Sequence record: LT598654.1
DNA length: 64,000 nt
Reading direction: 5' to 3' (one strand)
Below the pieces are notes generated by a model that saw only the letters and a program-made list of their open reading frames with translations, searched no databases and had not been told where the DNA came from. Position numbers and translations under genes: made by a program. Positions within the stretch are counted from its first letter, which is position 1, and each line of letters opens with the position of its first letter. Shown here in pieces: positions 1 to 64,000 of this stretch.

Positions 1-124
1 TCTCTTTACCCTTACCTGCGTCTTTTAACTCAATTGGTTTCTTGAACGCGCTAATGTCAAACGAAGAACTTTGGAAACTGTTTTCTTCATTAACAATTAA
101 CTGCTCTGCAATGTTCATTTTCAT
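1..124 (-). CDS. Hypothetical protein, 5' part only (runs off the window start)
   Basis: ATG at 122-124, 9 nt after the stop of the previous gene, preceded by GGAAACACT. Open frame MKMNIAEQLIVNEENSFQSSSFDISAFKKPIELKDAGKGKE continues to position 1. Not in the ORF track. Confidence 0.7.
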   Translation of the reverse strand, partial: MKMNIAEQLIVNEENSFQSSSFDISAFKKPIELKDAGKGKE

Positions 125-133
125 AGTGTTTCC

Positions 134-781
134 TTAACACGCAAGATAGTTATCAATGTCGGTGCCTTCGATAAACCAAACTCCATCTTCTTTGATTTCA
201 TGGGAGCGTGATTTACCTGCAATAAAGCTTGCGTCAATAGAGTACAGCTTAGACAAACCGGGAATAAAGTTCTCTTGCAGGATAGTAGTTGCAACAGCGA
301 GGTCTTCAAACATATAAATGTCAGACGTAGCAGATTCAGCAAACGTACCTGTTAAGTCAACAAGGTATCCGCCTACGAATTTACGCTGAGGGAAAGTATC
401 AATGTAGACTCGCAGGTTACGAACAAAGGTACTAATCTTCTTGGTACTGTCTACCTCAAACTTTTCCAATGCACGGTCTAAAGAGTCCAGGCAGATAGTG
501 ATGTTCTGCAATGCAGCCTGGTCATAGCGAGAAATATAACCTGACACGGCATCCATACAGTGGCTAAGTTCACTGACTAATTCGTCGTAGCTAACCTGGT
601 CAAGAAGGTCTACACCACGCTTCTCATTACCGTCTTCGTCTTTAATCGCGCTATCACGCATAGCTTTTGTATAAGCATAGAAAGTAGCGAACGTTCTGAG
701 CGCACCTGAAAGGTAATAACAAGAGGCAAACTTCTTGTGGGGAAACGCACTCTCGGCGGCTAAAGTTAATTGGACTTTCAT
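134..781 (-). CDS. Hypothetical protein (215 aa)
   Basis: Long ORF tightly packed in the minus-strand operon; no recognisable motif. Confidence 0.75.
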   Translation of the reverse strand: MKVQLTLAAESAFPHKKFASCYYLSGALRTFATFYAYTKAMRDSAIKDEDGNEKRGVDLLDQVSYDELVSELSHCMDAVSGYISRYDQAALQNITICLDSLDRALEKFEVDSTKKISTFVRNLRVYIDTFPQRKFVGGYLVDLTGTFAESATSDIYMFEDLAVATTILQENFIPGLSKLYSIDASFIAGKSRSHEIKEDGVWFIEGTDIDNYLAC

Positions 782-790
782 AAAGAACCC

Positions 791-1114
791 TTAGAGTTTA
801 AAATAGTCAACAATGGTCTGTAGAACAGAAACAAGAGCTTTTTTAGACTTAGTGTTACTAACAGAGGATATTCGAACACGATTTCCTTTGCCTGTTAGAA
901 TAACAATATTCCCTGAATCAATGTTTCTTCCTACTCTGAGTTCTTTACCTTTTAGTAGAACTTCAACACCTACATACTTAGAAGTATTAGACGGGTTAGG
1001 GTGATCGAATTCAGATAGTGTAGTAGGTACGTCAACACCTAATGCAACTAAATTGGCAGCCAAGTCTTTTAAAAACAGGTTACCGTTGCCAGTGGACTTT
1101 AAATTCACCTTCAT
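791..1114 (-). CDS. Hypothetical protein (107 aa)
   Basis: Overlaps the upstream stop by 4 nt (coupled); no motif recognised. Confidence 0.7.
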   Translation of the reverse strand: MKVNLKSTGNGNLFLKDLAANLVALGVDVPTTLSEFDHPNPSNTSKYVGVEVLLKGKELRVGRNIDSGNIVILTGKGNRVRISSVSNTKSKKALVSVLQTIVDYFKL

Positions 1115-2562
1115 AACATTTCCTTAACTAGTGAATGCCTAATCCAGGTACGACATTCATCAAAAGTTTGTCGAATAGGATTTAATAAAACAACTTGGTT
1201 TGAATTAACAACGGTATAGGGCTGTGAACTATCACGACCAGACCTGTAAGCACTTTCGTTGAAGCCTTCAAATAATTTGATAACCCAACTACGACGCGAC
1301 TTACCGTTACCGTTAATCTTTGGATCAGATTCAACCTGACCGATCTGTCTACCAGAAAACATTACATCGTAGCGAGTACGGTCTGCATGTGCAGTTCGCT
1401 TTTGTGCAGGACAGACTTTAAAACTGATTCGAGGAATAGCACCTGATTCAGACTCCAACATATCCAATTCACCTGGAATGTCAATCTCGTCCTCTTCATC
1501 ATCCTCCAGTTCAGAGTCAATGTCTTCTTGGCTAGGCTTGTACCCTTCTTCAATCATTTCATACCTTGACTGTAAGAGGGCTACTTTCTCACTCAGACTG
1601 TTAATATCGATCTGTTTGAACCAATCCAAGTAACGTTGGATAAAGGTATCTAAGGTATCGAGTACTTTGGGGTCTTCGTCTTCGAATTCCTCGTCTTCCT
1701 CAGGTTCCTCTTCCTCAGCACTCAAGCTTCGTAACCTAACGTCAACCATTGAGTCGAACCATTGCGTTATGTCAGATAGCCATTGGTTTTCTTCTGTGTC
1801 TTTTCTGACACTAGAGTTAGATTCCATTTGAGGCTGGTCTGCACCCACTACGTCTTTGAGTTCTTTGTAATTGGTAGGCCCCATAAATATACTAAGAAGT
1901 ACGTGACCTACTGTTTTACCTGTTGAAGCGTATCGCTGTCTACCTAAAAGGTTTTCAGTGATAGAGTCAAGAATCTTGGTTGCTTTACGTGCTCCTGCTT
2001 TTTCTTCCTCAGAAGCAGATTTCATTTTGAAACCACCTTCCAAGAACTTCTTAGCAAAGCCTCTTATCTGCTTTCCGCCTCTAGGTGATAGTTTAGACTT
2101 AACTGCTTTGACAATCTTGTCTTTCTTTTCACGAATAGCACGGAAGTTGTCTTTGACTTCTTCTTGGATAATTGGAGTGAGGTCAGTCGCCCTGCGTTTT
2201 TCTTCGCGGTCAATAACGGCTTCTGTAGCACGTAACTCGCGGCTTTTAGACACAGGTTTTTCTTTTTCAGGACGTTTTGGCGGCGGGGTGGCTTTCTGCT
2301 TAGGTTCTGTCTTGCGCGTAGACTTACGAGTAGACTTAGGCTTGCTAGCAGATTTACCTTTAGTAGGCTTCTTTGATTTGGGTTTAACTGTAGGAGAATC
2401 TACCTTCAGCTTACCCGAACGGACAGCGTTTGCATACTTGGATTTTGGATGCTTTTTAATGTATGCTTCGCGTCGTGCTTTTGAGGCACGTTTCCACCAG
2501 TCAGCCTCTTGATTACTGAGACTGACCAGTTCCTGAGAAACGTTTATATTAATTAGACTCAT
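1111..2562 (-). CDS. Hypothetical protein with Lys/Arg-rich N-half and acidic central tract (483 aa)
   Basis: N-terminal WWKRASKARREAYIKKHPKSKYA and KPKSKKPTKGK low-complexity region; central EEEEPEEDEEFEDED and ELEDDEEDEIDI tracts. Confidence 0.8.
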   Translation of the reverse strand: MSLININVSQELVSLSNQEADWWKRASKARREAYIKKHPKSKYANAVRSGKLKVDSPTVKPKSKKPTKGKSASKPKSTRKSTRKTEPKQKATPPPKRPEKEKPVSKSRELRATEAVIDREEKRRATDLTPIIQEEVKDNFRAIREKKDKIVKAVKSKLSPRGGKQIRGFAKKFLEGGFKMKSASEEEKAGARKATKILDSITENLLGRQRYASTGKTVGHVLLSIFMGPTNYKELKDVVGADQPQMESNSSVRKDTEENQWLSDITQWFDSMVDVRLRSLSAEEEEPEEDEEFEDEDPKVLDTLDTFIQRYLDWFKQIDINSLSEKVALLQSRYEMIEEGYKPSQEDIDSELEDDEEDEIDIPGELDMLESESGAIPRISFKVCPAQKRTAHADRTRYDVMFSGRQIGQVESDPKINGNGKSRRSWVIKLFEGFNESAYRSGRDSSQPYTVVNSNQVVLLNPIRQTFDECRTWIRHSLVKEML

Positions 2563-2572
2563 ACACTAACCG

Positions 2573-3730
2573 TTAAGTATCGTGATTCACCTGCTCGGCT
2601 AACCACAGTAAGTTATTCTTAACTCTCTGGCTTGTGTCATCGTCCAACAATTTGTTGAATTCTTGATAAAGGATTCCGTAATAGCTTAATGCCTGTTGGT
2701 AATTTCCAAGCTCAGAGAAACTATGTGCAGCAATATCGTATAACTGCCACGCAATTTCGTTTTGCTTATTATAAATTACATTTTGATAAGGATTTGTGCT
2801 ATCTGATAGAGACTTTATTGCTACTTGCGTCCAGTGTATCGAAGCTAAATAGTCCTGTTTTCCGTGATAATAGTAACTAAGTGCTAGCAATACTTCGGCA
2901 TGATTAGGAATAATAGATAAAGCTTTATACAAGGTTTGAAGGTAGTCATTACCTAGTGCAATACTCGCCTCAACCTCTAATAGATAAGCATCTATCAACC
3001 CAGCAGGTGTAACTTGGTGCTTACACATACCGATGTTGCCTAATAGAGAAGCAACTGTCTTCCAATCTTCCTGGTAAGCGTACTCCCGTGCCAAGTAATG
3101 AAGTGCGCGTAAATCATAAGGACGTTTCTTATAATCGTTCAGCAAAAGAGGTAGATAGTTACGCTCTTTATTTCGATTAGGGAAATGCCTTACGTTAATA
3201 CCTGAAAAGACAGTTTCACAGGATGCGCGAGTACCTGTCTGTACCAGTATTTCATGGCAGTCATATTGCCATTGGTGTGTACCGACCGTATGTATTTTAG
3301 ATTGCAGGTACTCCATTGTAGGAACACCGTTACGCTCACTAAATATCATGTTGGTCTTGAACACAAACGGACAACCTCTTTGGTGAAGTTGGTTATCGAT
3401 AACAATCTTCATCAGCTTGCTATACCAACCGTCTTCTAAGCGTTCATCCAAATCCAACCAGATAACAAGGTCACCTTCAGATAACTCTTTGGACGCATAC
3501 TCTAAAGCCATGTTACGCGCTGAGCTAAAACTAAAAGGTCTGAACTCAGCGGTAATGACTTGAATAAAATCGTGTGCTTGCTCCAGGTCTCGGGCGAGGT
3601 CAACAGTGTTATCTTCCGAACCTGTATCTAAAAGGACAAGCTTATCAACGTGTCCCTTGAATTGATCAACGAAAGCAAATATGTTATCAGCTTCGTTTTT
3701 CATTATTGCGTAGGCGGCGATTTTAAACAT
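2573..3730 (-). CDS. Glycosyltransferase family 2 with C-terminal TPR-like repeats
   Basis: GT-A signatures AIMKNEA, LLDTGSEDNT, FSFSSARN, WLDLDE (DxD) and HEIL, followed by helical repeats such as RALHYLAREY, AEVLLALSYYY and AAHSFSELGNYQQALSYY. Confidence 0.9.
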   Translation of the reverse strand: MFKIAAYAIMKNEADNIFAFVDQFKGHVDKLVLLDTGSEDNTVDLARDLEQAHDFIQVITAEFRPFSFSSARNMALEYASKELSEGDLVIWLDLDERLEDGWYSKLMKIVIDNQLHQRGCPFVFKTNMIFSERNGVPTMEYLQSKIHTVGTHQWQYDCHEILVQTGTRASCETVFSGINVRHFPNRNKERNYLPLLLNDYKKRPYDLRALHYLAREYAYQEDWKTVASLLGNIGMCKHQVTPAGLIDAYLLEVEASIALGNDYLQTLYKALSIIPNHAEVLLALSYYYHGKQDYLASIHWTQVAIKSLSDSTNPYQNVIYNKQNEIAWQLYDIAAHSFSELGNYQQALSYYGILYQEFNKLLDDDTSQRVKNNLLWLAEQVNHDT

Positions 3731-3733
3731 GAA

Positions 3734-4657
3734 TTAAAGAACCTTAAGGTTTCCGCTAGACCACCATTTATCTGTGAAGTCTAGGGTTATTTCTCGGGTT
3801 ATTGTTCTGTACACCGAGTAGTCTAATCCTACTTTCGCATTGTAATAAACAGGCTTACCGTTAGAGTAAGAACCTGTCCAACGTCTTTCTGTTTTATGGG
3901 TGAAGTAAAGACGGAGTACTACAATGATAGTGTACGGCTTCTTGGTAGGTCGGTAGGGAATCTCTGTTCCGTCTATAAGACCGACAATACCGTCATCAGA
4001 TCTAGCTTCAAAGTTATCCAACGTTTTAGCAGAGAACTCAACATCCGGGTAATTACCGGTTAACGCATTGCTATCATAACGTGTCTGCTGAATAAGACGA
4101 TTAGCTGTTTTAACATACGTCTTACCATTGGATATGTACGTTGATTTAAAATCTTTATAATACCAGTAATAGTTCTGGAATAAAGGATTAGTTAAACCTG
4201 GATTAGTAAACTCTGTATCGACGTTGTAGTTACCATCCTGACGAAGTTCAAGGTTAGTAAACTTAAACGAGTAGGTCTGTGTAACGGAAACATCAACCTT
4301 CGCTATTAAGCTACGCTGTGTTCCGTTTGATAGCTGGTAAGTAAAACAGTCAGGACCTTCATAGCCTGTCTGACCGGTATATACAAGCTTAGGACCTACT
4401 GGATCAATACTTAGAGTTCCGTGGCGCGGTTGCTCTACAATAATGATGTTCATGCGCCAACCACGTTGAACATCGATACGGGATAAAACTTCGGGGTCTG
4501 GACTTTCGTAAGTCTCAGCATCCTTAGCACCTTGAATACCCCATTCCGTCAAGTCAACTATAAAAGGCTCGTCGGCTATTGCATCTATGGTGAAGTCGGG
4601 TGCATAAGGAATATAGTTACGCCAGTAATCAAGCGAAATTAAGTTTCCGTAATACAT
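3734..4657 (-). CDS. Ig-like (Big_9/cadherin-like) domain protein, probably virion-associated
   Basis: IVEQPRHGTLSIDPVGPKLVYTGQTGYEGPDCFTYQLSNG matches the P.HG.l...YtP..gy.G.DsFtY pattern of bacterial Ig-like repeats. Confidence 0.7.
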   Translation of the reverse strand: MYYGNLISLDYWRNYIPYAPDFTIDAIADEPFIVDLTEWGIQGAKDAETYESPDPEVLSRIDVQRGWRMNIIIVEQPRHGTLSIDPVGPKLVYTGQTGYEGPDCFTYQLSNGTQRSLIAKVDVSVTQTYSFKFTNLELRQDGNYNVDTEFTNPGLTNPLFQNYYWYYKDFKSTYISNGKTYVKTANRLIQQTRYDSNALTGNYPDVEFSAKTLDNFEARSDDGIVGLIDGTEIPYRPTKKPYTIIVVLRLYFTHKTERRWTGSYSNGKPVYYNAKVGLDYSVYRTITREITLDFTDKWWSSGNLKVL

Positions 4658-4895
4658 CCTTAAACCCTTCTGTGTTGACTACTTTAGGCATCGCTTCAAG
4701 TACAAGACCCGCAGATTTGCTAGATGATATATTCATCATGCGTTTGAATATACCAGTAACGTAAGGATAGAACTGGTCGTGGTCTTCTTCAAACTTTTCG
4801 GACGCTAGGTTCTTGGCTTTTTCCCAAGCGTGTTCCAAAGCTTCTATTCGACGGTTATGCGTTTCGCTTACTTTATTCAAGTACACATTAGACAT
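4629..4895 (-). CDS. Small hypothetical protein
   Basis: ORF track starts at 4907. The second Met (MSNVYLNK, ATG 4893-4895) follows GAGG and avoids overlap with the ligase stop. Confidence 0.65.
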   Translation of the reverse strand: MSNVYLNKVSETHNRRIEALEHAWEKAKNLASEKFEEDHDQFYPYVTGIFKRMMNISSSKSAGLVLEAMPKVVNTEGFKDVLRKLNFA

Positions 4896-4903
4896 AAGTA
4901 ACC

Positions 4904-6919
4904 TCACAGTTTATATTGTTTTTTGAATTCAGCAAGAGTTAATACAGGGATGCCTTTGTCTTCGGCTTTATCAACCTTGCTGCTCGTATAGGATTCGTCT
5001 TTAATGATAAGCAAAGTGGTATCTGCTTTCATCGATTGAACCTTACCACCTTCACGTTTAATAATGTCAGAAAGAGAATCGTCACGTACCCCAGTAAAGG
5101 TAATGCGTTCATCTTCGAACATAGAACCTGTAGGCTGTTCTTGATCGGGTAGTTCAAGTTCTACTTCTAGGTTATCTGCAAGTTTAAATACTTTAGGTAA
5201 ACCTGAGGCAAACTCTGTAGCTAGAGACTTAAAGCCCCTTACTGTTTGAACTTGATCAACTATGTGCTGCTTTGATTCGAATTCCCAATCAAAAATAATA
5301 TCACCGAATTCATCAACAATCTTCTGAACTCGGTCTTTACCGAAAGCAGGCATATAACCTGATGCAACGCAGAAGTCTACAAAGCTAGGCTTATCGAGAA
5401 CACGTTGGATTTCCTTACGCAGTCCTTTGACTGTAGTAGAACCAAATGTTTCAATCTTGGCAAGCTGAGACTCTTTCAGATTCATAATCTTTTTAGGAGT
5501 GGTGTAACCCGCGTCGAAAATCTTCTGGAATGTACTCGCTTTAAAACCATCCAGTCCTAAGCTAACAAAGAAATGGGTTAGTCTTTTTACTTTGCGCGTA
5601 TCACTAGAACCAGATACTACAGCGTGAACACCTTTGACTTTGTACTCCATAGGAGGTTCAGCAGGTCTACGAGCAGGTTTAACAACTTCAACTATGTAAG
5701 GTATAACACCACCTGAGCGTACTACCTTAATCTTAGCGCCTTTGTTCAGAGGTCTTACAGGTAAGCCTAGTTTTGCATCAGACTTTTTAAACCCGTTTTG
5801 AATGTAGAACAATGAGTGTGCCAAGAAGTTGCTTACTGTAACACCACCTAAACGAATAGGGTCAATTGAAATAGTAGGAACAATCGTGTTGTTACGTGAT
5901 ACTTCCCAATCTACGGACTTGACGGTAACAATCTCCATCGCAGCTTCGGAGTTTTCTTTAAATGCCCTTGCATGTTTGGCATGGCTACGTTGCGCAGTGT
6001 ACTTAACGTCTTTTGCAACAATGATACCGTCAATCTCATAAGGAGAGTTTTTAATACGTTGATTGTAGACTGCACTCAATGCACCCCCAGGATTCTTTTG
6101 ATCGATACCTGGAAAGCGTTGATACCAAACAACGTGGAACTTCAAACGTTTTAAGAACGCTAACTGTTTAGATATTGGCCCGCCCGCTGTTTTGCCTTCT
6201 TGGATTTCGTAGCACACAATATCAATATCGCGCATGTGCTTTTGATAATCTTTGAAGTCTTTGGACGATGCCATCTTATTAAGTACACCGCCTGCCATAT
6301 TACGTGCAGCTTTGAATTTACCTTTCTTGGTCTTGGTCTTGTCGTGCTTCTTATCGAAAGTGCCTGTAGCAACAATCGTTTCGGCACGTACAATGAATCG
6401 ACTCTTGATAGGAATACGCTTTGGTATTCTCATATACGGAATCCAATGCGATATGTCCTGACCGATAGCACCGTCACCACGGGTTGCTGCCTGTACGGGT
6501 ACGCCGTTTTCATACACCAACTGGAGTGAAATACCATCTAGCTTATCCATAATAGTATAAGCAACACCAGGAACACAGAACTTAGTTAGCTTAGGTGTAC
6601 CTGGTTTAATCTTATCCATGCTAGGCATATAGATTGGAAGTTCAATCTCAATACGACCTTTTTGTACAGGTGCTCCAACTTCTTTCCAAATCTTGTGGCG
6701 AGGTTGTGCTTTCTTGACTATTTCCTCCACTTCATCGTAGTGGGAATCAGGAAGTAGTTCTTTGGAGTTGGTGTAATACTCGCGCAATACTCGAATAACA
6801 TCAATCTGCTTTCTTTTGCTAAAAGAACCGACAATAGCAGGATCTACCAGTAATCTACCGATAGCCTGCTTTATAGGTGCTTCTAATTTTGTTCGATTGA
6901 TACGTAACTTGTAGTTCAT
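4904..6919 (-). CDS. ligA: NAD-dependent DNA ligase
   Basis: Domain Ia YY...DSHYD, adenylation motif MDKLDG, ATRGDG, EIDGIIV, OB-fold VxWxVSR, RSGGVIP, HhH LGLDGF, C-terminal BRCT ITFTG. Confidence 0.97.
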   Translation of the reverse strand: MNYKLRINRTKLEAPIKQAIGRLLVDPAIVGSFSKRKQIDVIRVLREYYTNSKELLPDSHYDEVEEIVKKAQPRHKIWKEVGAPVQKGRIEIELPIYMPSMDKIKPGTPKLTKFCVPGVAYTIMDKLDGISLQLVYENGVPVQAATRGDGAIGQDISHWIPYMRIPKRIPIKSRFIVRAETIVATGTFDKKHDKTKTKKGKFKAARNMAGGVLNKMASSKDFKDYQKHMRDIDIVCYEIQEGKTAGGPISKQLAFLKRLKFHVVWYQRFPGIDQKNPGGALSAVYNQRIKNSPYEIDGIIVAKDVKYTAQRSHAKHARAFKENSEAAMEIVTVKSVDWEVSRNNTIVPTISIDPIRLGGVTVSNFLAHSLFYIQNGFKKSDAKLGLPVRPLNKGAKIKVVRSGGVIPYIVEVVKPARRPAEPPMEYKVKGVHAVVSGSSDTRKVKRLTHFFVSLGLDGFKASTFQKIFDAGYTTPKKIMNLKESQLAKIETFGSTTVKGLRKEIQRVLDKPSFVDFCVASGYMPAFGKDRVQKIVDEFGDIIFDWEFESKQHIVDQVQTVRGFKSLATEFASGLPKVFKLADNLEVELELPDQEQPTGSMFEDERITFTGVRDDSLSDIIKREGGKVQSMKADTTLLIIKDESYTSSKVDKAEDKGIPVLTLAEFKKQYKL

Positions 6920-7098
6920 ATTAAGTTCACTTTGACTACGGTAAAGCCTTCAGGTGCCTGCAGGTTAGGAGTGATTGCAAGCAGTTCGTCAGGTGCTATA
7001 GGACTAACTACGAAATCAAAATCAGAAAACTGGGAAACCTTAACTAGCTTCCCGTCTTCGTACTTCAACGCATCACCAGGTCTAATGTTAATATCCAT
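6916..7098 (-). CDS. Small hypothetical protein (60 aa)
   Basis: Strong SD (AAGGGAG) upstream; overlaps the ligase start by 4 nt. Confidence 0.65.
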   Translation of the reverse strand: MDINIRPGDALKYEDGKLVKVSQFSDFDFVVSPIAPDELLAITPNLQAPEGFTVVKVNLI

Positions 7099-7151
7099 CT
7101 TGCTCTCCCTTATTAGATATTATTAGTTTACATTTAAACTGTTGGAGAAGC

Positions 7152-8894
7152 TTAACTTGTTATCGGCTCAGGGTTCTTGTCGTAACTATCCATTACTGAA
7201 AAGTATTTAGAGAATTCCTTAGGATTTAACTTACGAACAAGCTTAGCCATTTTCTCAATGGTAGATTTACTGCCCGTTTTAACACGAACAGTACGGTACT
7301 CACCATCATCCGCATTAACATCGTATAGCTTGTATACCGTAATAGCATCGTTGTTCTTGAGAGGATAAATATCAAGTATTACCCATTCCCGCTTCTCAGA
7401 TTCATCCTTGTGGAATGTAATAACATTACCTTCCTCAAACGTTTCTTCCTCAGAATCGCTTGATTCATCTTCTCCATCTGATTCGTCTTCATCGACAACA
7501 TCCTCGCCTGAGTCCGAATCCTCGTCTTCCTCTTCATCCGGTTCTTCCGGTTCCGAGTCATCCTCATATTCTTCGTCATCATCATAATCCGCACTATCTA
7601 AAGCAGCATCAATATCTGCCTCTTCGTTTTCTTCTTCCATGGTGAGGTCGTCGTCTTCGTCGTCGTAATCCTCGTCGTCTTCGTCCTCTTCATCGAGGTC
7701 ATCCAAGCCTAAGTTGTCGTCTTCGTCATCCTCATAGATAACTTGACTGGCACGGGCTAGGTCTTTTGCTTTATCCAATTCAGCATCCAGGGCATCGTCA
7801 ATGGCATCCTGGTCAGCATCCACAACGTCAACTTCATCTTCCATGATTTCGTCGTCACCATCATCTACCTCGTTATCCAAAGTATCAATGTCGTCGTCAA
7901 TCTGCAAATCAAAGTCTTCATCGTCAGCCCCCATATCATCAATATCCTTAATGATGGGACTGTCTTCTTTGAGTTGTTCTTTAAGCGCATCAATAGCACC
8001 AATTTGTTTAACATCATCAAAGACTTTAGGTGCGTCTGGAATTTTGTTAAGCGCCTTTTGAGCGGCTTCACGCTTAGCCTCTCGCTCTGCAAGATTCTTC
8101 ATTCGCTCTTTGCGTTTGAGTTCTTCTTTTAGAGCGCGGCTACGTTCACGTTCTTCCGCACGGGCATCAGCATCACGCTGTTTTTGGTTAGCGATTTTAC
8201 GCGCTTGGAATGATTCAATTTCCTCAGCACTCAACTTGCCTTTCAACCAACGATTTAGGGGCAAGACTTCGCTTCGTGCAACCAAGTCATCGTACACAGA
8301 AGTAGGCAGGGGCCAGTACTGACCGTCCTGCATAACTATGAAACCACCTCTAGCCTGTTTATGGAATCGTAATCCAAATTTTTCGTTCTTGGTTAACTCA
8401 AAACCTTTTGAACGAGTTTTGTTATAAACAAACTTAGGGTCAACGAGTTTACGCCATTGGTAGTTTTCAAAATCAACACCGGCAGTCTTCTCGTTGGGAA
8501 CTTTATCTAAAGGCTTAAATCGAGGACTGCTTCGATTCAGTTTTTTAGAACCTGTCGCAACCTTAGCAGCACGTTTACGCCCACCTGATCGTGCATCCTC
8601 AATAGCTGGCATTTTACGCTTCTTGGAAGACTTCTCCATCAAGCTGTTAGCCTGTCTTTCAGATACGGTATAGGCAATATGATAGCTGTCCGGGAAAATC
8701 ACATAGAACTTATCGCCTCTAATTGGACGAATGCCGTAGACTTCACCAGGTGTAACATGATTTGTGTGGTTGCGGGCAGTCAGTTTGACTTTCCGCGAAC
8801 CTTTAAAAGTGTACCAATCGAAAGTATCTAGTTCACTATACTCTACGCGGGCACTTATAGATAATAGATTTAGTTTAAGCATACGGGTATCCAA
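7152..8894 (-). CDS. Protein with basic N-terminal domain and very long Asp/Glu-rich region (580 aa)
   Basis: About 200 residues dominated by D/E (e.g. DDLDEEDEDDEDYDDEDDD) between a K/R-rich N-half and a small beta-rich C-terminal domain. Confidence 0.85.
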   Translation of the reverse strand: MDTRMLKLNLLSISARVEYSELDTFDWYTFKGSRKVKLTARNHTNHVTPGEVYGIRPIRGDKFYVIFPDSYHIAYTVSERQANSLMEKSSKKRKMPAIEDARSGGRKRAAKVATGSKKLNRSSPRFKPLDKVPNEKTAGVDFENYQWRKLVDPKFVYNKTRSKGFELTKNEKFGLRFHKQARGGFIVMQDGQYWPLPTSVYDDLVARSEVLPLNRWLKGKLSAEEIESFQARKIANQKQRDADARAEERERSRALKEELKRKERMKNLAEREAKREAAQKALNKIPDAPKVFDDVKQIGAIDALKEQLKEDSPIIKDIDDMGADDEDFDLQIDDDIDTLDNEVDDGDDEIMEDEVDVVDADQDAIDDALDAELDKAKDLARASQVIYEDDEDDNLGLDDLDEEDEDDEDYDDEDDDLTMEEENEEADIDAALDSADYDDDEEYEDDSEPEEPDEEEDEDSDSGEDVVDEDESDGEDESSDSEEETFEEGNVITFHKDESEKREWVILDIYPLKNNDAITVYKLYDVNADDGEYRTVRVKTGSKSTIEKMAKLVRKLNPKEFSKYFSVMDSYDKNPEPITS

Positions 8895-11800
8895 TTAACC
8901 TCCTCTAATGTATCCAGAGGGAGGACAATCATAACAACTGTTAGAACATGGGATAATCTGTGACCATACCCAGCAACCCTCAGAAAGTTCAAAGGTTTTG
9001 ACTATAGCACCGTTCAGTCCCCACACACCGATAGCATTAGCAAGAGCATCTTCCTCAGTAGCAAACCTACCGTTATCTAAACACGATTCATTACCTACGT
9101 CTAAACAATCACCTTCCCGAATAACAATAGGAGGAGCATCAGGACTTGAATAGGTGAACGTGTCAAACGGTATAAAGTTAGCGTCTAACTCCAATACTTC
9201 TTGGTGTGTTAAGTAAGAAGTTTCTACGTAACGGTCATCCATTTGGTATACATAACAGCTAGCGTAGTTATCTATACTTAAATTATAGCTATTCTCTACA
9301 AACTCAGGACTGTGATATGTATCAACTTTTGCATCTTGTGCTATTTCGCTATTAGACGCATTGGGTACTACTATATCAACAGACACTCCTAACCAAATAG
9401 GTGTCAGAGGTATAGACCGGAAGTTTGATAGAGCGTATTCCTTGGTGTTTGATATGTTTTCAAACGATGCCTGCTTTTCGTATTCCGTATTAAAGCTTGC
9501 CGAATCTGTACGGTAGAAAACATCATAAAGAATGTCTAGTGTAGGTGAACTAAATTCGTTCTTTACCTTAGAGTAGTCGATAACAAAAGGTTTTGCATTA
9601 CTAGACTTCTGCTTACCGTAAACAGGGTTGTACCAAACTTTAACAGTTGCGCTCTTAACATAAGACACGTCAGGAGATTCAGAATCAGGCTGAGTCCACT
9701 TGTCAAACTCATAACGGTCTGTCTTGAACAAATCGTAATGATTACGTTCAAAACCAGCCGAGTCAGTGACGTACTGGGCATTATTGGTCTTTAAGAAAAT
9801 AGCTTCTACGCTGTAGCTGTGTACCGTTGCGTTTCTTACAAAATCCATCATCTGTGAGTAATAACCAATGCCGCTAGGTCGTTTAACAAACATGTCAAAC
9901 CCATCAGTCACAGGTATATTAACATCGACTTTGTGCCATTTATCATTTCTATCAACAGCCGCAAGACTTGAATTAGTTTTACCAAACAGGCGAACCACAT
10001 CAACTTCTTTAGGTGCGTTTGCTAATCCTCGATCAGCCTGATAACCATTAGCAACAAGCGCACGGCTTACAGACTTACTGTAGATTTGAGAATCACGTTG
10101 GCGAATAGCAGCGTTTAAGTCATATACCGCTATAGCTTGGCGAGGTTCTGATTGAATCAAAGAACGGTCTTCAACAGTAATAGCCTGTCTGTCAACCGAA
10201 ACCAGTTCAGCATCGGTAGTGATAGCTTCGGCATTACCTCGAACAGAAGCCAACGCAGATACAGTACTAACTACAGAACTTTCTCGACCATCGCTAAGTA
10301 AAACCATTTCACGGCTTTCTATGGCATCATCAGCATCAATACTACGTATGCTCCAAACACCTTGCAGGATACCTGCGCGTACACTATGCTGTGTAACAGA
10401 ACCGTACACACCTAACGCATAACCCACCAGTTTCAGTACAGAACCACCGGGTACAGAGATATGGGTGTCTTTTCTCAACACACCTCTGTAGTTTAGAGAA
10501 CCTGTAGGCATGACCCAATTAGAACCGTCTATAATAGGTCTGGTGTTTCGTGGAATAACAACACTAACCATATAGCGAGGGCTAACCAAATCTAGTGCTA
10601 CCTCTTCGGACTCTACTAAGTCACCTAGAGTAACACCTGTAATAGAACCGAAGTTAAGCGGAACAATATCAAGACCCGGTAGAGTAGTAACTACCCAAGT
10701 AACAGATAACTTACTCATAGCAAGTGTGATCTGGTGGTCTGTTCCGTACACAGGTTTGGTAGTAAGCTTGATTTGTACAGAAAAAGGTCCGTCACTTGAT
10801 ACAGGATAAGTTGTTCCTACCTCTACACCATCTACAATAAGGACTGCATCGTAGTCATCATTAATAGATAATTTTTCCAGAGGCTCATTCAGTGTGATTG
10901 TTATTGGGTCACTGACGTATTCCTCACCGAGTTCAGCATAAGGAATATCAATAAAATCAGAGGACGCTTCGGGTGCATGGAATGCTTGACTGCTTCCTAC
11001 TACCCGCGAGGTAATAACCCAAGTGCTATCAAAAATTCCTGCGTAGCGAACAGTAGCCATTGTCTGTTCAGCTTCATCAGGACTACTACGCATAGACAAG
11101 TAATAGGAATCGCCGTTCGACAGAGTAGTAGACGCACCAACACTTGAACCGTTTTTAATAATCGTTCCTGTACCTTCAACAATCTCGAAGCTACAAGGTT
11201 CAACGTCAAGACCTTCAACGTTAAGAGTGTTTGATTGGTACTGAGTATCTAACTCGGCATAATCAATAGGTTCGAACATAACTTCGGTAGGAATCAATCG
11301 CTTGGTATCAGGGTCAGCATAGAAGCTGTATACGGATTGACCTAGAACAAACTGAATCTCACGCGCTGCGCCTCCAGGGAGAGACACTTCAAAGTTAAAC
11401 GTTTCACCAGGTGCAATCTGAGCACCGTATACATAAGATCCATCTTCTTTGTTTACGCCTACCTGTACAGCAGTTTCGTCATCAGGGTACAGGTACAGAG
11501 TAACTGGTTCACGAACACCATCTAAGGTATAGCTAGCACTGGTTTTTGTTTCTGCAATAGGTATGTCGTTTACGTCTTGGTACTCCAATGGATCTGGGTC
11601 ACCATCAGATATAATAAGACGTTCATCAATATCAGGATACAGGCAACTAAGAACAAGAGTACTGGCATCCGACGCCATAAACATTTCATAGCTGTGGTTA
11701 TCTCCTAAATCAATAGAATCAACCATGTTTAGATCAGTGTCGAGAATAATTATCTCTTTCTCTACTACATCACTAACGTAGATCAAGTCTTCGCTTCGAC

Positions 11801-12887
11801 TATATACAATTGCGTCAAGGTAACCTTGAGTTATAAAGTAAGCCGTTTCATCGATAGTGTGCCCATTATCAAAATCTAGGTTTACTTTGGTTACGGTACG
11901 CTCTTGTCTATGCGAAATATAAAGAGTGCCTCCAATTGGATCGTAGTCTAAAGAAGAAGCAAACTGAGGTAGCGTTAATGAATGATCAAGCGCGTTACCT
12001 AAAATGAATTCAATTGAAGATTCGGTTAGTGCAGCGCAATAGCTACCTATCTGGTAAAGACGATGTGGTTTTTTACTTAGTGTAACTGTCTCCGTAGACG
12101 CAATGGTCTGGTCATCATTAAACGTAACAATTGTGATAGTGTTTGAGTTACGGCTAGCAACGTACAGAACATTCAGTACAGAGGTTAATGCAATTGGATC
12201 AGCAACGTCTATTTCACTCTGCAAGACATAGCTGTTTGAATAGAATGTAACCTTACTACTCTTATCAAAAGCAAAAGCAGTCATCATTCTGCTTTCAGAA
12301 CCTGACTTGTATACAGTAGCAGAGGCAGTAGGGCCTTCGTAATCCACATCAGGTACACGACCTAAAAAGTTTCCGAACGTATCCACTACATTGATATGGT
12401 TCATGTAATAATCTAATACATGAACCTTGTTACGGACAGCACCTATCGAATCGGAGTCTACAGGAGTGTCTGTAAAAGGAACTAAAGTGAGTTCTTCGTT
12501 TGAGTATACACCTAAAGAACTGTTATCGGTAGGAACCCAGACACTGGTGTCCAATACTTCCCACGCATACTTTCCGTTAAGGGCATCGTTGTATTCGAAG
12601 GTAACATCAAAACGATTAATAAGACAAAAAGTACCTTCAACTTTATTGTCCTGAATAAATTGAATGAAGCGAGGTACACCAAGTGATGCACCGCTAGTTG
12701 CTTCAATACTAACTGTGTCGCCGTCTGTGACATTAGCAGAGTTCCCTAAAGGAACTCCGTTAACAATTAAAGTAGCACCGACCACAGATACAGAGGAGAT
12801 ACCACTTTCTGAAATGATTGTGATTTCATCCGACTGTTCTGTAGTATTAGGTTCTAACCTTGCCCTGTAACCTAGATCGTATAGCAT
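8895..12887 (-). CDS. Large putative tail/baseplate-associated structural protein (1330 aa)
   Basis: Beta-propeller-like blades (LYVASRNSNTITIV, LYISHRQERTVTKV, IYVSDVVEKEIIILD); several approx. 90-aa repeats (P..f.f..i..ae....y.S..it); Cys-rich C-terminus; lies in the structural cluster. Confidence 0.7.
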   Translation of the reverse strand: MLYDLGYRARLEPNTTEQSDEITIISESGISSVSVVGATLIVNGVPLGNSANVTDGDTVSIEATSGASLGVPRFIQFIQDNKVEGTFCLINRFDVTFEYNDALNGKYAWEVLDTSVWVPTDNSSLGVYSNEELTLVPFTDTPVDSDSIGAVRNKVHVLDYYMNHINVVDTFGNFLGRVPDVDYEGPTASATVYKSGSESRMMTAFAFDKSSKVTFYSNSYVLQSEIDVADPIALTSVLNVLYVASRNSNTITIVTFNDDQTIASTETVTLSKKPHRLYQIGSYCAALTESSIEFILGNALDHSLTLPQFASSLDYDPIGGTLYISHRQERTVTKVNLDFDNGHTIDETAYFITQGYLDAIVYSRSEDLIYVSDVVEKEIIILDTDLNMVDSIDLGDNHSYEMFMASDASTLVLSCLYPDIDERLIISDGDPDPLEYQDVNDIPIAETKTSASYTLDGVREPVTLYLYPDDETAVQVGVNKEDGSYVYGAQIAPGETFNFEVSLPGGAAREIQFVLGQSVYSFYADPDTKRLIPTEVMFEPIDYAELDTQYQSNTLNVEGLDVEPCSFEIVEGTGTIIKNGSSVGASTTLSNGDSYYLSMRSSPDEAEQTMATVRYAGIFDSTWVITSRVVGSSQAFHAPEASSDFIDIPYAELGEEYVSDPITITLNEPLEKLSINDDYDAVLIVDGVEVGTTYPVSSDGPFSVQIKLTTKPVYGTDHQITLAMSKLSVTWVVTTLPGLDIVPLNFGSITGVTLGDLVESEEVALDLVSPRYMVSVVIPRNTRPIIDGSNWVMPTGSLNYRGVLRKDTHISVPGGSVLKLVGYALGVYGSVTQHSVRAGILQGVWSIRSIDADDAIESREMVLLSDGRESSVVSTVSALASVRGNAEAITTDAELVSVDRQAITVEDRSLIQSEPRQAIAVYDLNAAIRQRDSQIYSKSVSRALVANGYQADRGLANAPKEVDVVRLFGKTNSSLAAVDRNDKWHKVDVNIPVTDGFDMFVKRPSGIGYYSQMMDFVRNATVHSYSVEAIFLKTNNAQYVTDSAGFERNHYDLFKTDRYEFDKWTQPDSESPDVSYVKSATVKVWYNPVYGKQKSSNAKPFVIDYSKVKNEFSSPTLDILYDVFYRTDSASFNTEYEKQASFENISNTKEYALSNFRSIPLTPIWLGVSVDIVVPNASNSEIAQDAKVDTYHSPEFVENSYNLSIDNYASCYVYQMDDRYVETSYLTHQEVLELDANFIPFDTFTYSSPDAPPIVIREGDCLDVGNESCLDNGRFATEEDALANAIGVWGLNGAIVKTFELSEGCWVWSQIIPCSNSCYDCPPSGYIRGG

Positions 12888-12893
12888 AATAAC

Positions 12894-13223
12894 CTACACA
12901 AGTTGGAATGTACCTGAATGAAGCACCTGCTTTTTAAACGTACCATATAAAGCACGTTGCCTGTAATCTTGCAGAGCACTAATGTCTTGGGTAGTAAACA
13001 GTTCCGTATGGTCTATAACAAAACGATACGCAGCATTATTAAACGCAGCCTGTTTACTGGGAGCCGTTGTACGGTAGAAACCTCTTTTATTTTTAAATTT
13101 AACTCTAACCGAGTAAATCTTTCCATCTACTGTCTCAGAAGAATTCTCCTTCGGAGCGGTGAACCCCGAGGAGAAGTTAGTTTCTTTCCAGACAGAGGCA
13201 TGAATTGGGATATTAAGCAACAT
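12894..13223 (-). CDS. Hypothetical protein (109 aa)
   Basis: Packed between structural genes; SD GAGG upstream. Confidence 0.7.
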   Translation of the reverse strand: MLLNIPIHASVWKETNFSSGFTAPKENSSETVDGKIYSVRVKFKNKRGFYRTTAPSKQAAFNNAAYRFVIDHTELFTTQDISALQDYRQRALYGTFKKQVLHSGTFQLV

Positions 13224-13243
13224 ATCAGCCCCTCAACCAAAGC

Positions 13244-14284
13244 TTATGCTCTGGCTACATCCATTCCGATTCCAGAAATCTGGAAGTAAATACGCATACC
13301 TTTGTTGTCAGCATGGTTAGCATTCAACGCGCGGTATTCACGAGGTTGCGCTTCACCGTATACTGTTACTTCGTGAGTAGCGAACTGAGAAGTAACGTCG
13401 GCAGACGCATACGCAATCATATCCAACTCATGTGGATAAGAATAACGTTGAGTGTTCAGGCTTCTAGGGAAATTGATAATGAACTTACCGTCTTCATAAA
13501 TAGAAGTTTGTTGAACACTATTAATGATACGCGCACTGTCACCTGTGTCTTTGGTAGCACTAACAGGTAAAGTAGGTGTATTAATATCAGACTCACGAAC
13601 CACAAACTTGAGGATACCGTTAGCATCAACAGTATTCAAGTCAGTGCCGCCACCACCTTTCTGCGAGAACACACAGAATAGAGGACTCTTACCGTCCTGG
13701 ATAACTGCACCTGTGTCGTCAACCATGCGCTGAATAACAAACCAAGCAAACTTATCGCCGTCTTTGTCGTATGCCTCAGCCCACATTGAAAATGCGATAC
13801 CGTGATCACTGATAGACAGGAAGTACGACATAGGTACAGCTTCTTCATCAGCAGTATCAAAACCCCAGTTCTCATAAGAGAAGAAGTGAGTATTGGCATC
13901 ACCAGAGGCAGCGTACAGGCTATCAACGTTTAGGAAACCGCATTTATAAATGTTAGAACCCGATGTACGTGACGTAGCAACAGTAACCGCACCCTGGTCA
14001 TCGATAATCAACTGAGTCGGCGTAAACGCATAGAAGTCCAGTGTCTTATCAGTTTGGTTTGCAACCATGTGCAAGTACCAGGGTTGATCTTCATCACCAG
14101 CCAACGGGTCAACAGCCGTTTGCGCCTTAAACGTCGCAGCAGTATGCTGAGTACCTACAGCTAAATCAGCTTGTTGGTTATCAAGTGACACAATTTCAAA
14201 ACCATTCGCCAACAGGTTAGATGCGAGGTCCGCAAGTAACATTTCAATGTTGGTGAAGTTATTCTTTTCTACAGTAAAACCCAT
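13244..14284 (-). CDS. Putative virion structural protein, paralog family A (copy 5 in transcription order)
   Basis: Shares MGFxVEKN, SY.L.ISDHG, GKSPLFCVFS, VRESDINTPT, LNTQRYxYPHELD and GMR motifs with four neighbours. Confidence 0.75.
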   Translation of the reverse strand: MGFTVEKNNFTNIEMLLADLASNLLANGFEIVSLDNQQADLAVGTQHTAATFKAQTAVDPLAGDEDQPWYLHMVANQTDKTLDFYAFTPTQLIIDDQGAVTVATSRTSGSNIYKCGFLNVDSLYAASGDANTHFFSYENWGFDTADEEAVPMSYFLSISDHGIAFSMWAEAYDKDGDKFAWFVIQRMVDDTGAVIQDGKSPLFCVFSQKGGGGTDLNTVDANGILKFVVRESDINTPTLPVSATKDTGDSARIINSVQQTSIYEDGKFIINFPRSLNTQRYSYPHELDMIAYASADVTSQFATHEVTVYGEAQPREYRALNANHADNKGMRIYFQISGIGMDVARA

Positions 14285-14309
14285 TAGAGTTATCTCCAGT
14301 CAATGAATA

Positions 14310-15518
14310 TTAAGAACGAGCAATGTCGATACCAGCGCCTTCAACTTGAACAACGATACGCATACCTTTGTTGAACTGGTTGTTAGAGGCAAGACCTGCG
14401 TACTTACGTGCGTTAGATTCACCATAGAAAGTCATTTCTATCTGGTTATCCTGTGACACGGCATCAGCACTGGTGTACCCGATCAAATCAAGTTCGTGAG
14501 GATAACCGTAACGCTGAGTATTCAGACCGTTAGGGAAGTTAACAATGAACTTTTCATCTTCACTAATTGATACCTGCTGAACAGCATTAATAATACGGTT
14601 ACTATCAGCTTGGTCGATAACAGCACTACGAGGATAAGTAGGCGTGTTAATGTCGGACTCACGGGTAACCATATACATAATCTGGTCTGCATTCGCATCA
14701 TCCAGGTTGCTGTCTTTGTTACCTTCCAACGAGAACACAGTAAACAGAGGACTCTTGCCTTCTTCTACAATTGCACCTGTGTCTTTGTCTACCATACGTT
14801 GCGTACAGAACCAAGCTGATTCCATACCGCCTGAATCGTATGCTTCACCCCACATAGCAAATACAATACCGTGATCACTGATAGTAAGACGGTACGACAG
14901 AGGGTGTGCTGCGAAATCGCCGCGCTTACCCCAGTTAGGCTGTGATATGTAGTTAATAGATGAAGTCTCAGACGCGGTATTGTCAATACTGGCATCATTG
15001 AAGCAGTAGAAATAACCGTTAGTTTGAGTGTTAGTGGTATTACCGTCACCGGATGCACCAACTTCACTGTACTTCAAGCTACCGTATGAAAGCATACCTG
15101 CAGGACGTTGCACTCGATTGATAGTAGTACGACCGCTATTGGTTCGTGCAGTATCGTTAAAGTCTTTGAGGGCAATACGCCACTCGCCGTTATCCTGAGG
15201 AATAAGTTGATTGGGTGTAACGATGTACACGCGCAACCAATTAAGGTGACCATTTTTAAAGCTGTAGTCACTTGAAATAGAAGTGTTCGCTTCTATAAAT
15301 ACACGCCAGGGTTGGTCATCTACAAGAGGATCAACGCTAGTAGTAGGTGCTAAACATACGCTAGTTGTTTCTCCGCTTGGTGACGCTGTGCCTGCAATAC
15401 CATTTAAGTATTCAATGTCGAACCCGTTTGCTGCCATATCAGTAGCTAAGGCAGTAAGGAGTTCAGTGGCTTTAACGTAGCCTTCACGTTTTACGCTGTA
15501 ACCCATTTTAATCTCCAA
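14310..15518 (-). CDS. Putative virion structural protein, paralog family A (copy 4)
   Basis: Same motifs; longer variable middle. The likely start is the second Met (MGYSVKREG, 15506). Confidence 0.75.
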   Translation of the reverse strand: MEIKMGYSVKREGYVKATELLTALATDMAANGFDIEYLNGIAGTASPSGETTSVCLAPTTSVDPLVDDQPWRVFIEANTSISSDYSFKNGHLNWLRVYIVTPNQLIPQDNGEWRIALKDFNDTARTNSGRTTINRVQRPAGMLSYGSLKYSEVGASGDGNTTNTQTNGYFYCFNDASIDNTASETSSINYISQPNWGKRGDFAAHPLSYRLTISDHGIVFAMWGEAYDSGGMESAWFCTQRMVDKDTGAIVEEGKSPLFTVFSLEGNKDSNLDDANADQIMYMVTRESDINTPTYPRSAVIDQADSNRIINAVQQVSISEDEKFIVNFPNGLNTQRYGYPHELDLIGYTSADAVSQDNQIEMTFYGESNARKYAGLASNNQFNKGMRIVVQVEGAGIDIARS

Positions 15519-16565
15519 TTAGGCTAATGTGCCGCCTTCAATCCAAAGTAAAATACGAGCACCTTTGTTGTGAACATGATCTGCGTTCATTCCGCGATAC
15601 ACTCGCGGCACACCTTCACTGAAAGGATTAACTTGTATATCAGTAGACTGACTAACTACGTCTGCCGATATAATTGCTAGAAGGTCTAGCTGGTGAGGAT
15701 AACCATAACGCTGAGTGTTCAACCCGTTAGGGAATGTCATAACAATATTGTTATCTTCACGAATAGACACCTGTTGAGCGCCGTTGATAATACGTGTACT
15801 ATCCGCAGTATCTTCAATTGCTGATACCGCAAAGGTAGGTGAATTTACATCCGCCTCACGTACTACAAACTTCATAACCGCGTTGGGGTCAGGTGCGTTT
15901 AAGTTAGAATCGTCAGGGAAGCCGTTGTTGGAAAACACGCAGAACAGAGGAGCTTTTCCAGAAACAACAGGATTACCTGTAGAAGTAACCATACGTTGAC
16001 ACACAAACCAGCTATGCTTATCACCGTCGCTATCGTAACTCTCTACCCAAATAAACAATGAGAAACCGTGATCGGTAAGAACTAAACGATAACTCATAGG
16101 ATTGGCTTGGGTGTCACTTTCAGGCATTCCCCATTGCTCAAAGCTAGCAGAACGAAAGACCGAATCAATGTCGTTGTGTTGACTACCTGGTGTCAGTTTA
16201 CCTGAAAGATAGTCTTTTGTTTCGTTCTTCTTCTTAACCGCAATTCTAAAGTCACCGCCTACATCAATTACCTGAGATTGAGCAGTAAGGTAGAAGTCTA
16301 ACCACTGTTCTTCTTCATTAAAGATCATAGTGAAAGCCCAAGGTTGAGATTGGGCTAAGCTATCTACACCTGTGTCTGCAAACAGTGTGACTTTCTCACT
16401 CAAACCTGCAAAACTAGGATGACCGGTGGCTGCTGGATCAGATTGTAAGTTAGTACCGTCGGCATTTGCTACAGTAAAGAAACCTGAATCATGCAAGTCT
16501 TCACCGATACTTTTAACAAGAGATTGGAACGAAATGAATCCGTTCTTTTCAACTGATAAACCCAT
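15519..16565 (-). CDS. Putative virion structural protein, paralog family A (copy 3)
   Basis: MGLSVEKNGF ... GKAPLFCVFS ... LNTQRYGYPHQLD. Confidence 0.75.
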   Translation of the reverse strand: MGLSVEKNGFISFQSLVKSIGEDLHDSGFFTVANADGTNLQSDPAATGHPSFAGLSEKVTLFADTGVDSLAQSQPWAFTMIFNEEEQWLDFYLTAQSQVIDVGGDFRIAVKKKNETKDYLSGKLTPGSQHNDIDSVFRSASFEQWGMPESDTQANPMSYRLVLTDHGFSLFIWVESYDSDGDKHSWFVCQRMVTSTGNPVVSGKAPLFCVFSNNGFPDDSNLNAPDPNAVMKFVVREADVNSPTFAVSAIEDTADSTRIINGAQQVSIREDNNIVMTFPNGLNTQRYGYPHQLDLLAIISADVVSQSTDIQVNPFSEGVPRVYRGMNADHVHNKGARILLWIEGGTLA

Positions 16566-16577
16566 AACTATCTCCTA

Positions 16578-17612
16578 TTAAGATGCAGCAATACCTGAAC
16601 CTTCAACAAGACATAACATACGCATACCTGTATTCTTAGGGAAGTTAGCTTGCATACCTCGATACACACGAGGTTGAGCTTCACCATAAAGAGTCAAAGG
16701 AACTTCTTGGTCTTGCGTGATAACATCAGCAGACGTATACGCAACCATATCAAGTTCGTAGGGGTACGCAAATCTTTGAGTGTTAACACCTTGCGGGAAG
16801 TACACAACAAACTGATTGTCTTCGGAAAGAGCAACCTGTTGAAGTGGATTAATAATAGCACGGCTATCAGGTCCGCTGATACAAGCACTGTCCGGTGCAG
16901 TAGGTGCGTTAACATCAGTTTCGTACACAACGAACTTTTGAATTCTGTTACCTACAGAGGCAAGGTCTTCGGATAATGCAACGTCAGTGTCGCCGCCTCC
17001 TGACCAACAGAATACACAGAACAGAGGACTCTTACCAGTGCTAACTACTGTACCATCTTTTTGTACAGGACGCTGTACGGTAAACCATGAGAAACAATCA
17101 CCTGCACGGTCAAAAGACTCAGCCCAAACAAAGAAACTGATACCGTGATCGCTGATTGACACCAGGTAACTTAAAGGAATTGCACGAGGGTCAACACCAT
17201 TCTGCTTAAAGCAACTCCAGTTAGTTTCGGCATTAGACCGAGCAAGGAAGTATGCCTTTGCCCCTGCTACATCGTTACCTGAATACATGTGACCCGACTG
17301 TGTAGAGGCACCGTTGTTTACAACTGTGTAGCTGGAATCGCTGTTAACCTGAGTCTCGTGGCAAGCCCAGAAGCGCATTGTGCCTCCGTTATCATCACTA
17401 GCTGCAAGTACCAGACGCCAAGACTGATCAATAGGGTCTACGGCTGCTGTCGGTTGGAATACATAATATGTACTGCTGCTACTAGGAGTGGGATTCACAT
17501 CAGAACCATTAACTGCAACAAGCGTAAAGCCATTAGCAACCAAATCCTGAGCGAGAGCCATTCCTAGAGCCTGTACGCTAACGTAATTGTTACGTTCAAC
17601 TGAGAAGCCCAT
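16578..17612 (-). CDS. Putative virion structural protein, paralog family A (copy 2)
   Basis: MGFSVERNNY ... GKSPLFCVF ... VNTQRFAYPYELD. Confidence 0.75.
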   Translation of the reverse strand: MGFSVERNNYVSVQALGMALAQDLVANGFTLVAVNGSDVNPTPSSSSTYYVFQPTAAVDPIDQSWRLVLAASDDNGGTMRFWACHETQVNSDSSYTVVNNGASTQSGHMYSGNDVAGAKAYFLARSNAETNWSCFKQNGVDPRAIPLSYLVSISDHGISFFVWAESFDRAGDCFSWFTVQRPVQKDGTVVSTGKSPLFCVFCWSGGGDTDVALSEDLASVGNRIQKFVVYETDVNAPTAPDSACISGPDSRAIINPLQQVALSEDNQFVVYFPQGVNTQRFAYPYELDMVAYTSADVITQDQEVPLTLYGEAQPRVYRGMQANFPKNTGMRMLCLVEGSGIAAS

Positions 17613-18027
17613 TCACTTTCTCCTGTTTAAAATGTTTATATAACTTGGTGTGCTGAGGTGTACCAGGTGTAAGCCAAGAATGAGGAACGTCTGAATTCTT
17701 TTGGTATACCTTGTTGAAGAAAACATACTTTTTTCCGAAAGCTTTATTTGAATTAAGCTCACGTTGCATGGTTTCTCCGTCTATGCGATTACGCTTGGTA
17801 AAAGCATCCATCAGTCGGTTCTTGGTTGTATTACTATAGATAAATATCCATAGGTCTACGTCTTTGTTTAGTAGCTTGTCATATAGTTTTACAGAATCGA
17901 AAAACACATCAGCAACTTTAATGATAGGATCACGTTTAACGTCGATACCATCTATCCGCTTCATAATGGATTCTAATTCTTTTTGCAAACCTATACTAGT
18001 CACTCCACCTGTTACCACAACACGCAT
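17596..18027 (-). CDS. Hypothetical protein inserted within the paralog array (about 143 aa)
   Basis: The track start (18072) overlaps the upstream gene. ATG at 18025-18027 (MRVVVTGG) lies 1 nt after its stop. Unrelated to family A. Confidence 0.6.
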   Translation of the reverse strand: MRVVVTGGVTSIGLQKELESIMKRIDGIDVKRDPIIKVADVFFDSVKLYDKLLNKDVDLWIFIYSNTTKNRLMDAFTKRNRIDGETMQRELNSNKAFGKKYVFFNKVYQKNSDVPHSWLTPGTPQHTKLYKHFKQEKVNGLLS

Positions 18028-18028
18028 T

Positions 18029-19057
18029 TTAGAATCCTTGTCCTGCAATCTGACACAATACACGCATCCCACTGTTATTAGGAAAATTAGCGTTTAACGC
18101 TTTGTACGTGCGTTGAGTTTCCTCACCGAATACAGTGAACTTAGGTTTAGACCATTGGCTTAGTACGTCAGCACTGGTGTATGCAATCATATCCAGTTTA
18201 TAGTCGTACAGATAACGCTGAGTGTTAAAACCTTGAGGAAATCTAACTGTATAGCTGCCGTCTTCCAAGATAGCTACTTGTTGAAGAGGATTGATAATAG
18301 GGTAACTATCACCCACTGGAACAACTGCGCTACGAGGAGGTTCAGGCATGTTAACGTCAGACTCACGCACAGTGAAATACAGAATAGAGTTGGCTACCTT
18401 GTCGTCGGGTGCATCACTGATCTTTTGTGCATCACTATTACCGTAGCGACTGAATACACACATAAGAGGAGCTTTTCCGTCAGAAACAATTAAACCTGTA
18501 TCGCAGTCAACAGGTCTTTGGATATTGAACCAACAGAAGCAGTCACCGGCTTTATCAAAGGATTCAGCCCATAGTGAAAAGAACACACCATGATCAGTTA
18601 CGTTTAACTGGTACGAAAGAGGAATAGATTCAGGGTCGATGCCTTGATCTTTATAACAAGACCAAAACGTTTTGGTGCTATCGTTAGACCAAAAAGTAGC
18701 TGTACTGTCGTGTAAGTTATCTACACCAAGAAAGCCTGCTTCCTTATCAGTTTCGTACTCACCTACATTCCAGGAATCATCCAATTGGGTTGGAGTGCAT
18801 ACCCAAACCTTTATGTAACCTGCTGTGTTGTTGAACTCCAATACTAGTCGCCAGGGCTGAACTAAATCGTCTGCTAAAGGATCAGATTCAACTAGAGGTT
18901 TTAAAACGTAGTGACTATTTATAGAGGAGAAGCCACTTGTAGTTGCTTTATCTACTGCTACTACTTGAAAGCCTCCGCTCTGCACTAAATCATAAACGAC
19001 CTGGTAACCGAGTTGGAGAATATTTGAGAATCCGTTACGTTCTACACTTATACTCAT
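18029..19057 (-). CDS. Putative virion structural protein, paralog family A (copy 1)
   Basis: MSISVERNGF ... GKAPLMCVFS ... FNTQRYLYDYKLD; TAATG overlap with the upstream gene. Confidence 0.75.
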   Translation of the reverse strand: MSISVERNGFSNILQLGYQVVYDLVQSGGFQVVAVDKATTSGFSSINSHYVLKPLVESDPLADDLVQPWRLVLEFNNTAGYIKVWVCTPTQLDDSWNVGEYETDKEAGFLGVDNLHDSTATFWSNDSTKTFWSCYKDQGIDPESIPLSYQLNVTDHGVFFSLWAESFDKAGDCFCWFNIQRPVDCDTGLIVSDGKAPLMCVFSRYGNSDAQKISDAPDDKVANSILYFTVRESDVNMPEPPRSAVVPVGDSYPIINPLQQVAILEDGSYTVRFPQGFNTQRYLYDYKLDMIAYTSADVLSQWSKPKFTVFGEETQRTYKALNANFPNNSGMRVLCQIAGQGF

Positions 19058-19860
19058 TATTCTAATACCAAATAAGTTAATGTCATCTTAGGCGTTGCCG
19101 GAGCATCACCCATGTTAGTAAACCTGAAATACAGAGTACTAGAAACTGCTTCGTCTAGGTTAGACATAAAGCTGAATCGTCTTCTGAAATCCTGTGTTCC
19201 GTCTGACAGGTCTGTGATACCTTCATCCACAAAACGAGCAGGAGAAGATATAAACGTGAACGGGTTATTGTCATCGTAGTTGATGTTGGTGAAGCCTTCA
19301 ACTTTAATATCAAAAGCATTTAGCTCTAACTTCAACATCATTATCGTTTTACCGATATTGGTTAAAGAGAACTCATGTACACCACCGCTTTCTATCTGCT
19401 CGGTAGCTGTGTACTCTACAATTGAGCGCACACCTTGATTAGATAATTGGTCTGTCCAAAAGGGATTACCTTCTGAATCCAGCCCTAGCACTTGACCTAC
19501 TTCACCACCCTCAGGAAGAATACGACCTTGATCAATAGTAAGCCTGTTGTCACCGATTATAGCAAGAGGAGATTCCACTTGATAGTCTACACCAAACTTT
19601 AGTTCTTCCCAAGTCTCTTTATCTTCAAGGAGTTTATAGATTAGGTCTTCTTCGATAATGTAAGCAAGCATACCCTGCTTACGTGCATCAAGTTGCGCTA
19701 TAAGACCGTTGAACGATTTAGTCTTTGCATCCGCTGTCCATTGATCCCGGTCGGCACCGGATTCGAAAACCCGGTAGCCGCCTTTCAGATACGAATCTTC
19801 CAAAAGGAAGGGAGTGTTAGAGGAAGAAGGAGCAAAGAAGCTAGTTACCGAAATCGGCAT
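19057..19860 (-). CDS. Putative tail-fibre-associated structural protein (267 aa)
   Basis: N-terminal EDSYLKGGYRV...RD...RKQGMLAY pattern typical of phage fibre/collar proteins; ILPEGGEVGQVL fibre-like motif; genomic context. Confidence 0.55.
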   Translation of the reverse strand: MPISVTSFFAPSSSNTPFLLEDSYLKGGYRVFESGADRDQWTADAKTKSFNGLIAQLDARKQGMLAYIIEEDLIYKLLEDKETWEELKFGVDYQVESPLAIIGDNRLTIDQGRILPEGGEVGQVLGLDSEGNPFWTDQLSNQGVRSIVEYTATEQIESGGVHEFSLTNIGKTIMMLKLELNAFDIKVEGFTNINYDDNNPFTFISSPARFVDEGITDLSDGTQDFRRRFSFMSNLDEAVSSTLYFRFTNMGDAPATPKMTLTYLVLE

Positions 19861-19875
19861 AGAGCCTCCTAACTA

Positions 19876-22356
19876 TTATGAATTACCACTACCTGACGAG
19901 GTATTGTATGTCAGTTCCCAAGTAATTGGGTTATCACCTAATGGAGCATCTGGTGAGTAGACGTAATACGTTTGACCTGCAATAGTAACTTCTGCTGTAG
20001 CGAACTCAGCATCACCACCTTGAGTAACTGCACCTGCATCCCAACCACCTGACAAATTAGTGCCGGTGTTAACAATGTAGATATGAGCAAGTGAAGCAGG
20101 AATCATAATGTATGGAGTATCCTCATACATATCATTCAAGTCACCAGGTGTAGTGAACTGCTCACCGTTAGTTCCAGCAAGCTCATTAGTCAGAGCGTTG
20201 TAGAATTCTTCGGTAGCAAAGTCGGCTTGCGTATTAGCCCGTGTGGTTAGACCCCAGCGAGGACTGATAGTTAAGTCTTCGGCTACAAGTTCAAGTGAAT
20301 CATTCACAGTAGTACCATTCTCAGTGTAAGAACCGTTGACTGTAATAGAACCAGATACTGCACCGTAAAGAACATCGTTACTGTTAGCACCTGTGAATGT
20401 AGAACCTTGTGCGTCACCGTTGAAGGCAACAGAAAGGTCAGGGCTAGCTTTAACGTTTGCGGTACTTCCGTCACTATAACCAACAGTGTAGGTGATTACA
20501 ACCGTATCGTTTTCTGCAAACTCTGTAGCACCACCACTAACTGCCATAGTCAATGAGGTAGGTACTGCTGCAACGATAGTTAAGTTGTGCGTATCGCTTA
20601 CTGTAACGCCGTCGATAGTCTTCTCTGCGCTAATGGTAACAGGCTGATCTGTATCAACAGAACCTGCTGTAAGAACACCAGTTGCATTGATAGACGCATA
20701 CGTACCACCAGAATCAACAGCCCAAGTTGCATCAGTGAAGTCTTGGGTAGAAGCATCATCATAGGTAACACGTAGGATGTAGTTAGAGGTTGCACCTTCA
20801 CTAACATTGGTAGCACCAACAATTGCAGCAGATACCGCAGCAGGTGGGTTGTTAGTGAGGATAACGTCTTTAAATCCTGTAACGGTACGTCCGTATTCAG
20901 TAAAGGTCGCTTCAAGGCGAACAGTCTGATCAGAATCCAATGAACCTGCGGTTAAGTCGTAACCTGACAGTGTTGAATAAGTGCTACTCAACTGGATGAA
21001 CGAATCAGGTGTAGCAGGCTGTACTTCTGAACCATCAGAGTATACCAGCTTGAATGAATACGTTGTTGTGCTTGTTTCACCTAACGTATCTGCACCGATA
21101 ATAACGATTTCAGTAACAAGAGGATCCAAGTCAACGATAGTAACAACCTTATCGGCAGTAACCGTAACACCGTCGTAAGTGTAGCTTGCTGAGAGCGTGG
21201 TATTCTTATCACCGCCGTTAACTTCCTGTGCAGTAAGTAAAGCAGTAGAATTAACCGTAGCATAACTAGTCAAAGAACTGGTTACGCTATCTGCAACAAC
21301 ATCGCTGGTTGAACTGTCAGAGTAGGTTGCTCGGATGATGTATTGTGACGTAGTGTTTTCGTCAACTTCATCAGCACCAATGATTTCCAAGCTAACAACT
21401 TCAAGACCTGTTGTAACAGTAATATCTTTGGTTGCGTTAGCTGTAATCCCTTCGTGCGTGTATGACGCAGAAAGAGTCAGAGGTGTATTGTTGGTAACGT
21501 TAAACGTTTCGATGTTACCTGCTGTATCAATAGAAGCAACGGCTGGCGTACCTGAGGTAAACGTAGTAGGCGTAACAACAGAAGTTGTACCGTTCGCAAA
21601 GTAAGCAGTAACCGTGTAAAGCTGACCAGAAGTTTTTTCTTCTACTGAATTTGGTCCATTGATAACAATAGCAATCAATGAATCATCTTCTTCGATAATG
21701 TCTTCCTCTGTAATGAACTTCCAAGAAGCAATCCATTCGTTTGGATTTTCAAGGTTCTGTCCAATAAGAACAAGCATCATACCTTGCTGAGGTGGCGCAC
21801 TGGTATCAACCAACGCATATTCGTTAGCGTTGATTTTAATCATGGTACGCGGATAATCAGGATGCGTATGTTGAGTAGGATAACGTTCGTCAGTGTTTCG
21901 AGGATCGCTATGAGACACAACACGCGACTCAACCTCAGGAGCACTTAACACAACCAAACCGTGTGATGTACGGGTAGCAGGACCAGTTTCTTCAAACGCA
22001 GTAGTAATACCGTGAAGTCGAGGGTCTTCTACAACAGACAGGTAATACTGGTCTTCAACCCATAAGTCTTCATAGGTTGCAACCGTAGCCCAAGTGTTTG
22101 AATACAAGCCGCTATCCGAATGGCTAGTACGTTTAAGTACAGTACCGAACGCAGGGTGGTCTGAGTCGCCAGGAATCCAAAGAACGTTGTAAGGTAACTG
22201 GCTAAACGTAGGTTCAGTCATAGCAACTACAACAATGAATGTGCGATTAGGCTTTGCATTGTCTGGTTGTATGGTGAACTTGATTGGTGTTACGCTATCA
22301 AGGTTTCGGAACCCTGCAAGCGTAAGGTAATTTTCGATAAAAGTTGTTAAATCCAT
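19876..22356 (-). CDS. Ig-like repeat (Big_2-type) virion fibre protein, paralog family B
   Basis: Five approx. 90-aa repeats (I.G...v.E.....Y...atY.DgSt); N-terminal domain shared with the two upstream genes. Confidence 0.8.
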   Translation of the reverse strand: MDLTTFIENYLTLAGFRNLDSVTPIKFTIQPDNAKPNRTFIVVVAMTEPTFSQLPYNVLWIPGDSDHPAFGTVLKRTSHSDSGLYSNTWATVATYEDLWVEDQYYLSVVEDPRLHGITTAFEETGPATRTSHGLVVLSAPEVESRVVSHSDPRNTDERYPTQHTHPDYPRTMIKINANEYALVDTSAPPQQGMMLVLIGQNLENPNEWIASWKFITEEDIIEEDDSLIAIVINGPNSVEEKTSGQLYTVTAYFANGTTSVVTPTTFTSGTPAVASIDTAGNIETFNVTNNTPLTLSASYTHEGITANATKDITVTTGLEVVSLEIIGADEVDENTTSQYIIRATYSDSSTSDVVADSVTSSLTSYATVNSTALLTAQEVNGGDKNTTLSASYTYDGVTVTADKVVTIVDLDPLVTEIVIIGADTLGETSTTTYSFKLVYSDGSEVQPATPDSFIQLSSTYSTLSGYDLTAGSLDSDQTVRLEATFTEYGRTVTGFKDVILTNNPPAAVSAAIVGATNVSEGATSNYILRVTYDDASTQDFTDATWAVDSGGTYASINATGVLTAGSVDTDQPVTISAEKTIDGVTVSDTHNLTIVAAVPTSLTMAVSGGATEFAENDTVVITYTVGYSDGSTANVKASPDLSVAFNGDAQGSTFTGANSNDVLYGAVSGSITVNGSYTENGTTVNDSLELVAEDLTISPRWGLTTRANTQADFATEEFYNALTNELAGTNGEQFTTPGDLNDMYEDTPYIMIPASLAHIYIVNTGTNLSGGWDAGAVTQGGDAEFATAEVTIAGQTYYVYSPDAPLGDNPITWELTYNTSSGSGNS

Positions 22357-22357
22357 C

Positions 22358-23374
22358 TTACGCTTCCTCTACTAAGTACTCGCGCTGAACCGTTACAGTT
22401 CGCGTACTATCGGTATCTACAATAGATGCTTGTAAAACAACAGGGCCTGGCGTATTAAACGTAACTGTATTACCTACTACATTAGCTGCACCACTGATTA
22501 CAGTAATCTGAGTAGGTACAAACCAACCAGAGAAAACAGTTTCGCTCATAGCGTTTTCAGCCCAAACAGGCATAACTAAAGGCAGTGACGTTCCTACAGG
22601 CAGAGTGTAACTAAAGTTTGCTCCGTACAGAGTAGAACCTGAGTTAGCCTGACCTCTAAGGATAATATCACCCGATAAAGGAGGAATGCTCAGAGCAGAC
22701 GGATCAAGAATCTGCGCAGTTGCCAACTCAGTAACGTTAGGGTAAATATGATTCGAAGTAACCGTACCCCAACTGCTGTTCCCTTGGAAGTCTGCAATCA
22801 TACCTGCATTAGTTGCAGGTGAACCCGACGAAATAACAACAGCATCACCTGTGGTAGCTAATCGCGTTGCAGGTATTTCAGAGTGCATTTCGTCATGAGG
22901 TAATGGGTCACGCGAGTTCGTAAGCGTGTCATCGCCTTCTGTGATAACAATCGGGTCTTCTGGATTAACAGGCGCTACTGTTAAACGTACAATACCGAGA
23001 TTACCTGTACCTGCTTCGCCAGTGGCAGGTAGAATATCATCTAAAGGATCCCAATACTGAGCATCCCACAGGTCTTCGTATTGAGTAACTTCAATCCAAC
23101 TTTGAGTAAAAATACCTTCAGGGTCAGGAGACTTAGAATCTCTACGGAACACCTTCTTGTAGTAAGAACCTGTGTTGTCGAAGTTAATCCACAGAACGTT
23201 AAGCGGTAATATCAAAGAAGTAGGTTCAGTACTTGACGCAACGATTGTGGTGGTTTGGTTTAGAGTCGGGTTTGTTTTACGCACAACTCTTGGTCCGTTC
23301 GCGTTTGCAATGTCAGTGTAAGAACCGACATATTCAACAAGGTCGCGGAGCTTCTGTGTAATTTCATCAGCCAT
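22358..23374 (-). CDS. Putative tail fibre/structural protein, paralog family B (about 338 aa)
   Basis: Likely start MADEITQK (ATG 23372-23374) after SD AGGAA; the track start at 23566 overlaps the upstream gene. Motif EPT...PLNVLWI...KVFRR. Confidence 0.75.
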   Translation of the reverse strand: MADEITQKLRDLVEYVGSYTDIANANGPRVVRKTNPTLNQTTTIVASSTEPTSLILPLNVLWINFDNTGSYYKKVFRRDSKSPDPEGIFTQSWIEVTQYEDLWDAQYWDPLDDILPATGEAGTGNLGIVRLTVAPVNPEDPIVITEGDDTLTNSRDPLPHDEMHSEIPATRLATTGDAVVISSGSPATNAGMIADFQGNSSWGTVTSNHIYPNVTELATAQILDPSALSIPPLSGDIILRGQANSGSTLYGANFSYTLPVGTSLPLVMPVWAENAMSETVFSGWFVPTQITVISGAANVVGNTVTFNTPGPVVLQASIVDTDSTRTVTVQREYLVEEA

Positions 23375-23390
23375 ATTATGTTTCCTAATC

Positions 23391-24035
23391 TTAAGCCAAA
23401 TCGTTTTCGTTAATCTTGCGCCAAATAAGATTACCTGAGCTATCGTGCAATAAGGCTTTACCCACTTCTGGAACACTATCCAAAATAGACGAGTGTCCAG
23501 TAGCGTGTGACAACATAGTAGCAGGTTTTTCGGGGTGCGTGTGAGCATTCGGTACACGAGGATCACTTAATCGCGGGTCACCCTCTACTACAGCAACAGG
23601 TGCATCGGGGTCAAGAGGATCAGCACTTAATCGAACTTTACCTGCATCAACCACTGTAGCAAAAGGAACAGGGCTGATACCGATTAAAGTCAAATCGTCA
23701 GGGTCATACGTTTGCGCTTGGAATACGTCTTCGTAGAAATAAAGAACATCCCAGCTTTGCGTAATACCTTCAGATGCAAATATACCTGCATCTTTTGAAG
23801 TGCGCTTTAACACTTGTCTGTACAAGTTAGATTCTGGCTTAAAACAGATCCAAACCACATCAATAGGTAGAACCATGTTTATTGGCTCTACCTGGCTGCA
23901 AACAATAGCTACGGTTCTATTCGTAGCCGTGTCTGTATGTCGCATCACAATCGGAGTATCTTCTGACTGTTCTTTAATGTCAGAAAGAAACTCCAAAGTT
24001 TTGATCAGCGTATCAAGTTTTGATTCCATAGGCAT
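23391..24035 (-). CDS. Putative tail fibre/structural protein, paralog family B (214 aa)
   Basis: EPINMVLPIDVVWI...QVLKR and GDPRLSDPRVPNAHTH, a motif common in phage fibres; immediately downstream of the sheath. Confidence 0.7.
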   Translation of the reverse strand: MPMESKLDTLIKTLEFLSDIKEQSEDTPIVMRHTDTATNRTVAIVCSQVEPINMVLPIDVVWICFKPESNLYRQVLKRTSKDAGIFASEGITQSWDVLYFYEDVFQAQTYDPDDLTLIGISPVPFATVVDAGKVRLSADPLDPDAPVAVVEGDPRLSDPRVPNAHTHPEKPATMLSHATGHSSILDSVPEVGKALLHDSSGNLIWRKINENDLA

Positions 24036-24038
24036 TAG

Positions 24039-25679
24039 TTAGGCCTCCGTTGCTCTCGAACCTGTTGGGTTAATATTAAACACAACATGGATTCGTTTAG
24101 CTGCGATAACCGGGTCAAACACCATATCAAGAACAAGGTCACCGTTAGCGATTGTGTCGTTGGTATTGTTTCTATCGTCACACACGTTTTGGTATTCGTA
24201 AACACCGCGTCCGCGCCGGATAGGTTCAAGGATACTGTCAGCAGTTGCCTTAACACGATCACGTAAAACAGAATCGTTTGGATTAAACACGCTAGACAGA
24301 GTGCTTGCCTTAGCACGTTTAAGTACGTAGTTAACCAATCGTACAACGTTAACATACTGGAAGCTGGTTGCGGTAGTCTGGGTAGTTTGTTGACCCCAGA
24401 TAACATAACTACCATCACGCATTTTGCGGATAGGGTTAATCTGCGCCATGTCCAAGCTATCACGAGCACCTTGATCGTATTGAACACGTACACCAAGAAC
24501 GTCCAGCGTACCTAAATCGATACCAGCAGGAGCAAACCAAAGGGCGCGAGTAGAGTCAGCTTTAGCAAAAGCGGCTGCAACGTAACCACTGGGTGGTACA
24601 TAGACTTCAAGGTCATTTTCATAATCGTACACCTTAATGTCGGCGCTGTACAAGGCAGAGTAGTAACTACTGAGGTTCAGAATGTTACGCTTGTAGTTAA
24701 CTGCATCAGCTACTTCCTGCATATCACTTGGCATATCAAGGATTGCAATAGCATCACCGCGACCTTCCGCAATAGAGTTCAATGCGTGGTGTATAGTGTA
24801 ATGAGTATAACCACCGTTAACCAGAATATCCACTTCGATTTCTTCTGGGTCTGAATACAGATCCCAGGCATCGATGATTTGATTTTCCGTAGGAGGTAAG
24901 CCGTCATCACCGCCGTCCAAAATACAGCTAGCAGTATTAACGATTGGAATCTCAGGACAGAACTCGTTGTTACGAACACGTACAATGTTTGATTTTTTAT
25001 TGATAACGTCTTCGATGAAAAGCTGTGTACCTTCTTCGTCTGTCTCTTGGTGTCTGGTAACCAAGAAGCTTTCGTCAGGTTGAACCTGAGCACCAGCTTT
25101 AGACAGGTAAACATCTACGTAGAACTTGAGAGGGTCATGACCGTTACCACGTAAAGCAACACCAGGAGGATTAGACGGACGGATTTCGATAACGATACCG
25201 TTGTTCCAGTCACCAGGGTTAGCAGCACAGAAGTAACCGAGAATGTTTCCAACACCAGGAGTTGTAGGAGTAAAGCCCAGTGAATTCAGTGGGTCGTTAG
25301 CACCTTCTGGATTGTTGGTAGTAGGGTTCTTCCAAACACTCAAAGCAAGTTGAGGGTCTTGTGCATTGGTATCATCCGTAGTGAAGTAAGAACCCGCAGT
25401 AAGGGCTCCGTTAACCACACGGGTTACGTAACAACGGCTTGATTGATTTAAGAAAGGTTCGACAGAGTAAGCCATATAACCATATTCAGTTCCACCGAAC
25501 CCGAACGTGGCTTTATAGTTAGCAAAATCTGTGATAAGGGTCCGTTCACCAACAGGCCCTTTAGGTGTAGCACCGACGAATGCAGCAACAGAGGTCGCTA
25601 CGTTAGCAGGACGCTCACTGAGGTCTTTTACGTAACCGTAGACGCCTGGTGCTGGATTGGATGGATTTATAGTTGACAT
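24039..25679 (-). CDS. Contractile tail sheath protein
   Basis: APGVY, SVAAFVG.TPKGP, PPSGYVAA, WFAPAG, QINPI, IWGQ.T, VNVVRL, FNPND and D.RNNT are canonical sheath motifs. Confidence 0.95.
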   Translation of the reverse strand: MSTINPSNPAPGVYGYVKDLSERPANVATSVAAFVGATPKGPVGERTLITDFANYKATFGFGGTEYGYMAYSVEPFLNQSSRCYVTRVVNGALTAGSYFTTDDTNAQDPQLALSVWKNPTTNNPEGANDPLNSLGFTPTTPGVGNILGYFCAANPGDWNNGIVIEIRPSNPPGVALRGNGHDPLKFYVDVYLSKAGAQVQPDESFLVTRHQETDEEGTQLFIEDVINKKSNIVRVRNNEFCPEIPIVNTASCILDGGDDGLPPTENQIIDAWDLYSDPEEIEVDILVNGGYTHYTIHHALNSIAEGRGDAIAILDMPSDMQEVADAVNYKRNILNLSSYYSALYSADIKVYDYENDLEVYVPPSGYVAAAFAKADSTRALWFAPAGIDLGTLDVLGVRVQYDQGARDSLDMAQINPIRKMRDGSYVIWGQQTTQTTATSFQYVNVVRLVNYVLKRAKASTLSSVFNPNDSVLRDRVKATADSILEPIRRGRGVYEYQNVCDDRNNTNDTIANGDLVLDMVFDPVIAAKRIHVVFNINPTGSRATEA

Positions 25680-25772
25680 TAATAAACTCCCTAAAAGGAA
25701 TATGGCATTAAGTATAAGAACGTAAATATGCTCTTATAATAAAATTATAAACTTTAAGGGAGTTATCAATCT
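25680..25772 (-). promoter_or_regulatory. Structured 5' leader of the sheath gene that sequesters its Shine-Dalgarno sequence
   Basis: Minus-strand RNA: AACUCCCUUAAAG (25764-25752) pairs with CUUUUAGGGAGUU (25697-25685) at 12 of 13 positions. Inner stem UAUAAGAGC/GUUCUUAUA (25738-25713) has 9 bp. Confidence 0.7.
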
Positions 25773-26564
25773 TTATGGGAAGAGGAGGCTCTGGACTGAG
25801 GCTATCTGAATTAGCTCTTTTTCTGCTTTTTCTGGGTAAGCAACACACTTGGATTTTAAAGCTTCTATACTAAAGTCTAAAAGCTCGTTAGTTAATTGAA
25901 CCTTGAAGTTGGCTAAAATAGATTTAATGGCATCGGTAACACGTTTGTCTACCAGCACACTATCAACGAAGTGCAAGGCTACAGACTTCCTAACACAACT
26001 CAAACATTCACCGCACTCTCCAAGAGTATCAGCATCAACATGATAACAACTACGGCTATACTTACCTACAGACTCTAGCAATGATACAAATGCGTCCATT
26101 CCAAATCGGTCACAGTAACCTAACAGGTAACCTGCTTTGGTGGATGAAACGTAAGGTCGCTGTATATTAAACTTAGATGCACCATGTTTGGTCTGAGAAG
26201 AATCCTCACCAAACAAGTCAAGTACCGCAGTCGCTTTATTAAAGAAATCGTCGGTACTGTCCTGAGCAATATCTGCCTGTGTACTTCCAATGTAAATGCT
26301 GTCACCATAGGTAGCAGCAGCCAACAACAAGAACATGTTACGGAAAGGTAGAATCTTATTGGTTAGTTCAAACTGTGCTAAGTTTAGGTCAACGACTTCC
26401 ACGTAAGGTTGGATAAAAGGATCGCTAGATATTAGATTTAACTCTGTGCGATTCTCGTGCGTACCAATGTCAAAAGCTAGAAGCTTAATATCAGTCTGCG
26501 AGTTTAACAAGGTACGTGCAAGCACAAAGCTATCCAGTCCGCCTGAGTAAAGCATTGTTTTCAT
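25773..26564 (-). CDS. queC: 7-cyano-7-deazaguanine synthase (QueC)
   Basis: PP-loop SGGLDS, PFRNMFLL, D...DF, and Zn site SCY...CGECLSC. Confidence 0.88.
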   Translation of the reverse strand: MKTMLYSGGLDSFVLARTLLNSQTDIKLLAFDIGTHENRTELNLISSDPFIQPYVEVVDLNLAQFELTNKILPFRNMFLLLAAATYGDSIYIGSTQADIAQDSTDDFFNKATAVLDLFGEDSSQTKHGASKFNIQRPYVSSTKAGYLLGYCDRFGMDAFVSLLESVGKYSRSCYHVDADTLGECGECLSCVRKSVALHFVDSVLVDKRVTDAIKSILANFKVQLTNELLDFSIEALKSKCVAYPEKAEKELIQIASVQSLLFP

Positions 26565-26566
26565 AT

Positions 26567-27355
26567 CTATTCCTCGAATGAAAAATCGAACTCTTGGTAC
26601 TTACCTTTTAAAGTATCAAGAATGTTTTGCTTCTCCTTGATCTTCTTAAGGTAGAACTCAATGGATGTTTTAATAATAGAAGCATGAGAGTCCTTAGCAA
26701 CTTCCATTCCATGAGTCTCATATATCTTTACAACAAAGTGAAATTCATCCTCAGCGAAAGCTTTAATGATACCAGTCAATGTTTCTATTTCAAACTTTAG
26801 GGCATCGATCTGTTCGTCTAAAGATAATAATACCTGTACTTCGGATACCGACTCCAAAGCTTTTTCTACATCCTTGATGTGCTTAGCGCGTTTCTTTTTA
26901 TCGTTAAGCAAGTTCAGGATTTCTACAAGAGCCTGATGGTCATACGCCTTGTACGCACCGTGAGCCTGGTGATAAAACGTAACAAGCTTAGAGTTGCCTA
27001 CCTTGTCTGGGTGGCATATATTGCTAATCTTCTTAAAGAGTTTCTTACAGGCAGTCTTAACCTTCTCGCTTACTTCACGAATTTCGGGTTCGTACTCAGG
27101 TTCAGGCTGTTTAGGTTCGGGTTTAGGTTGCTTGCTGCGCTTCTCATACTCTATGTCGGTACACAGGTCTTGGTAATACGCTTTTAGCTGTTCACACCTT
27201 TCTATAAGAGCAGTATTGGATTCAAGCATTACCTTCAACAATGAATCTTTTAACTCGGTGTAGTTCAGGATAGTTTCGTTAAGACTATCCCGCTCTGCCT
27301 CAAAGCGCATCAAGTCAAAGTGTGTGTAGTTGAACCCATGTAATACTGGTAACAT
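26567..27355 (-). CDS. J-domain (DnaJ type III) protein
   Basis: KKLFKKISNICHPDKVG...FYHQAHGAY contains the HPD motif in a helix II-loop-helix III context, flanked by coiled coils and a KQPKPEPKQPEPE linker. Confidence 0.75.
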   Translation of the reverse strand: MLPVLHGFNYTHFDLMRFEAERDSLNETILNYTELKDSLLKVMLESNTALIERCEQLKAYYQDLCTDIEYEKRSKQPKPEPKQPEPEYEPEIREVSEKVKTACKKLFKKISNICHPDKVGNSKLVTFYHQAHGAYKAYDHQALVEILNLLNDKKKRAKHIKDVEKALESVSEVQVLLSLDEQIDALKFEIETLTGIIKAFAEDEFHFVVKIYETHGMEVAKDSHASIIKTSIEFYLKKIKEKQNILDTLKGKYQEFDFSFEE

Positions 27356-27367
27356 AATTCACCTTAT

Positions 27368-27393
27368 ACAAGACTAGGGGCAAACGCCCCTAG
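27368..27393 (-). terminator. Probable intrinsic terminator or stable hairpin
   Basis: CTAGGGGC-GTTT-GCCCCTAG (8-bp stem, 27374-27393) followed by an imperfect U-rich TCTTGT. Confidence 0.6.
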
Positions 27394-27396
27394 AAT

Positions 27397-27612
27397 TTAA
27401 CAAGTTTCTTTTACAAGCTGACCGATTTCGCAATCGAGTAACTTTTGAATGTCTGCGGGAACTGTATTTCGGGCAGACAGGTGTTTTCTTAACCAATGAA
27501 GGTTAGCACCATGTTTGTCCACGTACCGTCTGTTCTTAGGTAGATCGATAGATTCACCTTGTAAGAACGCATTCAATTTTTCGAGTTTCGTCGCTGCTAC
27601 TGCTGTAGTCAT
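27397..27612 (-). CDS. Hypothetical protein (71 aa)
   Basis: SD AAGGAA upstream; hairpin directly after the stop. Confidence 0.7.
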   Translation of the reverse strand: MTTAVAATKLEKLNAFLQGESIDLPKNRRYVDKHGANLHWLRKHLSARNTVPADIQKLLDCEIGQLVKETC

Positions 27613-27623
27613 TATTGTTCCTT

Positions 27624-28544
27624 CTAGCTTGCTGATGAAACACGTAACTCCAGGCGTGTTGGGGATACCGCTACTGGAAATACGCGAGTAAAAGATTTCC
27701 GCTCTTTAATACGCGAAACATTATTAATACCAGTCATTTGCATACTTCCAGTATACACATCACTCGGTACGTGTTTTTGATTAGAGATACCTAACCAGTC
27801 GTTGAAGATGGTGAACGCTGTCTTTTCATCATCTTCGTAGTCGATGCCTATAATCTCTGCACCGCGATATGTCACGTTACCTTTACCTATAACTTCGATA
27901 GCAGGTACATTGAATCGTTCTTTAATGAACGGAGGCATTGCGATAGTAAGTACCACGCCTTCAACAATTTTGCTGTTTCGCAGTTTTGATAACAGAGAGA
28001 AGTATTCAACGACACCTTCATTAGGAGTAGAACCTGACTTACCAAAGTGTTCGTAAAGGTACTCTGCTTGTTGCAGGATGTTTTCACCAATCACAGTACC
28101 GATAGCTTCGTACTCTGGAGTACCCGCACGTTTCTCCAACTGACTTGCCACTTCTTTGACCCAACGAGTTTCGCGTGTACCCATGCGACGATTAATAGCT
28201 TCACTAGGTTCAATACAGTCAATACCGTAGTCTTCATACAGGTTACGCGCCAATTCTGCAATGTGCTCAACACTAGGCTTATCTTCTAAAAGCTCTTTGT
28301 TTAGCAGACGTACACATTCAGAATACCAAGCCGATTCGTATTCACCTACAGAGAACACAGTCATAGTAGGCATTGGTGTACGCATGTTTTTCACGAACTT
28401 GAAGTAGTACGGAGTAAATCGAGGGATTGAATTTCTCAACACCATCTGCTTACCATCAATAGCTACGTCACGCACGTAATGAAGTTTTGAAATACCTGTT
28501 TTATCACGATACCAGGTATTAAGTTCGAAAGTGTTAGTTTCCAT
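27624..28544 (-). CDS. Hypothetical protein (about 306 aa), translationally coupled to folE
   Basis: Likely start METNTF (ATG 28542-28544) overlaps the folE stop by 11 nt; no motif recognised. Confidence 0.7.
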   Translation of the reverse strand: METNTFELNTWYRDKTGISKLHYVRDVAIDGKQMVLRNSIPRFTPYYFKFVKNMRTPMPTMTVFSVGEYESAWYSECVRLLNKELLEDKPSVEHIAELARNLYEDYGIDCIEPSEAINRRMGTRETRWVKEVASQLEKRAGTPEYEAIGTVIGENILQQAEYLYEHFGKSGSTPNEGVVEYFSLLSKLRNSKIVEGVVLTIAMPPFIKERFNVPAIEVIGKGNVTYRGAEIIGIDYEDDEKTAFTIFNDWLGISNQKHVPSDVYTGSMQMTGINNVSRIKERKSFTRVFPVAVSPTRLELRVSSAS

Positions 28545-29250
28545 AAGTAAAACCTTGTGCTGAAATTGTGTTGAAGAATTCCTGTCGTGCAGATGGGCTA
28601 TCTTTAAGCGCACCGCGAACAACGGTTGTTACCATTGAACTGTTTTCGTGAGCATGGACACCTCGCATGGTCATACACATGTGAGTTGCCTTAACCACGA
28701 TAGCTAAACCTTTAGGCTTAATCAGTTCTTCAATCTCATTTGCAAGAATCTGAACAGCTTCTTCCTGAATGTGAGGACGACCCATAATCCAGCTAGTGAT
28801 GCGGTTGAACTTACTCAGTCCAATCACTTTCTCACCAGGAATTACACCAATCCAAGCTTTACCGTAGATAGGTACAAGGTGATGTGAACATGTTGACTTA
28901 ACATCAACAGGACCTACCGTGTACATTTCATCAAGGTCTTTGGCGTTAGGGAATTCTGTAACGCGAGGTTTAGGTACGTAACGACCAGCATACAGTTCAC
29001 GAAGATACATTTTAGCAACACGCTTTGCTGTTTCATTGGTGTTGTGGTCATTTTCAGTGTCAATAACCATTGTCTCAAGGACACCTTGCATCTTGCGTTC
29101 AAGTTCTAACTGGAGCAAGTCCAGTTCACCAGGTTCAATGAATTCAGAAATATTGTCGTTAGCATGGAACGAACCTTTGGCATCCTGAATACGCTCACGG
29201 ATAATAGTGCTGATTGGTGTAACAGAATCCGTAACTTTTTGTTCTGACAT
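28534..29250 (-). CDS. folE: GTP cyclohydrolase I (FolE)
   Basis: ETAKRVAKMY, STCSHHLVP, IGLSKFNR, PHIQE, HMCMTMRGV, R.EF. Confidence 0.96.
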   Translation of the reverse strand: MSEQKVTDSVTPISTIIRERIQDAKGSFHANDNISEFIEPGELDLLQLELERKMQGVLETMVIDTENDHNTNETAKRVAKMYLRELYAGRYVPKPRVTEFPNAKDLDEMYTVGPVDVKSTCSHHLVPIYGKAWIGVIPGEKVIGLSKFNRITSWIMGRPHIQEEAVQILANEIEELIKPKGLAIVVKATHMCMTMRGVHAHENSSMVTTVVRGALKDSPSARQEFFNTISAQGFTYGN

Positions 29251-29258
29251 TATTTTTC

Positions 29259-29891
29259 CTATACGTCTAATGGCGAAGCATGGATTCGATTACTCGGACC
29301 TATGCGAACTACATGTGAAAGTGAAGTAAACATACGCTTACTAAAAAAATTAACAGGGTCATCACCACCTAACACAACGATACGAGGTATAGAATCGAAG
29401 TGTACCAGTATGTCCCTAAGCATTTCTAATCTAGCAGGACTAGACTCAGTTGTAATGTTTGAAAGAATCAACAAACTAGGGCGCTGATCTCGAATGTGTT
29501 TTATGTAACCGTACTTAGAATCACCGTACATGCGATACCAGTAAGGCATACGATTGTGCGACCGATCACGATTACCATCTATACATTCAAAGACGGCAGT
29601 CTCCATAATATTTGCAGCAAATACCTTAGCGCGTAAGTCTGTAGGATAACTGTTAACGCAGGCTATAGTGTCTGGATACTTGAAAGGTTCTTCAAGTAAC
29701 TGGGTAGCGTATTCCAATTGAGCAGCAACACTAATAGGTTTGCTTTTAATGTCATCACCGATTTTAGGCTTAAAGGATACAAGACTTGTTTCTAAGTCAT
29801 ACTCAATCTTAGAGCCTTGAAACACGCTACCGTCAGCACCCCTGCTTCGCATCTGAGCAGCAACAGTTTTATCAAATTTAAAATGTAACAT
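29259..29891 (-). CDS. Hypothetical protein, possibly a degenerate P-loop/AAA-like fold (210 aa)
   Basis: Alpha/beta pattern with LLILSNI and RIVVLGG strands, but no Walker A motif. Confidence 0.6.
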   Translation of the reverse strand: MLHFKFDKTVAAQMRSRGADGSVFQGSKIEYDLETSLVSFKPKIGDDIKSKPISVAAQLEYATQLLEEPFKYPDTIACVNSYPTDLRAKVFAANIMETAVFECIDGNRDRSHNRMPYWYRMYGDSKYGYIKHIRDQRPSLLILSNITTESSPARLEMLRDILVHFDSIPRIVVLGGDDPVNFFSKRMFTSLSHVVRIGPSNRIHASPLDV

Positions 29892-29922
29892 AGAAACCTT
29901 TGTTTTATTTTATGATTACTAT

Positions 29923-30168
29923 TTACAGTTTAGGGTCTAGCAAGGATTTGTACAGAGACATACCCTTATCCGTAAGTTCCATAGAACCTGAGTTCTCGTA
30001 AACAACAACGAGGTCAAGCTTAACAAAACTCTTAACAGTAGCCTTAGCCACAGACCTGTACACACGATCAGACTTTGCAGTTCCAGCACAACATATATCA
30101 CCTAGAAACTTCAAAGCAGATACCTGTTTACGAGTTAACTTAAATCCGTCTACTTCAATTCCTGTCAT
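29923..30168 (-). CDS. Small hypothetical protein, possible winged helix (81 aa)
   Basis: LTRKQVSAL...TVKSFVKLDLVVV...MELTDKGMSLY resembles MarR-like wHTH patterns. Confidence 0.6.
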   Translation of the reverse strand: MTGIEVDGFKLTRKQVSALKFLGDICCAGTAKSDRVYRSVAKATVKSFVKLDLVVVYENSGSMELTDKGMSLYKSLLDPKL

Positions 30169-30904
30169 TACATACTAGGTTCTCTCCGAACCCTGCCTCC
30201 TTGTACAAGTCCTGTAATTCAAAAATTTTAACAGGATAGTTTCGATTTTCCTTGAATGCCCAGTCTGCTCTACTGCTATACAACTCTACGTTATCCCACC
30301 AAAGCATAGGGTCTTTACCTGCTTCTTCGGTAAGCTTTTCATCACGACGAGTCCAACCAATACCTCCGTTATACATGGATAGTGCTTTAGACCACGAGTT
30401 GCAGTAGTCTTTACCTCGTGCGTTACCATCTAACCATTCCATATAGTAGATCATAGCACGTAATGACCATTCAGGATCAAGAGGCTCACCAGTTCCTAGT
30501 TCAGCGAACTTATCACCAACCCACTCTGCTGTGCTGTCAGTGAACTGTGTAAGTCCTGTAGCGTAAGGGCTTTTAGCATCTGTACGCCACGTACTTTCTT
30601 TGTGAACTTGTGCAGCGAAGGTACTAACAGGAGCATTAAGACCGAAAGTATACTGAGCGTAACGGGTTAGGCTACGCTTGTATACGAATGCGTTGTCAGG
30701 AACACCTGGATAGCGTGTTATCTCCTGCTCAACAACAGGAATAGTTTCTTCTACCACTTCACGCGGAATAGGAGTAGTTTCGACCTGAGCCTCTACTTCT
30801 ACTTCAACGGAAGGTGTTTCGGTATCCTGTTCGTCTTCACTGGTCTGTTTGCTACATGCACCTGCAAGTATACCCATTAAAAATATAAAGTATACTTTTT
30901 GCAT
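30155..30904 (-). CDS. Lytic transglycosylase (SLT domain) endolysin with putative lipoprotein signal
   Basis: Catalytic QVHKES, GLTQF, SMYNGG, KENRNYPVKI. The likely start MQKVYFIFLMGILAGAC (ATG 30902-30904) lies 2 nt after the holin stop. Confidence 0.88.
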   Translation of the reverse strand: MQKVYFIFLMGILAGACSKQTSEDEQDTETPSVEVEVEAQVETTPIPREVVEETIPVVEQEITRYPGVPDNAFVYKRSLTRYAQYTFGLNAPVSTFAAQVHKESTWRTDAKSPYATGLTQFTDSTAEWVGDKFAELGTGEPLDPEWSLRAMIYYMEWLDGNARGKDYCNSWSKALSMYNGGIGWTRRDEKLTEEAGKDPMLWWDNVELYSSRADWAFKENRNYPVKIFELQDLYKEAGFGENLVCNDRN

Positions 30905-30906
30905 GG

Positions 30907-31239
30907 TTAGATACCTACTGAAATACCGATAATACAAGCGAAGATTATTAACGCACGGCGGATAAACGCGAAAGGAATAGAACTTTTAACGTAGTCGTAT
31001 TCTTTCACCTCGTAGTCGTTGGTCTTGTTGGAAAGTTCCATCATTCGGTGATACATATCACTTGGACGGAAACGTCGAAATAACAACAAATCAATCCAGT
31101 AACCAAGCATTGCTGCAATTGAGATAAGACTTACCTTGTATAGGATAAGCTGAGCCTTTGCTTCGCTCATGTACCAGATACCAAGATAAAGCAATACGGT
31201 GATTAATGCAAAGATACCGCGTTGAATATTATTAGTCAT
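30907..31239 (-). CDS. Putative holin (2/3-TM holin family)
   Basis: LYKVSLISIAAMLGYWID.LLF...RP...RRALII matches the Holin_2-3 pattern as I recall it; directly upstream of the transglycosylase. Confidence 0.8.
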   Translation of the reverse strand: MTNNIQRGIFALITVLLYLGIWYMSEAKAQLILYKVSLISIAAMLGYWIDLLLFRRFRPSDMYHRMMELSNKTNDYEVKEYDYVKSSIPFAFIRRALIIFACIIGISVGI

Positions 31240-31252
31240 TTGTTTTTCCTAG

Positions 31253-31498
31253 TTAATAGCTTGCAAAAAATACAAAATAAACCAAAGAGGCTAAAATGAA
31301 ATGAGCACTTAACCCTGCTATAATAGCCTCGTCTTTTTTAAATTTACCTCGAATAACAGTGTACTTGTTCTTGAAATAAAGTTTGTCTTTAAAAAACAAT
31401 TTTAAAACACACTGTCCAATATAGGCATTAATGCTAATGGAATAAAAGAATACTCCGATAATAATAAGTATTGCGTAGTTTGTTCCAGGTGATAACAT
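31253..31498 (-). CDS. Small two-TM membrane protein, AT-rich
   Basis: Two hydrophobic segments separated by a Lys-rich loop; about 29% GC by hand count. Confidence 0.6.
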   Translation of the reverse strand: MLSPGTNYAILIIIGVFFYSISINAYIGQCVLKLFFKDKLYFKNKYTVIRGKFKKDEAIIAGLSAHFILASLVYFVFFASY

Positions 31499-31507
31499 TA
31501 GAGACTC

Positions 31508-33175
31508 CTACATTCGTCGGCTAAATAGTCCGCCTGAAGGTGCAGATTTCTTCTCTTTCTTCTGTTTCTTCTGTCGAGCCATTGCTTCAAGTTCACGGAT
31601 TTCAGATTCAGAGTAACCGTCATAATCGATAGAATATTTACCCGCTTCGTTTGCACTCATACCAACATTCTCTTTATACCACTGCATAGCGTCACCAGAG
31701 AATTGATATTTAAGTCCTTGCGAATGACGCCAAGTAGATTTGAAACAACCAATCGATTGTCCAAGTTCAGGGTCAACAAACATTCGAATGATAGGACTTT
31801 GCTTAGGTACGTCTTCGGAAGCAGGAGTCAGTATACGACTAGATTCCTGTTCCCAGTTAGGTGCATTAGACATAGGCATACCATAATAATGAGTGTCCCA
31901 ACGAGGTACGTTCAAACCTACTTGAAGCAATGAGCGCGTACCACATACAAGTCGGATAGTACCTGCGTTTGCGTCTTCCAGAATCTTCTCACGAATCTGC
32001 TTAGCTTTACCACTGCCACCAACGAACTGTGCTGCAATAGTGCTACCCCAAGCCTTGTTAACAGTATCAACAATGTCTTTAGAATGGTAGACTGTATATA
32101 CAGGAAACACAATAGAACGTCCGGCTTTCAAGTCTTTCAGGATTTGATCAACGATAAACTTATTACGCTTTTCGTGAGTTCCTAAGAAACGCATTGCACC
32201 TGTCCACGCACTAGGCCCTTTGTTTTGGAACTGTCGTTTGTTCTTAGGCTTTACGTCTGGGGTTTCATGTACATGGATAGTAGGAATCAAGGTATCAATC
32301 TTGGCTTCGGCTACCTTAGGACCAACAAGTTCTGTCATCAAGAAGTGCTTGCCGTCTTTACGCTTGATTGTTGCAGTACAGCCACCTTTATACTTGGTGC
32401 GAACACTACCAACAAGCTGAGAAAATTCGTTAGCATTTGCTTTTTGAATTTCATCAATCCACAAAGTACCGAAGTTTTGATTCAGCCACTTGCGTTTCTT
32501 CTTACCGTTCTTATCACTGATAAGAGACTGGTAGGTCATGATTCCAATTTGATACTGTTCAAAGTCCTCTTTCTTTTCGAGCCAGCCGTACAAACGTTTA
32601 CCTGTCTTTTCTTCAAGCTTAGGTAGGTTTGTATGAAGCTTAATCTCTTTCAAGAAGTTGTTGAGGTAATCGCGTTGGTTAGCAATGATAACGAAGCGAT
32701 GCCCCATTTTGATACCAATAGCGATAGAAGTTACTGTCTTACCTGTACGCGGAGGTGCTTTGATAATACCGTGTTTGTGATAAGCCCAGTCTTCTACCAG
32801 AGGTATTTGTTTAGGTCTTAGTTGACCAGTAAACTTGACTTTGTAATCAAATTTACTCTTAGTACGCAAGTCAACTACTTTGAATTGTGAGAACTCAATA
32901 CCTAGCTTTTCTTCAACGTTGAGGCGATCGCCAATAGGTAACGCGGCATAAGTAACGCCTCGATAAACATAGGTGCTCCAAGTTCTAATACAACCTTGAT
33001 AACCACCTAGTTCACAGCTTGCGCATTCTTCGGTGAAGCGTATCTTTCTAAAGTCGCAACTTTTACATATCGTGTCATCATAACGGTGATGATCATAATG
33101 CTTTTTCAGATCGTCCTCGTCGATGTACTCAAAAGGGATATACATCTTGGCACGTAAGTAGAGTTTATCGCTCAT
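31508..33175 (-). CDS. Superfamily 2 helicase (UvsW/ResIII-like)
   Basis: Walker A APPRTGKT, Walker B WIDEIQ, motif III GCTAT, VGLNVP, QESSRI; N-terminal CxxC pairs. Confidence 0.9.
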   Translation of the reverse strand: MSDKLYLRAKMYIPFEYIDEDDLKKHYDHHRYDDTICKSCDFRKIRFTEECASCELGGYQGCIRTWSTYVYRGVTYAALPIGDRLNVEEKLGIEFSQFKVVDLRTKSKFDYKVKFTGQLRPKQIPLVEDWAYHKHGIIKAPPRTGKTVTSIAIGIKMGHRFVIIANQRDYLNNFLKEIKLHTNLPKLEEKTGKRLYGWLEKKEDFEQYQIGIMTYQSLISDKNGKKKRKWLNQNFGTLWIDEIQKANANEFSQLVGSVRTKYKGGCTATIKRKDGKHFLMTELVGPKVAEAKIDTLIPTIHVHETPDVKPKNKRQFQNKGPSAWTGAMRFLGTHEKRNKFIVDQILKDLKAGRSIVFPVYTVYHSKDIVDTVNKAWGSTIAAQFVGGSGKAKQIREKILEDANAGTIRLVCGTRSLLQVGLNVPRWDTHYYGMPMSNAPNWEQESSRILTPASEDVPKQSPIIRMFVDPELGQSIGCFKSTWRHSQGLKYQFSGDAMQWYKENVGMSANEAGKYSIDYDGYSESEIRELEAMARQKKQKKEKKSAPSGGLFSRRM

Positions 33176-33182
33176 GTTATTC

Positions 33183-33521
33183 CTAACAAAGGTTTGATAA
33201 TACGTGTGACCACACTTTGGATTTACGGAAAGGTAAGTACGGTGTAGTCTCTTGGAATAGTTTTACAGTACGCCACTTGGTGCCTTCATCAGTTTCGTAG
33301 TCCAAGCTTAACTCAATAGGCATACAGTCTATATCCAATACAGTTCTGCTTAGGTCTAACTCAAACCCACCTACCATACTGAGATAGTTTCTGTACCACT
33401 CACGCCCAGCGTTTTCGCGTAACTGTTGAAGATTGTAGTTGCCTGTTGCACATTGCAAGTCTTCTACGTCAACACCGTAAACGTGGGCTAAGGATTCGAG
33501 TAGTTTATCCACCGAGAGCAT
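33183..33521 (-). CDS. Hypothetical protein (112 aa)
   Basis: Packed ORF overlapping the upstream stop. Confidence 0.65.
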   Translation of the reverse strand: MLSVDKLLESLAHVYGVDVEDLQCATGNYNLQQLRENAGREWYRNYLSMVGGFELDLSRTVLDIDCMPIELSLDYETDEGTKWRTVKLFQETTPYLPFRKSKVWSHVLSNLC

Positions 33522-33717
33522 TCGCTACGCAGTAAGACAGATATGACACAAAGACACGAGGGTCTGGTGTCTGGTTGTGCTGTTCGCATTCCAACTTATA
33601 ACGCATACGAGGTTGGAAGAACTCGAAGTACTTCTTCAAAGGAGGATAAAGTTCTTCTTCCTCTACCTCAGGAGTGTTATCCAAGTCTGCTGATTGTTTT
33701 TCTGGAGGCAATGCCAT
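33505..33717 (-). CDS. Hypothetical protein (70 aa)
   Basis: SD AAGGAAA upstream; packed. Confidence 0.65.
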   Translation of the reverse strand: MALPPEKQSADLDNTPEVEEEELYPPLKKYFEFFQPRMRYKLECEQHNQTPDPRVFVSYLSYCVANALGG

Positions 33718-33726
33718 AGTGTTTCC

Positions 33727-34266
33727 TTAATTGATATTAACGTGGTCGCGTTTTGATATAATAGTAAATGCGTCCACTAAGTGTTTAACAGTAAAGCTGG
33801 CTTTGTCAATGTCCTCTATAAGGATGCGAGTGATTTTAATCAGCTCGTCGGTATCATCCAAATAGCGGTGCATCTTATCCATTACCGCTTTAATAAAGTT
33901 TTTGCGTTCTTCTTTAGTACGCAGAGGTTTTAATTCATGCGCGTACTTTATCAAGAAATAACTTTCAAAGCTTTCGATCATCTTAGCCAATGAGGTGTTT
34001 GCTTCGGTACAAGAAACAAGTATCTCACTGTATCGGTGTCGATTAGTAGTGTCACGAATAGCAGCCTCTGAAAGGTGCTGGACAAAGTTAGGGTGACCTA
34101 CTTTAAGCTTGTGTATCTTACGCATACGGTGAAGCGTTTTCAGTTCATCCTTAAGGTCGTCAAAAGGAAGCTGAAAGAGGTCAGACGTATCGAAGGTAGA
34201 CTTTAACCTTTTATACCGGGTATCCGATTTAAGGATTTTGCGAATCTTAGATATTTCTGCTGACAT
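33727..34266 (-). CDS. Hypothetical helical protein (179 aa)
   Basis: TAATG coupling with the upstream gene; coiled-coil character. Confidence 0.7.
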   Translation of the reverse strand: MSAEISKIRKILKSDTRYKRLKSTFDTSDLFQLPFDDLKDELKTLHRMRKIHKLKVGHPNFVQHLSEAAIRDTTNRHRYSEILVSCTEANTSLAKMIESFESYFLIKYAHELKPLRTKEERKNFIKAVMDKMHRYLDDTDELIKITRILIEDIDKASFTVKHLVDAFTIISKRDHVNIN

Positions 34267-34697
34267 TAAATTACCATATACTTGTTTATGTTAGGACTTT
34301 CAGGAATTAACAGGAAGCTGTCTTCCCTATCAGTATAAACAAAAACACCAGAGAACGATTCGTGATTAATAGAAACCATTTCGGTTAAGTCACTATCAAT
34401 CACAGTAACGCGGTCTTGTGCGATGCGCGTCTTCTTAGCGTTGGTGTCGAAGAAACTTCCAACGGGTCTACCCTCAGATGATTTAATGGTATACTGAATA
34501 CACTCAGTAGAGTGGACCATTGCAGTGTCAGTGACCAACTGCAAATCATCATAACCGATAGGCTTATCGTAGAACAGGACGAAATGAATTCGTCCCTTAG
34601 GACCTTTACCTAACTCGATAAAGGTATTTAGTTCTACAGGCAGTAAAGAAGATGCGATACTGAAAGGTTTTTCCAAGTCAGTAACGGGACTGGTCAT
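34266..34697 (-). CDS. Hypothetical protein (143 aa)
   Basis: TAATG coupling on both sides. Confidence 0.7.
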   Translation of the reverse strand: MTSPVTDLEKPFSIASSLLPVELNTFIELGKGPKGRIHFVLFYDKPIGYDDLQLVTDTAMVHSTECIQYTIKSSEGRPVGSFFDTNAKKTRIAQDRVTVIDSDLTEMVSINHESFSGVFVYTDREDSFLLIPESPNINKYMVI

Positions 34698-36019
34698 TAC
34701 TGAACCAGTGCGCAGAACTGAGTCAGTTTAATATCACTATCGGCATCCGAGTGATCTGACGTTAAGATAAACACGTTAGACTTTGCAGCACCTCGAACAG
34801 CGTAGGTCTTGGCGTTGAAGCTACCTAGCTTGATGTTGGTAAGCAGGTCGTTGAAAATCTTTGGATATAACTGAATCGTTTGTTCAGCAACCGCCGCAGA
34901 CTTGGTTTTCTTTTTACCTTTCTCTGCTTTCTGCTCAACATAGCTGAATGTGTTTGCAACACTTCCGTTGTCGTTAGAGAAAGAAAGGTTAACACCTTTA
35001 CTTGCGAACTTGGCACGAAGTACACCACTTGCTTTTTCAGTAACCAGAACCAAGAGGTTGTTGATTGTATCAGTACAGTCACGTACATTGATCTGGTATT
35101 CACCGGAGGGTTTCTTCTTGTTCACCATATCCATCAACGCATAGAATTCATCGATAGATGATTGTTCAGTTTCTTGAACAGGTGGAAGTGAAACAACGAC
35201 GTTCTTACTTAGTACGCGGAAACCTGCTTCGCTGATAAAGAAAGATGCCGATTGCTCTGCTTCGTCACCTAATACCTTGTTGATTACGTTAAACACTTCA
35301 TTGGTCAACGACATACGGAAAGGCTTTTCTTTGCCTGCTTCGAATTGACATTCAAACAAGCTCGATGCCCAACGTGTTTTGGTAATAGCTTTCAACACAC
35401 CGTCTTGGTAGTCGATGTAGATTTGGCTAGCCTGTCTGTCATCCAGGTGATCGATAAGACGGGTACGCTGTACACCTTCGCGTAAACGGCTAAGGAGTTC
35501 GCTTCCGATTCCGTTAGAACGTTTAAGCCCTTTGCCGAAAATATCATTAACAGCTGGAATCTGATCGACAGTAACAGGAGTTGTTTTAATAACCCCGTTG
35601 AATCTGCCATCTTTCATAGAAAGTTCAGTACCGTCGTACTTGAATTGAATGTTACCGCGACCCTTGATAATGCCTTTAAGAACTTCGGGTTCAAAGTTAA
35701 ACGCACCTGAGTCGGCTACTTCAATACCAGTATCGATAGCGATATTTGTATCAGAGGAGTAACCAATGATGAACAGGTTACCGCTATAACTAACAAGCAT
35801 GTGTCTACGCATTACGCTGCTGTTAGAAACAAAGCCAGTTACTGCAATAAGTTTGTCCACCGCTTCAACCATTATCTTGGCATCCATGTTGAACTCAAAC
35901 TTATTCTTCGATTTCTCCGACAACTGAATCTGAAAAGAAACTGCGCTATCTGATTTGGTAGTCTTCTTAGCGCGTGTCTTGCTCTTGGTAGGAGTTTTTG
36001 TTTTAGCTGCTTTCGCCAT
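34697..36019 (-). CDS. Putative DNA polymerase sliding clamp (DnaN/beta-clamp-like) with basic N-terminal tail
   Basis: Three repeats of the helix-strands-helix pattern of beta clamps (e.g. INVRDCTDTINNLLVL...VNLSFSNDNGS...IQLYPKIFNDLLTNI); size and position in the replication cluster fit. Confidence 0.55.
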   Translation of the reverse strand: MAKAAKTKTPTKSKTRAKKTTKSDSAVSFQIQLSEKSKNKFEFNMDAKIMVEAVDKLIAVTGFVSNSSVMRRHMLVSYSGNLFIIGYSSDTNIAIDTGIEVADSGAFNFEPEVLKGIIKGRGNIQFKYDGTELSMKDGRFNGVIKTTPVTVDQIPAVNDIFGKGLKRSNGIGSELLSRLREGVQRTRLIDHLDDRQASQIYIDYQDGVLKAITKTRWASSLFECQFEAGKEKPFRMSLTNEVFNVINKVLGDEAEQSASFFISEAGFRVLSKNVVVSLPPVQETEQSSIDEFYALMDMVNKKKPSGEYQINVRDCTDTINNLLVLVTEKASGVLRAKFASKGVNLSFSNDNGSVANTFSYVEQKAEKGKKKTKSAAVAEQTIQLYPKIFNDLLTNIKLGSFNAKTYAVRGAAKSNVFILTSDHSDADSDIKLTQFCALVQ

Positions 36020-36353
36020 CGTCTTTCCGTTCTGTTTGATTTGTTGAATTATTTTTACAGTTTACTACCTTGAACCCAACAAACTTCGATTGTAAGAATT
36101 CTATAGCTAACTGATAGCTCTGAGTCTTTAAAGGTAAGCATCCACCTAGTACACCGACTACGCTAACACCTACCATATTGTCCTGCAAAGGAATACACAG
36201 TGCAGGAGATTCAATAAGAGTCTCCGAACACACGTATATTGGGCTGACCAAACTACTCATAGTGTCGTAGTCAGCTTGCACCATTTCATTTAAACGATTA
36301 GCAACTGAGGTAAGCAGTTCTAAATCGTGACGTTCACTTAGTTCAGTAATCAT
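36003..36353 (-). CDS. Hypothetical protein (116 aa)
   Basis: Overlaps both neighbours (coupled). Confidence 0.6.
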   Translation of the reverse strand: MITELSERHDLELLTSVANRLNEMVQADYDTMSSLVSPIYVCSETLIESPALCIPLQDNMVGVSVVGVLGGCLPLKTQSYQLAIEFLQSKFVGFKVVNCKNNSTNQTERKDDGESS

Positions 36354-37225
36354 GTTCCTAACTCGTTACCGAAAGCGTATACGTGACAGCGCATACTTAA
36401 ACTATAAGCGTGTTGCATACACCACTCGGCTACCTGAGGTAAGATAGCTGTTTGCTGTTCTTGAGTAGCACCCATAGGCATCAAATAAATGTGCTCGTTG
36501 TCTGGGTCTAACCATTCGTCAGAACCGCCTACGTCAAGTAGTTCCTGCATTTTAGCAAGGTATAAACCAACTTCGGTTACATCAGTTTGTGTACCAACGA
36601 CAAACTTAAATGAACGCTCCATAGAATGGACTTTCATCTGACTAGACAGTGCTTTGAATGACCAAGCTTTACCGCGAGGTTCACCACTAGCTTTCATTTT
36701 AGGACTGTTAGAGAAGTGGATGCGAGTACTACCCATTTCGCTATTTAAAAACTCTACTAGTTCGCGTTTTATAGGTAAGCTGGCATTTGTCTCAATAGTG
36801 ATAGTACGCTCGTAAGCGTAACCGCGCTCATGTATAACTTTGAAGATTTCCAACAATGCTTTTTGGTTCATCATTGGCTCACCGCCAGTAAACACGAAGT
36901 CTACTAAGTCAGGTCTAACACCGATAGGTAACAAGCTAACACACTTGTCTACGATTTCAGTCGCAGTCATTTGTTTAGCAAGATGTTTGTAATCTTTATG
37001 CCAACTGTACCGGCTATCACAACCTTTGGTGAAGTCATCATTAGACAATTCTTCAATCGAATCTACGTGTCGGATAGGAATATCGCCAATGTTACCATCA
37101 CTGTCAATATTATCAAAACCCTTACATTCGAAGTTACAACCGAACAATCGGATAAAGAAAGAAGGACGACCAGTGTATAGTCCTTCTCCTTGGAGTGAAT
37201 AGAATATCTCTACTACGTTTATCAT
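36350..37225 (-). CDS. queE: 7-carboxy-7-deazaguanine synthase (QueE, radical SAM)
   Basis: EIFYSLQGEG..TGRP..FIRLFGCNFEC...CDS.YSW (CxxxC...C with a loop insertion), FTGGEP, TIETN, SPK, KFVV, YLMP, H.YAFG. Confidence 0.92.
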   Translation of the reverse strand: MINVVEIFYSLQGEGLYTGRPSFFIRLFGCNFECKGFDNIDSDGNIGDIPIRHVDSIEELSNDDFTKGCDSRYSWHKDYKHLAKQMTATEIVDKCVSLLPIGVRPDLVDFVFTGGEPMMNQKALLEIFKVIHERGYAYERTITIETNASLPIKRELVEFLNSEMGSTRIHFSNSPKMKASGEPRGKAWSFKALSSQMKVHSMERSFKFVVGTQTDVTEVGLYLAKMQELLDVGGSDEWLDPDNEHIYLMPMGATQEQQTAILPQVAEWCMQHAYSLSMRCHVYAFGNELGT

Positions 37226-40200
37226 TACGCAACCTCTTCTTTGTATTTACGTAGTGCCTTTTTCTTAGCCCTTGCACTAGCGATTGCTTTCTTGATACTG
37301 GTACGTCGAGTGTTACCGATTTCAGATCCACCTTGCGCTTGCTTCTCTGCTTTCTCACGACGAGCCAACTCTTTTTCGTTCGCTGGTATTTCTTTGAGGT
37401 ATTTCTTGATTGCTTTTTTCTCTTTAGGTGTACGAATATCTTCACCCATAGACTCAATCTTAATACCGTTAGACCACAGTTGCTTCTTCATCCAATCAGG
37501 CATCGTAGCATACTGAGTTTCCATGATTGTGTGGTACGCTTTGTCTATGTCAATGTCATAGCTGAGTTCGTTGACCTGTGTTTCCAGCGTGGTACGAATG
37601 AGTTTCTTCATACCTTCATAGGAGAAGTCCCATCCTTCAACGTGTTTCTCAGTAGCGCCTATTTCAAAGTCAATCTCAGGTAGACTGGTAAAATCAAAGT
37701 CGATACGATTCTGAACCTGCTTAACCACTTCACTAGTCAAACCTCGCTCAATCATATCAAGTGCTAACCAAACGTCTTCATAACCACACTCAACAGTTAC
37801 CGAGTCATGCACCGATACCGACAAGTGCATATCAGGATAGTGACCTGTTTTCTCGTAGTGTTCATACATCATGCGATTGATATTACGAATACCGATCATC
37901 ATTAAGTCTGAACCGAAACCCTGAACAGGTGAGTTTACTGATCTACGTTCTTGGCTTGATACAACAAAGCCTGCGTGAGGATAATCTTTAGGCAGCATCA
38001 ATGCCCATAGATGCCTACGACGACCCAACGGCGATTCAACAAACAAGTTCTTACGTGCAAACTTCTTAATCTTATCAAACCATTTCAAACCAACAGGGAA
38101 ACGAGTTAAGAACTTTTCCTTTAGTTCCACAATCTTTTCAACTGTTTGACCGGAACCCGCTGCAAGACCTTTATCACCTTGTTGATAGATAAGACCGAAG
38201 ATTACAGTCTTAACCGAGTTACGAACTTCCTTAATCTTATCACGCGCTGTAATAGGAATACCGAAGAAGTAACTGGCATTCAAACGGTGAACGTCACCTT
38301 CGTCTTCAATACGACGAGCGACTAACTTGTCAGGAACAAAACGGAAACGATTACGTAAGTCTGCACCTGTCTGGAACAAGTCAGCTACGCCTTTATCTCC
38401 TGATATAATAGACCAACCTCTAACTTCGTGTGCCGAGTAATCCACTTTGATTAGTAGTTTACCTTTACGCGAACTGAATAGACGTTTAATCTGTTTACCT
38501 AAAACACTGCGGCTTGGAATCTGCTGCAAGTTAGGATCAGAGGCAGACGTTCGACCCGTAACAACTTTTTGATAAGAGTAACGTGGTCGTATGCGTTGGT
38601 CATATTTAAAGTCGTCGTTAGATGCCCATAGCTTCAACAGGTTTTTAACGTATGCGTTTCTAAGCTTACACGCTTTTTGCCAGTCACCAAATAACTGAAC
38701 CATCTTAACGTCTTTGTATTGCTTCTGGAAGTCTTTATCGATCTTACCAAGAAATTTACCGTTAGAACGTTTCTTCTTCGTACTGACACCGACCGGCTCC
38801 AGTTCCATAACATCAAAGAACAGCATTTGTTTATGTTCTTCGGAGTTAAGAGAAAAGTTATCTTTGATTTCAACTTTACCGAACAAGCCTTCGCTAGGTA
38901 AGTTGCGGCCTTCACTGATTAACTCATTTACCTTACGCACTTCTTTAGACGTATATATCTGAGCCTCAATCTTGGCAATCTCTTGGTTAATAGGACTGTC
39001 AGGATGCTCTAGCTTAAACAGGTACTCTACATCAGTGTACGCACCCGTCGATTCCAGACAACTGAAGGTGTGTATTTGGTCACTGATCTGTTTACCTATC
39101 AGTGCTTCATACTTCTTGAACTTTATGTCCTTAGCCCTGCGCAATTGCGAAAAGAAAATGTGCCAGGGAACCACAACGTCAAGACTACAATAATCTAGCA
39201 CAGGTTCGTCAAGGTGTACCTTACTGATAGTTGCTCGGTCTTCTTTACCAAACTCATTGGTGTAGAAGCTACGACAACCATACTGCATAGCCAAGTTAGC
39301 AAGATTGTAATAACCAAAACTAGTGATGTTATGTATCACTTTCATGTTTTCGTCAAGACCGAATTCACCAGCCTGTATATCCCAAACGTCAGCTTTGTAA
39401 TATCGGATACCGAAGTTACTACGCATTACGTTAAGGTCGAACTGTGCGTTTGCGTATATCTGGTAAACGTTTTTGTTATCCTGTTCAAAGTATTTCTTGA
39501 ACAGCTTCTTAACCAACTTCAACTCCTTAGCAGTAAACGGAGTATCCATATGGTAGATTGGGATAATGTAAGCGGTCTTACCGTCAGCACATAACTGAAC
39601 TGTTTGCAGTCGGTTACACACACGATACAGGTTTTCTGTTTCTGTATCCACTGCAACATACTTGCTTTTAGCCATAAGCTTCAAGCATTTCTTTAGTTTG
39701 TCAATCGTGTCTACATAAACTACATCGTAGTTCTTTTTGGTTTCATCAGATACAAAAGGAATCTTATATCTAAGAGTACCACCGTCCAAAGTAGAAACGA
39801 AATTACGAGCGGTGTATCCTAACAAGTTTGCAGTGTTAGTAAGGTCGCCGTTCTTGTTACTGATCATCCCATTAAAGCTGAGTGAACTTATGTGGATGAA
39901 TTTGTGCTTCTTCTTACCTTGCTCAACCTTCGCATTAATAGGTACACCTAACCAATGCTGGTCAAAGCCTTTGTGCTGCACAATCAAGTCACGGCTTATA
40001 GCGTACTGAGGATCTTTACCGAATGTATGAACAATATCAGGCTTGTACTCGATAATAGCCTGGCGCATACGACGAGCGAATTCCAAACGAGCTTCGTTTT
40101 GGTAATCCTCACTCATGCCGTAGGTTTTAAAACAATTAAAGTTCATAACCAAGTAGTCGTATTCCTCAATTGAATACTCAGCTTGGTAGAATTCGTAGGC

Positions 40201-40419
40201 TAGGTCAGCTACTTTATGAAACACGTTATCAGTATAACCCGATAGTATTTCACCTGTACCTAAATCTTCGGAGGGAACGTGGTCTAATACAAACAGTATC
40301 TTACCGACAGGTTTCTTTGGTTTATTTCTCAACAGTTTGAGATCGCCTTTGAACTCCACTACTCGGTCGTAATACCGGTCTTTGAAGTCAAAGTCAAAGT
40401 CTATATAGGACTGGCTCAT
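37225..40419 (-). CDS. polA: Family A DNA polymerase with 3'-5' exonuclease and N-terminal UDG-like domain
   Basis: ExoI VDTET, ExoII NAQFD, ExoIII YCSLD; TGRTSASDPNLQQIP; motif A DYSAHEVR; motif B RNSVKTVIFGLIY; NSPVQGFGSD; motif C VHDS. Confidence 0.95.
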   Translation of the reverse strand: MSQSYIDFDFDFKDRYYDRVVEFKGDLKLLRNKPKKPVGKILFVLDHVPSEDLGTGEILSGYTDNVFHKVADLAYEFYQAEYSIEEYDYLVMNFNCFKTYGMSEDYQNEARLEFARRMRQAIIEYKPDIVHTFGKDPQYAISRDLIVQHKGFDQHWLGVPINAKVEQGKKKHKFIHISSLSFNGMISNKNGDLTNTANLLGYTARNFVSTLDGGTLRYKIPFVSDETKKNYDVVYVDTIDKLKKCLKLMAKSKYVAVDTETENLYRVCNRLQTVQLCADGKTAYIIPIYHMDTPFTAKELKLVKKLFKKYFEQDNKNVYQIYANAQFDLNVMRSNFGIRYYKADVWDIQAGEFGLDENMKVIHNITSFGYYNLANLAMQYGCRSFYTNEFGKEDRATISKVHLDEPVLDYCSLDVVVPWHIFFSQLRRAKDIKFKKYEALIGKQISDQIHTFSCLESTGAYTDVEYLFKLEHPDSPINQEIAKIEAQIYTSKEVRKVNELISEGRNLPSEGLFGKVEIKDNFSLNSEEHKQMLFFDVMELEPVGVSTKKKRSNGKFLGKIDKDFQKQYKDVKMVQLFGDWQKACKLRNAYVKNLLKLWASNDDFKYDQRIRPRYSYQKVVTGRTSASDPNLQQIPSRSVLGKQIKRLFSSRKGKLLIKVDYSAHEVRGWSIISGDKGVADLFQTGADLRNRFRFVPDKLVARRIEDEGDVHRLNASYFFGIPITARDKIKEVRNSVKTVIFGLIYQQGDKGLAAGSGQTVEKIVELKEKFLTRFPVGLKWFDKIKKFARKNLFVESPLGRRRHLWALMLPKDYPHAGFVVSSQERRSVNSPVQGFGSDLMMIGIRNINRMMYEHYEKTGHYPDMHLSVSVHDSVTVECGYEDVWLALDMIERGLTSEVVKQVQNRIDFDFTSLPEIDFEIGATEKHVEGWDFSYEGMKKLIRTTLETQVNELSYDIDIDKAYHTIMETQYATMPDWMKKQLWSNGIKIESMGEDIRTPKEKKAIKKYLKEIPANEKELARREKAEKQAQGGSEIGNTRRTSIKKAIASARAKKKALRKYKEEVA

Positions 40420-40489
40420 ATCATAGATAACATACAGTTAATTGAATTCAGTATGTGTTTACACTTTTGGAATCCATACCCCAGAGGCT

Positions 40490-40512
40490 AAAAAAGGGAC
40501 AATTAAGCCCCT
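40490..40512 (-). terminator. Intrinsic terminator after the peptidoglycan-binding protein gene
   Basis: AGGGGC-TTAATT-GTCCCT followed by TTTTT on the minus strand. Confidence 0.75.
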
Positions 40513-40541
40513 AATTTAGTACTGCGCGTCGTTAAACATTA

Positions 40542-41048
40542 CTACCGTTTCTTTTTCTTCTTACGGAATTGCTGATTGAATTGCGTAGAAGGGGTAGCTG
40601 ACTGTTCTTGCTGAGCCTCACCAGAAGATTCCGCAGTAGCATCCTCAGGTTCTGAATTAGATTCCTCTATTTCGTTTTCAGACTCAGCATCAGTCTTTGG
40701 GTTTTCAGTAGTCTCCGCATCGGGAGCATGTACTGTGTCACGGCGATTGTCGTACACCTCATGCAAGTCACCTGACCATTCAGTAATGCGCTCCTGTGTG
40801 AGTTCATCACAAGCAAGGTAACCTTTACGTCGAGGGTCAAGATAAATACCTGAAGGGTACTTACTAACGTGACCTAATTCAAAAGGCATACCGTTGTTAG
40901 GATACGCTGGCTTGAATTTAGGATCAGCTTCAAACGCCTTCTTAGCTTTGATAGTAAGAGCAGACCAGATACCATCACATTTACCTGTGTAGTAGCCGAG
41001 TGCTTTTAGTATCATTTGTTGGTTCTGAATTAATCGTCTATTAACCAT
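40542..41048 (-). CDS. Peptidoglycan-binding domain protein with acidic tail (168 aa)
   Basis: QNQQMILKALGYYTGKCDGIWSALTIKAKKAFE fits PG_binding_1 (Q..L..LGY....DG..G..T..A...FQ); no catalytic domain seen. Confidence 0.75.
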   Translation of the reverse strand: MVNRRLIQNQQMILKALGYYTGKCDGIWSALTIKAKKAFEADPKFKPAYPNNGMPFELGHVSKYPSGIYLDPRRKGYLACDELTQERITEWSGDLHEVYDNRRDTVHAPDAETTENPKTDAESENEIEESNSEPEDATAESSGEAQQEQSATPSTQFNQQFRKKKKKR

Positions 41049-41074
41049 GTCAAACCTCTAAGAAAAGGGAAGAA

Positions 41075-44000
41075 TTACTTCTTCCCGGTCATGTTTTTAA
41101 GTTCGGCGCTATGCTCACGGCTACGCACTAACTTTAATTGCTGGATTGCTTCAAGTACTTTATCCATGTTCTTGATAGTGTATCCTGCTTTCAACAACTC
41201 ACGAAGTTTAGCTTTCGCTTCGGTCTTGGTAACAGCAAAGAAGATACTCATACCCTCATGCAGCTTCCACTTACCGCCTCGACCCGCACCAGGAATGGTT
41301 TGGTTAAGGTGCTTCTTCATCATTGGGTTAGTGCGCATATCAACAGTGATACGCAAACGGTCAGGCATAACAACTGGGTAAATCTTAATTGTCTTACGGT
41401 CTCTACTCTCACGGTGACGAGTATAGAAGAAGTTAGGCAATTCTGATTGTACCTTAGTAGCCTGTTTCATGTTGAAGTTCATTCGGTTTGCATCTTCGAA
41501 CACATCCAACACCGCTTCAAGACGTTTGGTACTAGCACGATCAAGTTTCATCTTGTCGTCAATGTAATCCAGTGCCTTATCAAACAGTGGGTAACGAATG
41601 AATTCACAATACGCGAATTCACCAAACTCCTGGAAGCCTAAGTTTTTAAGTGTCTTAGAATCCGGGTCGTTAGCATTAACGTGCAGTGCCAAGAATCCGT
41701 TATAGATAGATGGAATAACTGAGATAGCCATATCGCGTACCTCTACACCATCCTGAATCTTAACGTCTTTACCTGATTTAATCGGGTCAAGTTTCTTGAC
41801 TACCTTGTTAACACCATCGTTAACTGGTTTGTTCTTACGAATGTTCTCGCGGCGAATCTTAGCCTTACGACTAACAGACTTTTCTTCCTCAAGATTTTTC
41901 TCAACACGTTTACGTCTTCGTTGCTCCGCAGCTTTCTTCTTAGCAAGCTCTTTGTCTTTCTTAGCCTGGTCGGCTTCGATACGCTTACGCTCACTTTCGG
42001 TAGCCCAAGGTTTGTCAGTAGAGAAGAACTTCTTGAAGTCTTCCTGAGTTACCTTAGCAGCAACAAATAAACGGCGAGGATGTACACGACCAATTTCATC
42101 GTTACCTGAATAACGCATACGCACGTTAGAAACAGGCATCTTAGGATCAATGTACTTGGTACCGTCTTCGCGTGTAACGTAGTTGACAGTGAAGCCAACA
42201 ATGACACCCGTACCGAACTCTGAACGTACAGGTAGTCCACGCAGAACTTTAGTTAGCTGTTCTTCGGTAAGACCTTCTAACTGCTCCAAGTTACCATCGT
42301 AATTCTTATCAGTCCACTCACCATACCAATCAAGGAATCGAGTTAGTCCAAAACCATCAGGGTCAGGAATGTTCTGATTAGGTAGAATAGGTACATTAGT
42401 CAGACGTTTGAAATCTGGTAATGCGTCTACCATCGGTAAGTCCTGCATAGCAGCAAGAGTTGTCTTACGCATTTCGTGGAACTCTTGTCCCTCGATTGCG
42501 TTCAGTTCAGCTTTCGCAGCGAAGTGATCAACAAATGAATCAAAACCTTCAGTAGCAGCACTGATAAGAGTCTTAACATCCATTGAAATCTTAGGTAAGG
42601 TAATACCCATAATATCTTCGTAACGTGGGTTACCTTTTTCATCGAACTTGGTTTTCTCAACAGTCTTCCACATCAGACGAGCAACTTTCGCTACTTCCAA
42701 TGAGCCTTCTGCCATCAACCAGTCAATGTAGATTACTTCACGGCGCATATCACCAGGCTTACCATTTTCAATCTTGGCAGCAGCTGGATCAGGACGGAAG
42801 ATACGAGCAGTAGACTGTTCATAGTCACCTGGTGACCACGGAGTCTCTACACGAATAATACGTGAAGCCATTTGCAAGTTGTGACCTTCCGTAATAGCCT
42901 GTTCGTTAGCAATCAGGATTTTAACATCAGGGTCAGTCTTGAACGCTTCAACGTTCTCCCATTTCTCAGCAACCTGCCCATGGAAACGACGAGCAACTGA
43001 TTTGTACTTAGGAGGTAGCGACTTGTAGATAGCATCTACTGAACGTGTATAACGACAGAAGATAAGTACCTTACCGTGCATTTCTTCCTTCCAATGTTCT
43101 AAATCTTCATCGGGTGGAATATTGCTAGGCGGACATTCGCGACGCTTCAAGCTTACTTCTTCGGTTTCTAACCGACGGCGCATGTAACGAAGACCTTTGT
43201 GCTCTACAACATCAAGTTCACGAGGAATCATACCTTGTTGCCAGCGAACAACACGAGCACCGCTGGTAGCGTTAGGGTCGTAGTCGAATACCTGGAAGTG
43301 ACGGTCAAGACGTTTTTCTACAGCACGTACTTTAGCACTAACAAACGTAGGAGGTACACCAGCTTCTTTAGCAGCAACGATAAATGCGTCATCACCCCAT
43401 GGGTCAACGATTAACTGCTCCAGCTTTTGCATGTAGGATTTAAACAACTGAGGATTAATAGCACTCAGTTCATCGTCATCATCAAAGTCCAGTTCTTCGG
43501 TGTTACCGTCTTCGTCATCACCTTCGTCTTCTTGGTCTTCACCTTGTGTACCTTTGTACGCTTTAATCTTCTCTTCCAATTCCTGGATAGTAGACATAAG
43601 CAACGCATTGTACACCTGCATGAAAATTTCATCATTCGGATCAGGGTCATCCGGGTCAAGCAACTTAATCGGTACGAAAGCATCGATAGGAGTAGGAAGC
43701 ATGAATGCCCATTCCTTACGCTTAACCGTAATTACGGCTGCGTTCTGACCGAACTTACTGCGTACACGGATTGCACCATCAGCAGCACTAGCATCGAAAG
43801 CGAAATCATTTGGCGTACGGAAAGTATGAGCACTAAATAGAGCCGACTGACCTACTACGTCTTCAAGAAGACCGTGAATCAAAGTACCTGTTGCAAGACG
43901 CGAGTACTTAACGTGAGGTGCAGTAAACACTTGCTTGATTGTAGCGTGTACAATCGAAATCTTACCTTTAGCAGGATCAAATTTCTTAGCTTTGTGTGAT

Positions 44001-46903
44001 TCATCCAATGCAACGTACTGGTACTTCTGACGTTTAATGAATTCACAACCACCGTAAAGCTTCAACTTACGAGGACCGTAACTAATATCTTCTTCTTTAG
44101 ACTTCAAGAAGTTGATACCAACAAAGCTGATTGTATTAGGTGGAGCGTTTTGAATTAATTCTTCAAGCTTCTCCTCACCCCAAGTATCAAAGCTGTCTTT
44201 GGTAATTGGGATAGCGTTCCATGAACCCTTGGTGATTTTAGCTAAGTCTTCACACCAGTTAGCAACGAGTTTATCTGGACAGATAACCAAGTACCGCATA
44301 GGTTCAGATGATTCACGAACCATAGCACCAATGTCTAACAGAAGCGTGATTGTCTTACCGCCACCTGGATGAATATCAAGTACCGCGAACTTAGGTTTGT
44401 TCCGCAGATACTTGTGCGCTTTAATCTGGTGAGGGAATACTTTACTTCCGCTTGCAATACCAGGCATCTGAATATCAGAAACATCGATGGACTCGTCCAT
44501 GCTGTAGCTTTCAGATTCCTGCTCAGCCTGTTCAAAGATATTGATTGCATTAGGTACGTACTTAGAGAACATGTAAGCCATTGGCATAATAACGTGGGTA
44601 ACGTCATTATAAGGCATCATGTAACCACCTAAAGTAGCATCAAATTCTTCAAGAGGTTGGAACAAGTCGCGAGGGTCAGCAAGAGTAATCTGCTCACATA
44701 CCAACTTGAATAGTAAACCACCCAAGTAGTTGTAGACGTTACCGAACTCAGCCATTGTACTACTGAAAGAATTAAAGTAAGCGCCATGCTCTTTAATTTC
44801 GGTATGTACGTTCTCTGCACCAACTTCTTCAAACACAACATCAAACAGGTTACCACCTGGAGAACCCATTGCATCTTTCATCGCATCGTGAAGACAGCTA
44901 AAGATAATCTCTACTTCATTACCTTCGGTAGAATTTTTCAGCTTAACATCACTTGATAACCATGCGCTGTAAAGAGCGTTGTCCAATTTACTTTCAGACA
45001 GGTTAGTGATATTGAGTTCAGACGCTGCCTGCTTAATCAGTTCTTCGAGACCTTTTACTTTGTTCTTACGTAACAGGAACACGTATGTACGTAACAGCTT
45101 TTTAAAGCGGTCGTTGAACAAGAAAGGTAGACGGTTGTTAACTGGGTAGCCTACATAAGCATCTTTCTTGGGATCCATATCCGAGAAGTCAGCACCCGGC
45201 ATCATGTAGTTTAAGCTTTGCGTAAAGTTTTTCTTCTGGTCACGTTCCTGCTCTTGTGCAAAGTCGTAACCCAAGTAATCCGCAATAGCCAACGCACTAG
45301 GTTCGGTAGAGCCGTTCAAGTCGGTTGCAATCTGAGAGAATGCGCTAGACACACCAGCAGACAGTGCAACGTTGTAATCCCAGTTGAATGCAAGCAATGC
45401 ACCTTTGTACCGCTCTAACTGTTTCTTACGCGCAATAACCGCAGACTCTACTCGGTAATCTTTTTTAGACACCACGAAAGCTCTGCTGATCAAAGTAGCA
45501 GTATCAGTCAGAGGAGCACCTGCACGGTAAGATGCTTCCAATGCCGCATCCAGATCACGTTCATAAGCTTCTGCGTTATTGAAGCCAGTGTCTTCGGTAC
45601 GAGGCATAAACGTTAGCAGACCACGTGGGCTAACACCGATACGGTCTTGGTTTACACGACCTGGATCTTTAGGCAGGTTGTTATCGTCACGGTGCTTCAA
45701 CAGGATGCTGTTTTTCGAAGCAGGGATAATGTAACGAGGCAAACGCTGGAATGCCGCACGACCTTTGAGGTTTGCATTCGAGATACGAGAACCTTTAGGA
45801 CGTAAATAGACTTTACCCCATTGGTCAATCCAGTTAGTCAGAGCGTACAGGTTAAGCGTACCGTCGGTGGTTTGTGAAATGTAATCCACATACTCACGAG
45901 GTAAGTTCATTGCTAAACTTACATGGAACTTCTGCATAACTGCCGATTCTTTAGAAACATGCTGAGTTAAATCAGGTTCTGTAAGTTCTGTAACGTCTTC
46001 CGGGTTTTGGTCTTTGTACTTTAACTTGTTGTAGTAGCTGCTCATTGCGGCTACAGCATTCTTATTAGGCGGAACCATCACAAGAATAGAGAAGTTAGGA
46101 TGCAAAGAACTGTGAACCTGTTCGTTAGCAAAGATACCTGGATTAAAACCGAACTTACGTGCGAACACTTGGTCCAGTGAAGTAAAGTCAAAATCAAAAG
46201 GTAACTGAACTTGACGCCAATCCGTACAGGTTTCTACACTAAGAGCAGAACCAAAGATAAGCTTTTGGATTTCTTCCATCACAGACATTGCATCTTGTGC
46301 AACGCTTGAAGCATAGTGGCGTGTGTAAGCATTATCATAACCAATACCAGCAGCAGCCATGATAGGTTCTTCATAAGATGCAAGACCAAACGCAAGACCC
46401 GCACTAGTAGAAGATCCATCACCAGAGTAAGCGGGTACACCGGTAAACATAATGTCTTTACCGCCTTTGAAACGCTTACTGTCTTGGATTGTATGGTACT
46501 GACCTGAACTCATAGCACCTAAGAAAGAGCGTGTGAGTTCATCGACAAGTTCTTCACCTGATGCTGCCTGCTTAATAAGCTCTACACGGCTCATTACGCG
46601 GTTTTTAAATTCGTCGGCATCTGATTCAAGAATGTCTTCGTAACGACCACCGCTAGTAAGCAGGTGGTTAAGTATACGGTACATGTTGTTAAGCTGAGCA
46701 GAATAATTAACCAGACTACCAACCATGATAGAAAAGTCTACAGCTTTTAAGCCTGCTTTATTTTTGCTTCGCTTAGGAAAGAACGTGTTTTCGTAGTCGG
46801 CTGCCTTGTTGCCTTCTAGTTTAACAGGTGCAAGAACTTCTTGTATGTTCATACCTGCGCTTAAACTTTCAAGACCATTGGCTGCACTATTTTCGTTTGA
46901 CAT
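41075..46903 (-). CDS. Very large SNF2-family helicase/ATPase (1942 aa)
   Basis: HQIKA, LDIHPGGGKT, LVICP, ALDESH, LATGTLI, KVLIFC, EGHNLQMASRII...PWSPGDYEQSTARIFR. Confidence 0.9.
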   Translation of the reverse strand: MSNENSAANGLESLSAGMNIQEVLAPVKLEGNKAADYENTFFPKRSKNKAGLKAVDFSIMVGSLVNYSAQLNNMYRILNHLLTSGGRYEDILESDADEFKNRVMSRVELIKQAASGEELVDELTRSFLGAMSSGQYHTIQDSKRFKGGKDIMFTGVPAYSGDGSSTSAGLAFGLASYEEPIMAAAGIGYDNAYTRHYASSVAQDAMSVMEEIQKLIFGSALSVETCTDWRQVQLPFDFDFTSLDQVFARKFGFNPGIFANEQVHSSLHPNFSILVMVPPNKNAVAAMSSYYNKLKYKDQNPEDVTELTEPDLTQHVSKESAVMQKFHVSLAMNLPREYVDYISQTTDGTLNLYALTNWIDQWGKVYLRPKGSRISNANLKGRAAFQRLPRYIIPASKNSILLKHRDDNNLPKDPGRVNQDRIGVSPRGLLTFMPRTEDTGFNNAEAYERDLDAALEASYRAGAPLTDTATLISRAFVVSKKDYRVESAVIARKKQLERYKGALLAFNWDYNVALSAGVSSAFSQIATDLNGSTEPSALAIADYLGYDFAQEQERDQKKNFTQSLNYMMPGADFSDMDPKKDAYVGYPVNNRLPFLFNDRFKKLLRTYVFLLRKNKVKGLEELIKQAASELNITNLSESKLDNALYSAWLSSDVKLKNSTEGNEVEIIFSCLHDAMKDAMGSPGGNLFDVVFEEVGAENVHTEIKEHGAYFNSFSSTMAEFGNVYNYLGGLLFKLVCEQITLADPRDLFQPLEEFDATLGGYMMPYNDVTHVIMPMAYMFSKYVPNAINIFEQAEQESESYSMDESIDVSDIQMPGIASGSKVFPHQIKAHKYLRNKPKFAVLDIHPGGGKTITLLLDIGAMVRESSEPMRYLVICPDKLVANWCEDLAKITKGSWNAIPITKDSFDTWGEEKLEELIQNAPPNTISFVGINFLKSKEEDISYGPRKLKLYGGCEFIKRQKYQYVALDESHKAKKFDPAKGKISIVHATIKQVFTAPHVKYSRLATGTLIHGLLEDVVGQSALFSAHTFRTPNDFAFDASAADGAIRVRSKFGQNAAVITVKRKEWAFMLPTPIDAFVPIKLLDPDDPDPNDEIFMQVYNALLMSTIQELEEKIKAYKGTQGEDQEDEGDDEDGNTEELDFDDDDELSAINPQLFKSYMQKLEQLIVDPWGDDAFIVAAKEAGVPPTFVSAKVRAVEKRLDRHFQVFDYDPNATSGARVVRWQQGMIPRELDVVEHKGLRYMRRRLETEEVSLKRRECPPSNIPPDEDLEHWKEEMHGKVLIFCRYTRSVDAIYKSLPPKYKSVARRFHGQVAEKWENVEAFKTDPDVKILIANEQAITEGHNLQMASRIIRVETPWSPGDYEQSTARIFRPDPAAAKIENGKPGDMRREVIYIDWLMAEGSLEVAKVARLMWKTVEKTKFDEKGNPRYEDIMGITLPKISMDVKTLISAATEGFDSFVDHFAAKAELNAIEGQEFHEMRKTTLAAMQDLPMVDALPDFKRLTNVPILPNQNIPDPDGFGLTRFLDWYGEWTDKNYDGNLEQLEGLTEEQLTKVLRGLPVRSEFGTGVIVGFTVNYVTREDGTKYIDPKMPVSNVRMRYSGNDEIGRVHPRRLFVAAKVTQEDFKKFFSTDKPWATESERKRIEADQAKKDKELAKKKAAEQRRRKRVEKNLEEEKSVSRKAKIRRENIRKNKPVNDGVNKVVKKLDPIKSGKDVKIQDGVEVRDMAISVIPSIYNGFLALHVNANDPDSKTLKNLGFQEFGEFAYCEFIRYPLFDKALDYIDDKMKLDRASTKRLEAVLDVFEDANRMNFNMKQATKVQSELPNFFYTRHRESRDRKTIKIYPVVMPDRLRITVDMRTNPMMKKHLNQTIPGAGRGGKWKLHEGMSIFFAVTKTEAKAKLRELLKAGYTIKNMDKVLEAIQQLKLVRSREHSAELKNMTGKK

Positions 46904-46915
46904 AGTGTGCTTCCT

Positions 46916-47482
46916 TTAGATGTATTCTTGCCAAAATTCTGGATAATCCATGTTCACTTGGTTAGCTTCATCGATAAGCATATTAGCGAACATACGACGA
47001 TACCGCGGTTTAAAGCTGCCCCACATTTCGCGAGTTCCGTATTGGAGCAAAACATCGGTGAATTTGTTAGCAAGTAAATACTGGCTAAACTTTTCTTTAA
47101 CGGAAGCAAGTTTTAAATCTTCTTCCATTTCTTCTTCATCGAATACTGAATCGTCAGAGTCCTCGTCAAAAGCAGCATCATCGAATATAGTATTTACAAT
47201 ATTCTGTTGCTTCTTCTCCAGCACCAAGATAAGTTTAAGTAAACTGTTTACCAAAACCGCTTGGTTGCTAGAGTCAAAGGGTAATGTGAAGTTATTCTTT
47301 GAAGCCAAGTCTTGGATAGCAGACAGGATATTGGAGTTCTCTAAATTAAGAGATTCCGTTTGGTCTTCGTCTGCCGAAGCAGATTCGCTCCTCAGGAGCT
47401 TCTTGGCTAAGTCGCTTGCTTCCTCAGTGTAACCCATACACTTTCGGATAATGGCATCAGCGTCGTGTTGAAGTTGTTTCAT
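46916..47482 (-). CDS. Hypothetical acidic protein (188 aa)
   Basis: Packed ORF; no motif. Confidence 0.7.
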   Translation of the reverse strand: MKQLQHDADAIIRKCMGYTEEASDLAKKLLRSESASADEDQTESLNLENSNILSAIQDLASKNNFTLPFDSSNQAVLVNSLLKLILVLEKKQQNIVNTIFDDAAFDEDSDDSVFDEEEMEEDLKLASVKEKFSQYLLANKFTDVLLQYGTREMWGSFKPRYRRMFANMLIDEANQVNMDYPEFWQEYI

Positions 47483-47483
47483 G

Positions 47484-48290
47484 TTACAAAACCCTCAATG
47501 CTTTTGACATAATACGGTCAAAATTTCTTAAATAATCTTTGGATGACACAAGAGGAATAACTCCTGTATAGTTAAAAATGTCTAACACAGCAAGCGTGTC
47601 ACCGTTATGCCTAAACCTAAGCTGGCTATCCGGTTTGTAGTACCACTGGTATTCAGGTAATGCTAATAGCGCATTTGAATCGAGAGGCTTGCTGTATTTT
47701 AAGAACGTGTCTTTCTTGCCGAATAAGTAACCTTGAAGTTTGGTATCCAGTAGTCTATCTACCGATGCCTTTTTAAGTTTAGGTCCTTTATCAACGGACA
47801 GGTCAATAACGTTCTTTTTGGTTGGCGAATACAAGGTCAATACTCTAAGTTGAGCATTAGCCACTGAGTTTAGCCTTTTACTGGAATCTGACACACTAGG
47901 TAAAACTAATCGATAGGACACAGTTTTGGCAGTAAACTCAGGAAGTACCTTGCACAGTCTTAAATTACTTAATGTGGCTTTCATCCGTGCCTTAGCTATC
48001 AGTGAAATATCCTTTTCTATATAGGTATCCACATCAAGATTAACAGGAATTTGAAAGTTATCGAGGAAGTTTAACCAGGCACAGCAAACGAGGAAGTTGT
48101 AACCTACGTTATCAGTGCTTTTAGGAATCTTGACTGTTAGGTCTTTGAATTGGTTTGATAGGATAAAGCTTTTCCAAAGCACAAGAAGTTCTTCGGAGTC
48201 AACATCCTTTGGAAAACGGTTAGCACCTAACCTGAATTGTGTAGGAGCACCCATTGCTTTTAATAGCTTTTGTCTATGATCGTTTATCAT
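47484..48290 (-). CDS. Hypothetical protein (268 aa)
   Basis: Packed ORF, Lys/Leu-rich and AT-rich; no motif. Confidence 0.7.
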   Translation of the reverse strand: MINDHRQKLLKAMGAPTQFRLGANRFPKDVDSEELLVLWKSFILSNQFKDLTVKIPKSTDNVGYNFLVCCAWLNFLDNFQIPVNLDVDTYIEKDISLIAKARMKATLSNLRLCKVLPEFTAKTVSYRLVLPSVSDSSKRLNSVANAQLRVLTLYSPTKKNVIDLSVDKGPKLKKASVDRLLDTKLQGYLFGKKDTFLKYSKPLDSNALLALPEYQWYYKPDSQLRFRHNGDTLAVLDIFNYTGVIPLVSSKDYLRNFDRIMSKALRVL

Positions 48291-48678
48291 GGCGCTGTTG
48301 TCTTATCCGTTTAACACTAGCAGCAAGTAACTTACCGCCTCTCTTGTTTGCCTTACCTAGTTTCTTTTCATGGCAGTCACTACAAAGAGTAGTTAGATTT
48401 GACCGTATCGTCTTACCGCCTCGTGAAACAGGTATTATGTGGTCTACAGTTAATACTACATCGTTGTAATCACCAGGTCTGTGACTTGCACCACAGCGGG
48501 TACACGTATAGTTGTCTTCCCGTTTAACCTGAGCACTTATAGCAGACCAGTCCTCAGTATAATGGTTGATAACTGTATTGTTTGTTTGACGTATTCGGTC
48601 ACTAGTGCGTTGCTTTCCAAAGGTGCCTGAATTACGTTTACCTAAACCACCTCTAGGTCGTCGGCTACCTATGCTCAT
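48274..48678 (-). CDS. HNH endonuclease
   Basis: RE.YTCTRCG...VDHIIPVSRGG...SNLTTLCSDCHEKK. Confidence 0.92.
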   Translation of the reverse strand: MSIGSRRPRGGLGKRNSGTFGKQRTSDRIRQTNNTVINHYTEDWSAISAQVKREDNYTCTRCGASHRPGDYNDVVLTVDHIIPVSRGGKTIRSNLTTLCSDCHEKKLGKANKRGGKLLAASVKRIRQQRHDKRS

Positions 48679-48680
48679 AG

Positions 48681-49445
48681 CTATCTACCTGTAGTGAATA
48701 GTTCGTCAGCGGCACGGAAACCTGAGGTCTGAGCCTCTTTAATCTTAACACCTGCATCCTGTGCCATACTCTTTATCTTAGGTTTGATTATCCTAAGAAT
48801 GTTACCCTCCAAGTTAGTCTGGAGTAAAGACATACTATCTTTGTGGTACTCTACCAGAGCAGCGGCAGCCTGCTGAGCAACCGCATCAACAATTTCATCT
48901 TTTATCTTCTCTGCAAACTGAGAGAAGTCTGCCATTGCACGAATGTCCGCAATGATTTCACGCATTTCTGCATAGGCTTTTAGTGCTGCATACATATCAC
49001 GGGATTGTTTATCCTTAATGTATTTTTCCTCAGCAATACGCGCCATCGTACTCAGCGTGTTAAACATCTGACCGTATTCTACTACGTGTCGATGCTGGTC
49101 TTCCATCACAGTAGGTATTCGCTCAAGGACTTCCTGCTGGTGATGTTCAAATTCTAATTCTAAGCCTTCAGATACGGATGAACCGTCCTGGACTTCGGAA
49201 ACGTCCGACTCACGCTGTTTGCGTCTTCGGGATAAACGTTTCTTGGTAGGCTTTTCTTCTTGCTCGGCTTTAGGTTTCGCACGTTTAAGTTTTCTGCGTC
49301 GAGGTTTATCTTCTACAGATTCCTCTTTAGACTTAGTGCGTTTAAGTTTTCTGCGTCGAGGTTTGTCCTCTGACTGTACTGTAGCCCGTTTAGATTTCTT
49401 CTTTGTTTTTGTAGGTAGATCACCTAATTCAAATTCTTCGGACAT
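48681..49445 (-). CDS. Hypothetical protein with basic repeats and helical C-terminal domain (254 aa)
   Basis: EDKPRRRKLKR occurs twice; helical C-half. Confidence 0.75.
   Translation of the reverse strand: MSEEFELGDLPTKTKKKSKRATVQSEDKPRRRKLKRTKSKEESVEDKPRRRKLKRAKPKAEQEEKPTKKRLSRRRKQRESDVSEVQDGSSVSEGLELEFEHHQQEVLERIPTVMEDQHRHVVEYGQMFNTLSTMARIAEEKYIKDKQSRDMYAALKAYAEMREIIADIRAMADFSQFAEKIKDEIVDAVAQQAAAALVEYHKDSMSLLQTNLEGNILRIIKPKIKSMAQDAGVKIKEAQTSGFRAADELFTTGR
49282..49364. repeat. 26-bp perfect direct repeat, 57-bp period, intragenic
   Basis: CGTTTAAGTTTTCTGCGTCGAGGTTT at 49282-49307 and 49339-49364; encodes the duplicated KPRRRKLKR. Confidence 0.9.
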
Positions 49446-49457
49446 TTAAGAGCCTTA

Positions 49458-49486
49458 ACAAAAGGTAGGGGCACAGAGGCCCCTAC
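49458..49486 (-). terminator. Intrinsic terminator after the 274-aa gene
   Basis: GTAGGGGC-CTCTGT-GCCCCTAC (8-bp stem) followed by CTTTTGTT. Confidence 0.75.
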
Positions 49487-49505
49487 AATTCAATACATCA
49501 GCAGA

Positions 49506-50330
49506 TTAGGCGTATGAGTGTTGACGAATACGCTGTTCCAGTTGTTTAAAGAAATCTGGACGGTAGCTGAATACTTTTTTGTAGTAATCAACCATCTGAC
49601 CGATTTGAGATTTACCAACGTTACCCGCAGCAGTCGCAGCAAGTTCTTCTGGTAAGTCTTCGTAGTTTACTGCACCTACGTTAGCAACGATTTGCGCATC
49701 GCTAATCTTAACTTCTTGGTCGCCGTCAGAAGCAAGAACGATAACGTCACCAGTGTAAGAGTCAGCCTGTTCGTTTTCGTAAACAGATGCAACAACTACA
49801 CCAAATTTGGTTTGACCGTTATCAACGAAAGTCAAGAAGTCACCACCGTTTGGAGTAGCAACTTGACCACTAGCAACAGCAGTGAAGTAAGAAGGATCAG
49901 CACCTGCGCTAATAGTGGTAGTACACTTAGCAAGCAAACCTTGAAGTTCTTCTGGATTGTCGATTGCATTGGAACGAACACAAACCTTACCGCCGTTCTC
50001 CCCTTCCTGAACAGACCAAATTTGTTCGTTCTGGTCAAGGAACATGTTTGAACTCAGCGAGCGGAAACCTTGCTGCTCCAGGTTGTCTGAAAAAGGAATA
50101 ACAGCACGACTCATGCTCATTACACCTTGAACGATTGTACGAACAGGTTCTTCACCTAACGTTACAAACGAACCAGCAACCGCAGACAAACGACCACCCG
50201 TTGCATTATGCAAAGAGATAAGAACGTCAGCAGGATTGATTTGTGCATCAACTTGATGATTAACACTAGCAGTTACCAAAACGTGATCGCCGTTGATAAC
50301 TTGATAGTCTCTGATTTTTGCGTTTAGCAT
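49506..50330 (-). CDS. Putative abundant virion structural protein (274 aa)
   Basis: Strong SD GGAG, own terminator, Ala/Val/Gly-rich composition; no catalytic motif. Confidence 0.5.
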   Translation of the reverse strand: MLNAKIRDYQVINGDHVLVTASVNHQVDAQINPADVLISLHNATGGRLSAVAGSFVTLGEEPVRTIVQGVMSMSRAVIPFSDNLEQQGFRSLSSNMFLDQNEQIWSVQEGENGGKVCVRSNAIDNPEELQGLLAKCTTTISAGADPSYFTAVASGQVATPNGGDFLTFVDNGQTKFGVVVASVYENEQADSYTGDVIVLASDGDQEVKISDAQIVANVGAVNYEDLPEELAATAAGNVGKSQIGQMVDYYKKVFSYRPDFFKQLEQRIRQHSYA

Positions 50331-50377
50331 GGCATATTTCTCCGGATTAGTATGCTAACATTAAATTACTATATGAA

Positions 50378-51595
50378 TCAGCGCCCTCTTTTAGGACTGG
50401 ATACCCAACCGTTAAGCGCACGGCCCGGGCCTGAACCATAACCAAGATTGGTAACTGGCGAGTTTGTAATAGTAACTGCACCAAAGGCGTTTCCGAAACT
50501 TAAAGAATTCGCGCCTTGCGAACCGTCTCCACTTGTAACACCAGCCTTAACAAGGAGTTTTTTATAAGGCTTGATGTTGGTTTCGATTTGATTCTCTACA
50601 CGACCTAAAGCGCCTTCAATCTGTGGAGTTCTGTCGATATTGAGGCTAACTGTTTGACCTGAGAAATCAAATGCGAGTGCTCCTTCTGCCTGTAACTGAG
50701 ACCCTAAAGCGTAGTAACAAGCACAAGTAATCCAAGAATCCAATATAGGACCTTGCATGTTCATACCTGTAAAACTTGTACCCATTGGGCCTATCTGATT
50801 AAACAGGTTGAGTCCCCTAAACAGATAGGTCATTATATCACCTACCGTGTATTGAAGACTAGGAATAACGTTTTCTAGTTTTGCTTTATTAATGTATGCC
50901 TCGATCTGATTCGCTGCAACCATAACCTGGGGAGTAATAACCCACAAGTTCTGGGAAAGCATACGAGGCATAATAGCACCGTTTGGCTCATGTTGAATTA
51001 GAATATTGTAGGGCGCAAGTGACTTTGCCTCAAAACAATCTTTAATTCGAATATTGATTCGGGTAGACGTTGCAGTATATGAAATACCGTTAGTCGAAGT
51101 CGCTGATACCTCAAGCCCTTCAAAAACAGCTATGTTGTTCTTGTATGCTGAGATATAAAGTTTGTCACCTTGATCTGGATTAAACGTCAAGGGAACAGTA
51201 ATGTCTACGTTACCTATACCTCGCATCTGCTTTATATAAACAGAATCCGAGATACGGTTATCAGCACCAGGTTGAACGATGATGAAATTTTTAAGTGTAT
51301 GGGTATCACCTTCATCATCTACAAGAGTCCAACGAGTCTGGAACTTTGTATCGTCAAGAATGTCCATTACAGGTATAGCAAAATCAATTTGCCAGCTTCC
51401 AGTATCTTGTCCTGGAGTCGCAACACCTGTAGCAATAACACTTCTGTCTTGGTCGTTGTCGTAAAGAACAACCTCTGGACCTGTTGTGGTTTCACTTGGA
51501 TAAATAGGTTCATCCCATTCATCCAAAAACATTTCAGTAATGTTTATCGATTCACCTTCAACAACAGTGGGTATCAAATCTTTTTGCGTAGTCAA
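50378..51595 (-). CDS. Putative head-tail/neck structural protein (405 aa)
   Basis: Beta-rich Ig-like N-half and a helical C-half (LFRGLNLFN...FDFSGQTVSLNIDRT) reminiscent of jumbo-phage neck proteins; weak assignment. Confidence 0.4.
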   Translation of the reverse strand: MTTQKDLIPTVVEGESINITEMFLDEWDEPIYPSETTTGPEVVLYDNDQDRSVIATGVATPGQDTGSWQIDFAIPVMDILDDTKFQTRWTLVDDEGDTHTLKNFIIVQPGADNRISDSVYIKQMRGIGNVDITVPLTFNPDQGDKLYISAYKNNIAVFEGLEVSATSTNGISYTATSTRINIRIKDCFEAKSLAPYNILIQHEPNGAIMPRMLSQNLWVITPQVMVAANQIEAYINKAKLENVIPSLQYTVGDIMTYLFRGLNLFNQIGPMGTSFTGMNMQGPILDSWITCACYYALGSQLQAEGALAFDFSGQTVSLNIDRTPQIEGALGRVENQIETNIKPYKKLLVKAGVTSGDGSQGANSLSFGNAFGAVTITNSPVTNLGYGSGPGRALNGWVSSPKRGR

Positions 51596-52731
51596 AGCAG
51601 AATCTCCTTAACGATAGAACTAAACCTTGAGTCTCTATCAATTAGGGCAATAAACGCTTTGTTTGTATCGCTCATAAAAGAATAGAACTTGGTCTTAAGG
51701 TCGTCATCAAATTCAAATGCACTATTGATCTGGTGCATTCTACGTTTAGCCAGTTCCTTATCCACTGCAATGCCTAAGCCTCCTGGATACGCCATGCTTT
51801 CAATCAAATGGACAACGGCATAACAATTATCAGTTATGTCTGCTGCCTCGTTGTTCATAGCAAGGTTGAAGTCTTTGATACCCTGCGCAACATAATCTCT
51901 TATTCCACCTACCGGGCTATATAGGTTTTCGAATAACGTGCTGCTGCTAGAGAAAGGTACATCATCAATCATATACAGGAGATAAAACAAGCCGAACTCG
52001 TCAATGTCTAAAAACTGAGGAGTCAATAGGTTCTGCGCTTGCTGCCAGAATTGCTGACAATACAACCAAGTATTCATGGGATGATCATTCATCATCGATT
52101 TCAATGAACGTTCGTAATACTTGGAGTACAAGGTGTACTCGTTTATAGTAGGAGCGTTGGCAGATTCGTGAGTGCCATTAACGCGATACCAATTATTATA
52201 CAGCACAAAGCTTTTACTCAAAGCACCAATGGTGTTGTACATATACACCATTTCCGATTCGGTGTTGAAGCTAAGCTTTAAACGTCGAAGTGTCGCCTTG
52301 TCGATGCTGATAGTAAGGTATTCTTTTCCTGACTTACGTGTAGACCAATAGGTTACCATATCCAAATTAGAGGATGCTTTGAATTTAGTACCTACAGAGG
52401 GTAACGTATTTGAGTACGGAGAAGGAACTAGGCTAAACGTGAAAACAAGAGCACTATTAAACCCAGTTACTTCGGAAGGCGGCATAACGCTGTAGCCAAC
52501 CGAAGTACCGTTTAATAAGTTTGTTACGTTTATTAAAGAGAATTGGGATTTGTATGAGAACGCTGTTTTGTCCGCATACATTTCCTGAGCAAGGAGATCA
52601 AATAACTCACCTACCTGTTCACCCATACGCTCACGTTTGAAGGTACGAGAAATGCCTCCCAACAAGCCATTACGGGGATTAACTTTAAAAGTTGTTTTAA
52701 CAGTTCGGTGAATTACGATCTTAGGGGGCAT
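51592..52731 (-). CDS. Hypothetical protein (379 aa)
   Basis: Coupled ORF; no motif. Confidence 0.75.
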   Translation of the reverse strand: MPPKIVIHRTVKTTFKVNPRNGLLGGISRTFKRERMGEQVGELFDLLAQEMYADKTAFSYKSQFSLINVTNLLNGTSVGYSVMPPSEVTGFNSALVFTFSLVPSPYSNTLPSVGTKFKASSNLDMVTYWSTRKSGKEYLTISIDKATLRRLKLSFNTESEMVYMYNTIGALSKSFVLYNNWYRVNGTHESANAPTINEYTLYSKYYERSLKSMMNDHPMNTWLYCQQFWQQAQNLLTPQFLDIDEFGLFYLLYMIDDVPFSSSSTLFENLYSPVGGIRDYVAQGIKDFNLAMNNEAADITDNCYAVVHLIESMAYPGGLGIAVDKELAKRRMHQINSAFEFDDDLKTKFYSFMSDTNKAFIALIDRDSRFSSIVKEILL

Positions 52732-54049
52732 ACTGATTTACCACGTTTTGAATGATTTCGCGGCTCAGCATTGGACTAAGTTTAAGTTCTTTTGCTAAGC
52801 GGTTAACCTTCTGGATAAATTCTTTAGTGGTTGTATCTTCTTTACGAGAAAGAGCAAACACAAAGAACGGTGCGCCAGTGTTCTTACCTACAATTTCTTT
52901 CCAAGCAACAGTCTGACGACGAGAACCCGGAATAAAGATTGCCTTGATTAAAGGGATAAGGGTACTAAGCAGGTTTGTTTTTTGTTTCTCACTCATACCG
53001 CGATTAAGTCTAACATACAGTCTGTTATTCTTAACTCGGATACCAGCAACTTCTTTACCTTTCAGTTTATACTTAGAGATATTAGGGCTAATATCACCTA
53101 AGCCACTGCGCTGTAAATCAGCAGAACTCTTTTTGAGTTTGATTCCACCGTAAGTAACATTGAGGTCGTCAATGATATTCAACGCATTTACTTTCTTGGT
53201 AAGTGCTGCTTTGGTTTCTACTTCACTACCGATAGGGAAAGAACCAGGAACTTTAGGGTCTTTCAAAGTCGTCAAGTGATGCACAAGTTCAGGTTCTTTA
53301 ACACTGGTATCCAGTACACCTGTTAGTACATAGCTATAAGCTTCGTAGATAAAACCTTCTTTGTTTGCAAGGTTGCGTAACAACAGGAAGGTTTGGTAAT
53401 AAATAATATCGTCCTCAGGATTAAGCACAAAGCTTTTGACCTGGACTTTTGTGTAGCTGTCTTCCTGAATGTCACCAGTAAGGATTTTCTTCAAGAATGC
53501 AACAGCGCGTTTGTGATCTGTCGGCGTAAAGTCACTAGCAATTTTGCTCAGTGCGTTCAGATGCGTATCTTTTATTTCTTTGGCTTGGGCGATAAGCTGT
53601 TTAATCAGGTTAACCGCTGATTTACTTTCGTCCATTTTAGAAAATTGTTTTGAAGTAAGTACACGGATAGCAACTTCCAAGTCACTAATAGAAGAGGTAA
53701 TTTCTTCAATCACTGAGGAGTTACGTGCAAGCTGTTTGGTGCTTGGTGTCTTAATGCTTTTATCAAGAACTGTGCGCAGTGATCCCGATTTTTTATTAGC
53801 TGCTTTTCGAGTAGCTTTTTTCTTAATATCACCTAGTTCAATATCATCGGCAGCGGTAGCCTTAAACGATTCTTCCGCAGATGAAAGATTGATGGTGATG
53901 GTAGACGTTGAACTGAGGCCTTGCAAGAGTTTTGCAGTGGACTTTCCTACATTCGTTATCTTACGTTTGATAGAATCCACAACGCTCATTAATTCGTTCA
54001 ATGATCTCGCGTTCTGCAATTTCTCAATGTTTTTGGAAGGCTTTTTCAT
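52721..54049 (-). CDS. Hypothetical Lys-rich protein (442 aa)
   Basis: Long ORF with an N-terminal coiled coil; no motif. Confidence 0.75.
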   Translation of the reverse strand: MKKPSKNIEKLQNARSLNELMSVVDSIKRKITNVGKSTAKLLQGLSSTSTITINLSSAEESFKATAADDIELGDIKKKATRKAANKKSGSLRTVLDKSIKTPSTKQLARNSSVIEEITSSISDLEVAIRVLTSKQFSKMDESKSAVNLIKQLIAQAKEIKDTHLNALSKIASDFTPTDHKRAVAFLKKILTGDIQEDSYTKVQVKSFVLNPEDDIIYYQTFLLLRNLANKEGFIYEAYSYVLTGVLDTSVKEPELVHHLTTLKDPKVPGSFPIGSEVETKAALTKKVNALNIIDDLNVTYGGIKLKKSSADLQRSGLGDISPNISKYKLKGKEVAGIRVKNNRLYVRLNRGMSEKQKTNLLSTLIPLIKAIFIPGSRRQTVAWKEIVGKNTGAPFFVFALSRKEDTTTKEFIQKVNRLAKELKLSPMLSREIIQNVVNQYAP

Positions 54050-54081
54050 TGAATTAATCCTAACATTGGCACTTAATACGC

Positions 54082-54115
54082 AAAAAGGAGAGCCCTAAAT
54101 AAAAGGCCCTCCTTT
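54082..54115 (-). terminator. Intrinsic terminator of the histone-like gene
   Basis: AAAGGAGGGCC-loop-GGCTCTCCTTT followed by TTG. A second 7-bp hairpin ATCTAAG-TTTAT-CTTAGAT lies at 54134-54152. Confidence 0.8.
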
Positions 54116-54159
54116 GAGAGAAGTTAAACTAAGATCTAAGATAAACTTAGATTAAGCTA

Positions 54160-54807
54160 TTACTTCTTGGCGGTACGAGAACGACCGCGAGGCTTCGCTG
54201 GAGCTTTACCTCGAGGCTTAGCTGGTGCCTTGCCACGAGGCTTAGCTGGAGCTTTAGCTGGTGCCTTGCTACCTGCTGACTTACGTGGGTTAGGGTTAAC
54301 CGGCTTCTTAGCTGCGTGTTTTTCACGAGCGGTCTTCTGACGTTCAGCTAACTTGGTACGAGCTTCTTTCTGCTTGGTACGCATAGTCTTACCGCGTTCA
54401 CGCCATTTTTCCATCTTCGCTTTGTAAGCAGCACGAGCTTTCTGAGCAGCAGTTGGCTTCTTAGCAGCACCACCAGTAGAACCGGCTTTACCTTTACGAC
54501 GCTCAGCAAGAACCTTTGCACGTTCTGCTTTCTTTTTCTTCTCCGCCGGAGTCATTTTCTTTTCGCGTTCCTTACGCGCCTTTTCAGCAGCTCGTTTTTC
54601 AGCAGCAGTTTGGCGTTTCTTAGGACCGGTAGACTTACGAGTGCGGCGAGTTGGCGCTGTAGTAGAACCAAACTGAGAACCTACACCCTTACGACCGCGT
54701 GGCTTAGAAGGAGTTTTGCTTCCAGCTGGCTTGCTGCGTGGCTTAGAAGCAGGTTTGCTGCGAGGCTTAGAAGGACCTTTCGCAGGAGTTTTACGAGTAG
54801 TAGCCAT
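54160..54807 (-). CDS. Histone H1/HMGA-like basic DNA-binding protein (215 aa)
   Basis: Almost entirely K/R/A/P/S/T/G; repeats KPRSKPAS and KPRGKAPA; KPRGRK and KPRGRS AT-hook-like cores; TPAK and TPSK motifs; SD GGAG. Confidence 0.85.
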   Translation of the reverse strand: MATTRKTPAKGPSKPRSKPASKPRSKPAGSKTPSKPRGRKGVGSQFGSTTAPTRRTRKSTGPKKRQTAAEKRAAEKARKEREKKMTPAEKKKKAERAKVLAERRKGKAGSTGGAAKKPTAAQKARAAYKAKMEKWRERGKTMRTKQKEARTKLAERQKTAREKHAAKKPVNPNPRKSAGSKAPAKAPAKPRGKAPAKPRGKAPAKPRGRSRTAKK

Positions 54808-54841
54808 ATTTTATTTCTCCGATATGGATATTAAAAAACAA

Positions 54842-54909
54842 ATATTAGTGTTACCACAAATGTCAGCACTTGAGGCATATCTGCGTCAACTGACTAACAT
54901 TACTAATAT
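54842..54909 (-). promoter_or_regulatory. Long bulged stem-loop upstream of the histone-like gene
   Basis: 24 Watson-Crick pairs in five helices (8+4+5+4+3) closing a 4-nt loop; ends 35 nt before the ATG. Confidence 0.55.
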
Positions 54910-55020
54910 AGAAAGTTTTCGACGCGCCAAGAACAAACTGTTTTTCATTCTTGCTGTTATAAAATTATTTTTCTTCGGAGAAAAGTAAAAAATTTAGGAA
55001 ATTTTTGGTGAAAAAATCCA

Positions 55021-55057
55021 AATATTTTTTGAATATTTTTTGAATATTTTTTGAATA
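55021..55057. repeat. Tandem 11-bp repeat (AATATTTTTTG)x3 plus AATA; phased A-tracts
   Basis: Read directly from the sequence; lies in a segment (54961-55075) of about 17% GC by hand count. Confidence 0.95.
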
Positions 55058-55075
55058 AATATTTACTACTTTAGT

Positions 55076-56134
55076 CTAAAAATCTGTACTAATACCAAGT
55101 TCAGAGATCGCCTCAGCTAGCATGTCTTTACCCCTGAGGTATTCTTTTTTAGAATGACCTGCACCCTTAAATACAGATGCTAGACCCTCGTAAGGGTTGA
55201 TACTAGGTAAGTCGGTAGTCTGATTAACAAAAGACTCTAACTCATTTTCAATATCAATCTTGCCTCCCTTTGCTGTCCACAACTGAGCAATGTTTGGGTT
55301 CTTCAACATCAAGTCAGTAGGTACAACGATACCCTCATTAACGTACAGTCGATACTTGATACCAGGTTCAGTACTAAGCTTCGCAAACTGCGAACTAGTT
55401 TCGATGTGCTCGGTAAGAAGTCTAAAGCCAGGCTTGTTATCTATAAACCTGTGATTGACTTTCATCTTTCCTTCTTTAACACCAGCTTTAATTTCAATAA
55501 AGCCCTTAGGTAAAGCTTCACCGAAGTTGGACTGATATGGGTTACCGCAATATATAACTCTGCGTTTCTTCATGTGCTGATACTGGTGTATGTGACCGCT
55601 TATATTGAAGTCACGACGAGGACTCTTAAACTCCTTGTGTGATTTAAGAGTACGTCCATTATCACCGATAGCGCCAGTGTATTCCACGTGAACCAGATTT
55701 AAACAAGGCTGTTTGTTAGGAATACTCTCCATCACAGGGTGATTCATCATGTTAACAACACAGCCGTCCACTTTGATCTGCTCAGGACTGAGATATAAAT
55801 GGAACGTTTCGAAGAAGCCTTCATCAACCAATAGCTGTAACAAGTCCATGCTTGTTTTAGAAATATCGGAGAAGTCATGGTTACCACCGACATAGTAAAT
55901 GTCTAACAGACCATCGTACTTCTTTATTAACGTAATCATTTTGATGTAGCTGTCTGCTTCCATCTTGTACGTGTCACTAATATCACCAGGAATAAATACG
56001 TGACGAATACCTTCAGAAATAGCGTACTTGAAAATCTTTTCTACCTCACGCAACTGTCTATCAATGTGATCATGAGGGAACAGCTTTTTAAGTTTTTCTA
56101 AGTGCCAGTCACTGGTTACGATAGCATGTAGCAT
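55076..56134 (-). CDS. sbcD: SbcD/Mre11-like metallophosphoesterase nuclease
   Basis: SDWHL, PGDISD, GGNHD, LVH, SGHIH, YCGNPYQ.NFGE. Confidence 0.93.
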   Translation of the reverse strand: MLHAIVTSDWHLEKLKKLFPHDHIDRQLREVEKIFKYAISEGIRHVFIPGDISDTYKMEADSYIKMITLIKKYDGLLDIYYVGGNHDFSDISKTSMDLLQLLVDEGFFETFHLYLSPEQIKVDGCVVNMMNHPVMESIPNKQPCLNLVHVEYTGAIGDNGRTLKSHKEFKSPRRDFNISGHIHQYQHMKKRRVIYCGNPYQSNFGEALPKGFIEIKAGVKEGKMKVNHRFIDNKPGFRLLTEHIETSSQFAKLSTEPGIKYRLYVNEGIVVPTDLMLKNPNIAQLWTAKGGKIDIENELESFVNQTTDLPSINPYEGLASVFKGAGHSKKEYLRGKDMLAEAISELGISTDF

Positions 56135-56439
56135 GACTTTAATTCTTCCTTTTCGTTTCTTATATCCATGGTGAAACTATCTAAGAATTTCTCCACAGCT
56201 TTGTGTCTAATCTTTACAGAGGGTCGTGCAGTTTTCCAGGTACAGTTTTTATAAACATCACCGTCTATGTCATAGGATTTAGTGCATCTGCCTCTCTTGT
56301 CATATTCGTTAAATCTACAAAACACTAAACGGTTGTTGGCTTTTTCTATATCAAATTGGGTGTAGTCAAAAGAAATGAAGAAAGTCCAAACACGTTTCAG
56401 ACCTTTCTCTTTGTTGTTGAGGGTTACTGTTATCTGCAT
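56116..56439 (-). CDS. Hypothetical protein (107 aa)
   Basis: Strong SD AAGGAG; overlaps the sbcD start. Confidence 0.7.
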   Translation of the reverse strand: MQITVTLNNKEKGLKRVWTFFISFDYTQFDIEKANNRLVFCRFNEYDKRGRCTKSYDIDGDVYKNCTWKTARPSVKIRHKAVEKFLDSFTMDIRNEKEELKSCYMLS

Positions 56440-56508
56440 ACCGGATTCTCCTTATGTATGCTATTTACAGTATTTGAAGAAATGAAGGGAACGTCCTTGT
56501 TCCTTATT

Positions 56509-57057
56509 TTACTCTGCTTTAGGTTCAGGGTCGAACCTGTTGCAGGTTAACGCACGGCATAATTCTCGGATAGGAACTTGGTAGCCGCTAGGGGTATGGG
56601 TTTCTATGCAATTGTGTTTTCGAATAACAGGTTTAGCACGGATTAGTAGTCCAGCCCTGAACAAAACATCGAGGTGTTGAGCAACAGTGTCAAAGCTAAG
56701 CTGTATGTTGTACATTGACTTAACTTTGCGAATCACTTGGTACTTGGTAAGTGTCTTGCTGAGGGAATTTCGATTGAGCATATTGTAGTTGACTACAGTA
56801 CCACGACTATAACGTACCAAAAACTGAGAAACATTATAGTCAAGAGCACAGATTGCTTTCCATATCTTAACAGAAGTTTTACTGGTGTCTGGATAAGAAA
56901 TACAGTACAGGTCTGTGAACGCAATCAACGCCAAACTGTGACGCTTAAGGTTGTAGTCGATTGTGGTTACACAATCAACGAGACTGACCAGCACAGAGTG
57001 GTCAGGCTCTATAGACTTAGTGAGAGTGGTTTGGGTCATCGCAGCCACATTCATCAT
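56509..57057 (-). CDS. Hypothetical protein, possible winged helix (176-182 aa)
   Basis: LTKYQVIRKV...LSFDTVAQHLDVLFRAGLLIR is a typical wHTH recognition helix-wing pattern. Alternative start at 57039. Confidence 0.6.
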   Translation of the reverse strand: MMNVAAMTQTTLTKSIEPDHSVLVSLVDCVTTIDYNLKRHSLALIAFTDLYCISYPDTSKTSVKIWKAICALDYNVSQFLVRYSRGTVVNYNMLNRNSLSKTLTKYQVIRKVKSMYNIQLSFDTVAQHLDVLFRAGLLIRAKPVIRKHNCIETHTPSGYQVPIRELCRALTCNRFDPEPKAE

Positions 57058-57667
57058 CCTCTAAATCGAATTCACCATCATCTGGAAAGTCTAAAGGCAT
57101 TTCCAGTGCGAAAGGGATGTAGTGAGGATTAGGTGCATACTCACCCGTTTCAGAATTGACTTCAAACCAACCCCAAGACTCCAGTTGAATGCACACACGC
57201 TTAACAGTAGACGGAGTACCTTTCCATTTGAAAAGGTTCTTCATACGACGATAAAGAATACCAGGAGAAGCATAGATAACTTCCATATCTTGCATAAACG
57301 CATTGATATAATTGGAACTATCTTTTGCAGCTTCCAGCAGGTCTTTATCTACCTTCGCCTCTTCATCAGTGCGAAGAAGGTGCAGGATATTACCAATGTT
57401 ACTGCAACGATCAAGCTCGTCCATGTAAGTTGTATAGTTAATATCCAACGCAGCTAAGGTAAGCAATTCGAAAGTCTCACGGAACTTGGCATCACGATAA
57501 GTAAAACCCGGAACCAAAACAGTCTGCTGCAACAGACTAAAGAAGTGCGTAACATTCTGCTTGATCAGAGGCTCTGCTTCTGCTACAGACTTGGCAGCAT
57601 CGGTAGCAGCAACAATACTTAATGCTTCGTCAGCATTGGCAGGAGTTTGAGTTTGAATAGGTTCCAT
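57017..57667 (-). CDS. Hypothetical protein, possible C-terminal winged helix (216 aa)
   Basis: TPSTVKRVCIQLESWGWFEV...GEYAPN wHTH-like segment; acidic tail ending CGCDDPNHSH. Confidence 0.65.
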   Translation of the reverse strand: MEPIQTQTPANADEALSIVAATDAAKSVAEAEPLIKQNVTHFFSLLQQTVLVPGFTYRDAKFRETFELLTLAALDINYTTYMDELDRCSNIGNILHLLRTDEEAKVDKDLLEAAKDSSNYINAFMQDMEVIYASPGILYRRMKNLFKWKGTPSTVKRVCIQLESWGWFEVNSETGEYAPNPHYIPFALEMPLDFPDDGEFDLEDDECGCDDPNHSH

Positions 57668-58639
57668 TTAACTTACCTTCTTTTTCTTGAGTCTACGACG
57701 CTTAGGTTTGGTGGTCTCTTTCTCTTTGGTTTTCTTAGCAGGTTTAGCTGCCGGTTTCTTTTTAGCTAAGGCTTTCTGTTCTTCGGCAGCTTTCTTCGCT
57801 GCACGTTTCTCTTTAGCCTGTCGCTGAAAATCTTTTATGGTAACACCTTGTTGATCACTGTACAGGCTTTCATTGTCGATAACCTTAACAATGTAGTTCA
57901 GGTCGTAAGCCTGCATACCAACTTTATTACCGATAGCTTCGTAGCTGAACGCTTTACCTGATTCTTTGGCTTCGCGTATCATAGCACAAGCATCCTGCGC
58001 TTTCTTACCTACGTCACTAAGCAAGAGTTCGCGGAATTTATCCTGCTTATATTTGGTTAGGTCTAAGTCACCGCGCAACTTTAAGAACATACGCTCCAAA
58101 GTATCGGCATCATGACCTTGATAAATCCAATTACAGATAGCGAAGGTAACAGGCTTCTGCATGGTTGAAGACTTCAAGGTATAAATGATAGTCATCAAAG
58201 GCATCAGGATTGTACCAACCGATTTAGTACGGTCGAGAACTTTGGACATATAGTTTTCTTTGTCACGAGAAACAGCACCCGGTTCTGCAACAAATTGTTC
58301 GGTACGCCATTCAGTCATCAAGTATTTGATACCAGGCATTTCAGGATTGTTTTTAAAGTCCAGCCAAATACTATTGGTAAACTCTGCACATCGGAAGCAA
58401 GGAGCAAACACGTAAAAGCTGTGATGCTTAAATGCTGAGTGCGATAGCAATTCAAAGTTACGACGTAGATCACGGTAGGAGATAAAAACAATGTTGCGGG
58501 ATTTCTTTGCAACTGATGTTTTTAATTTTGCTCCGAACGAAACCAAATGAAACTCAGAAGGGTGCATATCATAGGTATCATGTGCCCAACTGAGGAATTG
58601 TTCTGGCGAATGGTTCGCAATACATAACAAGCGAGACAT
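57668..58639 (-). CDS. Hypothetical protein with HTH-like segment and basic tail (323 aa)
   Basis: FSYEAIGNKVGMQAYDLNYIVK is HTH-like; C-terminal KKKPAAKPAKK...KRRRLKKKK. Confidence 0.7.
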   Translation of the reverse strand: MSRLLCIANHSPEQFLSWAHDTYDMHPSEFHLVSFGAKLKTSVAKKSRNIVFISYRDLRRNFELLSHSAFKHHSFYVFAPCFRCAEFTNSIWLDFKNNPEMPGIKYLMTEWRTEQFVAEPGAVSRDKENYMSKVLDRTKSVGTILMPLMTIIYTLKSSTMQKPVTFAICNWIYQGHDADTLERMFLKLRGDLDLTKYKQDKFRELLLSDVGKKAQDACAMIREAKESGKAFSYEAIGNKVGMQAYDLNYIVKVIDNESLYSDQQGVTIKDFQRQAKEKRAAKKAAEEQKALAKKKPAAKPAKKTKEKETTKPKRRRLKKKKVS

Positions 58640-59598
58640 TAAGACTCCTGTTCAGTTATTCTTATACTCTTTTTACTATTTACACTTTCGCTCATTCTAG
58701 TTTTAAAGAGTTCCTGCAGGTCATCAGGCAGTATCTTGGTGCTAGTAGTGAATCCACCTACATAAAGACTACCGCCTCCCTCCATGAGTTCAGAGATTTT
58801 ACCTGCGTGTAGTTTACTTTCTGGAAGTGTGCGAACAGACCAATAACGTTTATTGCCTGTGTCGGTATAACTAAGAGCAATACCGCACTTACTAGCAAGG
58901 ATAGTTAAACAACCTTCGACAAAAGTTTTAGGTATGTTTAATATTGGAACCTGCTTGTCCAGAATATCGTAGTACTCAGCCCGGTTGTTGTACGAGTTAA
59001 CTAGGCTTTCAATAAACTTGTAGTAATGGTGACCGTCGTTGATCAGCTTTGCTACAGATTCAGTATTACGAAGGCGCTCCAAGTTGTTTTGGAAGAAAGT
59101 ATTCAAACTGATAAAATCAAAGTGAACACTAAGACCCATACAAATAAAATATGAATTAGGTACAGTTGGGTTGGACTGCCTTACCTGCATATCTTCAATA
59201 GCCAAAAACAACTGAGGCACAGGCTGGTCATCTACAAAGTGAGACCATGCCAAACAACAGCTGGCTCTGTTTGAACTGTGAATGACCTCAAGTTTTTTAC
59301 GAATACTCGGGTCAAAGGATTCAGCGATATGCTTTGTACCTGGATGGTGATCAATAAAGTAAACTTTATCAGCCGAGTATACCAGAGTATCAAGATTACG
59401 CATAGCGATAGACAGTCCGATTATATAGACTGTCTTGCCCGAAACATCATAGGTATGTAGGTTTTCAAGTGTACAATAATCAACACCTTCGTAGTGAGCA
59501 CTGTTTTGGAAAATCTTCCAAGCAGCGTATGCTCCTGCTTTTCCATTAAGAGTACCTTCGTGGAAGAACACTATGATTTCTTTATTGAGCTTTCTCAT
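58639..59598 (-). CDS. DHH/DHHA1-family protein (NrnB/RecJ-like), probably catalytically degenerate
   Basis: IDHH motif, SCCLAWSHF, DHHA1 WSVR...GGGS...GGF; the other metal-binding Asp positions are substituted. Confidence 0.8.
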   Translation of the reverse strand: MRKLNKEIIVFFHEGTLNGKAGAYAAWKIFQNSAHYEGVDYCTLENLHTYDVSGKTVYIIGLSIAMRNLDTLVYSADKVYFIDHHPGTKHIAESFDPSIRKKLEVIHSSNRASCCLAWSHFVDDQPVPQLFLAIEDMQVRQSNPTVPNSYFICMGLSVHFDFISLNTFFQNNLERLRNTESVAKLINDGHHYYKFIESLVNSYNNRAEYYDILDKQVPILNIPKTFVEGCLTILASKCGIALSYTDTGNKRYWSVRTLPESKLHAGKISELMEGGGSLYVGGFTTSTKILPDDLQELFKTRMSESVNSKKSIRITEQES

Positions 59599-62041
59599 GG
59601 GTCTTACCTGAGTTGATAGAACTTACCCCATTCCGCTTTTCAATTGTCCACAATTCACACTCACTGAAAATATCAGTAGACTTAGGTGTAATCCAAAATA
59701 TGTGAGGAACAAGTGAACGGAGTTTAGGAATAAATTCTTTTGCTAAGTGTTCACGTACAGCATCACTACAAGCACTATCAGGTTCATCCAGTATCATAAA
59801 GTTGGTTCTGCGATTAGCAGGAACAAGCGGTAGAATACTGATAGCGAAAAGTAATCTAAAGCAATTAGTTTCCGCACCTGAGAGTTTTGATATGTCACTT
59901 GAAAGTCCGTTCTTCCTGGTGACCACGGCATCAATTCCCTGAGTACCTGCATCTAACTTAAATACCATTGTCTCAGGAAATACCATATGACTAAAGTTGT
60001 TTAGGTTAGCTTCTATTATTTTTAGTATTTTGGTTGCTTGTCGTAGTTTAAGGTTTGTATTGCCGAATGCACCGTAGAGAGTTTCGACAATCTTTTTCTC
60101 CTCAATTATAGGACGCGACTTAGATAGCTTTGCATCTAATTCGTGCTTCTGTTCAGTGAGCAGAGACCAATTACTCTTTGCACTTTCCAACGCAACAAGT
60201 TTTGAACTCTGTTCTTTTGAGGATGCGTTTAACTCCGAAATACTATCTTCGTATTCGGAGATTGAAGAATCCATATCAGCCAAATGTGTTTTGAGTTTAG
60301 CGCCTGCTTTTTTGTATTCAAGCTTAACGCAAAGGCTTTTAATGGATTTCAATTCGTCTTTACCAATAGAGGTAATAGACTTGAATAACTGACTAAGACG
60401 ATCAAACTGTTTGAAGTAATCATATATATCTTCGATAAGCTTATCTACGGTTTCTGAATTCAAGTCAGGATAGTTAAGCTTACCTTTTGGAGACACGGGT
60501 ACTGTGATGGAGTCAAGCTTAATGTCGATTTCATCGAGACTAGATACAATCTCCTCCAATTCAGAAAGCTTTTTACTTTCCTTCTTGAGGTTCTCGCGCA
60601 TGACATTCAAGGCTTCCAATTCTTTTTCAAGCTTGGTAGTATCCGTAATAGACTCTTGCAATTCATTGTAAGCATGTACCAGTTTCTGCGCCTGTTTTAA
60701 TTGCTTCAACTTAGGTAAACGCTTTTCAGCTTTCTTAGCCTGAGTTTTGAGTTTTGCCTGGTTAATCTTCTGATTACACGTAGGACATTCTGAATGGTCT
60801 TCAAGCTCTTGGTAAAGTTCAATAACAGTACTGAGCATAGACATTTCATCAGACACATCAGTATCCAGATCAACATCAGTAACCTTTTTAAACCCGAAGC
60901 TTTTTAGTTTATCTAAAATACCATCTGCTTCGTCTATAGTTTCAATCTGCTCCTCAAGCTTTGCGCTGAGTTTGGAATAATCTGATTTAACTTTGGAAAA
61001 GGCTTCGTCTATTTCACGTAATGCCTTGCGGATTAATTTAACACCTAATGACTTCTGTTTCTTTGGAAGTTTAAGTGCCTTAACTTCGGCTAGCAGGTCT
61101 TTCTTGGTAGCATTTAACTTAGCGACTTTCTTCTTGTGGTCGGCAACTGCTTGCTCATAGTCCTCAAGCTTAGTACCTAAGATCAAGTCGGCTTCCAATT
61201 CTTTTTCCAGCACATGAATATCGGAGTTATACTTGGTCAAAGGCTTAGATGCTTTAGCCAAAAACTTTAGGGCTTTAACCAATTTATCTAGTGCTTTGAA
61301 GTCACTCTTGGCATCATTAAGTTCTTGGTAAAGCTGTTCCAGTTTACTGCTTGCTGCTTCTGCTTTAGCACGTAGAGATTTTAATTCTTTGTTTTTCTTT
61401 GCAGACCAACCTGTTTTACCTAAGCTACGCTCAACACTATCCAACTGAGCAGAAAGAGAACCGAATTCAATTTCTTTTTCTTTAATTGCTTGCTTGCGCT
61501 TGCTAAAGTAGGCTCGAATCTGATCATAAAAATGCAGGTCAAACAGATTAGTAATAAAGTTCAAGCGTTCACTCGGTTTCGCTTTTTGGAAATCACAAGG
61601 TCGTTGAGATTGAATGTACGCAGTGGTATAGAATTCTTCTTGTCGAAGTGTCCAGTGGTCTCCGAAGATACCTCTTGCTATATCACCTTTTTGTGCTTTC
61701 TGGTCTTCACCATCCAAGAACACTTTATATTTAGCGCCGATTTGGTCTAGCTGAACATGCTTACCTTCATTAGATAAGAAGTCTATTGCAATACTAGAAC
61801 CTTTTGTTCCGTGTAAATCTTTTTTGTTTTTCTTTGTTAGCGATAGAGGGTCAGCTTCATACGCAGCAGTAGGCAATGCAGACCAAAACAAACTTTTACC
61901 AGCACCGTTTGAGTTGTTCGCAATGTTACTGTCATGGTTGATACCATTTACTACTACGAAGCCGTTGTTTTCCTCTACAGCTACAGTGGCGTCCTTAAAG
62001 CTAACAACGTTCTTTAAGGTAATGCCTTTAAGGCGTATCAT
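59582..62041 (-). CDS. sbcC: SbcC/Rad50-like SMC ATPase
   Basis: Walker A SNGAGKS, Q-loop YIQSQ, long coiled coil with central Zn-hook CPTC, signature LSGAE, Walker B ILDEPD, terminal ITP. Confidence 0.93.
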   Translation of the reverse strand: MIRLKGITLKNVVSFKDATVAVEENNGFVVVNGINHDSNIANNSNGAGKSLFWSALPTAAYEADPLSLTKKNKKDLHGTKGSSIAIDFLSNEGKHVQLDQIGAKYKVFLDGEDQKAQKGDIARGIFGDHWTLRQEEFYTTAYIQSQRPCDFQKAKPSERLNFITNLFDLHFYDQIRAYFSKRKQAIKEKEIEFGSLSAQLDSVERSLGKTGWSAKKNKELKSLRAKAEAASSKLEQLYQELNDAKSDFKALDKLVKALKFLAKASKPLTKYNSDIHVLEKELEADLILGTKLEDYEQAVADHKKKVAKLNATKKDLLAEVKALKLPKKQKSLGVKLIRKALREIDEAFSKVKSDYSKLSAKLEEQIETIDEADGILDKLKSFGFKKVTDVDLDTDVSDEMSMLSTVIELYQELEDHSECPTCNQKINQAKLKTQAKKAEKRLPKLKQLKQAQKLVHAYNELQESITDTTKLEKELEALNVMRENLKKESKKLSELEEIVSSLDEIDIKLDSITVPVSPKGKLNYPDLNSETVDKLIEDIYDYFKQFDRLSQLFKSITSIGKDELKSIKSLCVKLEYKKAGAKLKTHLADMDSSISEYEDSISELNASSKEQSSKLVALESAKSNWSLLTEQKHELDAKLSKSRPIIEEKKIVETLYGAFGNTNLKLRQATKILKIIEANLNNFSHMVFPETMVFKLDAGTQGIDAVVTRKNGLSSDISKLSGAETNCFRLLFAISILPLVPANRRTNFMILDEPDSACSDAVREHLAKEFIPKLRSLVPHIFWITPKSTDIFSECELWTIEKRNGVSSINSGKTHEKAQ

Positions 62042-62517
62042 TGTCCTAGCAGTATTCCTAAATGTGATCTAAAGGCGTTTGTGGTGGCATTAAAATGAGC
62101 GTAGGCATTTGTTACCAGCTTGTGTGCTCGATGCTCTAATCGGTATACAAACTCGCGCAACTCACTTGCATCGTACCCGTCATACTCTGACTGGGTGCAT
62201 TGGTATTCAGAAGTACGACAATAGATAGGTACGCCGTTTACTGTATCCTGGATAGTAGGTAAATCGAACTCCGCAAAAACTGATCCATTGTCCGCGTATA
62301 CACAGCAGTTAAGAAATACTTTAGAGCGCAGGGAAAACAAACTAGGATTCGTGAGTACACTATCCTGTTTCAAGTTACGCAGATTAGGAGAGCCTGCGAT
62401 TTTTTTAATATGTTCTTCCAACTCACCCGCATCATTTGTCAATCGTTCAAACTGAATGCCAACATCGGAATGTATTGAATACCGGTAGTCAAAAGCGTAG
62501 ACGTAGAATTGCCTCAT
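62038..62517 (-). CDS. Hypothetical protein (159 aa)
   Basis: Coupled ORF (4-nt overlaps on both sides). Confidence 0.7.
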   Translation of the reverse strand: MRQFYVYAFDYRYSIHSDVGIQFERLTNDAGELEEHIKKIAGSPNLRNLKQDSVLTNPSLFSLRSKVFLNCCVYADNGSVFAEFDLPTIQDTVNGVPIYCRTSEYQCTQSEYDGYDASELREFVYRLEHRAHKLVTNAYAHFNATTNAFRSHLGILLGQ

Positions 62518-63206
62518 AAGGTTTGAGTCTCGTAATCTTCTCTAACAAGGTAGTGAATAGGTTCTATGTACGCGGCATACGTAGCACGTAAGATAGACAC
62601 CATACCCTCACTAAGTTCAAACCTTGATTTACAGATTTTTAAACTGTTTTCAAACGAACCATCTTTGCTTCGAAGGCTACTTGCAGCCCAGTCACACATC
62701 ATTTCAATAACATCGATAAGAGTCATTGAACTTACACCATCTTCATAATGCTCAGGGTGGTGACGGTTGTGGGCATAGTGATTATCCAACGCAGGTTTCA
62801 AACCTACCAAGAACTGGTTGTATTCCTCACTGCCAAACTTTGCAGTCTTTAACTTAGGTGTATACTCAGTGAAAAGTTCTACCTCAACGGAACCAAGTTT
62901 AGACTGGTCATGCGTTAACATACGTTGCATCATAACACTGGCAATAAGGGTAGGTGACGGTGTATTGAATTCACTACGAGTGTTATGTACAACACTCAAT
63001 AAGTCGCTAGGTAACGAAACACGTATTCCATTCTTGGAAGAACAGGCAGCAAGAAGACTGATTAAAGTGGAATCCTGAGGCTCTGGCATAGTGGTGTCTA
63101 CAGCAATCAGGTATCCATGAATACAAGCTGCGATAAAACGTTGAACATGCCAAATATGTTGGTAAGTATCAAAGCCAACCGCTTTTTGCTCTGGGGTATA
63201 TTCCAT
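62514..63206 (-). CDS. DUF5662-family (HD-like) protein
   Basis: HI.HV, THDQSK, GSEEY, HY..NRHHPEHY, MTLIDVIEMMCDW.A match the family as I recall it. Confidence 0.75.
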   Translation of the reverse strand: MEYTPEQKAVGFDTYQHIWHVQRFIAACIHGYLIAVDTTMPEPQDSTLISLLAACSSKNGIRVSLPSDLLSVVHNTRSEFNTPSPTLIASVMMQRMLTHDQSKLGSVEVELFTEYTPKLKTAKFGSEEYNQFLVGLKPALDNHYAHNRHHPEHYEDGVSSMTLIDVIEMMCDWAASSLRSKDGSFENSLKICKSRFELSEGMVSILRATYAAYIEPIHYLVREDYETQTL

Positions 63207-63207
63207 T

Positions 63208-63780
63208 TTAATCTCCGTTTGGTAAAAGAGTCATATCGATCTGTTTATTGGTTATGTTGCTGTCCCGTATCGATACGAGTTTAACAATGTGGCGTATAAC
63301 AATATTGATTTCAGAAAGAAGGCTAGTGCATGTTTTGTGCACACGGTCACTGTTAATAGAACTTAAGGTATATTGAGGAGAATCAGGTTGGTCACTGACC
63401 AAGCACAACGTTGTGTTTTCCAAATCTAAAAGAAAGGCAACACTCTGTTTGTATATACTGTGGAGAGAGTCTTTATCAATTCCGTTGGAATCAAAGTTGC
63501 TGATACCGACACCTAAAGAAAGAAGTATTCTATGAATACCTAGACCTCTTTGGTAATTAGGAGAGACCATCTTTTCTTTGTTTAGGTCAGTTACTACTTG
63601 TCTGAATTGACTGAGTGCATTACTAAAGGCATCTTCCACTTCGTATACGGATTTTCCTTCGGTGTTTAAATCAATATCAATTTCAATGGGTGATAGTTCG
63701 AAAAATTCGACCTCTTCCAAAACATCATCAAGGCGTTTCTCGATTTCCATCAACTGGGATGTGAGTGTTTTGAATTCCAT
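63208..63780 (-). CDS. Hypothetical helical protein (190 aa)
   Basis: SD AGGAAA; packed ORF. Confidence 0.7.
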   Translation of the reverse strand: MEFKTLTSQLMEIEKRLDDVLEEVEFFELSPIEIDIDLNTEGKSVYEVEDAFSNALSQFRQVVTDLNKEKMVSPNYQRGLGIHRILLSLGVGISNFDSNGIDKDSLHSIYKQSVAFLLDLENTTLCLVSDQPDSPQYTLSSINSDRVHKTCTSLLSEINIVIRHIVKLVSIRDSNITNKQIDMTLLPNGD

Positions 63781-63794
63781 GGGTTTCCTGTAAT

Positions 63795-63834
63795 GTGTAG
63801 ATGCCTACCAACTATAAATTATAGACACCTACAC
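63795..63834 (-). promoter_or_regulatory. Intergenic RNA stem-loop
   Basis: GUGUAGGUGUCUAU / GUAGGCAUCUACAC form a 14-bp stem with three G-U pairs that work only on the minus strand; no U-tract. Confidence 0.55.
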
Positions 63835-63843
63835 CTTAGCGTA

Positions 63844-64000
63844 TTATTCTACGTCAGACCATTTGTAGTTAGGGAAGTCTGCAAAAGTCAAACCACCTGT
63901 AATCGACGACAGAACAGATTCTAAGTCAGGCGCTGGATGGTCCGCAGGTTTAACCAGTTTACCATCTTCACGGAAGTAATGACCCGGCTTGAACTTGTTC
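63844..64000 (-). CDS. 3' end of a MazG-like nucleotide pyrophosphohydrolase (partial)
   Basis: Frame NKFKPGHYFREDGKLVKPADHPAPDLESVL...WSDVE* resembles the SK...REDGK.LKP....PDL..IL C-terminus of phage MazG/PRA-PH-like proteins. Not in the ORF track. Confidence 0.6.
   Translation of the reverse strand, partial: NKFKPGHYFREDGKLVKPADHPAPDLESVLSSITGGLTFADFPNYKWSDVE

Follow-up and report, generated by a model that had tools for sequence, protein, structure and literature searches.

In bacteriophage T4, the genes e (lysozyme), soc, 49 and I-TevI carry hairpins that sequester the ribosome-binding site (RBS) on early and middle read-through mRNA, as does mobE of phage Aeh1, and these hairpins are bypassed by transcription from a late promoter (PMC3014915). 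The initial annotation of the DNA analysed here, a window of 64,000 nucleotides, invoked this precedent for the leader of a tail sheath gene, and for genes e, soc, 49 and I-TevI the published record is as it had been described (PMC3014915). The window is 100% identical to positions 186001-250000 of phage NCTB (LT598654.1), a circular jumbo phage of 257,877 bp assembled from surface water, which has been grouped with jumbo phages of Erwinia and Dickeya as well as with PaBG and Lu11 of Pseudomonas; the phages of this group possess two sheath genes and a sigma-70-like factor that is highly divergent (PMC7412058). Four further studies (2019-2025; runs X2-X11), of marine and aquaculture metagenomes, also contain phages with about 97% identity to NCTB, on contigs of 48-78 kb or more.

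The sheath gene begins with an ATG at 25679-25677 on the minus strand, and its Shine-Dalgarno sequence (SD), AGGGAG at 25692-25687, lies 7 nt 5' of the start codon. As proposed in the initial annotation, this SD is engaged in a long-range helix, in which AACTCCCTTAAAG (25764-25752) faces 25697-25685 with 12 of 13 positions paired and U25756/U25693 as the sole mismatch, and the enclosed loop holds both the 9-bp inner stem and the TATAAT at 25749-25744 at the places that had been given for them. Because the stop codon of the QueC-like gene directly upstream is 25775-25773, the hairpin occupies the entire 93-nt gap between the two genes (Table 1), and transcripts of the QueC-like gene must enter the sheath leader. 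In a terminator scan, no terminator-like site separated the sheath gene from the QueC-like gene, again in agreement with the earlier reading. The promoter-like AAACTGTAAAT stands at the head of the upstream cluster, which continues into the sheath gene, and two genes without a promoter-like motif of their own come after the one weak terminator-like hairpin within this cluster.

Table 1. Features at and around the sheath leader of phage NCTB, with one further leader of the same design (window positions).
Feature	Coordinates	Strand	Details
Tail sheath gene 1 (regulated cistron)	24039-25679	-	546 aa; Pfam PF04984 (Phage_sheath_1) and PF17482 (Phage_sheath_1C); PHROG 23, E 7e-80
3' arm, outer helix	25680-25697	-	Contains SD AGGGAG and the spacer to ATG
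Inner hairpin	25713-25738	-	9-bp stem, 25738-25730 with 25721-25713
Promoter-like block, internal loop	25736-25749	-	Core TAATTT 25747-25742, then TATTAT; TATAAT 25749-25744 overlaps
5' arm, outer helix	25752-25770	-	Anti-SD core AACUCCCUUAAAG 25764-25752; helix reaches outward to about 25770
QueC-like gene directly upstream of sheath 1	25773-26564	-	Partial Pfam QueC match, E 4e-13
Weak terminator-like hairpin	27374-27393	-	Poor U tract; sole one between the 29930 promoter-like site and the sheath gene
AACTGTAAAT, copy of second promoter-like class (AAACTGTAAA[CT])	29921-29930	-	Heads the DNA-polymerase-like/folE/QueC-like cluster
Second leader of the same design, gene 54160-54807 (AT-hook histone-like)	54814-54984	-	MFE -44.5, z -2.9

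When positions 25677-25772 were folded with RNAfold, the two-tier hairpin was both the minimum free energy (MFE) structure and the centroid, at -25.8 kcal/mol against -10.6 +/- 2.9 kcal/mol for 200 dinucleotide shuffles of the leader (z -5.27; 0/200 as stable), and the same fold was obtained with 131 nt of context (z -4.2). The folding check named in the initial annotation thus returns the hairpin that it had described. The start region of the sheath gene is sixth in pairing probability (0.79) and third in long-range pairing among the 325 genes called in NCTB. Burial of the SD and/or start codon in a stable helix on the long transcript, the feature typical of the T4 cases, is therefore found in the NCTB leader by MFE, by centroid and by the covariation given below, and the inner hairpin probably compacts the spacer, letting the outer helix close. 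No Rfam covariance model matched 25500-25950 at E <= 1. That the structure terminates or attenuates transcription of the operon upstream, as the UUUAUUAAU following the helix in NCTB might suggest, is very improbable, since the terminator scan makes no call, the enclosed loop measures 54 nt, the leaders of L002 and L004 are devoid of a U-rich tail, the start codon lies 7 nt past the helix, and relatives needing a terminator carry a separate canonical one upstream. An intrinsic terminator was hence rejected on the grounds of the missing call, the 54-nt loop and the unconserved tail.

Relatives for comparison were obtained through protein-guided searches, namely single-protein scans and exact-protein look-ups after a word search; a DNA-level search of the phage collection returned only NCTB itself, and a profile-based locus search in viral contigs gave mostly unrelated sheaths. 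The set comprises eight marine relatives with 63-77% sheath identity (L002, L004 and L036-L041), five at 50-54% (L042, L043, L124, L125 and L126), and, from the phage collection, the cultured phages PaBG (46%), Lu11 and HRDY3 (41%) and Erwinia phage Y3 (36.5%). All nine leaders of the NCTB clade have one architecture, in which the outer anti-SD:SD helix encloses an internal loop and, within it, the inner hairpin. The inner stem is present in every relative, with unrelated loop sequences and a partly different stem sequence, and the anti-SD partner positions in the eight relatives are always located just 5' of a TAATTT element. Since the spacer between arm and motif varies by 1-2 nt, plain MAFFT/RNAalifold did not register the 5' arm, and our pair table therefore rests on per-sequence folds, with the comparison anchored on the invariant GGGAG. 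The pair 2 nt past GGGAG is U-A in NCTB, L004, L036 and L040 and A-U in L002, L037, L038 and L039, which requires at least three independent double changes on the sheath-protein tree, while the pair 3 nt past GGGAG is A-U, C-G or U-G among the relatives and the position of the U-U mismatch of NCTB is A-U or G-U in other sequences. Indels are matched in both arms, with L037 expanded (17 pairs) and L004 contracted. Nearly all anti-SD substitutions are C to U changes that retain G-U pairs, as would suit an RNA in the sheath sense but not one of the opposite strand. A covariance-model alignment, although in imperfect register, had 82.4% paired cells compared to 77.5 +/- 1.4 in shuffles (0/500) and outscored every slid control; its pair counts are of lower quality, as the model realigned the sequences without gaps.

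On this comparative evidence the leader structure is under selection, and the SD-occluding long-range hairpin of the initial annotation, which had named covariation in related phages as a check, is real and has been kept through compensatory swaps and matched indels across nine sequences. Weak hairpins are frequent in AT-rich intergenic DNA, and a few other NCTB genes are similar in their start-region pairing score, both of which would be expected if the leader contained a functionless inverted repeat that arose by chance in an AT-rich spacer. We regard this as scarcely credible, as it is already contradicted by the comparative data: the z-score of -5.3 is accompanied by compensatory changes and matched indels in nine sequences and by cognate-specific complementarity in independent lineages. 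A different function has also been considered, namely that the main role of the two-tier helix is in RNase III-type processing, which would free the sheath message from the upstream message, with the cut inactivating or activating the start site as in the T7 intercistronic sites or the lambda N leader. The long outer helix (13-21 pairs), the internal loop and the stacked inner stem provide a compatible geometry, and the helix is situated exactly at the cistron boundary. However, no sequence feature demands cleavage, and helix length and shape vary by lineage, the constant being the start region as the paired partner; we thus consider such a processing role improbable.

The block that follows the 5' arm is the best-conserved part of the leader, with an invariant TAATTT core that is usually followed by TATAGT, and the conserved word of the leaders reads TAATTTTAT(A/T)(G/T)T. 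TAATTT is found exactly once, 33-102 nt before the ATG, in 18 of 18 sheath leaders. Beyond the sheath locus, TAATTTA and TAATTTT are the top enriched heptamers of gene-upstream gaps in NCTB and in the 232-kb relative G001, and of the 116 TAATTT copies in NCTB, 34 precede a co-oriented start by 20-110 nt (6.7 expected, p 1e-15), compared to 13 for the reverse complement counted in the same way. For the longer word TAATTTWWWAG, 10 of 11 NCTB copies occupy such positions. In PaBG, with a GC content of 56%, 15 of 25 TAATTT copies are situated in front of gene starts (2.1 expected, p 8e-11), and nine of these are 30-39 nt from an ATG. The enrichment is strand-specific in NCTB, G001 and PaBG, most copies stand 30-45 nt before starts without a hairpin, and the extended word is retained at orthologous NCTB/G001 sites. 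No conserved -35 box was found in the leaders, and a consensus scan for sigma-70-type promoters (TATAAT with a TTGACA-like -35 at 16-18 nt) calls nothing in the gap.

The initial annotation had placed a late promoter inside the loop, between about 25750 and 25700, and had pointed to TATAAT. The location is borne out by the conserved promoter-like element at 25747-25742, but the element is TAATTT(WWWAG) and not TATAAT. The canonical TATAAT was rejected as a functional element, given that it occurs only in NCTB and L002 among nine close relatives and is not significantly enriched upstream of NCTB genes (10/101). The TAATTT element heads sheath 1, sheath 2, a sheath-like 551-aa protein and an ATPase/virion-protein/major-head operon in NCTB, and the sheath-2/tube, baseplate/tail-assembly, sheath-1/fibre, tail-structural and lysis operons in PaBG, where one further site heads a DNA-metabolism operon. 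Several products of the PaBG operons headed by TAATTT are members of the virion proteome (PMC7412058). From this gene content a late timing of the element may be presumed, with many of its NCTB targets being genes without known function. Transcription at the sheath locus would start at about 25735 +/- 3, some 7 nt past the TAATTT core. The exact start is uncertain, because an RNA begun about 7 nt past TAATTT would be missing some bases of the inner stem; either transcription begins a little further upstream, or the stem functions in the long RNA only, by shortening its loop.

One run filed as RNA contains the phage at a flat, DNA-like depth, and its contigs break at 25737/25769. This break was rejected as a transcript start or RNA end, since it follows the same pattern as two other single-nucleotide polymorphism (SNP) bubbles in the stretch, in which the earlier contig ends at p-31 and the following one starts at p+1, and it is therefore ascribed to a polymorphism at 25768. 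This within-sample polymorphism is located in the outer extension of the leader helix.

As to the factor that could read the TAATTT element, tblastn identified an NCTB homologue of the sigma-70-like gp118 of PaBG (38% identity, E 1e-71) at genome positions 12921-13937; the Pfam profiles of sigma-70 regions 2 and 4 gave no match in NCTB and missed this gp118 homologue. The second promoter-like class, of which one copy precedes the cluster that runs into the sheath gene, is likewise associated with gene starts, with 14 of 34 CTGTAAA[CT] sites lying 20-110 nt upstream of a start (p 2e-9). The form AAAACTGTAAA[CT] is present at 29921-29930 and at about 19 further NCTB sites, has 25 copies in G001 and is enriched in PaBG too; it sits 20-60 nt before starts, strictly co-oriented with the genes, and the genes behind it belong mostly to DNA metabolism (exonuclease, polymerase-like, QueD-like), together with a baseplate hub gene. 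In addition, at least eight early-promoter-like long cassettes are present at 16.8-60 kb of the NCTB genome (for example at 27574, 39417, 46418 and 58920), composed of AACTTTTTTATC, 2 nt, GGTACAAAA, about 30 nt and TTTGCTATAAT, with AACTTTATTAAG..GGTACAAAAC...TTTGCTATAAT as the conserved G001 form.

The consequence of the two possible leaders for the start site was estimated by computing the cost of opening positions -14 to +5, taking as the short leader an RNA whose 5' end lies 9-13 nt past the first base of the motif. In NCTB this cost is 15.8 kcal/mol on the long leader and 6.2 kcal/mol on the short one, so that the start site is predicted to be open on an RNA begun past the loop element, as the initial annotation had anticipated. 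Opening costs 12-18 kcal/mol on the long and 4-7 kcal/mol on the short RNA in 14 of 18 leaders, while little or no occlusion is seen in three or four of the 18 (Y3, L126, HRDY3 and, weakly, L043). With the opening of the start site computed at about 16 versus about 6 kcal/mol, a T4-like reading is well supported in silico, and we consider a self-insulating sheath-1 cassette to be the best explanation of the locus and, judging from sequence and folding models, a fairly probable one. Under this model, in RNA that enters from upstream, in NCTB presumably by read-through from the QueC-like/folE DNA-modification cluster, which no terminator separates from the leader, the segment 5' of the promoter would pair with the sheath SD and spacer, the inner hairpin would shorten the loop, and the sheath cistron would be translationally silent. 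A putative phage-specific promoter, which has a TAATTT core followed by WWWAG/TATAGT and no conserved -35, would then be used, presumably late, and would probably be recognized by the host RNA polymerase together with the divergent sigma factor that the phage itself encodes; it would start transcription between the arms, about 7 nt past the core near 25735, and thereby yield an RNA that is free of the anti-SD arm and would be translated. Promoter choice is favoured as the switch by an inner hairpin that varies and a DNA-like motif, located between the arms, that is invariant. The initial annotation had extended this switch to the whole tail operon, but the hairpin directly occludes the sheath cistron only; what holds for the operon is that it would be transcribed from the internal promoter.

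In more distant relatives, including PaBG and Lu11, another start region pairs with another upstream arm: UCCGUCAAC... is paired with ...GUUGACGGAGA in PaBG and CCCCUU with AAGGGG in Lu11, and in L042, L043 and L125 the AUG region itself is paired. In a duplex test, the true 36-nt segment ending at the motif was set against every other window of this length in its locus. The share of background windows pairing at least as well was 0/568 in NCTB, 0.005 in PaBG, 0.03 in Lu11, 0.035 in L043, 0.04 in L125, 0.08 in L042 and 0.16 in L124, and L126, Y3 and HRDY3 gave no signal of arm/start complementarity in this test. Fisher's combined p over eight lineages was 5e-5, or 4e-3 when conservatively taking the worse member of each pair. 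As some lineages have the signal and L126, Y3 and HRDY3 do not, the design is recurrent and not universal. A strong intrinsic terminator lies a few nucleotides before the arm or motif in PaBG, Lu11, HRDY3, Y3, L042, L043 and L126, and the sheath promoter of these seven leaders must therefore sit in a short interval. The retention of the arm in terminator-bearing lineages suggests a second safeguard or an added role.

These lineages bear on a further alternative, in which the hairpin is a throttle on the sheath gene's own transcript, started upstream of the 5' arm, or a switch opened in trans by a protein, a small RNA or temperature, with TAATTT being an RNA-level loop element and not a promoter. 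Such a role would account for the structure being kept even where a terminator already stops read-through, and for the inner stem including bases just past the motif, as if these were transcribed. Yet in PaBG, Lu11, L042 and L043 the U tract of the terminator ends a few nucleotides before the 5' arm, leaving no room for a promoter 5' of it, and throughout the genome TAATTT acts like a promoter core, mostly at starts without a hairpin. We therefore regard the throttle as unlikely. Both it and RNase III processing are less likely than the T4-like model, and both are compatible with that model and can coexist with it.

Among the 37 TAATTT-headed genes of NCTB, the sheath gene has the largest difference between long and short leaders (9.5, with a median of 0.5). 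Occlusion as a general property of TAATTT sites was ruled out, because the mean duplex energy at these sites equals that of the control; only a few genes show it. One is the AT-hook histone-like gene of Table 1, in whose leader UUUUCUCCGA (54984-54975), located 5' of a TAATTT (54967-54962), is paired with the SD UCGGAGAAA (54822-54814); the pairing spans about 150 nt across internal hairpins, and the motif reads TAATTTTATAA. In the G001 orthologue, this pairing is kept by different letters (CCAACA/UGUUGG). In PaBG (KF147891.1, 68592-68650, minus strand), the head of the PaBG_00101 to PaBG_00093 baseplate/tail-assembly operon forms a perfect 11-12-bp helix, in which the segment 5' of and overlapping TAATTT pairs with the AUG and first codons, while the nucleotides immediately 3' of the motif pair with the SD; opening requires 18.8 kcal/mol in the long RNA and 3.8 kcal/mol in the short one. 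Separately, TAATTT(T)ATA lies in the loop of a short hairpin at 63780-63845 (minus strand), upstream of gene 63208-63780, and likewise at NCTB genome positions 126950-127010; the arms are GUGUAGGUG...CAUCUACAC and AACAAGUA...UACUUGUU, and the SD is outside the helix.

Across the genomes compared, the position 5' of the sheath is taken by genes of at least three families unrelated to one another, and the QueC-like gene occupies this position only in NCTB, with no homologue there in the relatives, while the leader remains with the sheath. That the cassette remains attached to its gene as the upstream neighbour changes suggests a general means by which mosaic phages could keep gene timing robust to rearrangement. 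Here we speculate, with somewhat less than even confidence, that PaBG/Lu11/NCTB-type phages, both the cultured Pseudomonas phages and their abundant marine relatives, might share a clade-wide grammar, in which an as yet undescribed -35-less TAATTT WWWAG promoter class, used via their own highly divergent sigma factor, would serve virion and lysis operons and would, at selected genes, be nested in a helix that buries the start, thus forming a portable cassette. Examples would be sheath 1, gene 54160-54807 (AT-hook histone-like) and the head of the PaBG baseplate operon. If this is true, a gene would be silent on foreign read-through RNA irrespective of what lies upstream. The T4-like model of the sheath leader would itself extend the textbook mechanism of T4, in which translation is licensed via promoter choice, to an unrelated and environmentally widespread group of jumbo phages and to a major structural gene. 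In addition, TAATTT... represents a testable candidate for a late-promoter word, which would allow operons and timing classes to be annotated from sequence. PaBG (host PAO1) and Lu11 (host P. putida) have the same design and are culturable, and the model is thus directly testable in them.

Compared to the described systems, the NCTB leader is most similar to the T4 hairpins. The SD and/or AUG lies in a helix whose 5' strand is upstream of a phage promoter-like motif without a -35, transcripts from the internal promoter, putative in NCTB, would not contain this strand, and the gene is downstream of presumed earlier-class genes without an efficient terminator. However, the NCTB/PaBG/Lu11-type jumbo phages are unrelated to T4; the promoter word is TAATTT... 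here and TATAAATA at T4 late promoters, the latter consensus being absent from the sheath leader, and no gp55-type late system was identified here. Unlike in T4, the promoter-like motif of NCTB is located in the internal loop between the arms and is accompanied by an extra inner hairpin, the protected gene encodes a major virion protein, the tail sheath, instead of lysis, decoration or endonuclease functions, and the regulation is predicted in silico. The lambda N leader and the T7 RNase III sites resemble the sheath leader in that a long, imperfect helix, situated where two cistrons meet, contains or adjoins the RBS, but they act via RNase III cleavage, whereas an internal promoter would be the simpler route here and implies no cleavage. 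In translational riboswitches, RNA thermometers and cis anti-SD elements, an upstream complementary strand masks the SD as well, yet, in contrast to riboswitches and thermometers, the sheath leader has no conserved ligand-binding or melting domain and no Rfam match. The mechanism as such is known from T4; what is new here is a well-conserved case in an unrelated clade of jumbo phages, together with a candidate promoter word.

What the first reader, a model, noticed from the sequence alone, without database searches (positions are those of the whole stretch)
41075..62041. Candidate phage chromatin-like module: H1/AT-hook protein, giant SNF2 ATPase, Rad50-Mre11 and winged-helix proteins
Seen: within about 21 kb on one strand are a histone H1/HMGA-like basic protein (54160-54807), a 1942-aa SNF2 ATPase (41075-46903), SbcC/Rad50 and SbcD/Mre11, and three HTH-like proteins between the latter two. 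A strongly acidic protein lies elsewhere in the window (7152-8894). Established: in eukaryotes SNF2 translocases remodel protein-coated DNA and acidic tracts chaperone basic histones. Inference: the phage may coat its genome with its own basic protein, for compaction or shielding from host defences, and use the SNF2 motor to move or strip it. Each gene type is known individually in jumbo phages; their acting as one system is my hypothesis.
Basis: inference. Interest (0 to 1): 0.7.

Follow-up and report, generated by a model that had tools for sequence, protein, structure and literature searches.

The report
Virion basic protein plus Snf2 motor
This jumbo phage encodes a histone-tail-like, extremely basic protein and a 1,942-residue Snf2-type DNA motor; the two are conserved together in dozens of related phages and, in one relative, both are found in the virus particle, so part of the 'phage chromatin' idea is plausible, while the Rad50/Mre11 nuclease and small winged-helix genes nearby appear to be only neighbours.

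Summary
The window is Phage NCTB (LT598654.1, positions 186001-250000). All reported ORFs exist at the stated coordinates. The 215-aa protein is hyper-basic: pI 12, net charge +64, no Asp. It has no H1 globular domain and no canonical GRP AT-hook, although orthologues in the Lu11 and HRDY3 phages carry true RGRP/GRP hooks. A basic gene of this kind follows SbcD in 61 of 64 related metagenomic loci. The 1,942-aa protein has a true Snf2 motor: the top 50 PDB fold matches are all Snf2 enzymes. The motor lies between an orphan 790-aa N-terminal domain and an unassigned 500-aa C-terminus. The key new evidence comes from published proteomics of the relative PaBG, where the orthologues of both proteins (gp191 and gp202, confirmed here by exact mass) are bands from purified virions. 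The best reading is therefore a packaged DNA-condensing basic protein plus a packaged Snf2 translocase. Whether the motor strips the basic protein from DNA is untested. SbcC/SbcD with a DHH nuclease form an ordinary recombination set. Two of the three candidate HTH genes are essentially lineage-specific (one or no related locus). The acidic protein is conserved, but nothing links it to the others. More distant phages keep the Snf2 gene without the syntenic basic gene. Verdict: partly supported, a new variant of known packaged-protein systems.

The parts
54160..54807 (-). Hyper-basic, low-complexity protein (215 aa, 23.3 kDa, pI 12, net +64). It has N-terminal SKPR repeats, a central K/R/E/A-rich region likely to be helical, and C-terminal APAKPRGK repeats. 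It is the positional orthologue of PaBG gp191, a virion protein.
   Evidence: PMC7412058 Table 1
54184..54256 (-). A 24-bp x3 tandem repeat encoding the C-terminal APAKPRGK units. Contigs from four public runs carry one extra 48-bp unit here.
54100..54135 (-). Terminator-like hairpin followed by a T-run just after the basic gene. A GGAG ribosome-binding site lies upstream at about 54815-54822. Together these suggest a separately expressed gene.
44534..46903 (-). Giant ATPase, residues 1-790: an N-terminal domain with a confident model (pLDDT 87, pTM 0.82) and no structural or sequence relative outside this protein family.
42584..44533 (-). Giant ATPase, residues 791-1440: Snf2-type two-lobe motor. 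Invariant motifs are PGGGKT at 846-851, DESH at 967-970, TGT at 1005-1007 and Q1363/R1367/R1370.
43442..43564 (-). Disordered acidic loop inside the motor (residues about 1114-1154, 17 D/E of 41). It is acidic in all 26 homologues although its sequence is not conserved.
41075..42583 (-). Giant ATPase, residues 1441-1942: C-terminal beta-rich and alpha/beta domains with no family assignment.
50378..51595 (-). Head-tail connector protein (phrog_17327). It lies between the basic gene and the ATPase, which shows that the stretch between them holds virion morphogenesis genes.
55076..56134 (-). SbcD/Mre11-type nuclease, a neighbour of the basic gene and not part of the proposed pair. In 55 of 64 loci an SbcD homologue lies upstream on the same strand, with the basic ORF as the next gene.
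59582..62041 (-). SbcC/Rad50-type ATPase with NGAGKS Walker A, a CPTC zinc hook at residue 419, an LSGAE signature and an FMILDEPD Walker B.
58639..59598 (-). DHH-family phosphoesterase (phrog_4771), probably part of the recombination nuclease set.
57668..58639 (-). Conserved protein of unknown function (phrog_18876, present in 24 of 64 loci) with a short H1-like basic C-terminal tail.
56509..57667 (-). Two overlapping, essentially lineage-specific ORFs (182 aa and 216 aa) with weak winged-helix leads. They are found in none and one of 64 related loci.
56462..56470 (-). CTGTAAATA, identical to the annotated Lu11 'middle/late promoter' core, upstream of the 56116-56439/SbcD genes.
7152..8894 (-). 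Protein with a basic N-terminal 300 aa, an acidic middle tract (53% D/E over residues 301-500) and a small C-terminal domain (phrog_35607). It is conserved in the clade, but nothing links it to the basic protein.

Best explanation
The 21-kb stretch is not one dedicated system. It is a syntenic core segment of the NCTB/PaBG/Lu11/Y3 group of jumbo myophages, and it places three things side by side:

1. A recombination nuclease set: SbcC, a DHH nuclease, a conserved protein of unknown function, and SbcD.
2. A separately expressed gene for a hyper-basic protein that is probably intrinsically disordered and resembles an H1 tail or AT-hook protein.
3. Head and neck morphogenesis genes, ending in a roughly 1,940-aa protein built from an orphan N-terminal domain, a Snf2 double-stranded-DNA translocase motor with an acidic loop, and an unassigned C-terminal region.

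Shown: the genes and their architecture, their conservation across the clade, and the presence of both orthologues in purified PaBG virions.

Inferred: the basic protein is packed with the genome in the capsid as a counter-ion or condensing protein, and because it is probably unfolded it can leave through the tail with the DNA. The Snf2 protein is a packaged enzyme delivered to the cell, where it translocates on the incoming genome.

Its most attractive job, removing the phage's own basic protein or other DNA-bound proteins so that the genome becomes usable, is a hypothesis. I put it at about 0.2 on its own.
For: - Identity and synteny: the window matches Phage NCTB at 100%. The same gene order is seen in Y3, PaBG, Lu11 and HRDY3.
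- The gene immediately after SbcD is hyper-basic in all five phages: 215-432 aa, pI 11-12, and the only plausible coding ORF of that kind per locus (the few other flagged ORFs are short, or an HNH endonuclease). This also holds in 61 of 64 IMG/VR loci, with 54 distinct sequences and 14 of 17 lineages.
- Lu11-type and HRDY3 orthologues carry canonical GRP or RGRP AT-hooks.
- PaBG virion proteome: band 1 is gp202 at 221,161.95 Da and band 8 is gp191 at 35,272.92 Da, with gp191 seen in several bands (PMC7412058). My computed masses are 221,159.27 and 35,272.47 Da for PaBG_00202 and PaBG_00191. SbcD would be 40,444 Da.
- PaBG_00202 aligns with the NCTB ATPase end to end at 31% identity.
- Snf2 fold and invariant ATPase motifs in 30 homologues.
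- The gene sits in morphogenesis blocks. It follows connector and HNH genes here, and lies next to the head protease and major capsid protein genes in Motura.
- An acidic loop is conserved in 26 of 26 homologues.
- Scored against a sheath+connector codon reference, the basic gene ranks 2nd and the ATPase 5th of 49 genes, while SbcD ranks 33rd and SbcC 27th.
- The basic gene has a strong ribosome-binding site and its own terminator-like hairpin.
Against: - The virion evidence comes from one relative, from MALDI of Coomassie bands. A sticky basic protein or a large DNA-binding enzyme could co-purify with particles or with released DNA. There are no data for NCTB itself.
- The basic proteins cannot be linked by sequence statistics: a phmmer-type search finds nothing at E<=1e-3. 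Orthology rests on position, composition and a few short shared motifs.
- Co-conservation within one clade with a rigidly syntenic core does not show functional coupling.
- Outgroups keep a shorter Snf2 in the same connector-HNH-Snf2 arrangement without the syntenic basic gene, so the motor does not strictly need it.
- The ATPase lies about 650 bp from DNA polymerase I, separated by one small gene, and is annotated as a DNA helicase, so a role in replication or recombination cannot be excluded.
- Expression timing could not be obtained: the contig depths are flat.
Confidence: 0.5

Rival explanations
1. The basic protein, the Snf2 ATPase, SbcC/SbcD, the winged-helix proteins and the distant acidic protein act together as one chromatin-like system. 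In it the genome is coated, remodelled, chaperoned and processed.
For: All these genes exist. The basic gene is always adjacent to SbcD. The acidic protein is conserved in the Erwinia/Dickeya/NCTB subgroup.
Against: - The 182-aa and 216-aa winged-helix candidates occur in none and one of 64 relatives.
- SbcCD with a DHH nuclease is a standard phage recombination set, and SbcCD is among the most widely conserved jumbo-phage genes (PMC13282480).
- SbcC/SbcD codon usage differs from that of the basic gene and the ATPase.
- The acidic tract is nearly absent in the PaBG homologue, and the gene lies beside tail-fibre and ligase genes.
- In Motura, SbcD is followed by a non-basic gene.
Confidence: 0.06
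2. Both proteins work only inside the infected cell. The giant Snf2 would be a replication, recombination or transcription helicase (RapA-like or Rad54-like). The basic protein would be a phage nucleoid-associated protein that organises replicating phage DNA or silences the host chromosome. Their detection in PaBG particles would then be carry-over.
For: The ATPase gene lies close to DNA polymerase I, separated by one small gene. RapA, Rad54, CSB and Mot1 are all among the top fold matches. Iyer et al. propose recombination roles for Snf2 helicases of other jumbo-phage groups (PMC7824862).
Against: - The 221-kDa protein is a visible Coomassie band from CsCl-purified particles, and the basic protein appears in several bands, which suggests processing (PMC7412058).
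- The clade already has a UvsW-type helicase (window 31508-33175).
- The gene sits in morphogenesis blocks, including in outgroups.
Confidence: 0.2
3. The packaged Snf2 protein has nothing to do with the basic protein. It would either be a genome-internalisation motor that pulls the 258-kb DNA into the cell, or a DarB-like anti-defence enzyme that protects or clears the incoming DNA. The basic protein would be only a passive counter-ion.
For: The orthologue is found in virions (PMC7412058). The motor is a dsDNA-translocase type. Outgroups have the motor without the syntenic basic gene. ZorD, a defence Snf2, is among the fold matches. The next gene downstream is conserved and gives a sub-threshold peptidoglycan-binding hint.
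Against: No methyltransferase or nuclease domain was detected, unlike DarB. No membrane or tail-anchoring feature was identified. The conserved acidic loop is more easily explained by contact with a basic partner.
Confidence: 0.15
4. The basic ORF is not a DNA-binding protein at all. It could be a structural or decorative low-complexity protein, for example part of the 'hairs' of these hairy myophages, or an assembly scaffold.
For: It is low-complexity and fast-evolving. The clade is known for hairy particles (PMC6143709). The gene lies at the start of a morphogenesis block.
Against: A net charge of +64 with no Asp, and canonical AT-hooks in orthologues, are hallmarks of nucleic-acid binding. 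External fibres with that charge would be unusual.
Confidence: 0.05

Closest known systems
Histone H1 C-terminal tail and bacterial H1-like proteins (AlgP, chlamydial Hc1/HctA)
   Same: K/A/P-rich, repeat-rich, very basic and presumably disordered. AKKPAAK-type repeats occur in the Y3, PaBG and Lu11 orthologues.
   Different: It has no winged-helix globular domain and no significant match to the HctA model. The orthologue is a virion protein in a phage, not a cellular nucleoid protein.
HMGA-type AT-hook proteins
   Same: Orthologues in the Lu11 and HRDY3 lineage carry 1-8 GRP/RGRP cores flanked by K/R and P.
   Different: The NCTB protein has only PRGR/PRGK variants without the trailing proline. 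AT-hooks occur in only one sub-lineage, so they do not define the family.
Packaged basic core proteins: T4 internal proteins IPI-III, adenovirus protein VII, baculovirus P6.9 (from general knowledge)
   Same: These are abundant basic proteins packed with the genome. T4 internal proteins and adenovirus protein VII are delivered with it, and protein VII is later removed from the DNA. PaBG gp191 is in virions and appears in several bands, as if processed (PMC7412058).
   Different: There is no sequence relationship. Its location inside the capsid, its copy number and its injection are not shown for this family.
Virion-packaged large helicase-like enzymes: P1 DarB; poxvirus NPH-I (D11) and VETF small subunit (D6), both Snf2-family (from general knowledge); a predicted helicase in the phiKZ head (PMC13282480)
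   Same: These are large SF2 or Snf2 ATPases carried in the particle to act on the incoming genome.
   Different: It has no methyltransferase domain, unlike DarB. The phage has no virion RNA polymerase for the ATPase to serve, unlike poxviruses. The orphan 790-aa N-terminal domain is found only in this family.
Mot1, RapA, CSB, Chd1, Ino80 (Snf2 enzymes that displace proteins from DNA)
   Same: These are the best structural matches of the motor (E 2e-17 to 7e-15, TM by target up to 0.79). All move along dsDNA to evict or reposition bound proteins.
   Different: Sequence identity is only 12-16%. The flanking domains are unrelated. No substrate is known.
T4 gp46/gp47 and bacterial SbcCD
   Same: The ATPase carries a zinc hook and the nuclease carries Mre11 motifs (PHROGs 77 and 100).
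   Different: Nothing unusual, apart from the genes inserted between the two subunits (a DHH nuclease, a conserved protein of unknown function and lineage-specific ORFs).

Membership tests
Swi2/Snf2 ATPases | Walker A and DExH (motif II) in lobe 1 | tested here: met
   PGGGKT at 846-851 and DESH at 967-970 are invariant in 30 homologues.
Swi2/Snf2 ATPases | Lobe 2 (Helicase_C) with motifs V and VI and the W-x-P element after motif V | tested here: met
   Helicase_C at E 7e-11. The protein aligns with Sulfolobus Snf2/Rad54 across this region, and Q1363, R1367 and R1370 are invariant.
Swi2/Snf2 ATPases | Pfam SNF2-rel_dom at its gathering score | tested here: inconclusive
   The NCTB protein scores 23.3 bits against a cutoff of 24.9. 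PF00176 is on record for most homologues.
Swi2/Snf2 ATPases | Snf2-type fold of the two-lobe motor | tested here: met
   All top 50 Foldseek PDB matches are Snf2 enzymes, E 2e-17 to 2e-13. The model has pLDDT 79.
Swi2/Snf2 ATPases | DNA-dependent ATPase and dsDNA translocation | not testable with these tools
   Needs biochemistry.
Linker histone H1 | Winged-helix globular domain (Pfam Linker_histone) | tested here: not met
   No Pfam, PHROG or NCBIfam hit.
Linker histone H1 | K/A/P-rich basic tail | tested here: met
   35% K+R, 28% A+P, pI 12.
HMGA / AT-hook proteins | G-R-P core flanked by basic residues | tested here: not met
   The NCTB protein has no GRP and four PRG[RK] motifs. The feature is met in orthologues of the Lu11/HRDY3 lineage, with 1-8 GRP cores.
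SbcCD / Rad50-Mre11 | Rad50-type ATPase with Walker A and B, a signature motif and a CxxC zinc hook in a central coiled coil | tested here: met
   NGAGKS, FMILDEPD, LSGAE and CPTC at residue 419 of 819. phrog_77 at E 5e-46.
SbcCD / Rad50-Mre11 | Mre11-type metallophosphoesterase motifs | tested here: met
   DWH, GD and GNHD motifs. Metallophos at E 1e-7 and phrog_100 at E 2e-28.
Packaged internal or core DNA-associated proteins (T4 IP-like) | Present in purified virions | not testable with these tools
   Shown only for the PaBG orthologue gp191 (PMC7412058 Table 1; mass match).
Packaged internal or core DNA-associated proteins (T4 IP-like) | Capsid-targeting signal, prohead-protease processing and ejection with the DNA | not tested
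   The only hint is that PaBG gp191 appears in multiple gel bands (PMC7412058).
P1 DarB-like packaged anti-restriction enzyme | Methyltransferase domain fused to the helicase | tested here: not met
   No methyltransferase domain by Pfam or PHROGs. The N-terminal 790 aa has no fold match in PDB or AFDB.
Winged-helix DNA-binding proteins (ORFs 56509-57057 and 57017-57667) | Recognisable wHTH domain | tested here: inconclusive
   No Pfam or PHROG hit. Sso10a scores below its threshold (15.9 bits against a cutoff of 60). The Atlas structural neighbours are winged-helix families, but the models are weak, with pTM 0.55 and 0.48.

The most novel reading that the evidence does not exclude
These jumbo phages package their genome as a simple protein-DNA 'chromatin' built from a disordered H1-tail/AT-hook protein. 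They also carry in the same particle a dedicated Snf2 remodeller, with a family-specific N-terminal domain and an acidic loop. After ejection this remodeller would strip the coat from the incoming DNA using ATP. That would be a virion-delivered chromatin-remodelling system in a bacterial virus.
Probability: 0.15. Interest if true: 0.85.

Novelty: new variant of a known kind. Interest (0 to 1): 0.55.

Why it matters
Packaged basic proteins and packaged enzymes are known in phages (T4 internal proteins, P1 Dar proteins, the phiKZ inner body). A hyper-basic H1/AT-hook-like protein conserved together with a 220-kDa Snf2 motor, both found in the particle, has not been discussed in the papers I could read (PMC7412058, PMC7824862, PMC13282480).

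If the pair works together, it would show how very large phage genomes are neutralised in the capsid and then made accessible after entry. It would also give a bacterial-virus parallel to adenovirus core proteins and to the packaged Snf2 ATPases of poxviruses.

The system can be tested now, because Y3, PaBG, Lu11 and the Dickeya phages are all cultivable. Even the modest reading corrects the database record, which calls the basic protein a 'low-complexity acidic protein' and the ATPase simply a 'phage protein' or 'DNA helicase'.

Tried and rejected
- tblastn and word-seeded phmmer searches with the basic protein found only the protein itself, or nothing. Low-complexity and bias filtering defeat these searches, so I used synteny plus composition instead.
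- The first related-loci scan, anchored on the ATPase C-terminal part, cut off the basic gene at the locus edge. I repeated it anchored on the connector gene.
- The N-terminal alignment was too variable for DNA patterns.
- No family or fold was found for the N-terminal 790 aa or for the C-terminal 500 aa.
- Fold searches in the 'viral' and 'atlas' libraries were not available.
- Expression could not be read from the public RNA-library run. It is held only as contigs, and their depth is flat.
- A candidate shared upstream motif, TAATGTTAG, is not enriched and its spacing is inconsistent, so I dropped it.
- I checked P1 DarB-like architecture and rejected it, because there is no methyltransferase domain.
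- The Y3 virion proteomics paper is not held in the library.
- I considered the RSL1 ORFs that passed the basic filter and rejected them as alternative-frame artefacts.

Full report
**Source and layout.** The window is identical to Phage NCTB (LT598654.1), a 257,877-bp metagenome-assembled jumbo phage, at positions 186001-250000. Apart from one 129-nt annotated plus-strand ORF upstream of the basic gene, every annotated gene in the 64 kb is on the minus strand, so 'on one strand' has no weight. The reported ORFs exist exactly as stated. Published work places NCTB with PaBG, Lu11, Y3, Yoloswag, Alexandra and the Dickeya AD1/JA phages (PMC7412058, PMC6143709).

**What lies in 41075-62041.** Read in the direction of transcription, the region holds the following genes:
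- SbcC, 59582-62041
- a DHH phosphoesterase, 58639-59598
- a conserved protein of unknown function with a basic tail, 57668-58639
- two overlapping ORFs of 216 and 182 aa, 56509-57667
- a 107-aa ORF, 56116-56439
- SbcD, 55076-56134
- the basic protein, 54160-54807
- two proteins of unknown function, 52721-54049 and 51592-52731
- a head-tail connector protein, 50378-51595
- two more proteins of unknown function
- an HNH endonuclease, 48274-48678
- two small ORFs
- the 1,942-aa ATPase, 41075-46903

A small conserved gene and DNA polymerase I follow. The stretch is therefore a mosaic of recombination, morphogenesis and replication genes. It is not a compact operon of DNA-coating functions.

**The basic protein: composition.** It has 215 aa, 48 K, 28 R, 38 A, 22 P and no Asp. 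Net charge is +64 and pI is 12. It carries 24-bp tandem repeats at both ends. No Pfam, PHROG or NCBIfam model matches it, so it is not a linker histone. It has no GRP AT-hook core, only four PRG[RK] motifs. Sequence searches fail because of its composition.

**The basic protein: conservation.** Position and composition identify a family. The gene directly after SbcD is hyper-basic in Y3, PaBG, Lu11 and HRDY3 (225-432 aa, pI 11-12). It is the only plausible coding ORF of that kind in each roughly 40-kb locus; the few other ORFs that passed the filter are short or an HNH endonuclease. The five proteins share short N-terminal and central motifs.

Anchoring on the connector gene gave 64 IMG/VR loci. 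Of these, 61 have such an ORF in that slot, with 54 distinct sequences. That corresponds to 39 of 42 connector clusters at 95% identity, 27 of 30 at 80% and 14 of 17 at 60%. The repeats differ between lineages (AKKPAAK, PAGKKP, SGRKP). The Lu11-like lineage and HRDY3 carry canonical GRP/RGRP AT-hooks.

The gene has a strong ribosome-binding site and its own terminator-like hairpin. Scored against a sheath+connector codon reference, it ranks 2nd of 49 genes. That is weak evidence, because the gene is small and compositionally biased.

**The giant ATPase.** Residues 770-1942 gave pLDDT 79, and residues 1-790 gave pLDDT 87 with pTM 0.82.
- The motor matches only Snf2 enzymes among the top 50 PDB hits. 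These include Mot1, Chd1, PBAF/BAF motors, CSB, SMARCAD1, RapA, Ino80, ISWI, Rad54 and ZorD, with E 2e-17 to 2e-13.
- The ATPase motifs are invariant in 30 homologues.
- The N-terminal 790 aa has no match in the PDB (Foldseek E > 6; VIA-align best Z 4.0) or in the AFDB clusters.
- A profile of the N-terminal region, searched against 1.84 billion representative proteins, finds 111 proteins. Nearly all hits are N-termini of roughly 1,700-2,700-aa proteins, evidently this family, or short fragments.
- The C-terminal 500 aa is also unassigned.
- A disordered loop inside the motor is acidic in all 26 homologues, with 9-24 D/E, although its sequence is not conserved.
- Full-length homologues lie mostly on jumbo-sized contigs, and some carry inteins.

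**The key outside evidence.** The PaBG paper lists 14 proteins identified from Coomassie bands of CsCl-purified particles. Band 1 is gp202 at 221,161.95 Da, described as 'RuvB helicase-like'. Band 8 is gp191 at 35,272.92 Da, described as 'Unknown'. The authors found gp191 in several bands and took this as proteolysis (PMC7412058).

The paper's text elsewhere calls 'gene 191' sbcD, so I computed masses from the GenBank record. PaBG_00191, the basic protein, is 35,272.47 Da. PaBG_00202 is 221,159.27 Da. SbcD would be 40,444 Da. PaBG_00202 aligns with the NCTB ATPase over its whole length at 31% identity. Both members of the pair are therefore virion-associated in a relative. Neither that paper nor two broad reviews (PMC7824862, PMC13282480) discuss the basic protein or the pairing.

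**Which genes are not part of the pair.**
- SbcC and SbcD have all the Rad50/Mre11 hallmarks. With the DHH nuclease they form an ordinary recombination set.
- A CTGTAAATA motif, identical to the annotated Lu11 middle/late promoter core, precedes the 56116-56439/SbcD genes.
- SbcC and SbcD rank 27th and 33rd of 49 against the sheath+connector codon reference, whereas the ATPase ranks 5th.
- The 182-aa and 216-aa ORFs have winged-helix structural neighbours only from weak models. They occur in none and one of the 64 related loci. The 107-aa ORF occurs in two.
- The acidic protein (phrog_35607) is conserved in 62 phage records, and Y3 gp149 has a long D/E tract. The PaBG homologue has only a short one, and the gene lies about 45 kb away between the tail-fibre and ligase genes. 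Nothing ties it to the basic protein.

**Limits of the co-occurrence argument.** The clade's core is rigidly syntenic, so joint conservation could be simple shared descent. In more distant phages the picture separates:
- Motura has a 1,528-aa Snf2 in the same connector-HNH-Snf2 order, next to the head protease and major capsid protein genes. Its SbcD orthologue is followed by a non-basic gene. A lysine-rich protein of different architecture lies elsewhere in the genome.
- phiRSL1 has no such basic ORF within 18 kb of its Snf2 gene.
- Loci L130, L135 and L136 lack the basic ORF at the syntenic position.

The motor is therefore older or more widespread than the basic gene.

**Conclusion.** The best-supported reading is a packaged basic DNA-condensing protein plus a packaged Snf2 translocase. 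Confidence is about 0.5 for that core claim and about 0.2 for the specific idea that the motor strips the basic protein from DNA. The main rivals are purely intracellular roles for both proteins, and a motor whose function does not involve the basic protein, such as genome internalisation or anti-defence. The finding is a new variant of known packaged-protein systems. It is of moderate interest and can be tested in cultivable relatives.

Noticed in passing
window 54184-54244: Contigs from four public runs all contain one extra 48-bp unit in the C-terminal APAKPRGK repeat array of the basic gene. One run is an RNA library that holds 99% of the sampled words and is probably the source sample. 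The other three are marine DNA runs of closely related strains. The deposited sequence may have a collapsed repeat, or the repeat number may vary.
   Followed up: partly
window 54160-54807 (record locus tag BN7874_281): The database record names this pI-12 protein 'Low-complexity acidic protein, XCC2875 type', which is a mis-annotation.
   Followed up: yes
window 28534-29250 and 36350-37225: GTP cyclohydrolase I and QueE-like radical-SAM genes are present (phrog_2197, phrog_2076). This suggests 7-deazaguanine modification of the phage DNA. Motura carries QueC, QueD, QueE and a transglycosylase. Such a base modification might affect how DNA-binding proteins engage the genome.
   Followed up: no
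window 7152-8894: The deposited CDS starts at 8639, but homologues in Dickeya and Erwinia phages align from residue 7-10 of the longer TTG-initiated ORF. The longer reading frame is therefore probably the right one.
   Followed up: partly
window 56116-56439: This 107-aa ORF is unannotated in the record. It has 44-46% identical homologues at the same position in the two closest metagenomic relatives (L073, L074), so it is probably a real gene.
   Followed up: partly
window 57668-58639: This conserved protein between the DHH nuclease and SbcD (phrog_18876, present in 24 of 64 loci) ends in a short H1-like basic tail. The record annotates only the last 216 aa.
   Followed up: partly
window 55021-55057: A perfect 11-bp x3.4 tandem repeat (AAAAAATATTC on the coding strand) lies in the 268-bp spacer between SbcD and the basic gene. 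Its function is unknown.
   Followed up: no
window 29920-29928 and 56462-56470: The only two copies of CTGTAAATA in the window are both intergenic, on the coding strand, and 20-30 nt upstream of gene starts. They match the annotated Lu11 middle/late promoter core.
   Followed up: partly
window 40542-41048: The small gene directly after the ATPase is conserved (49% identity over 80 aa with PaBG_00203, annotated 'putative lysozyme'). It shows only a sub-threshold peptidoglycan-binding hint, and its C-terminal half is acidic and low-complexity.
   Followed up: partly
L139 (phiRSL1) 4358-5800: phiRSL1 encodes a homospermidine synthase about 11 kb upstream of its Snf2 gene. Polyamines could be an alternative DNA counter-ion in a relative that has no H1-like ORF within 18 kb of its Snf2 gene.
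   Followed up: no
homologues P0035, P0036, P0057, P0061, P0062, P0069: Several orthologues of the giant ATPase, for example in Yersinia phage fHe-Yen9-02, carry intein or LAGLIDADG insertions. This is typical of conserved catalytic sites in essential enzymes.
   Followed up: no
L006 (Alcaligenes phage Afa-NA1, 78-kb record): A full-length ATPase homologue and other core genes of this jumbo clade appear in a record of only 78 kb with sparse annotation and an IS605 transposase. The record may be a condensed or incomplete assembly, and no basic ORF lies in the 37 kb examined.
   Followed up: no
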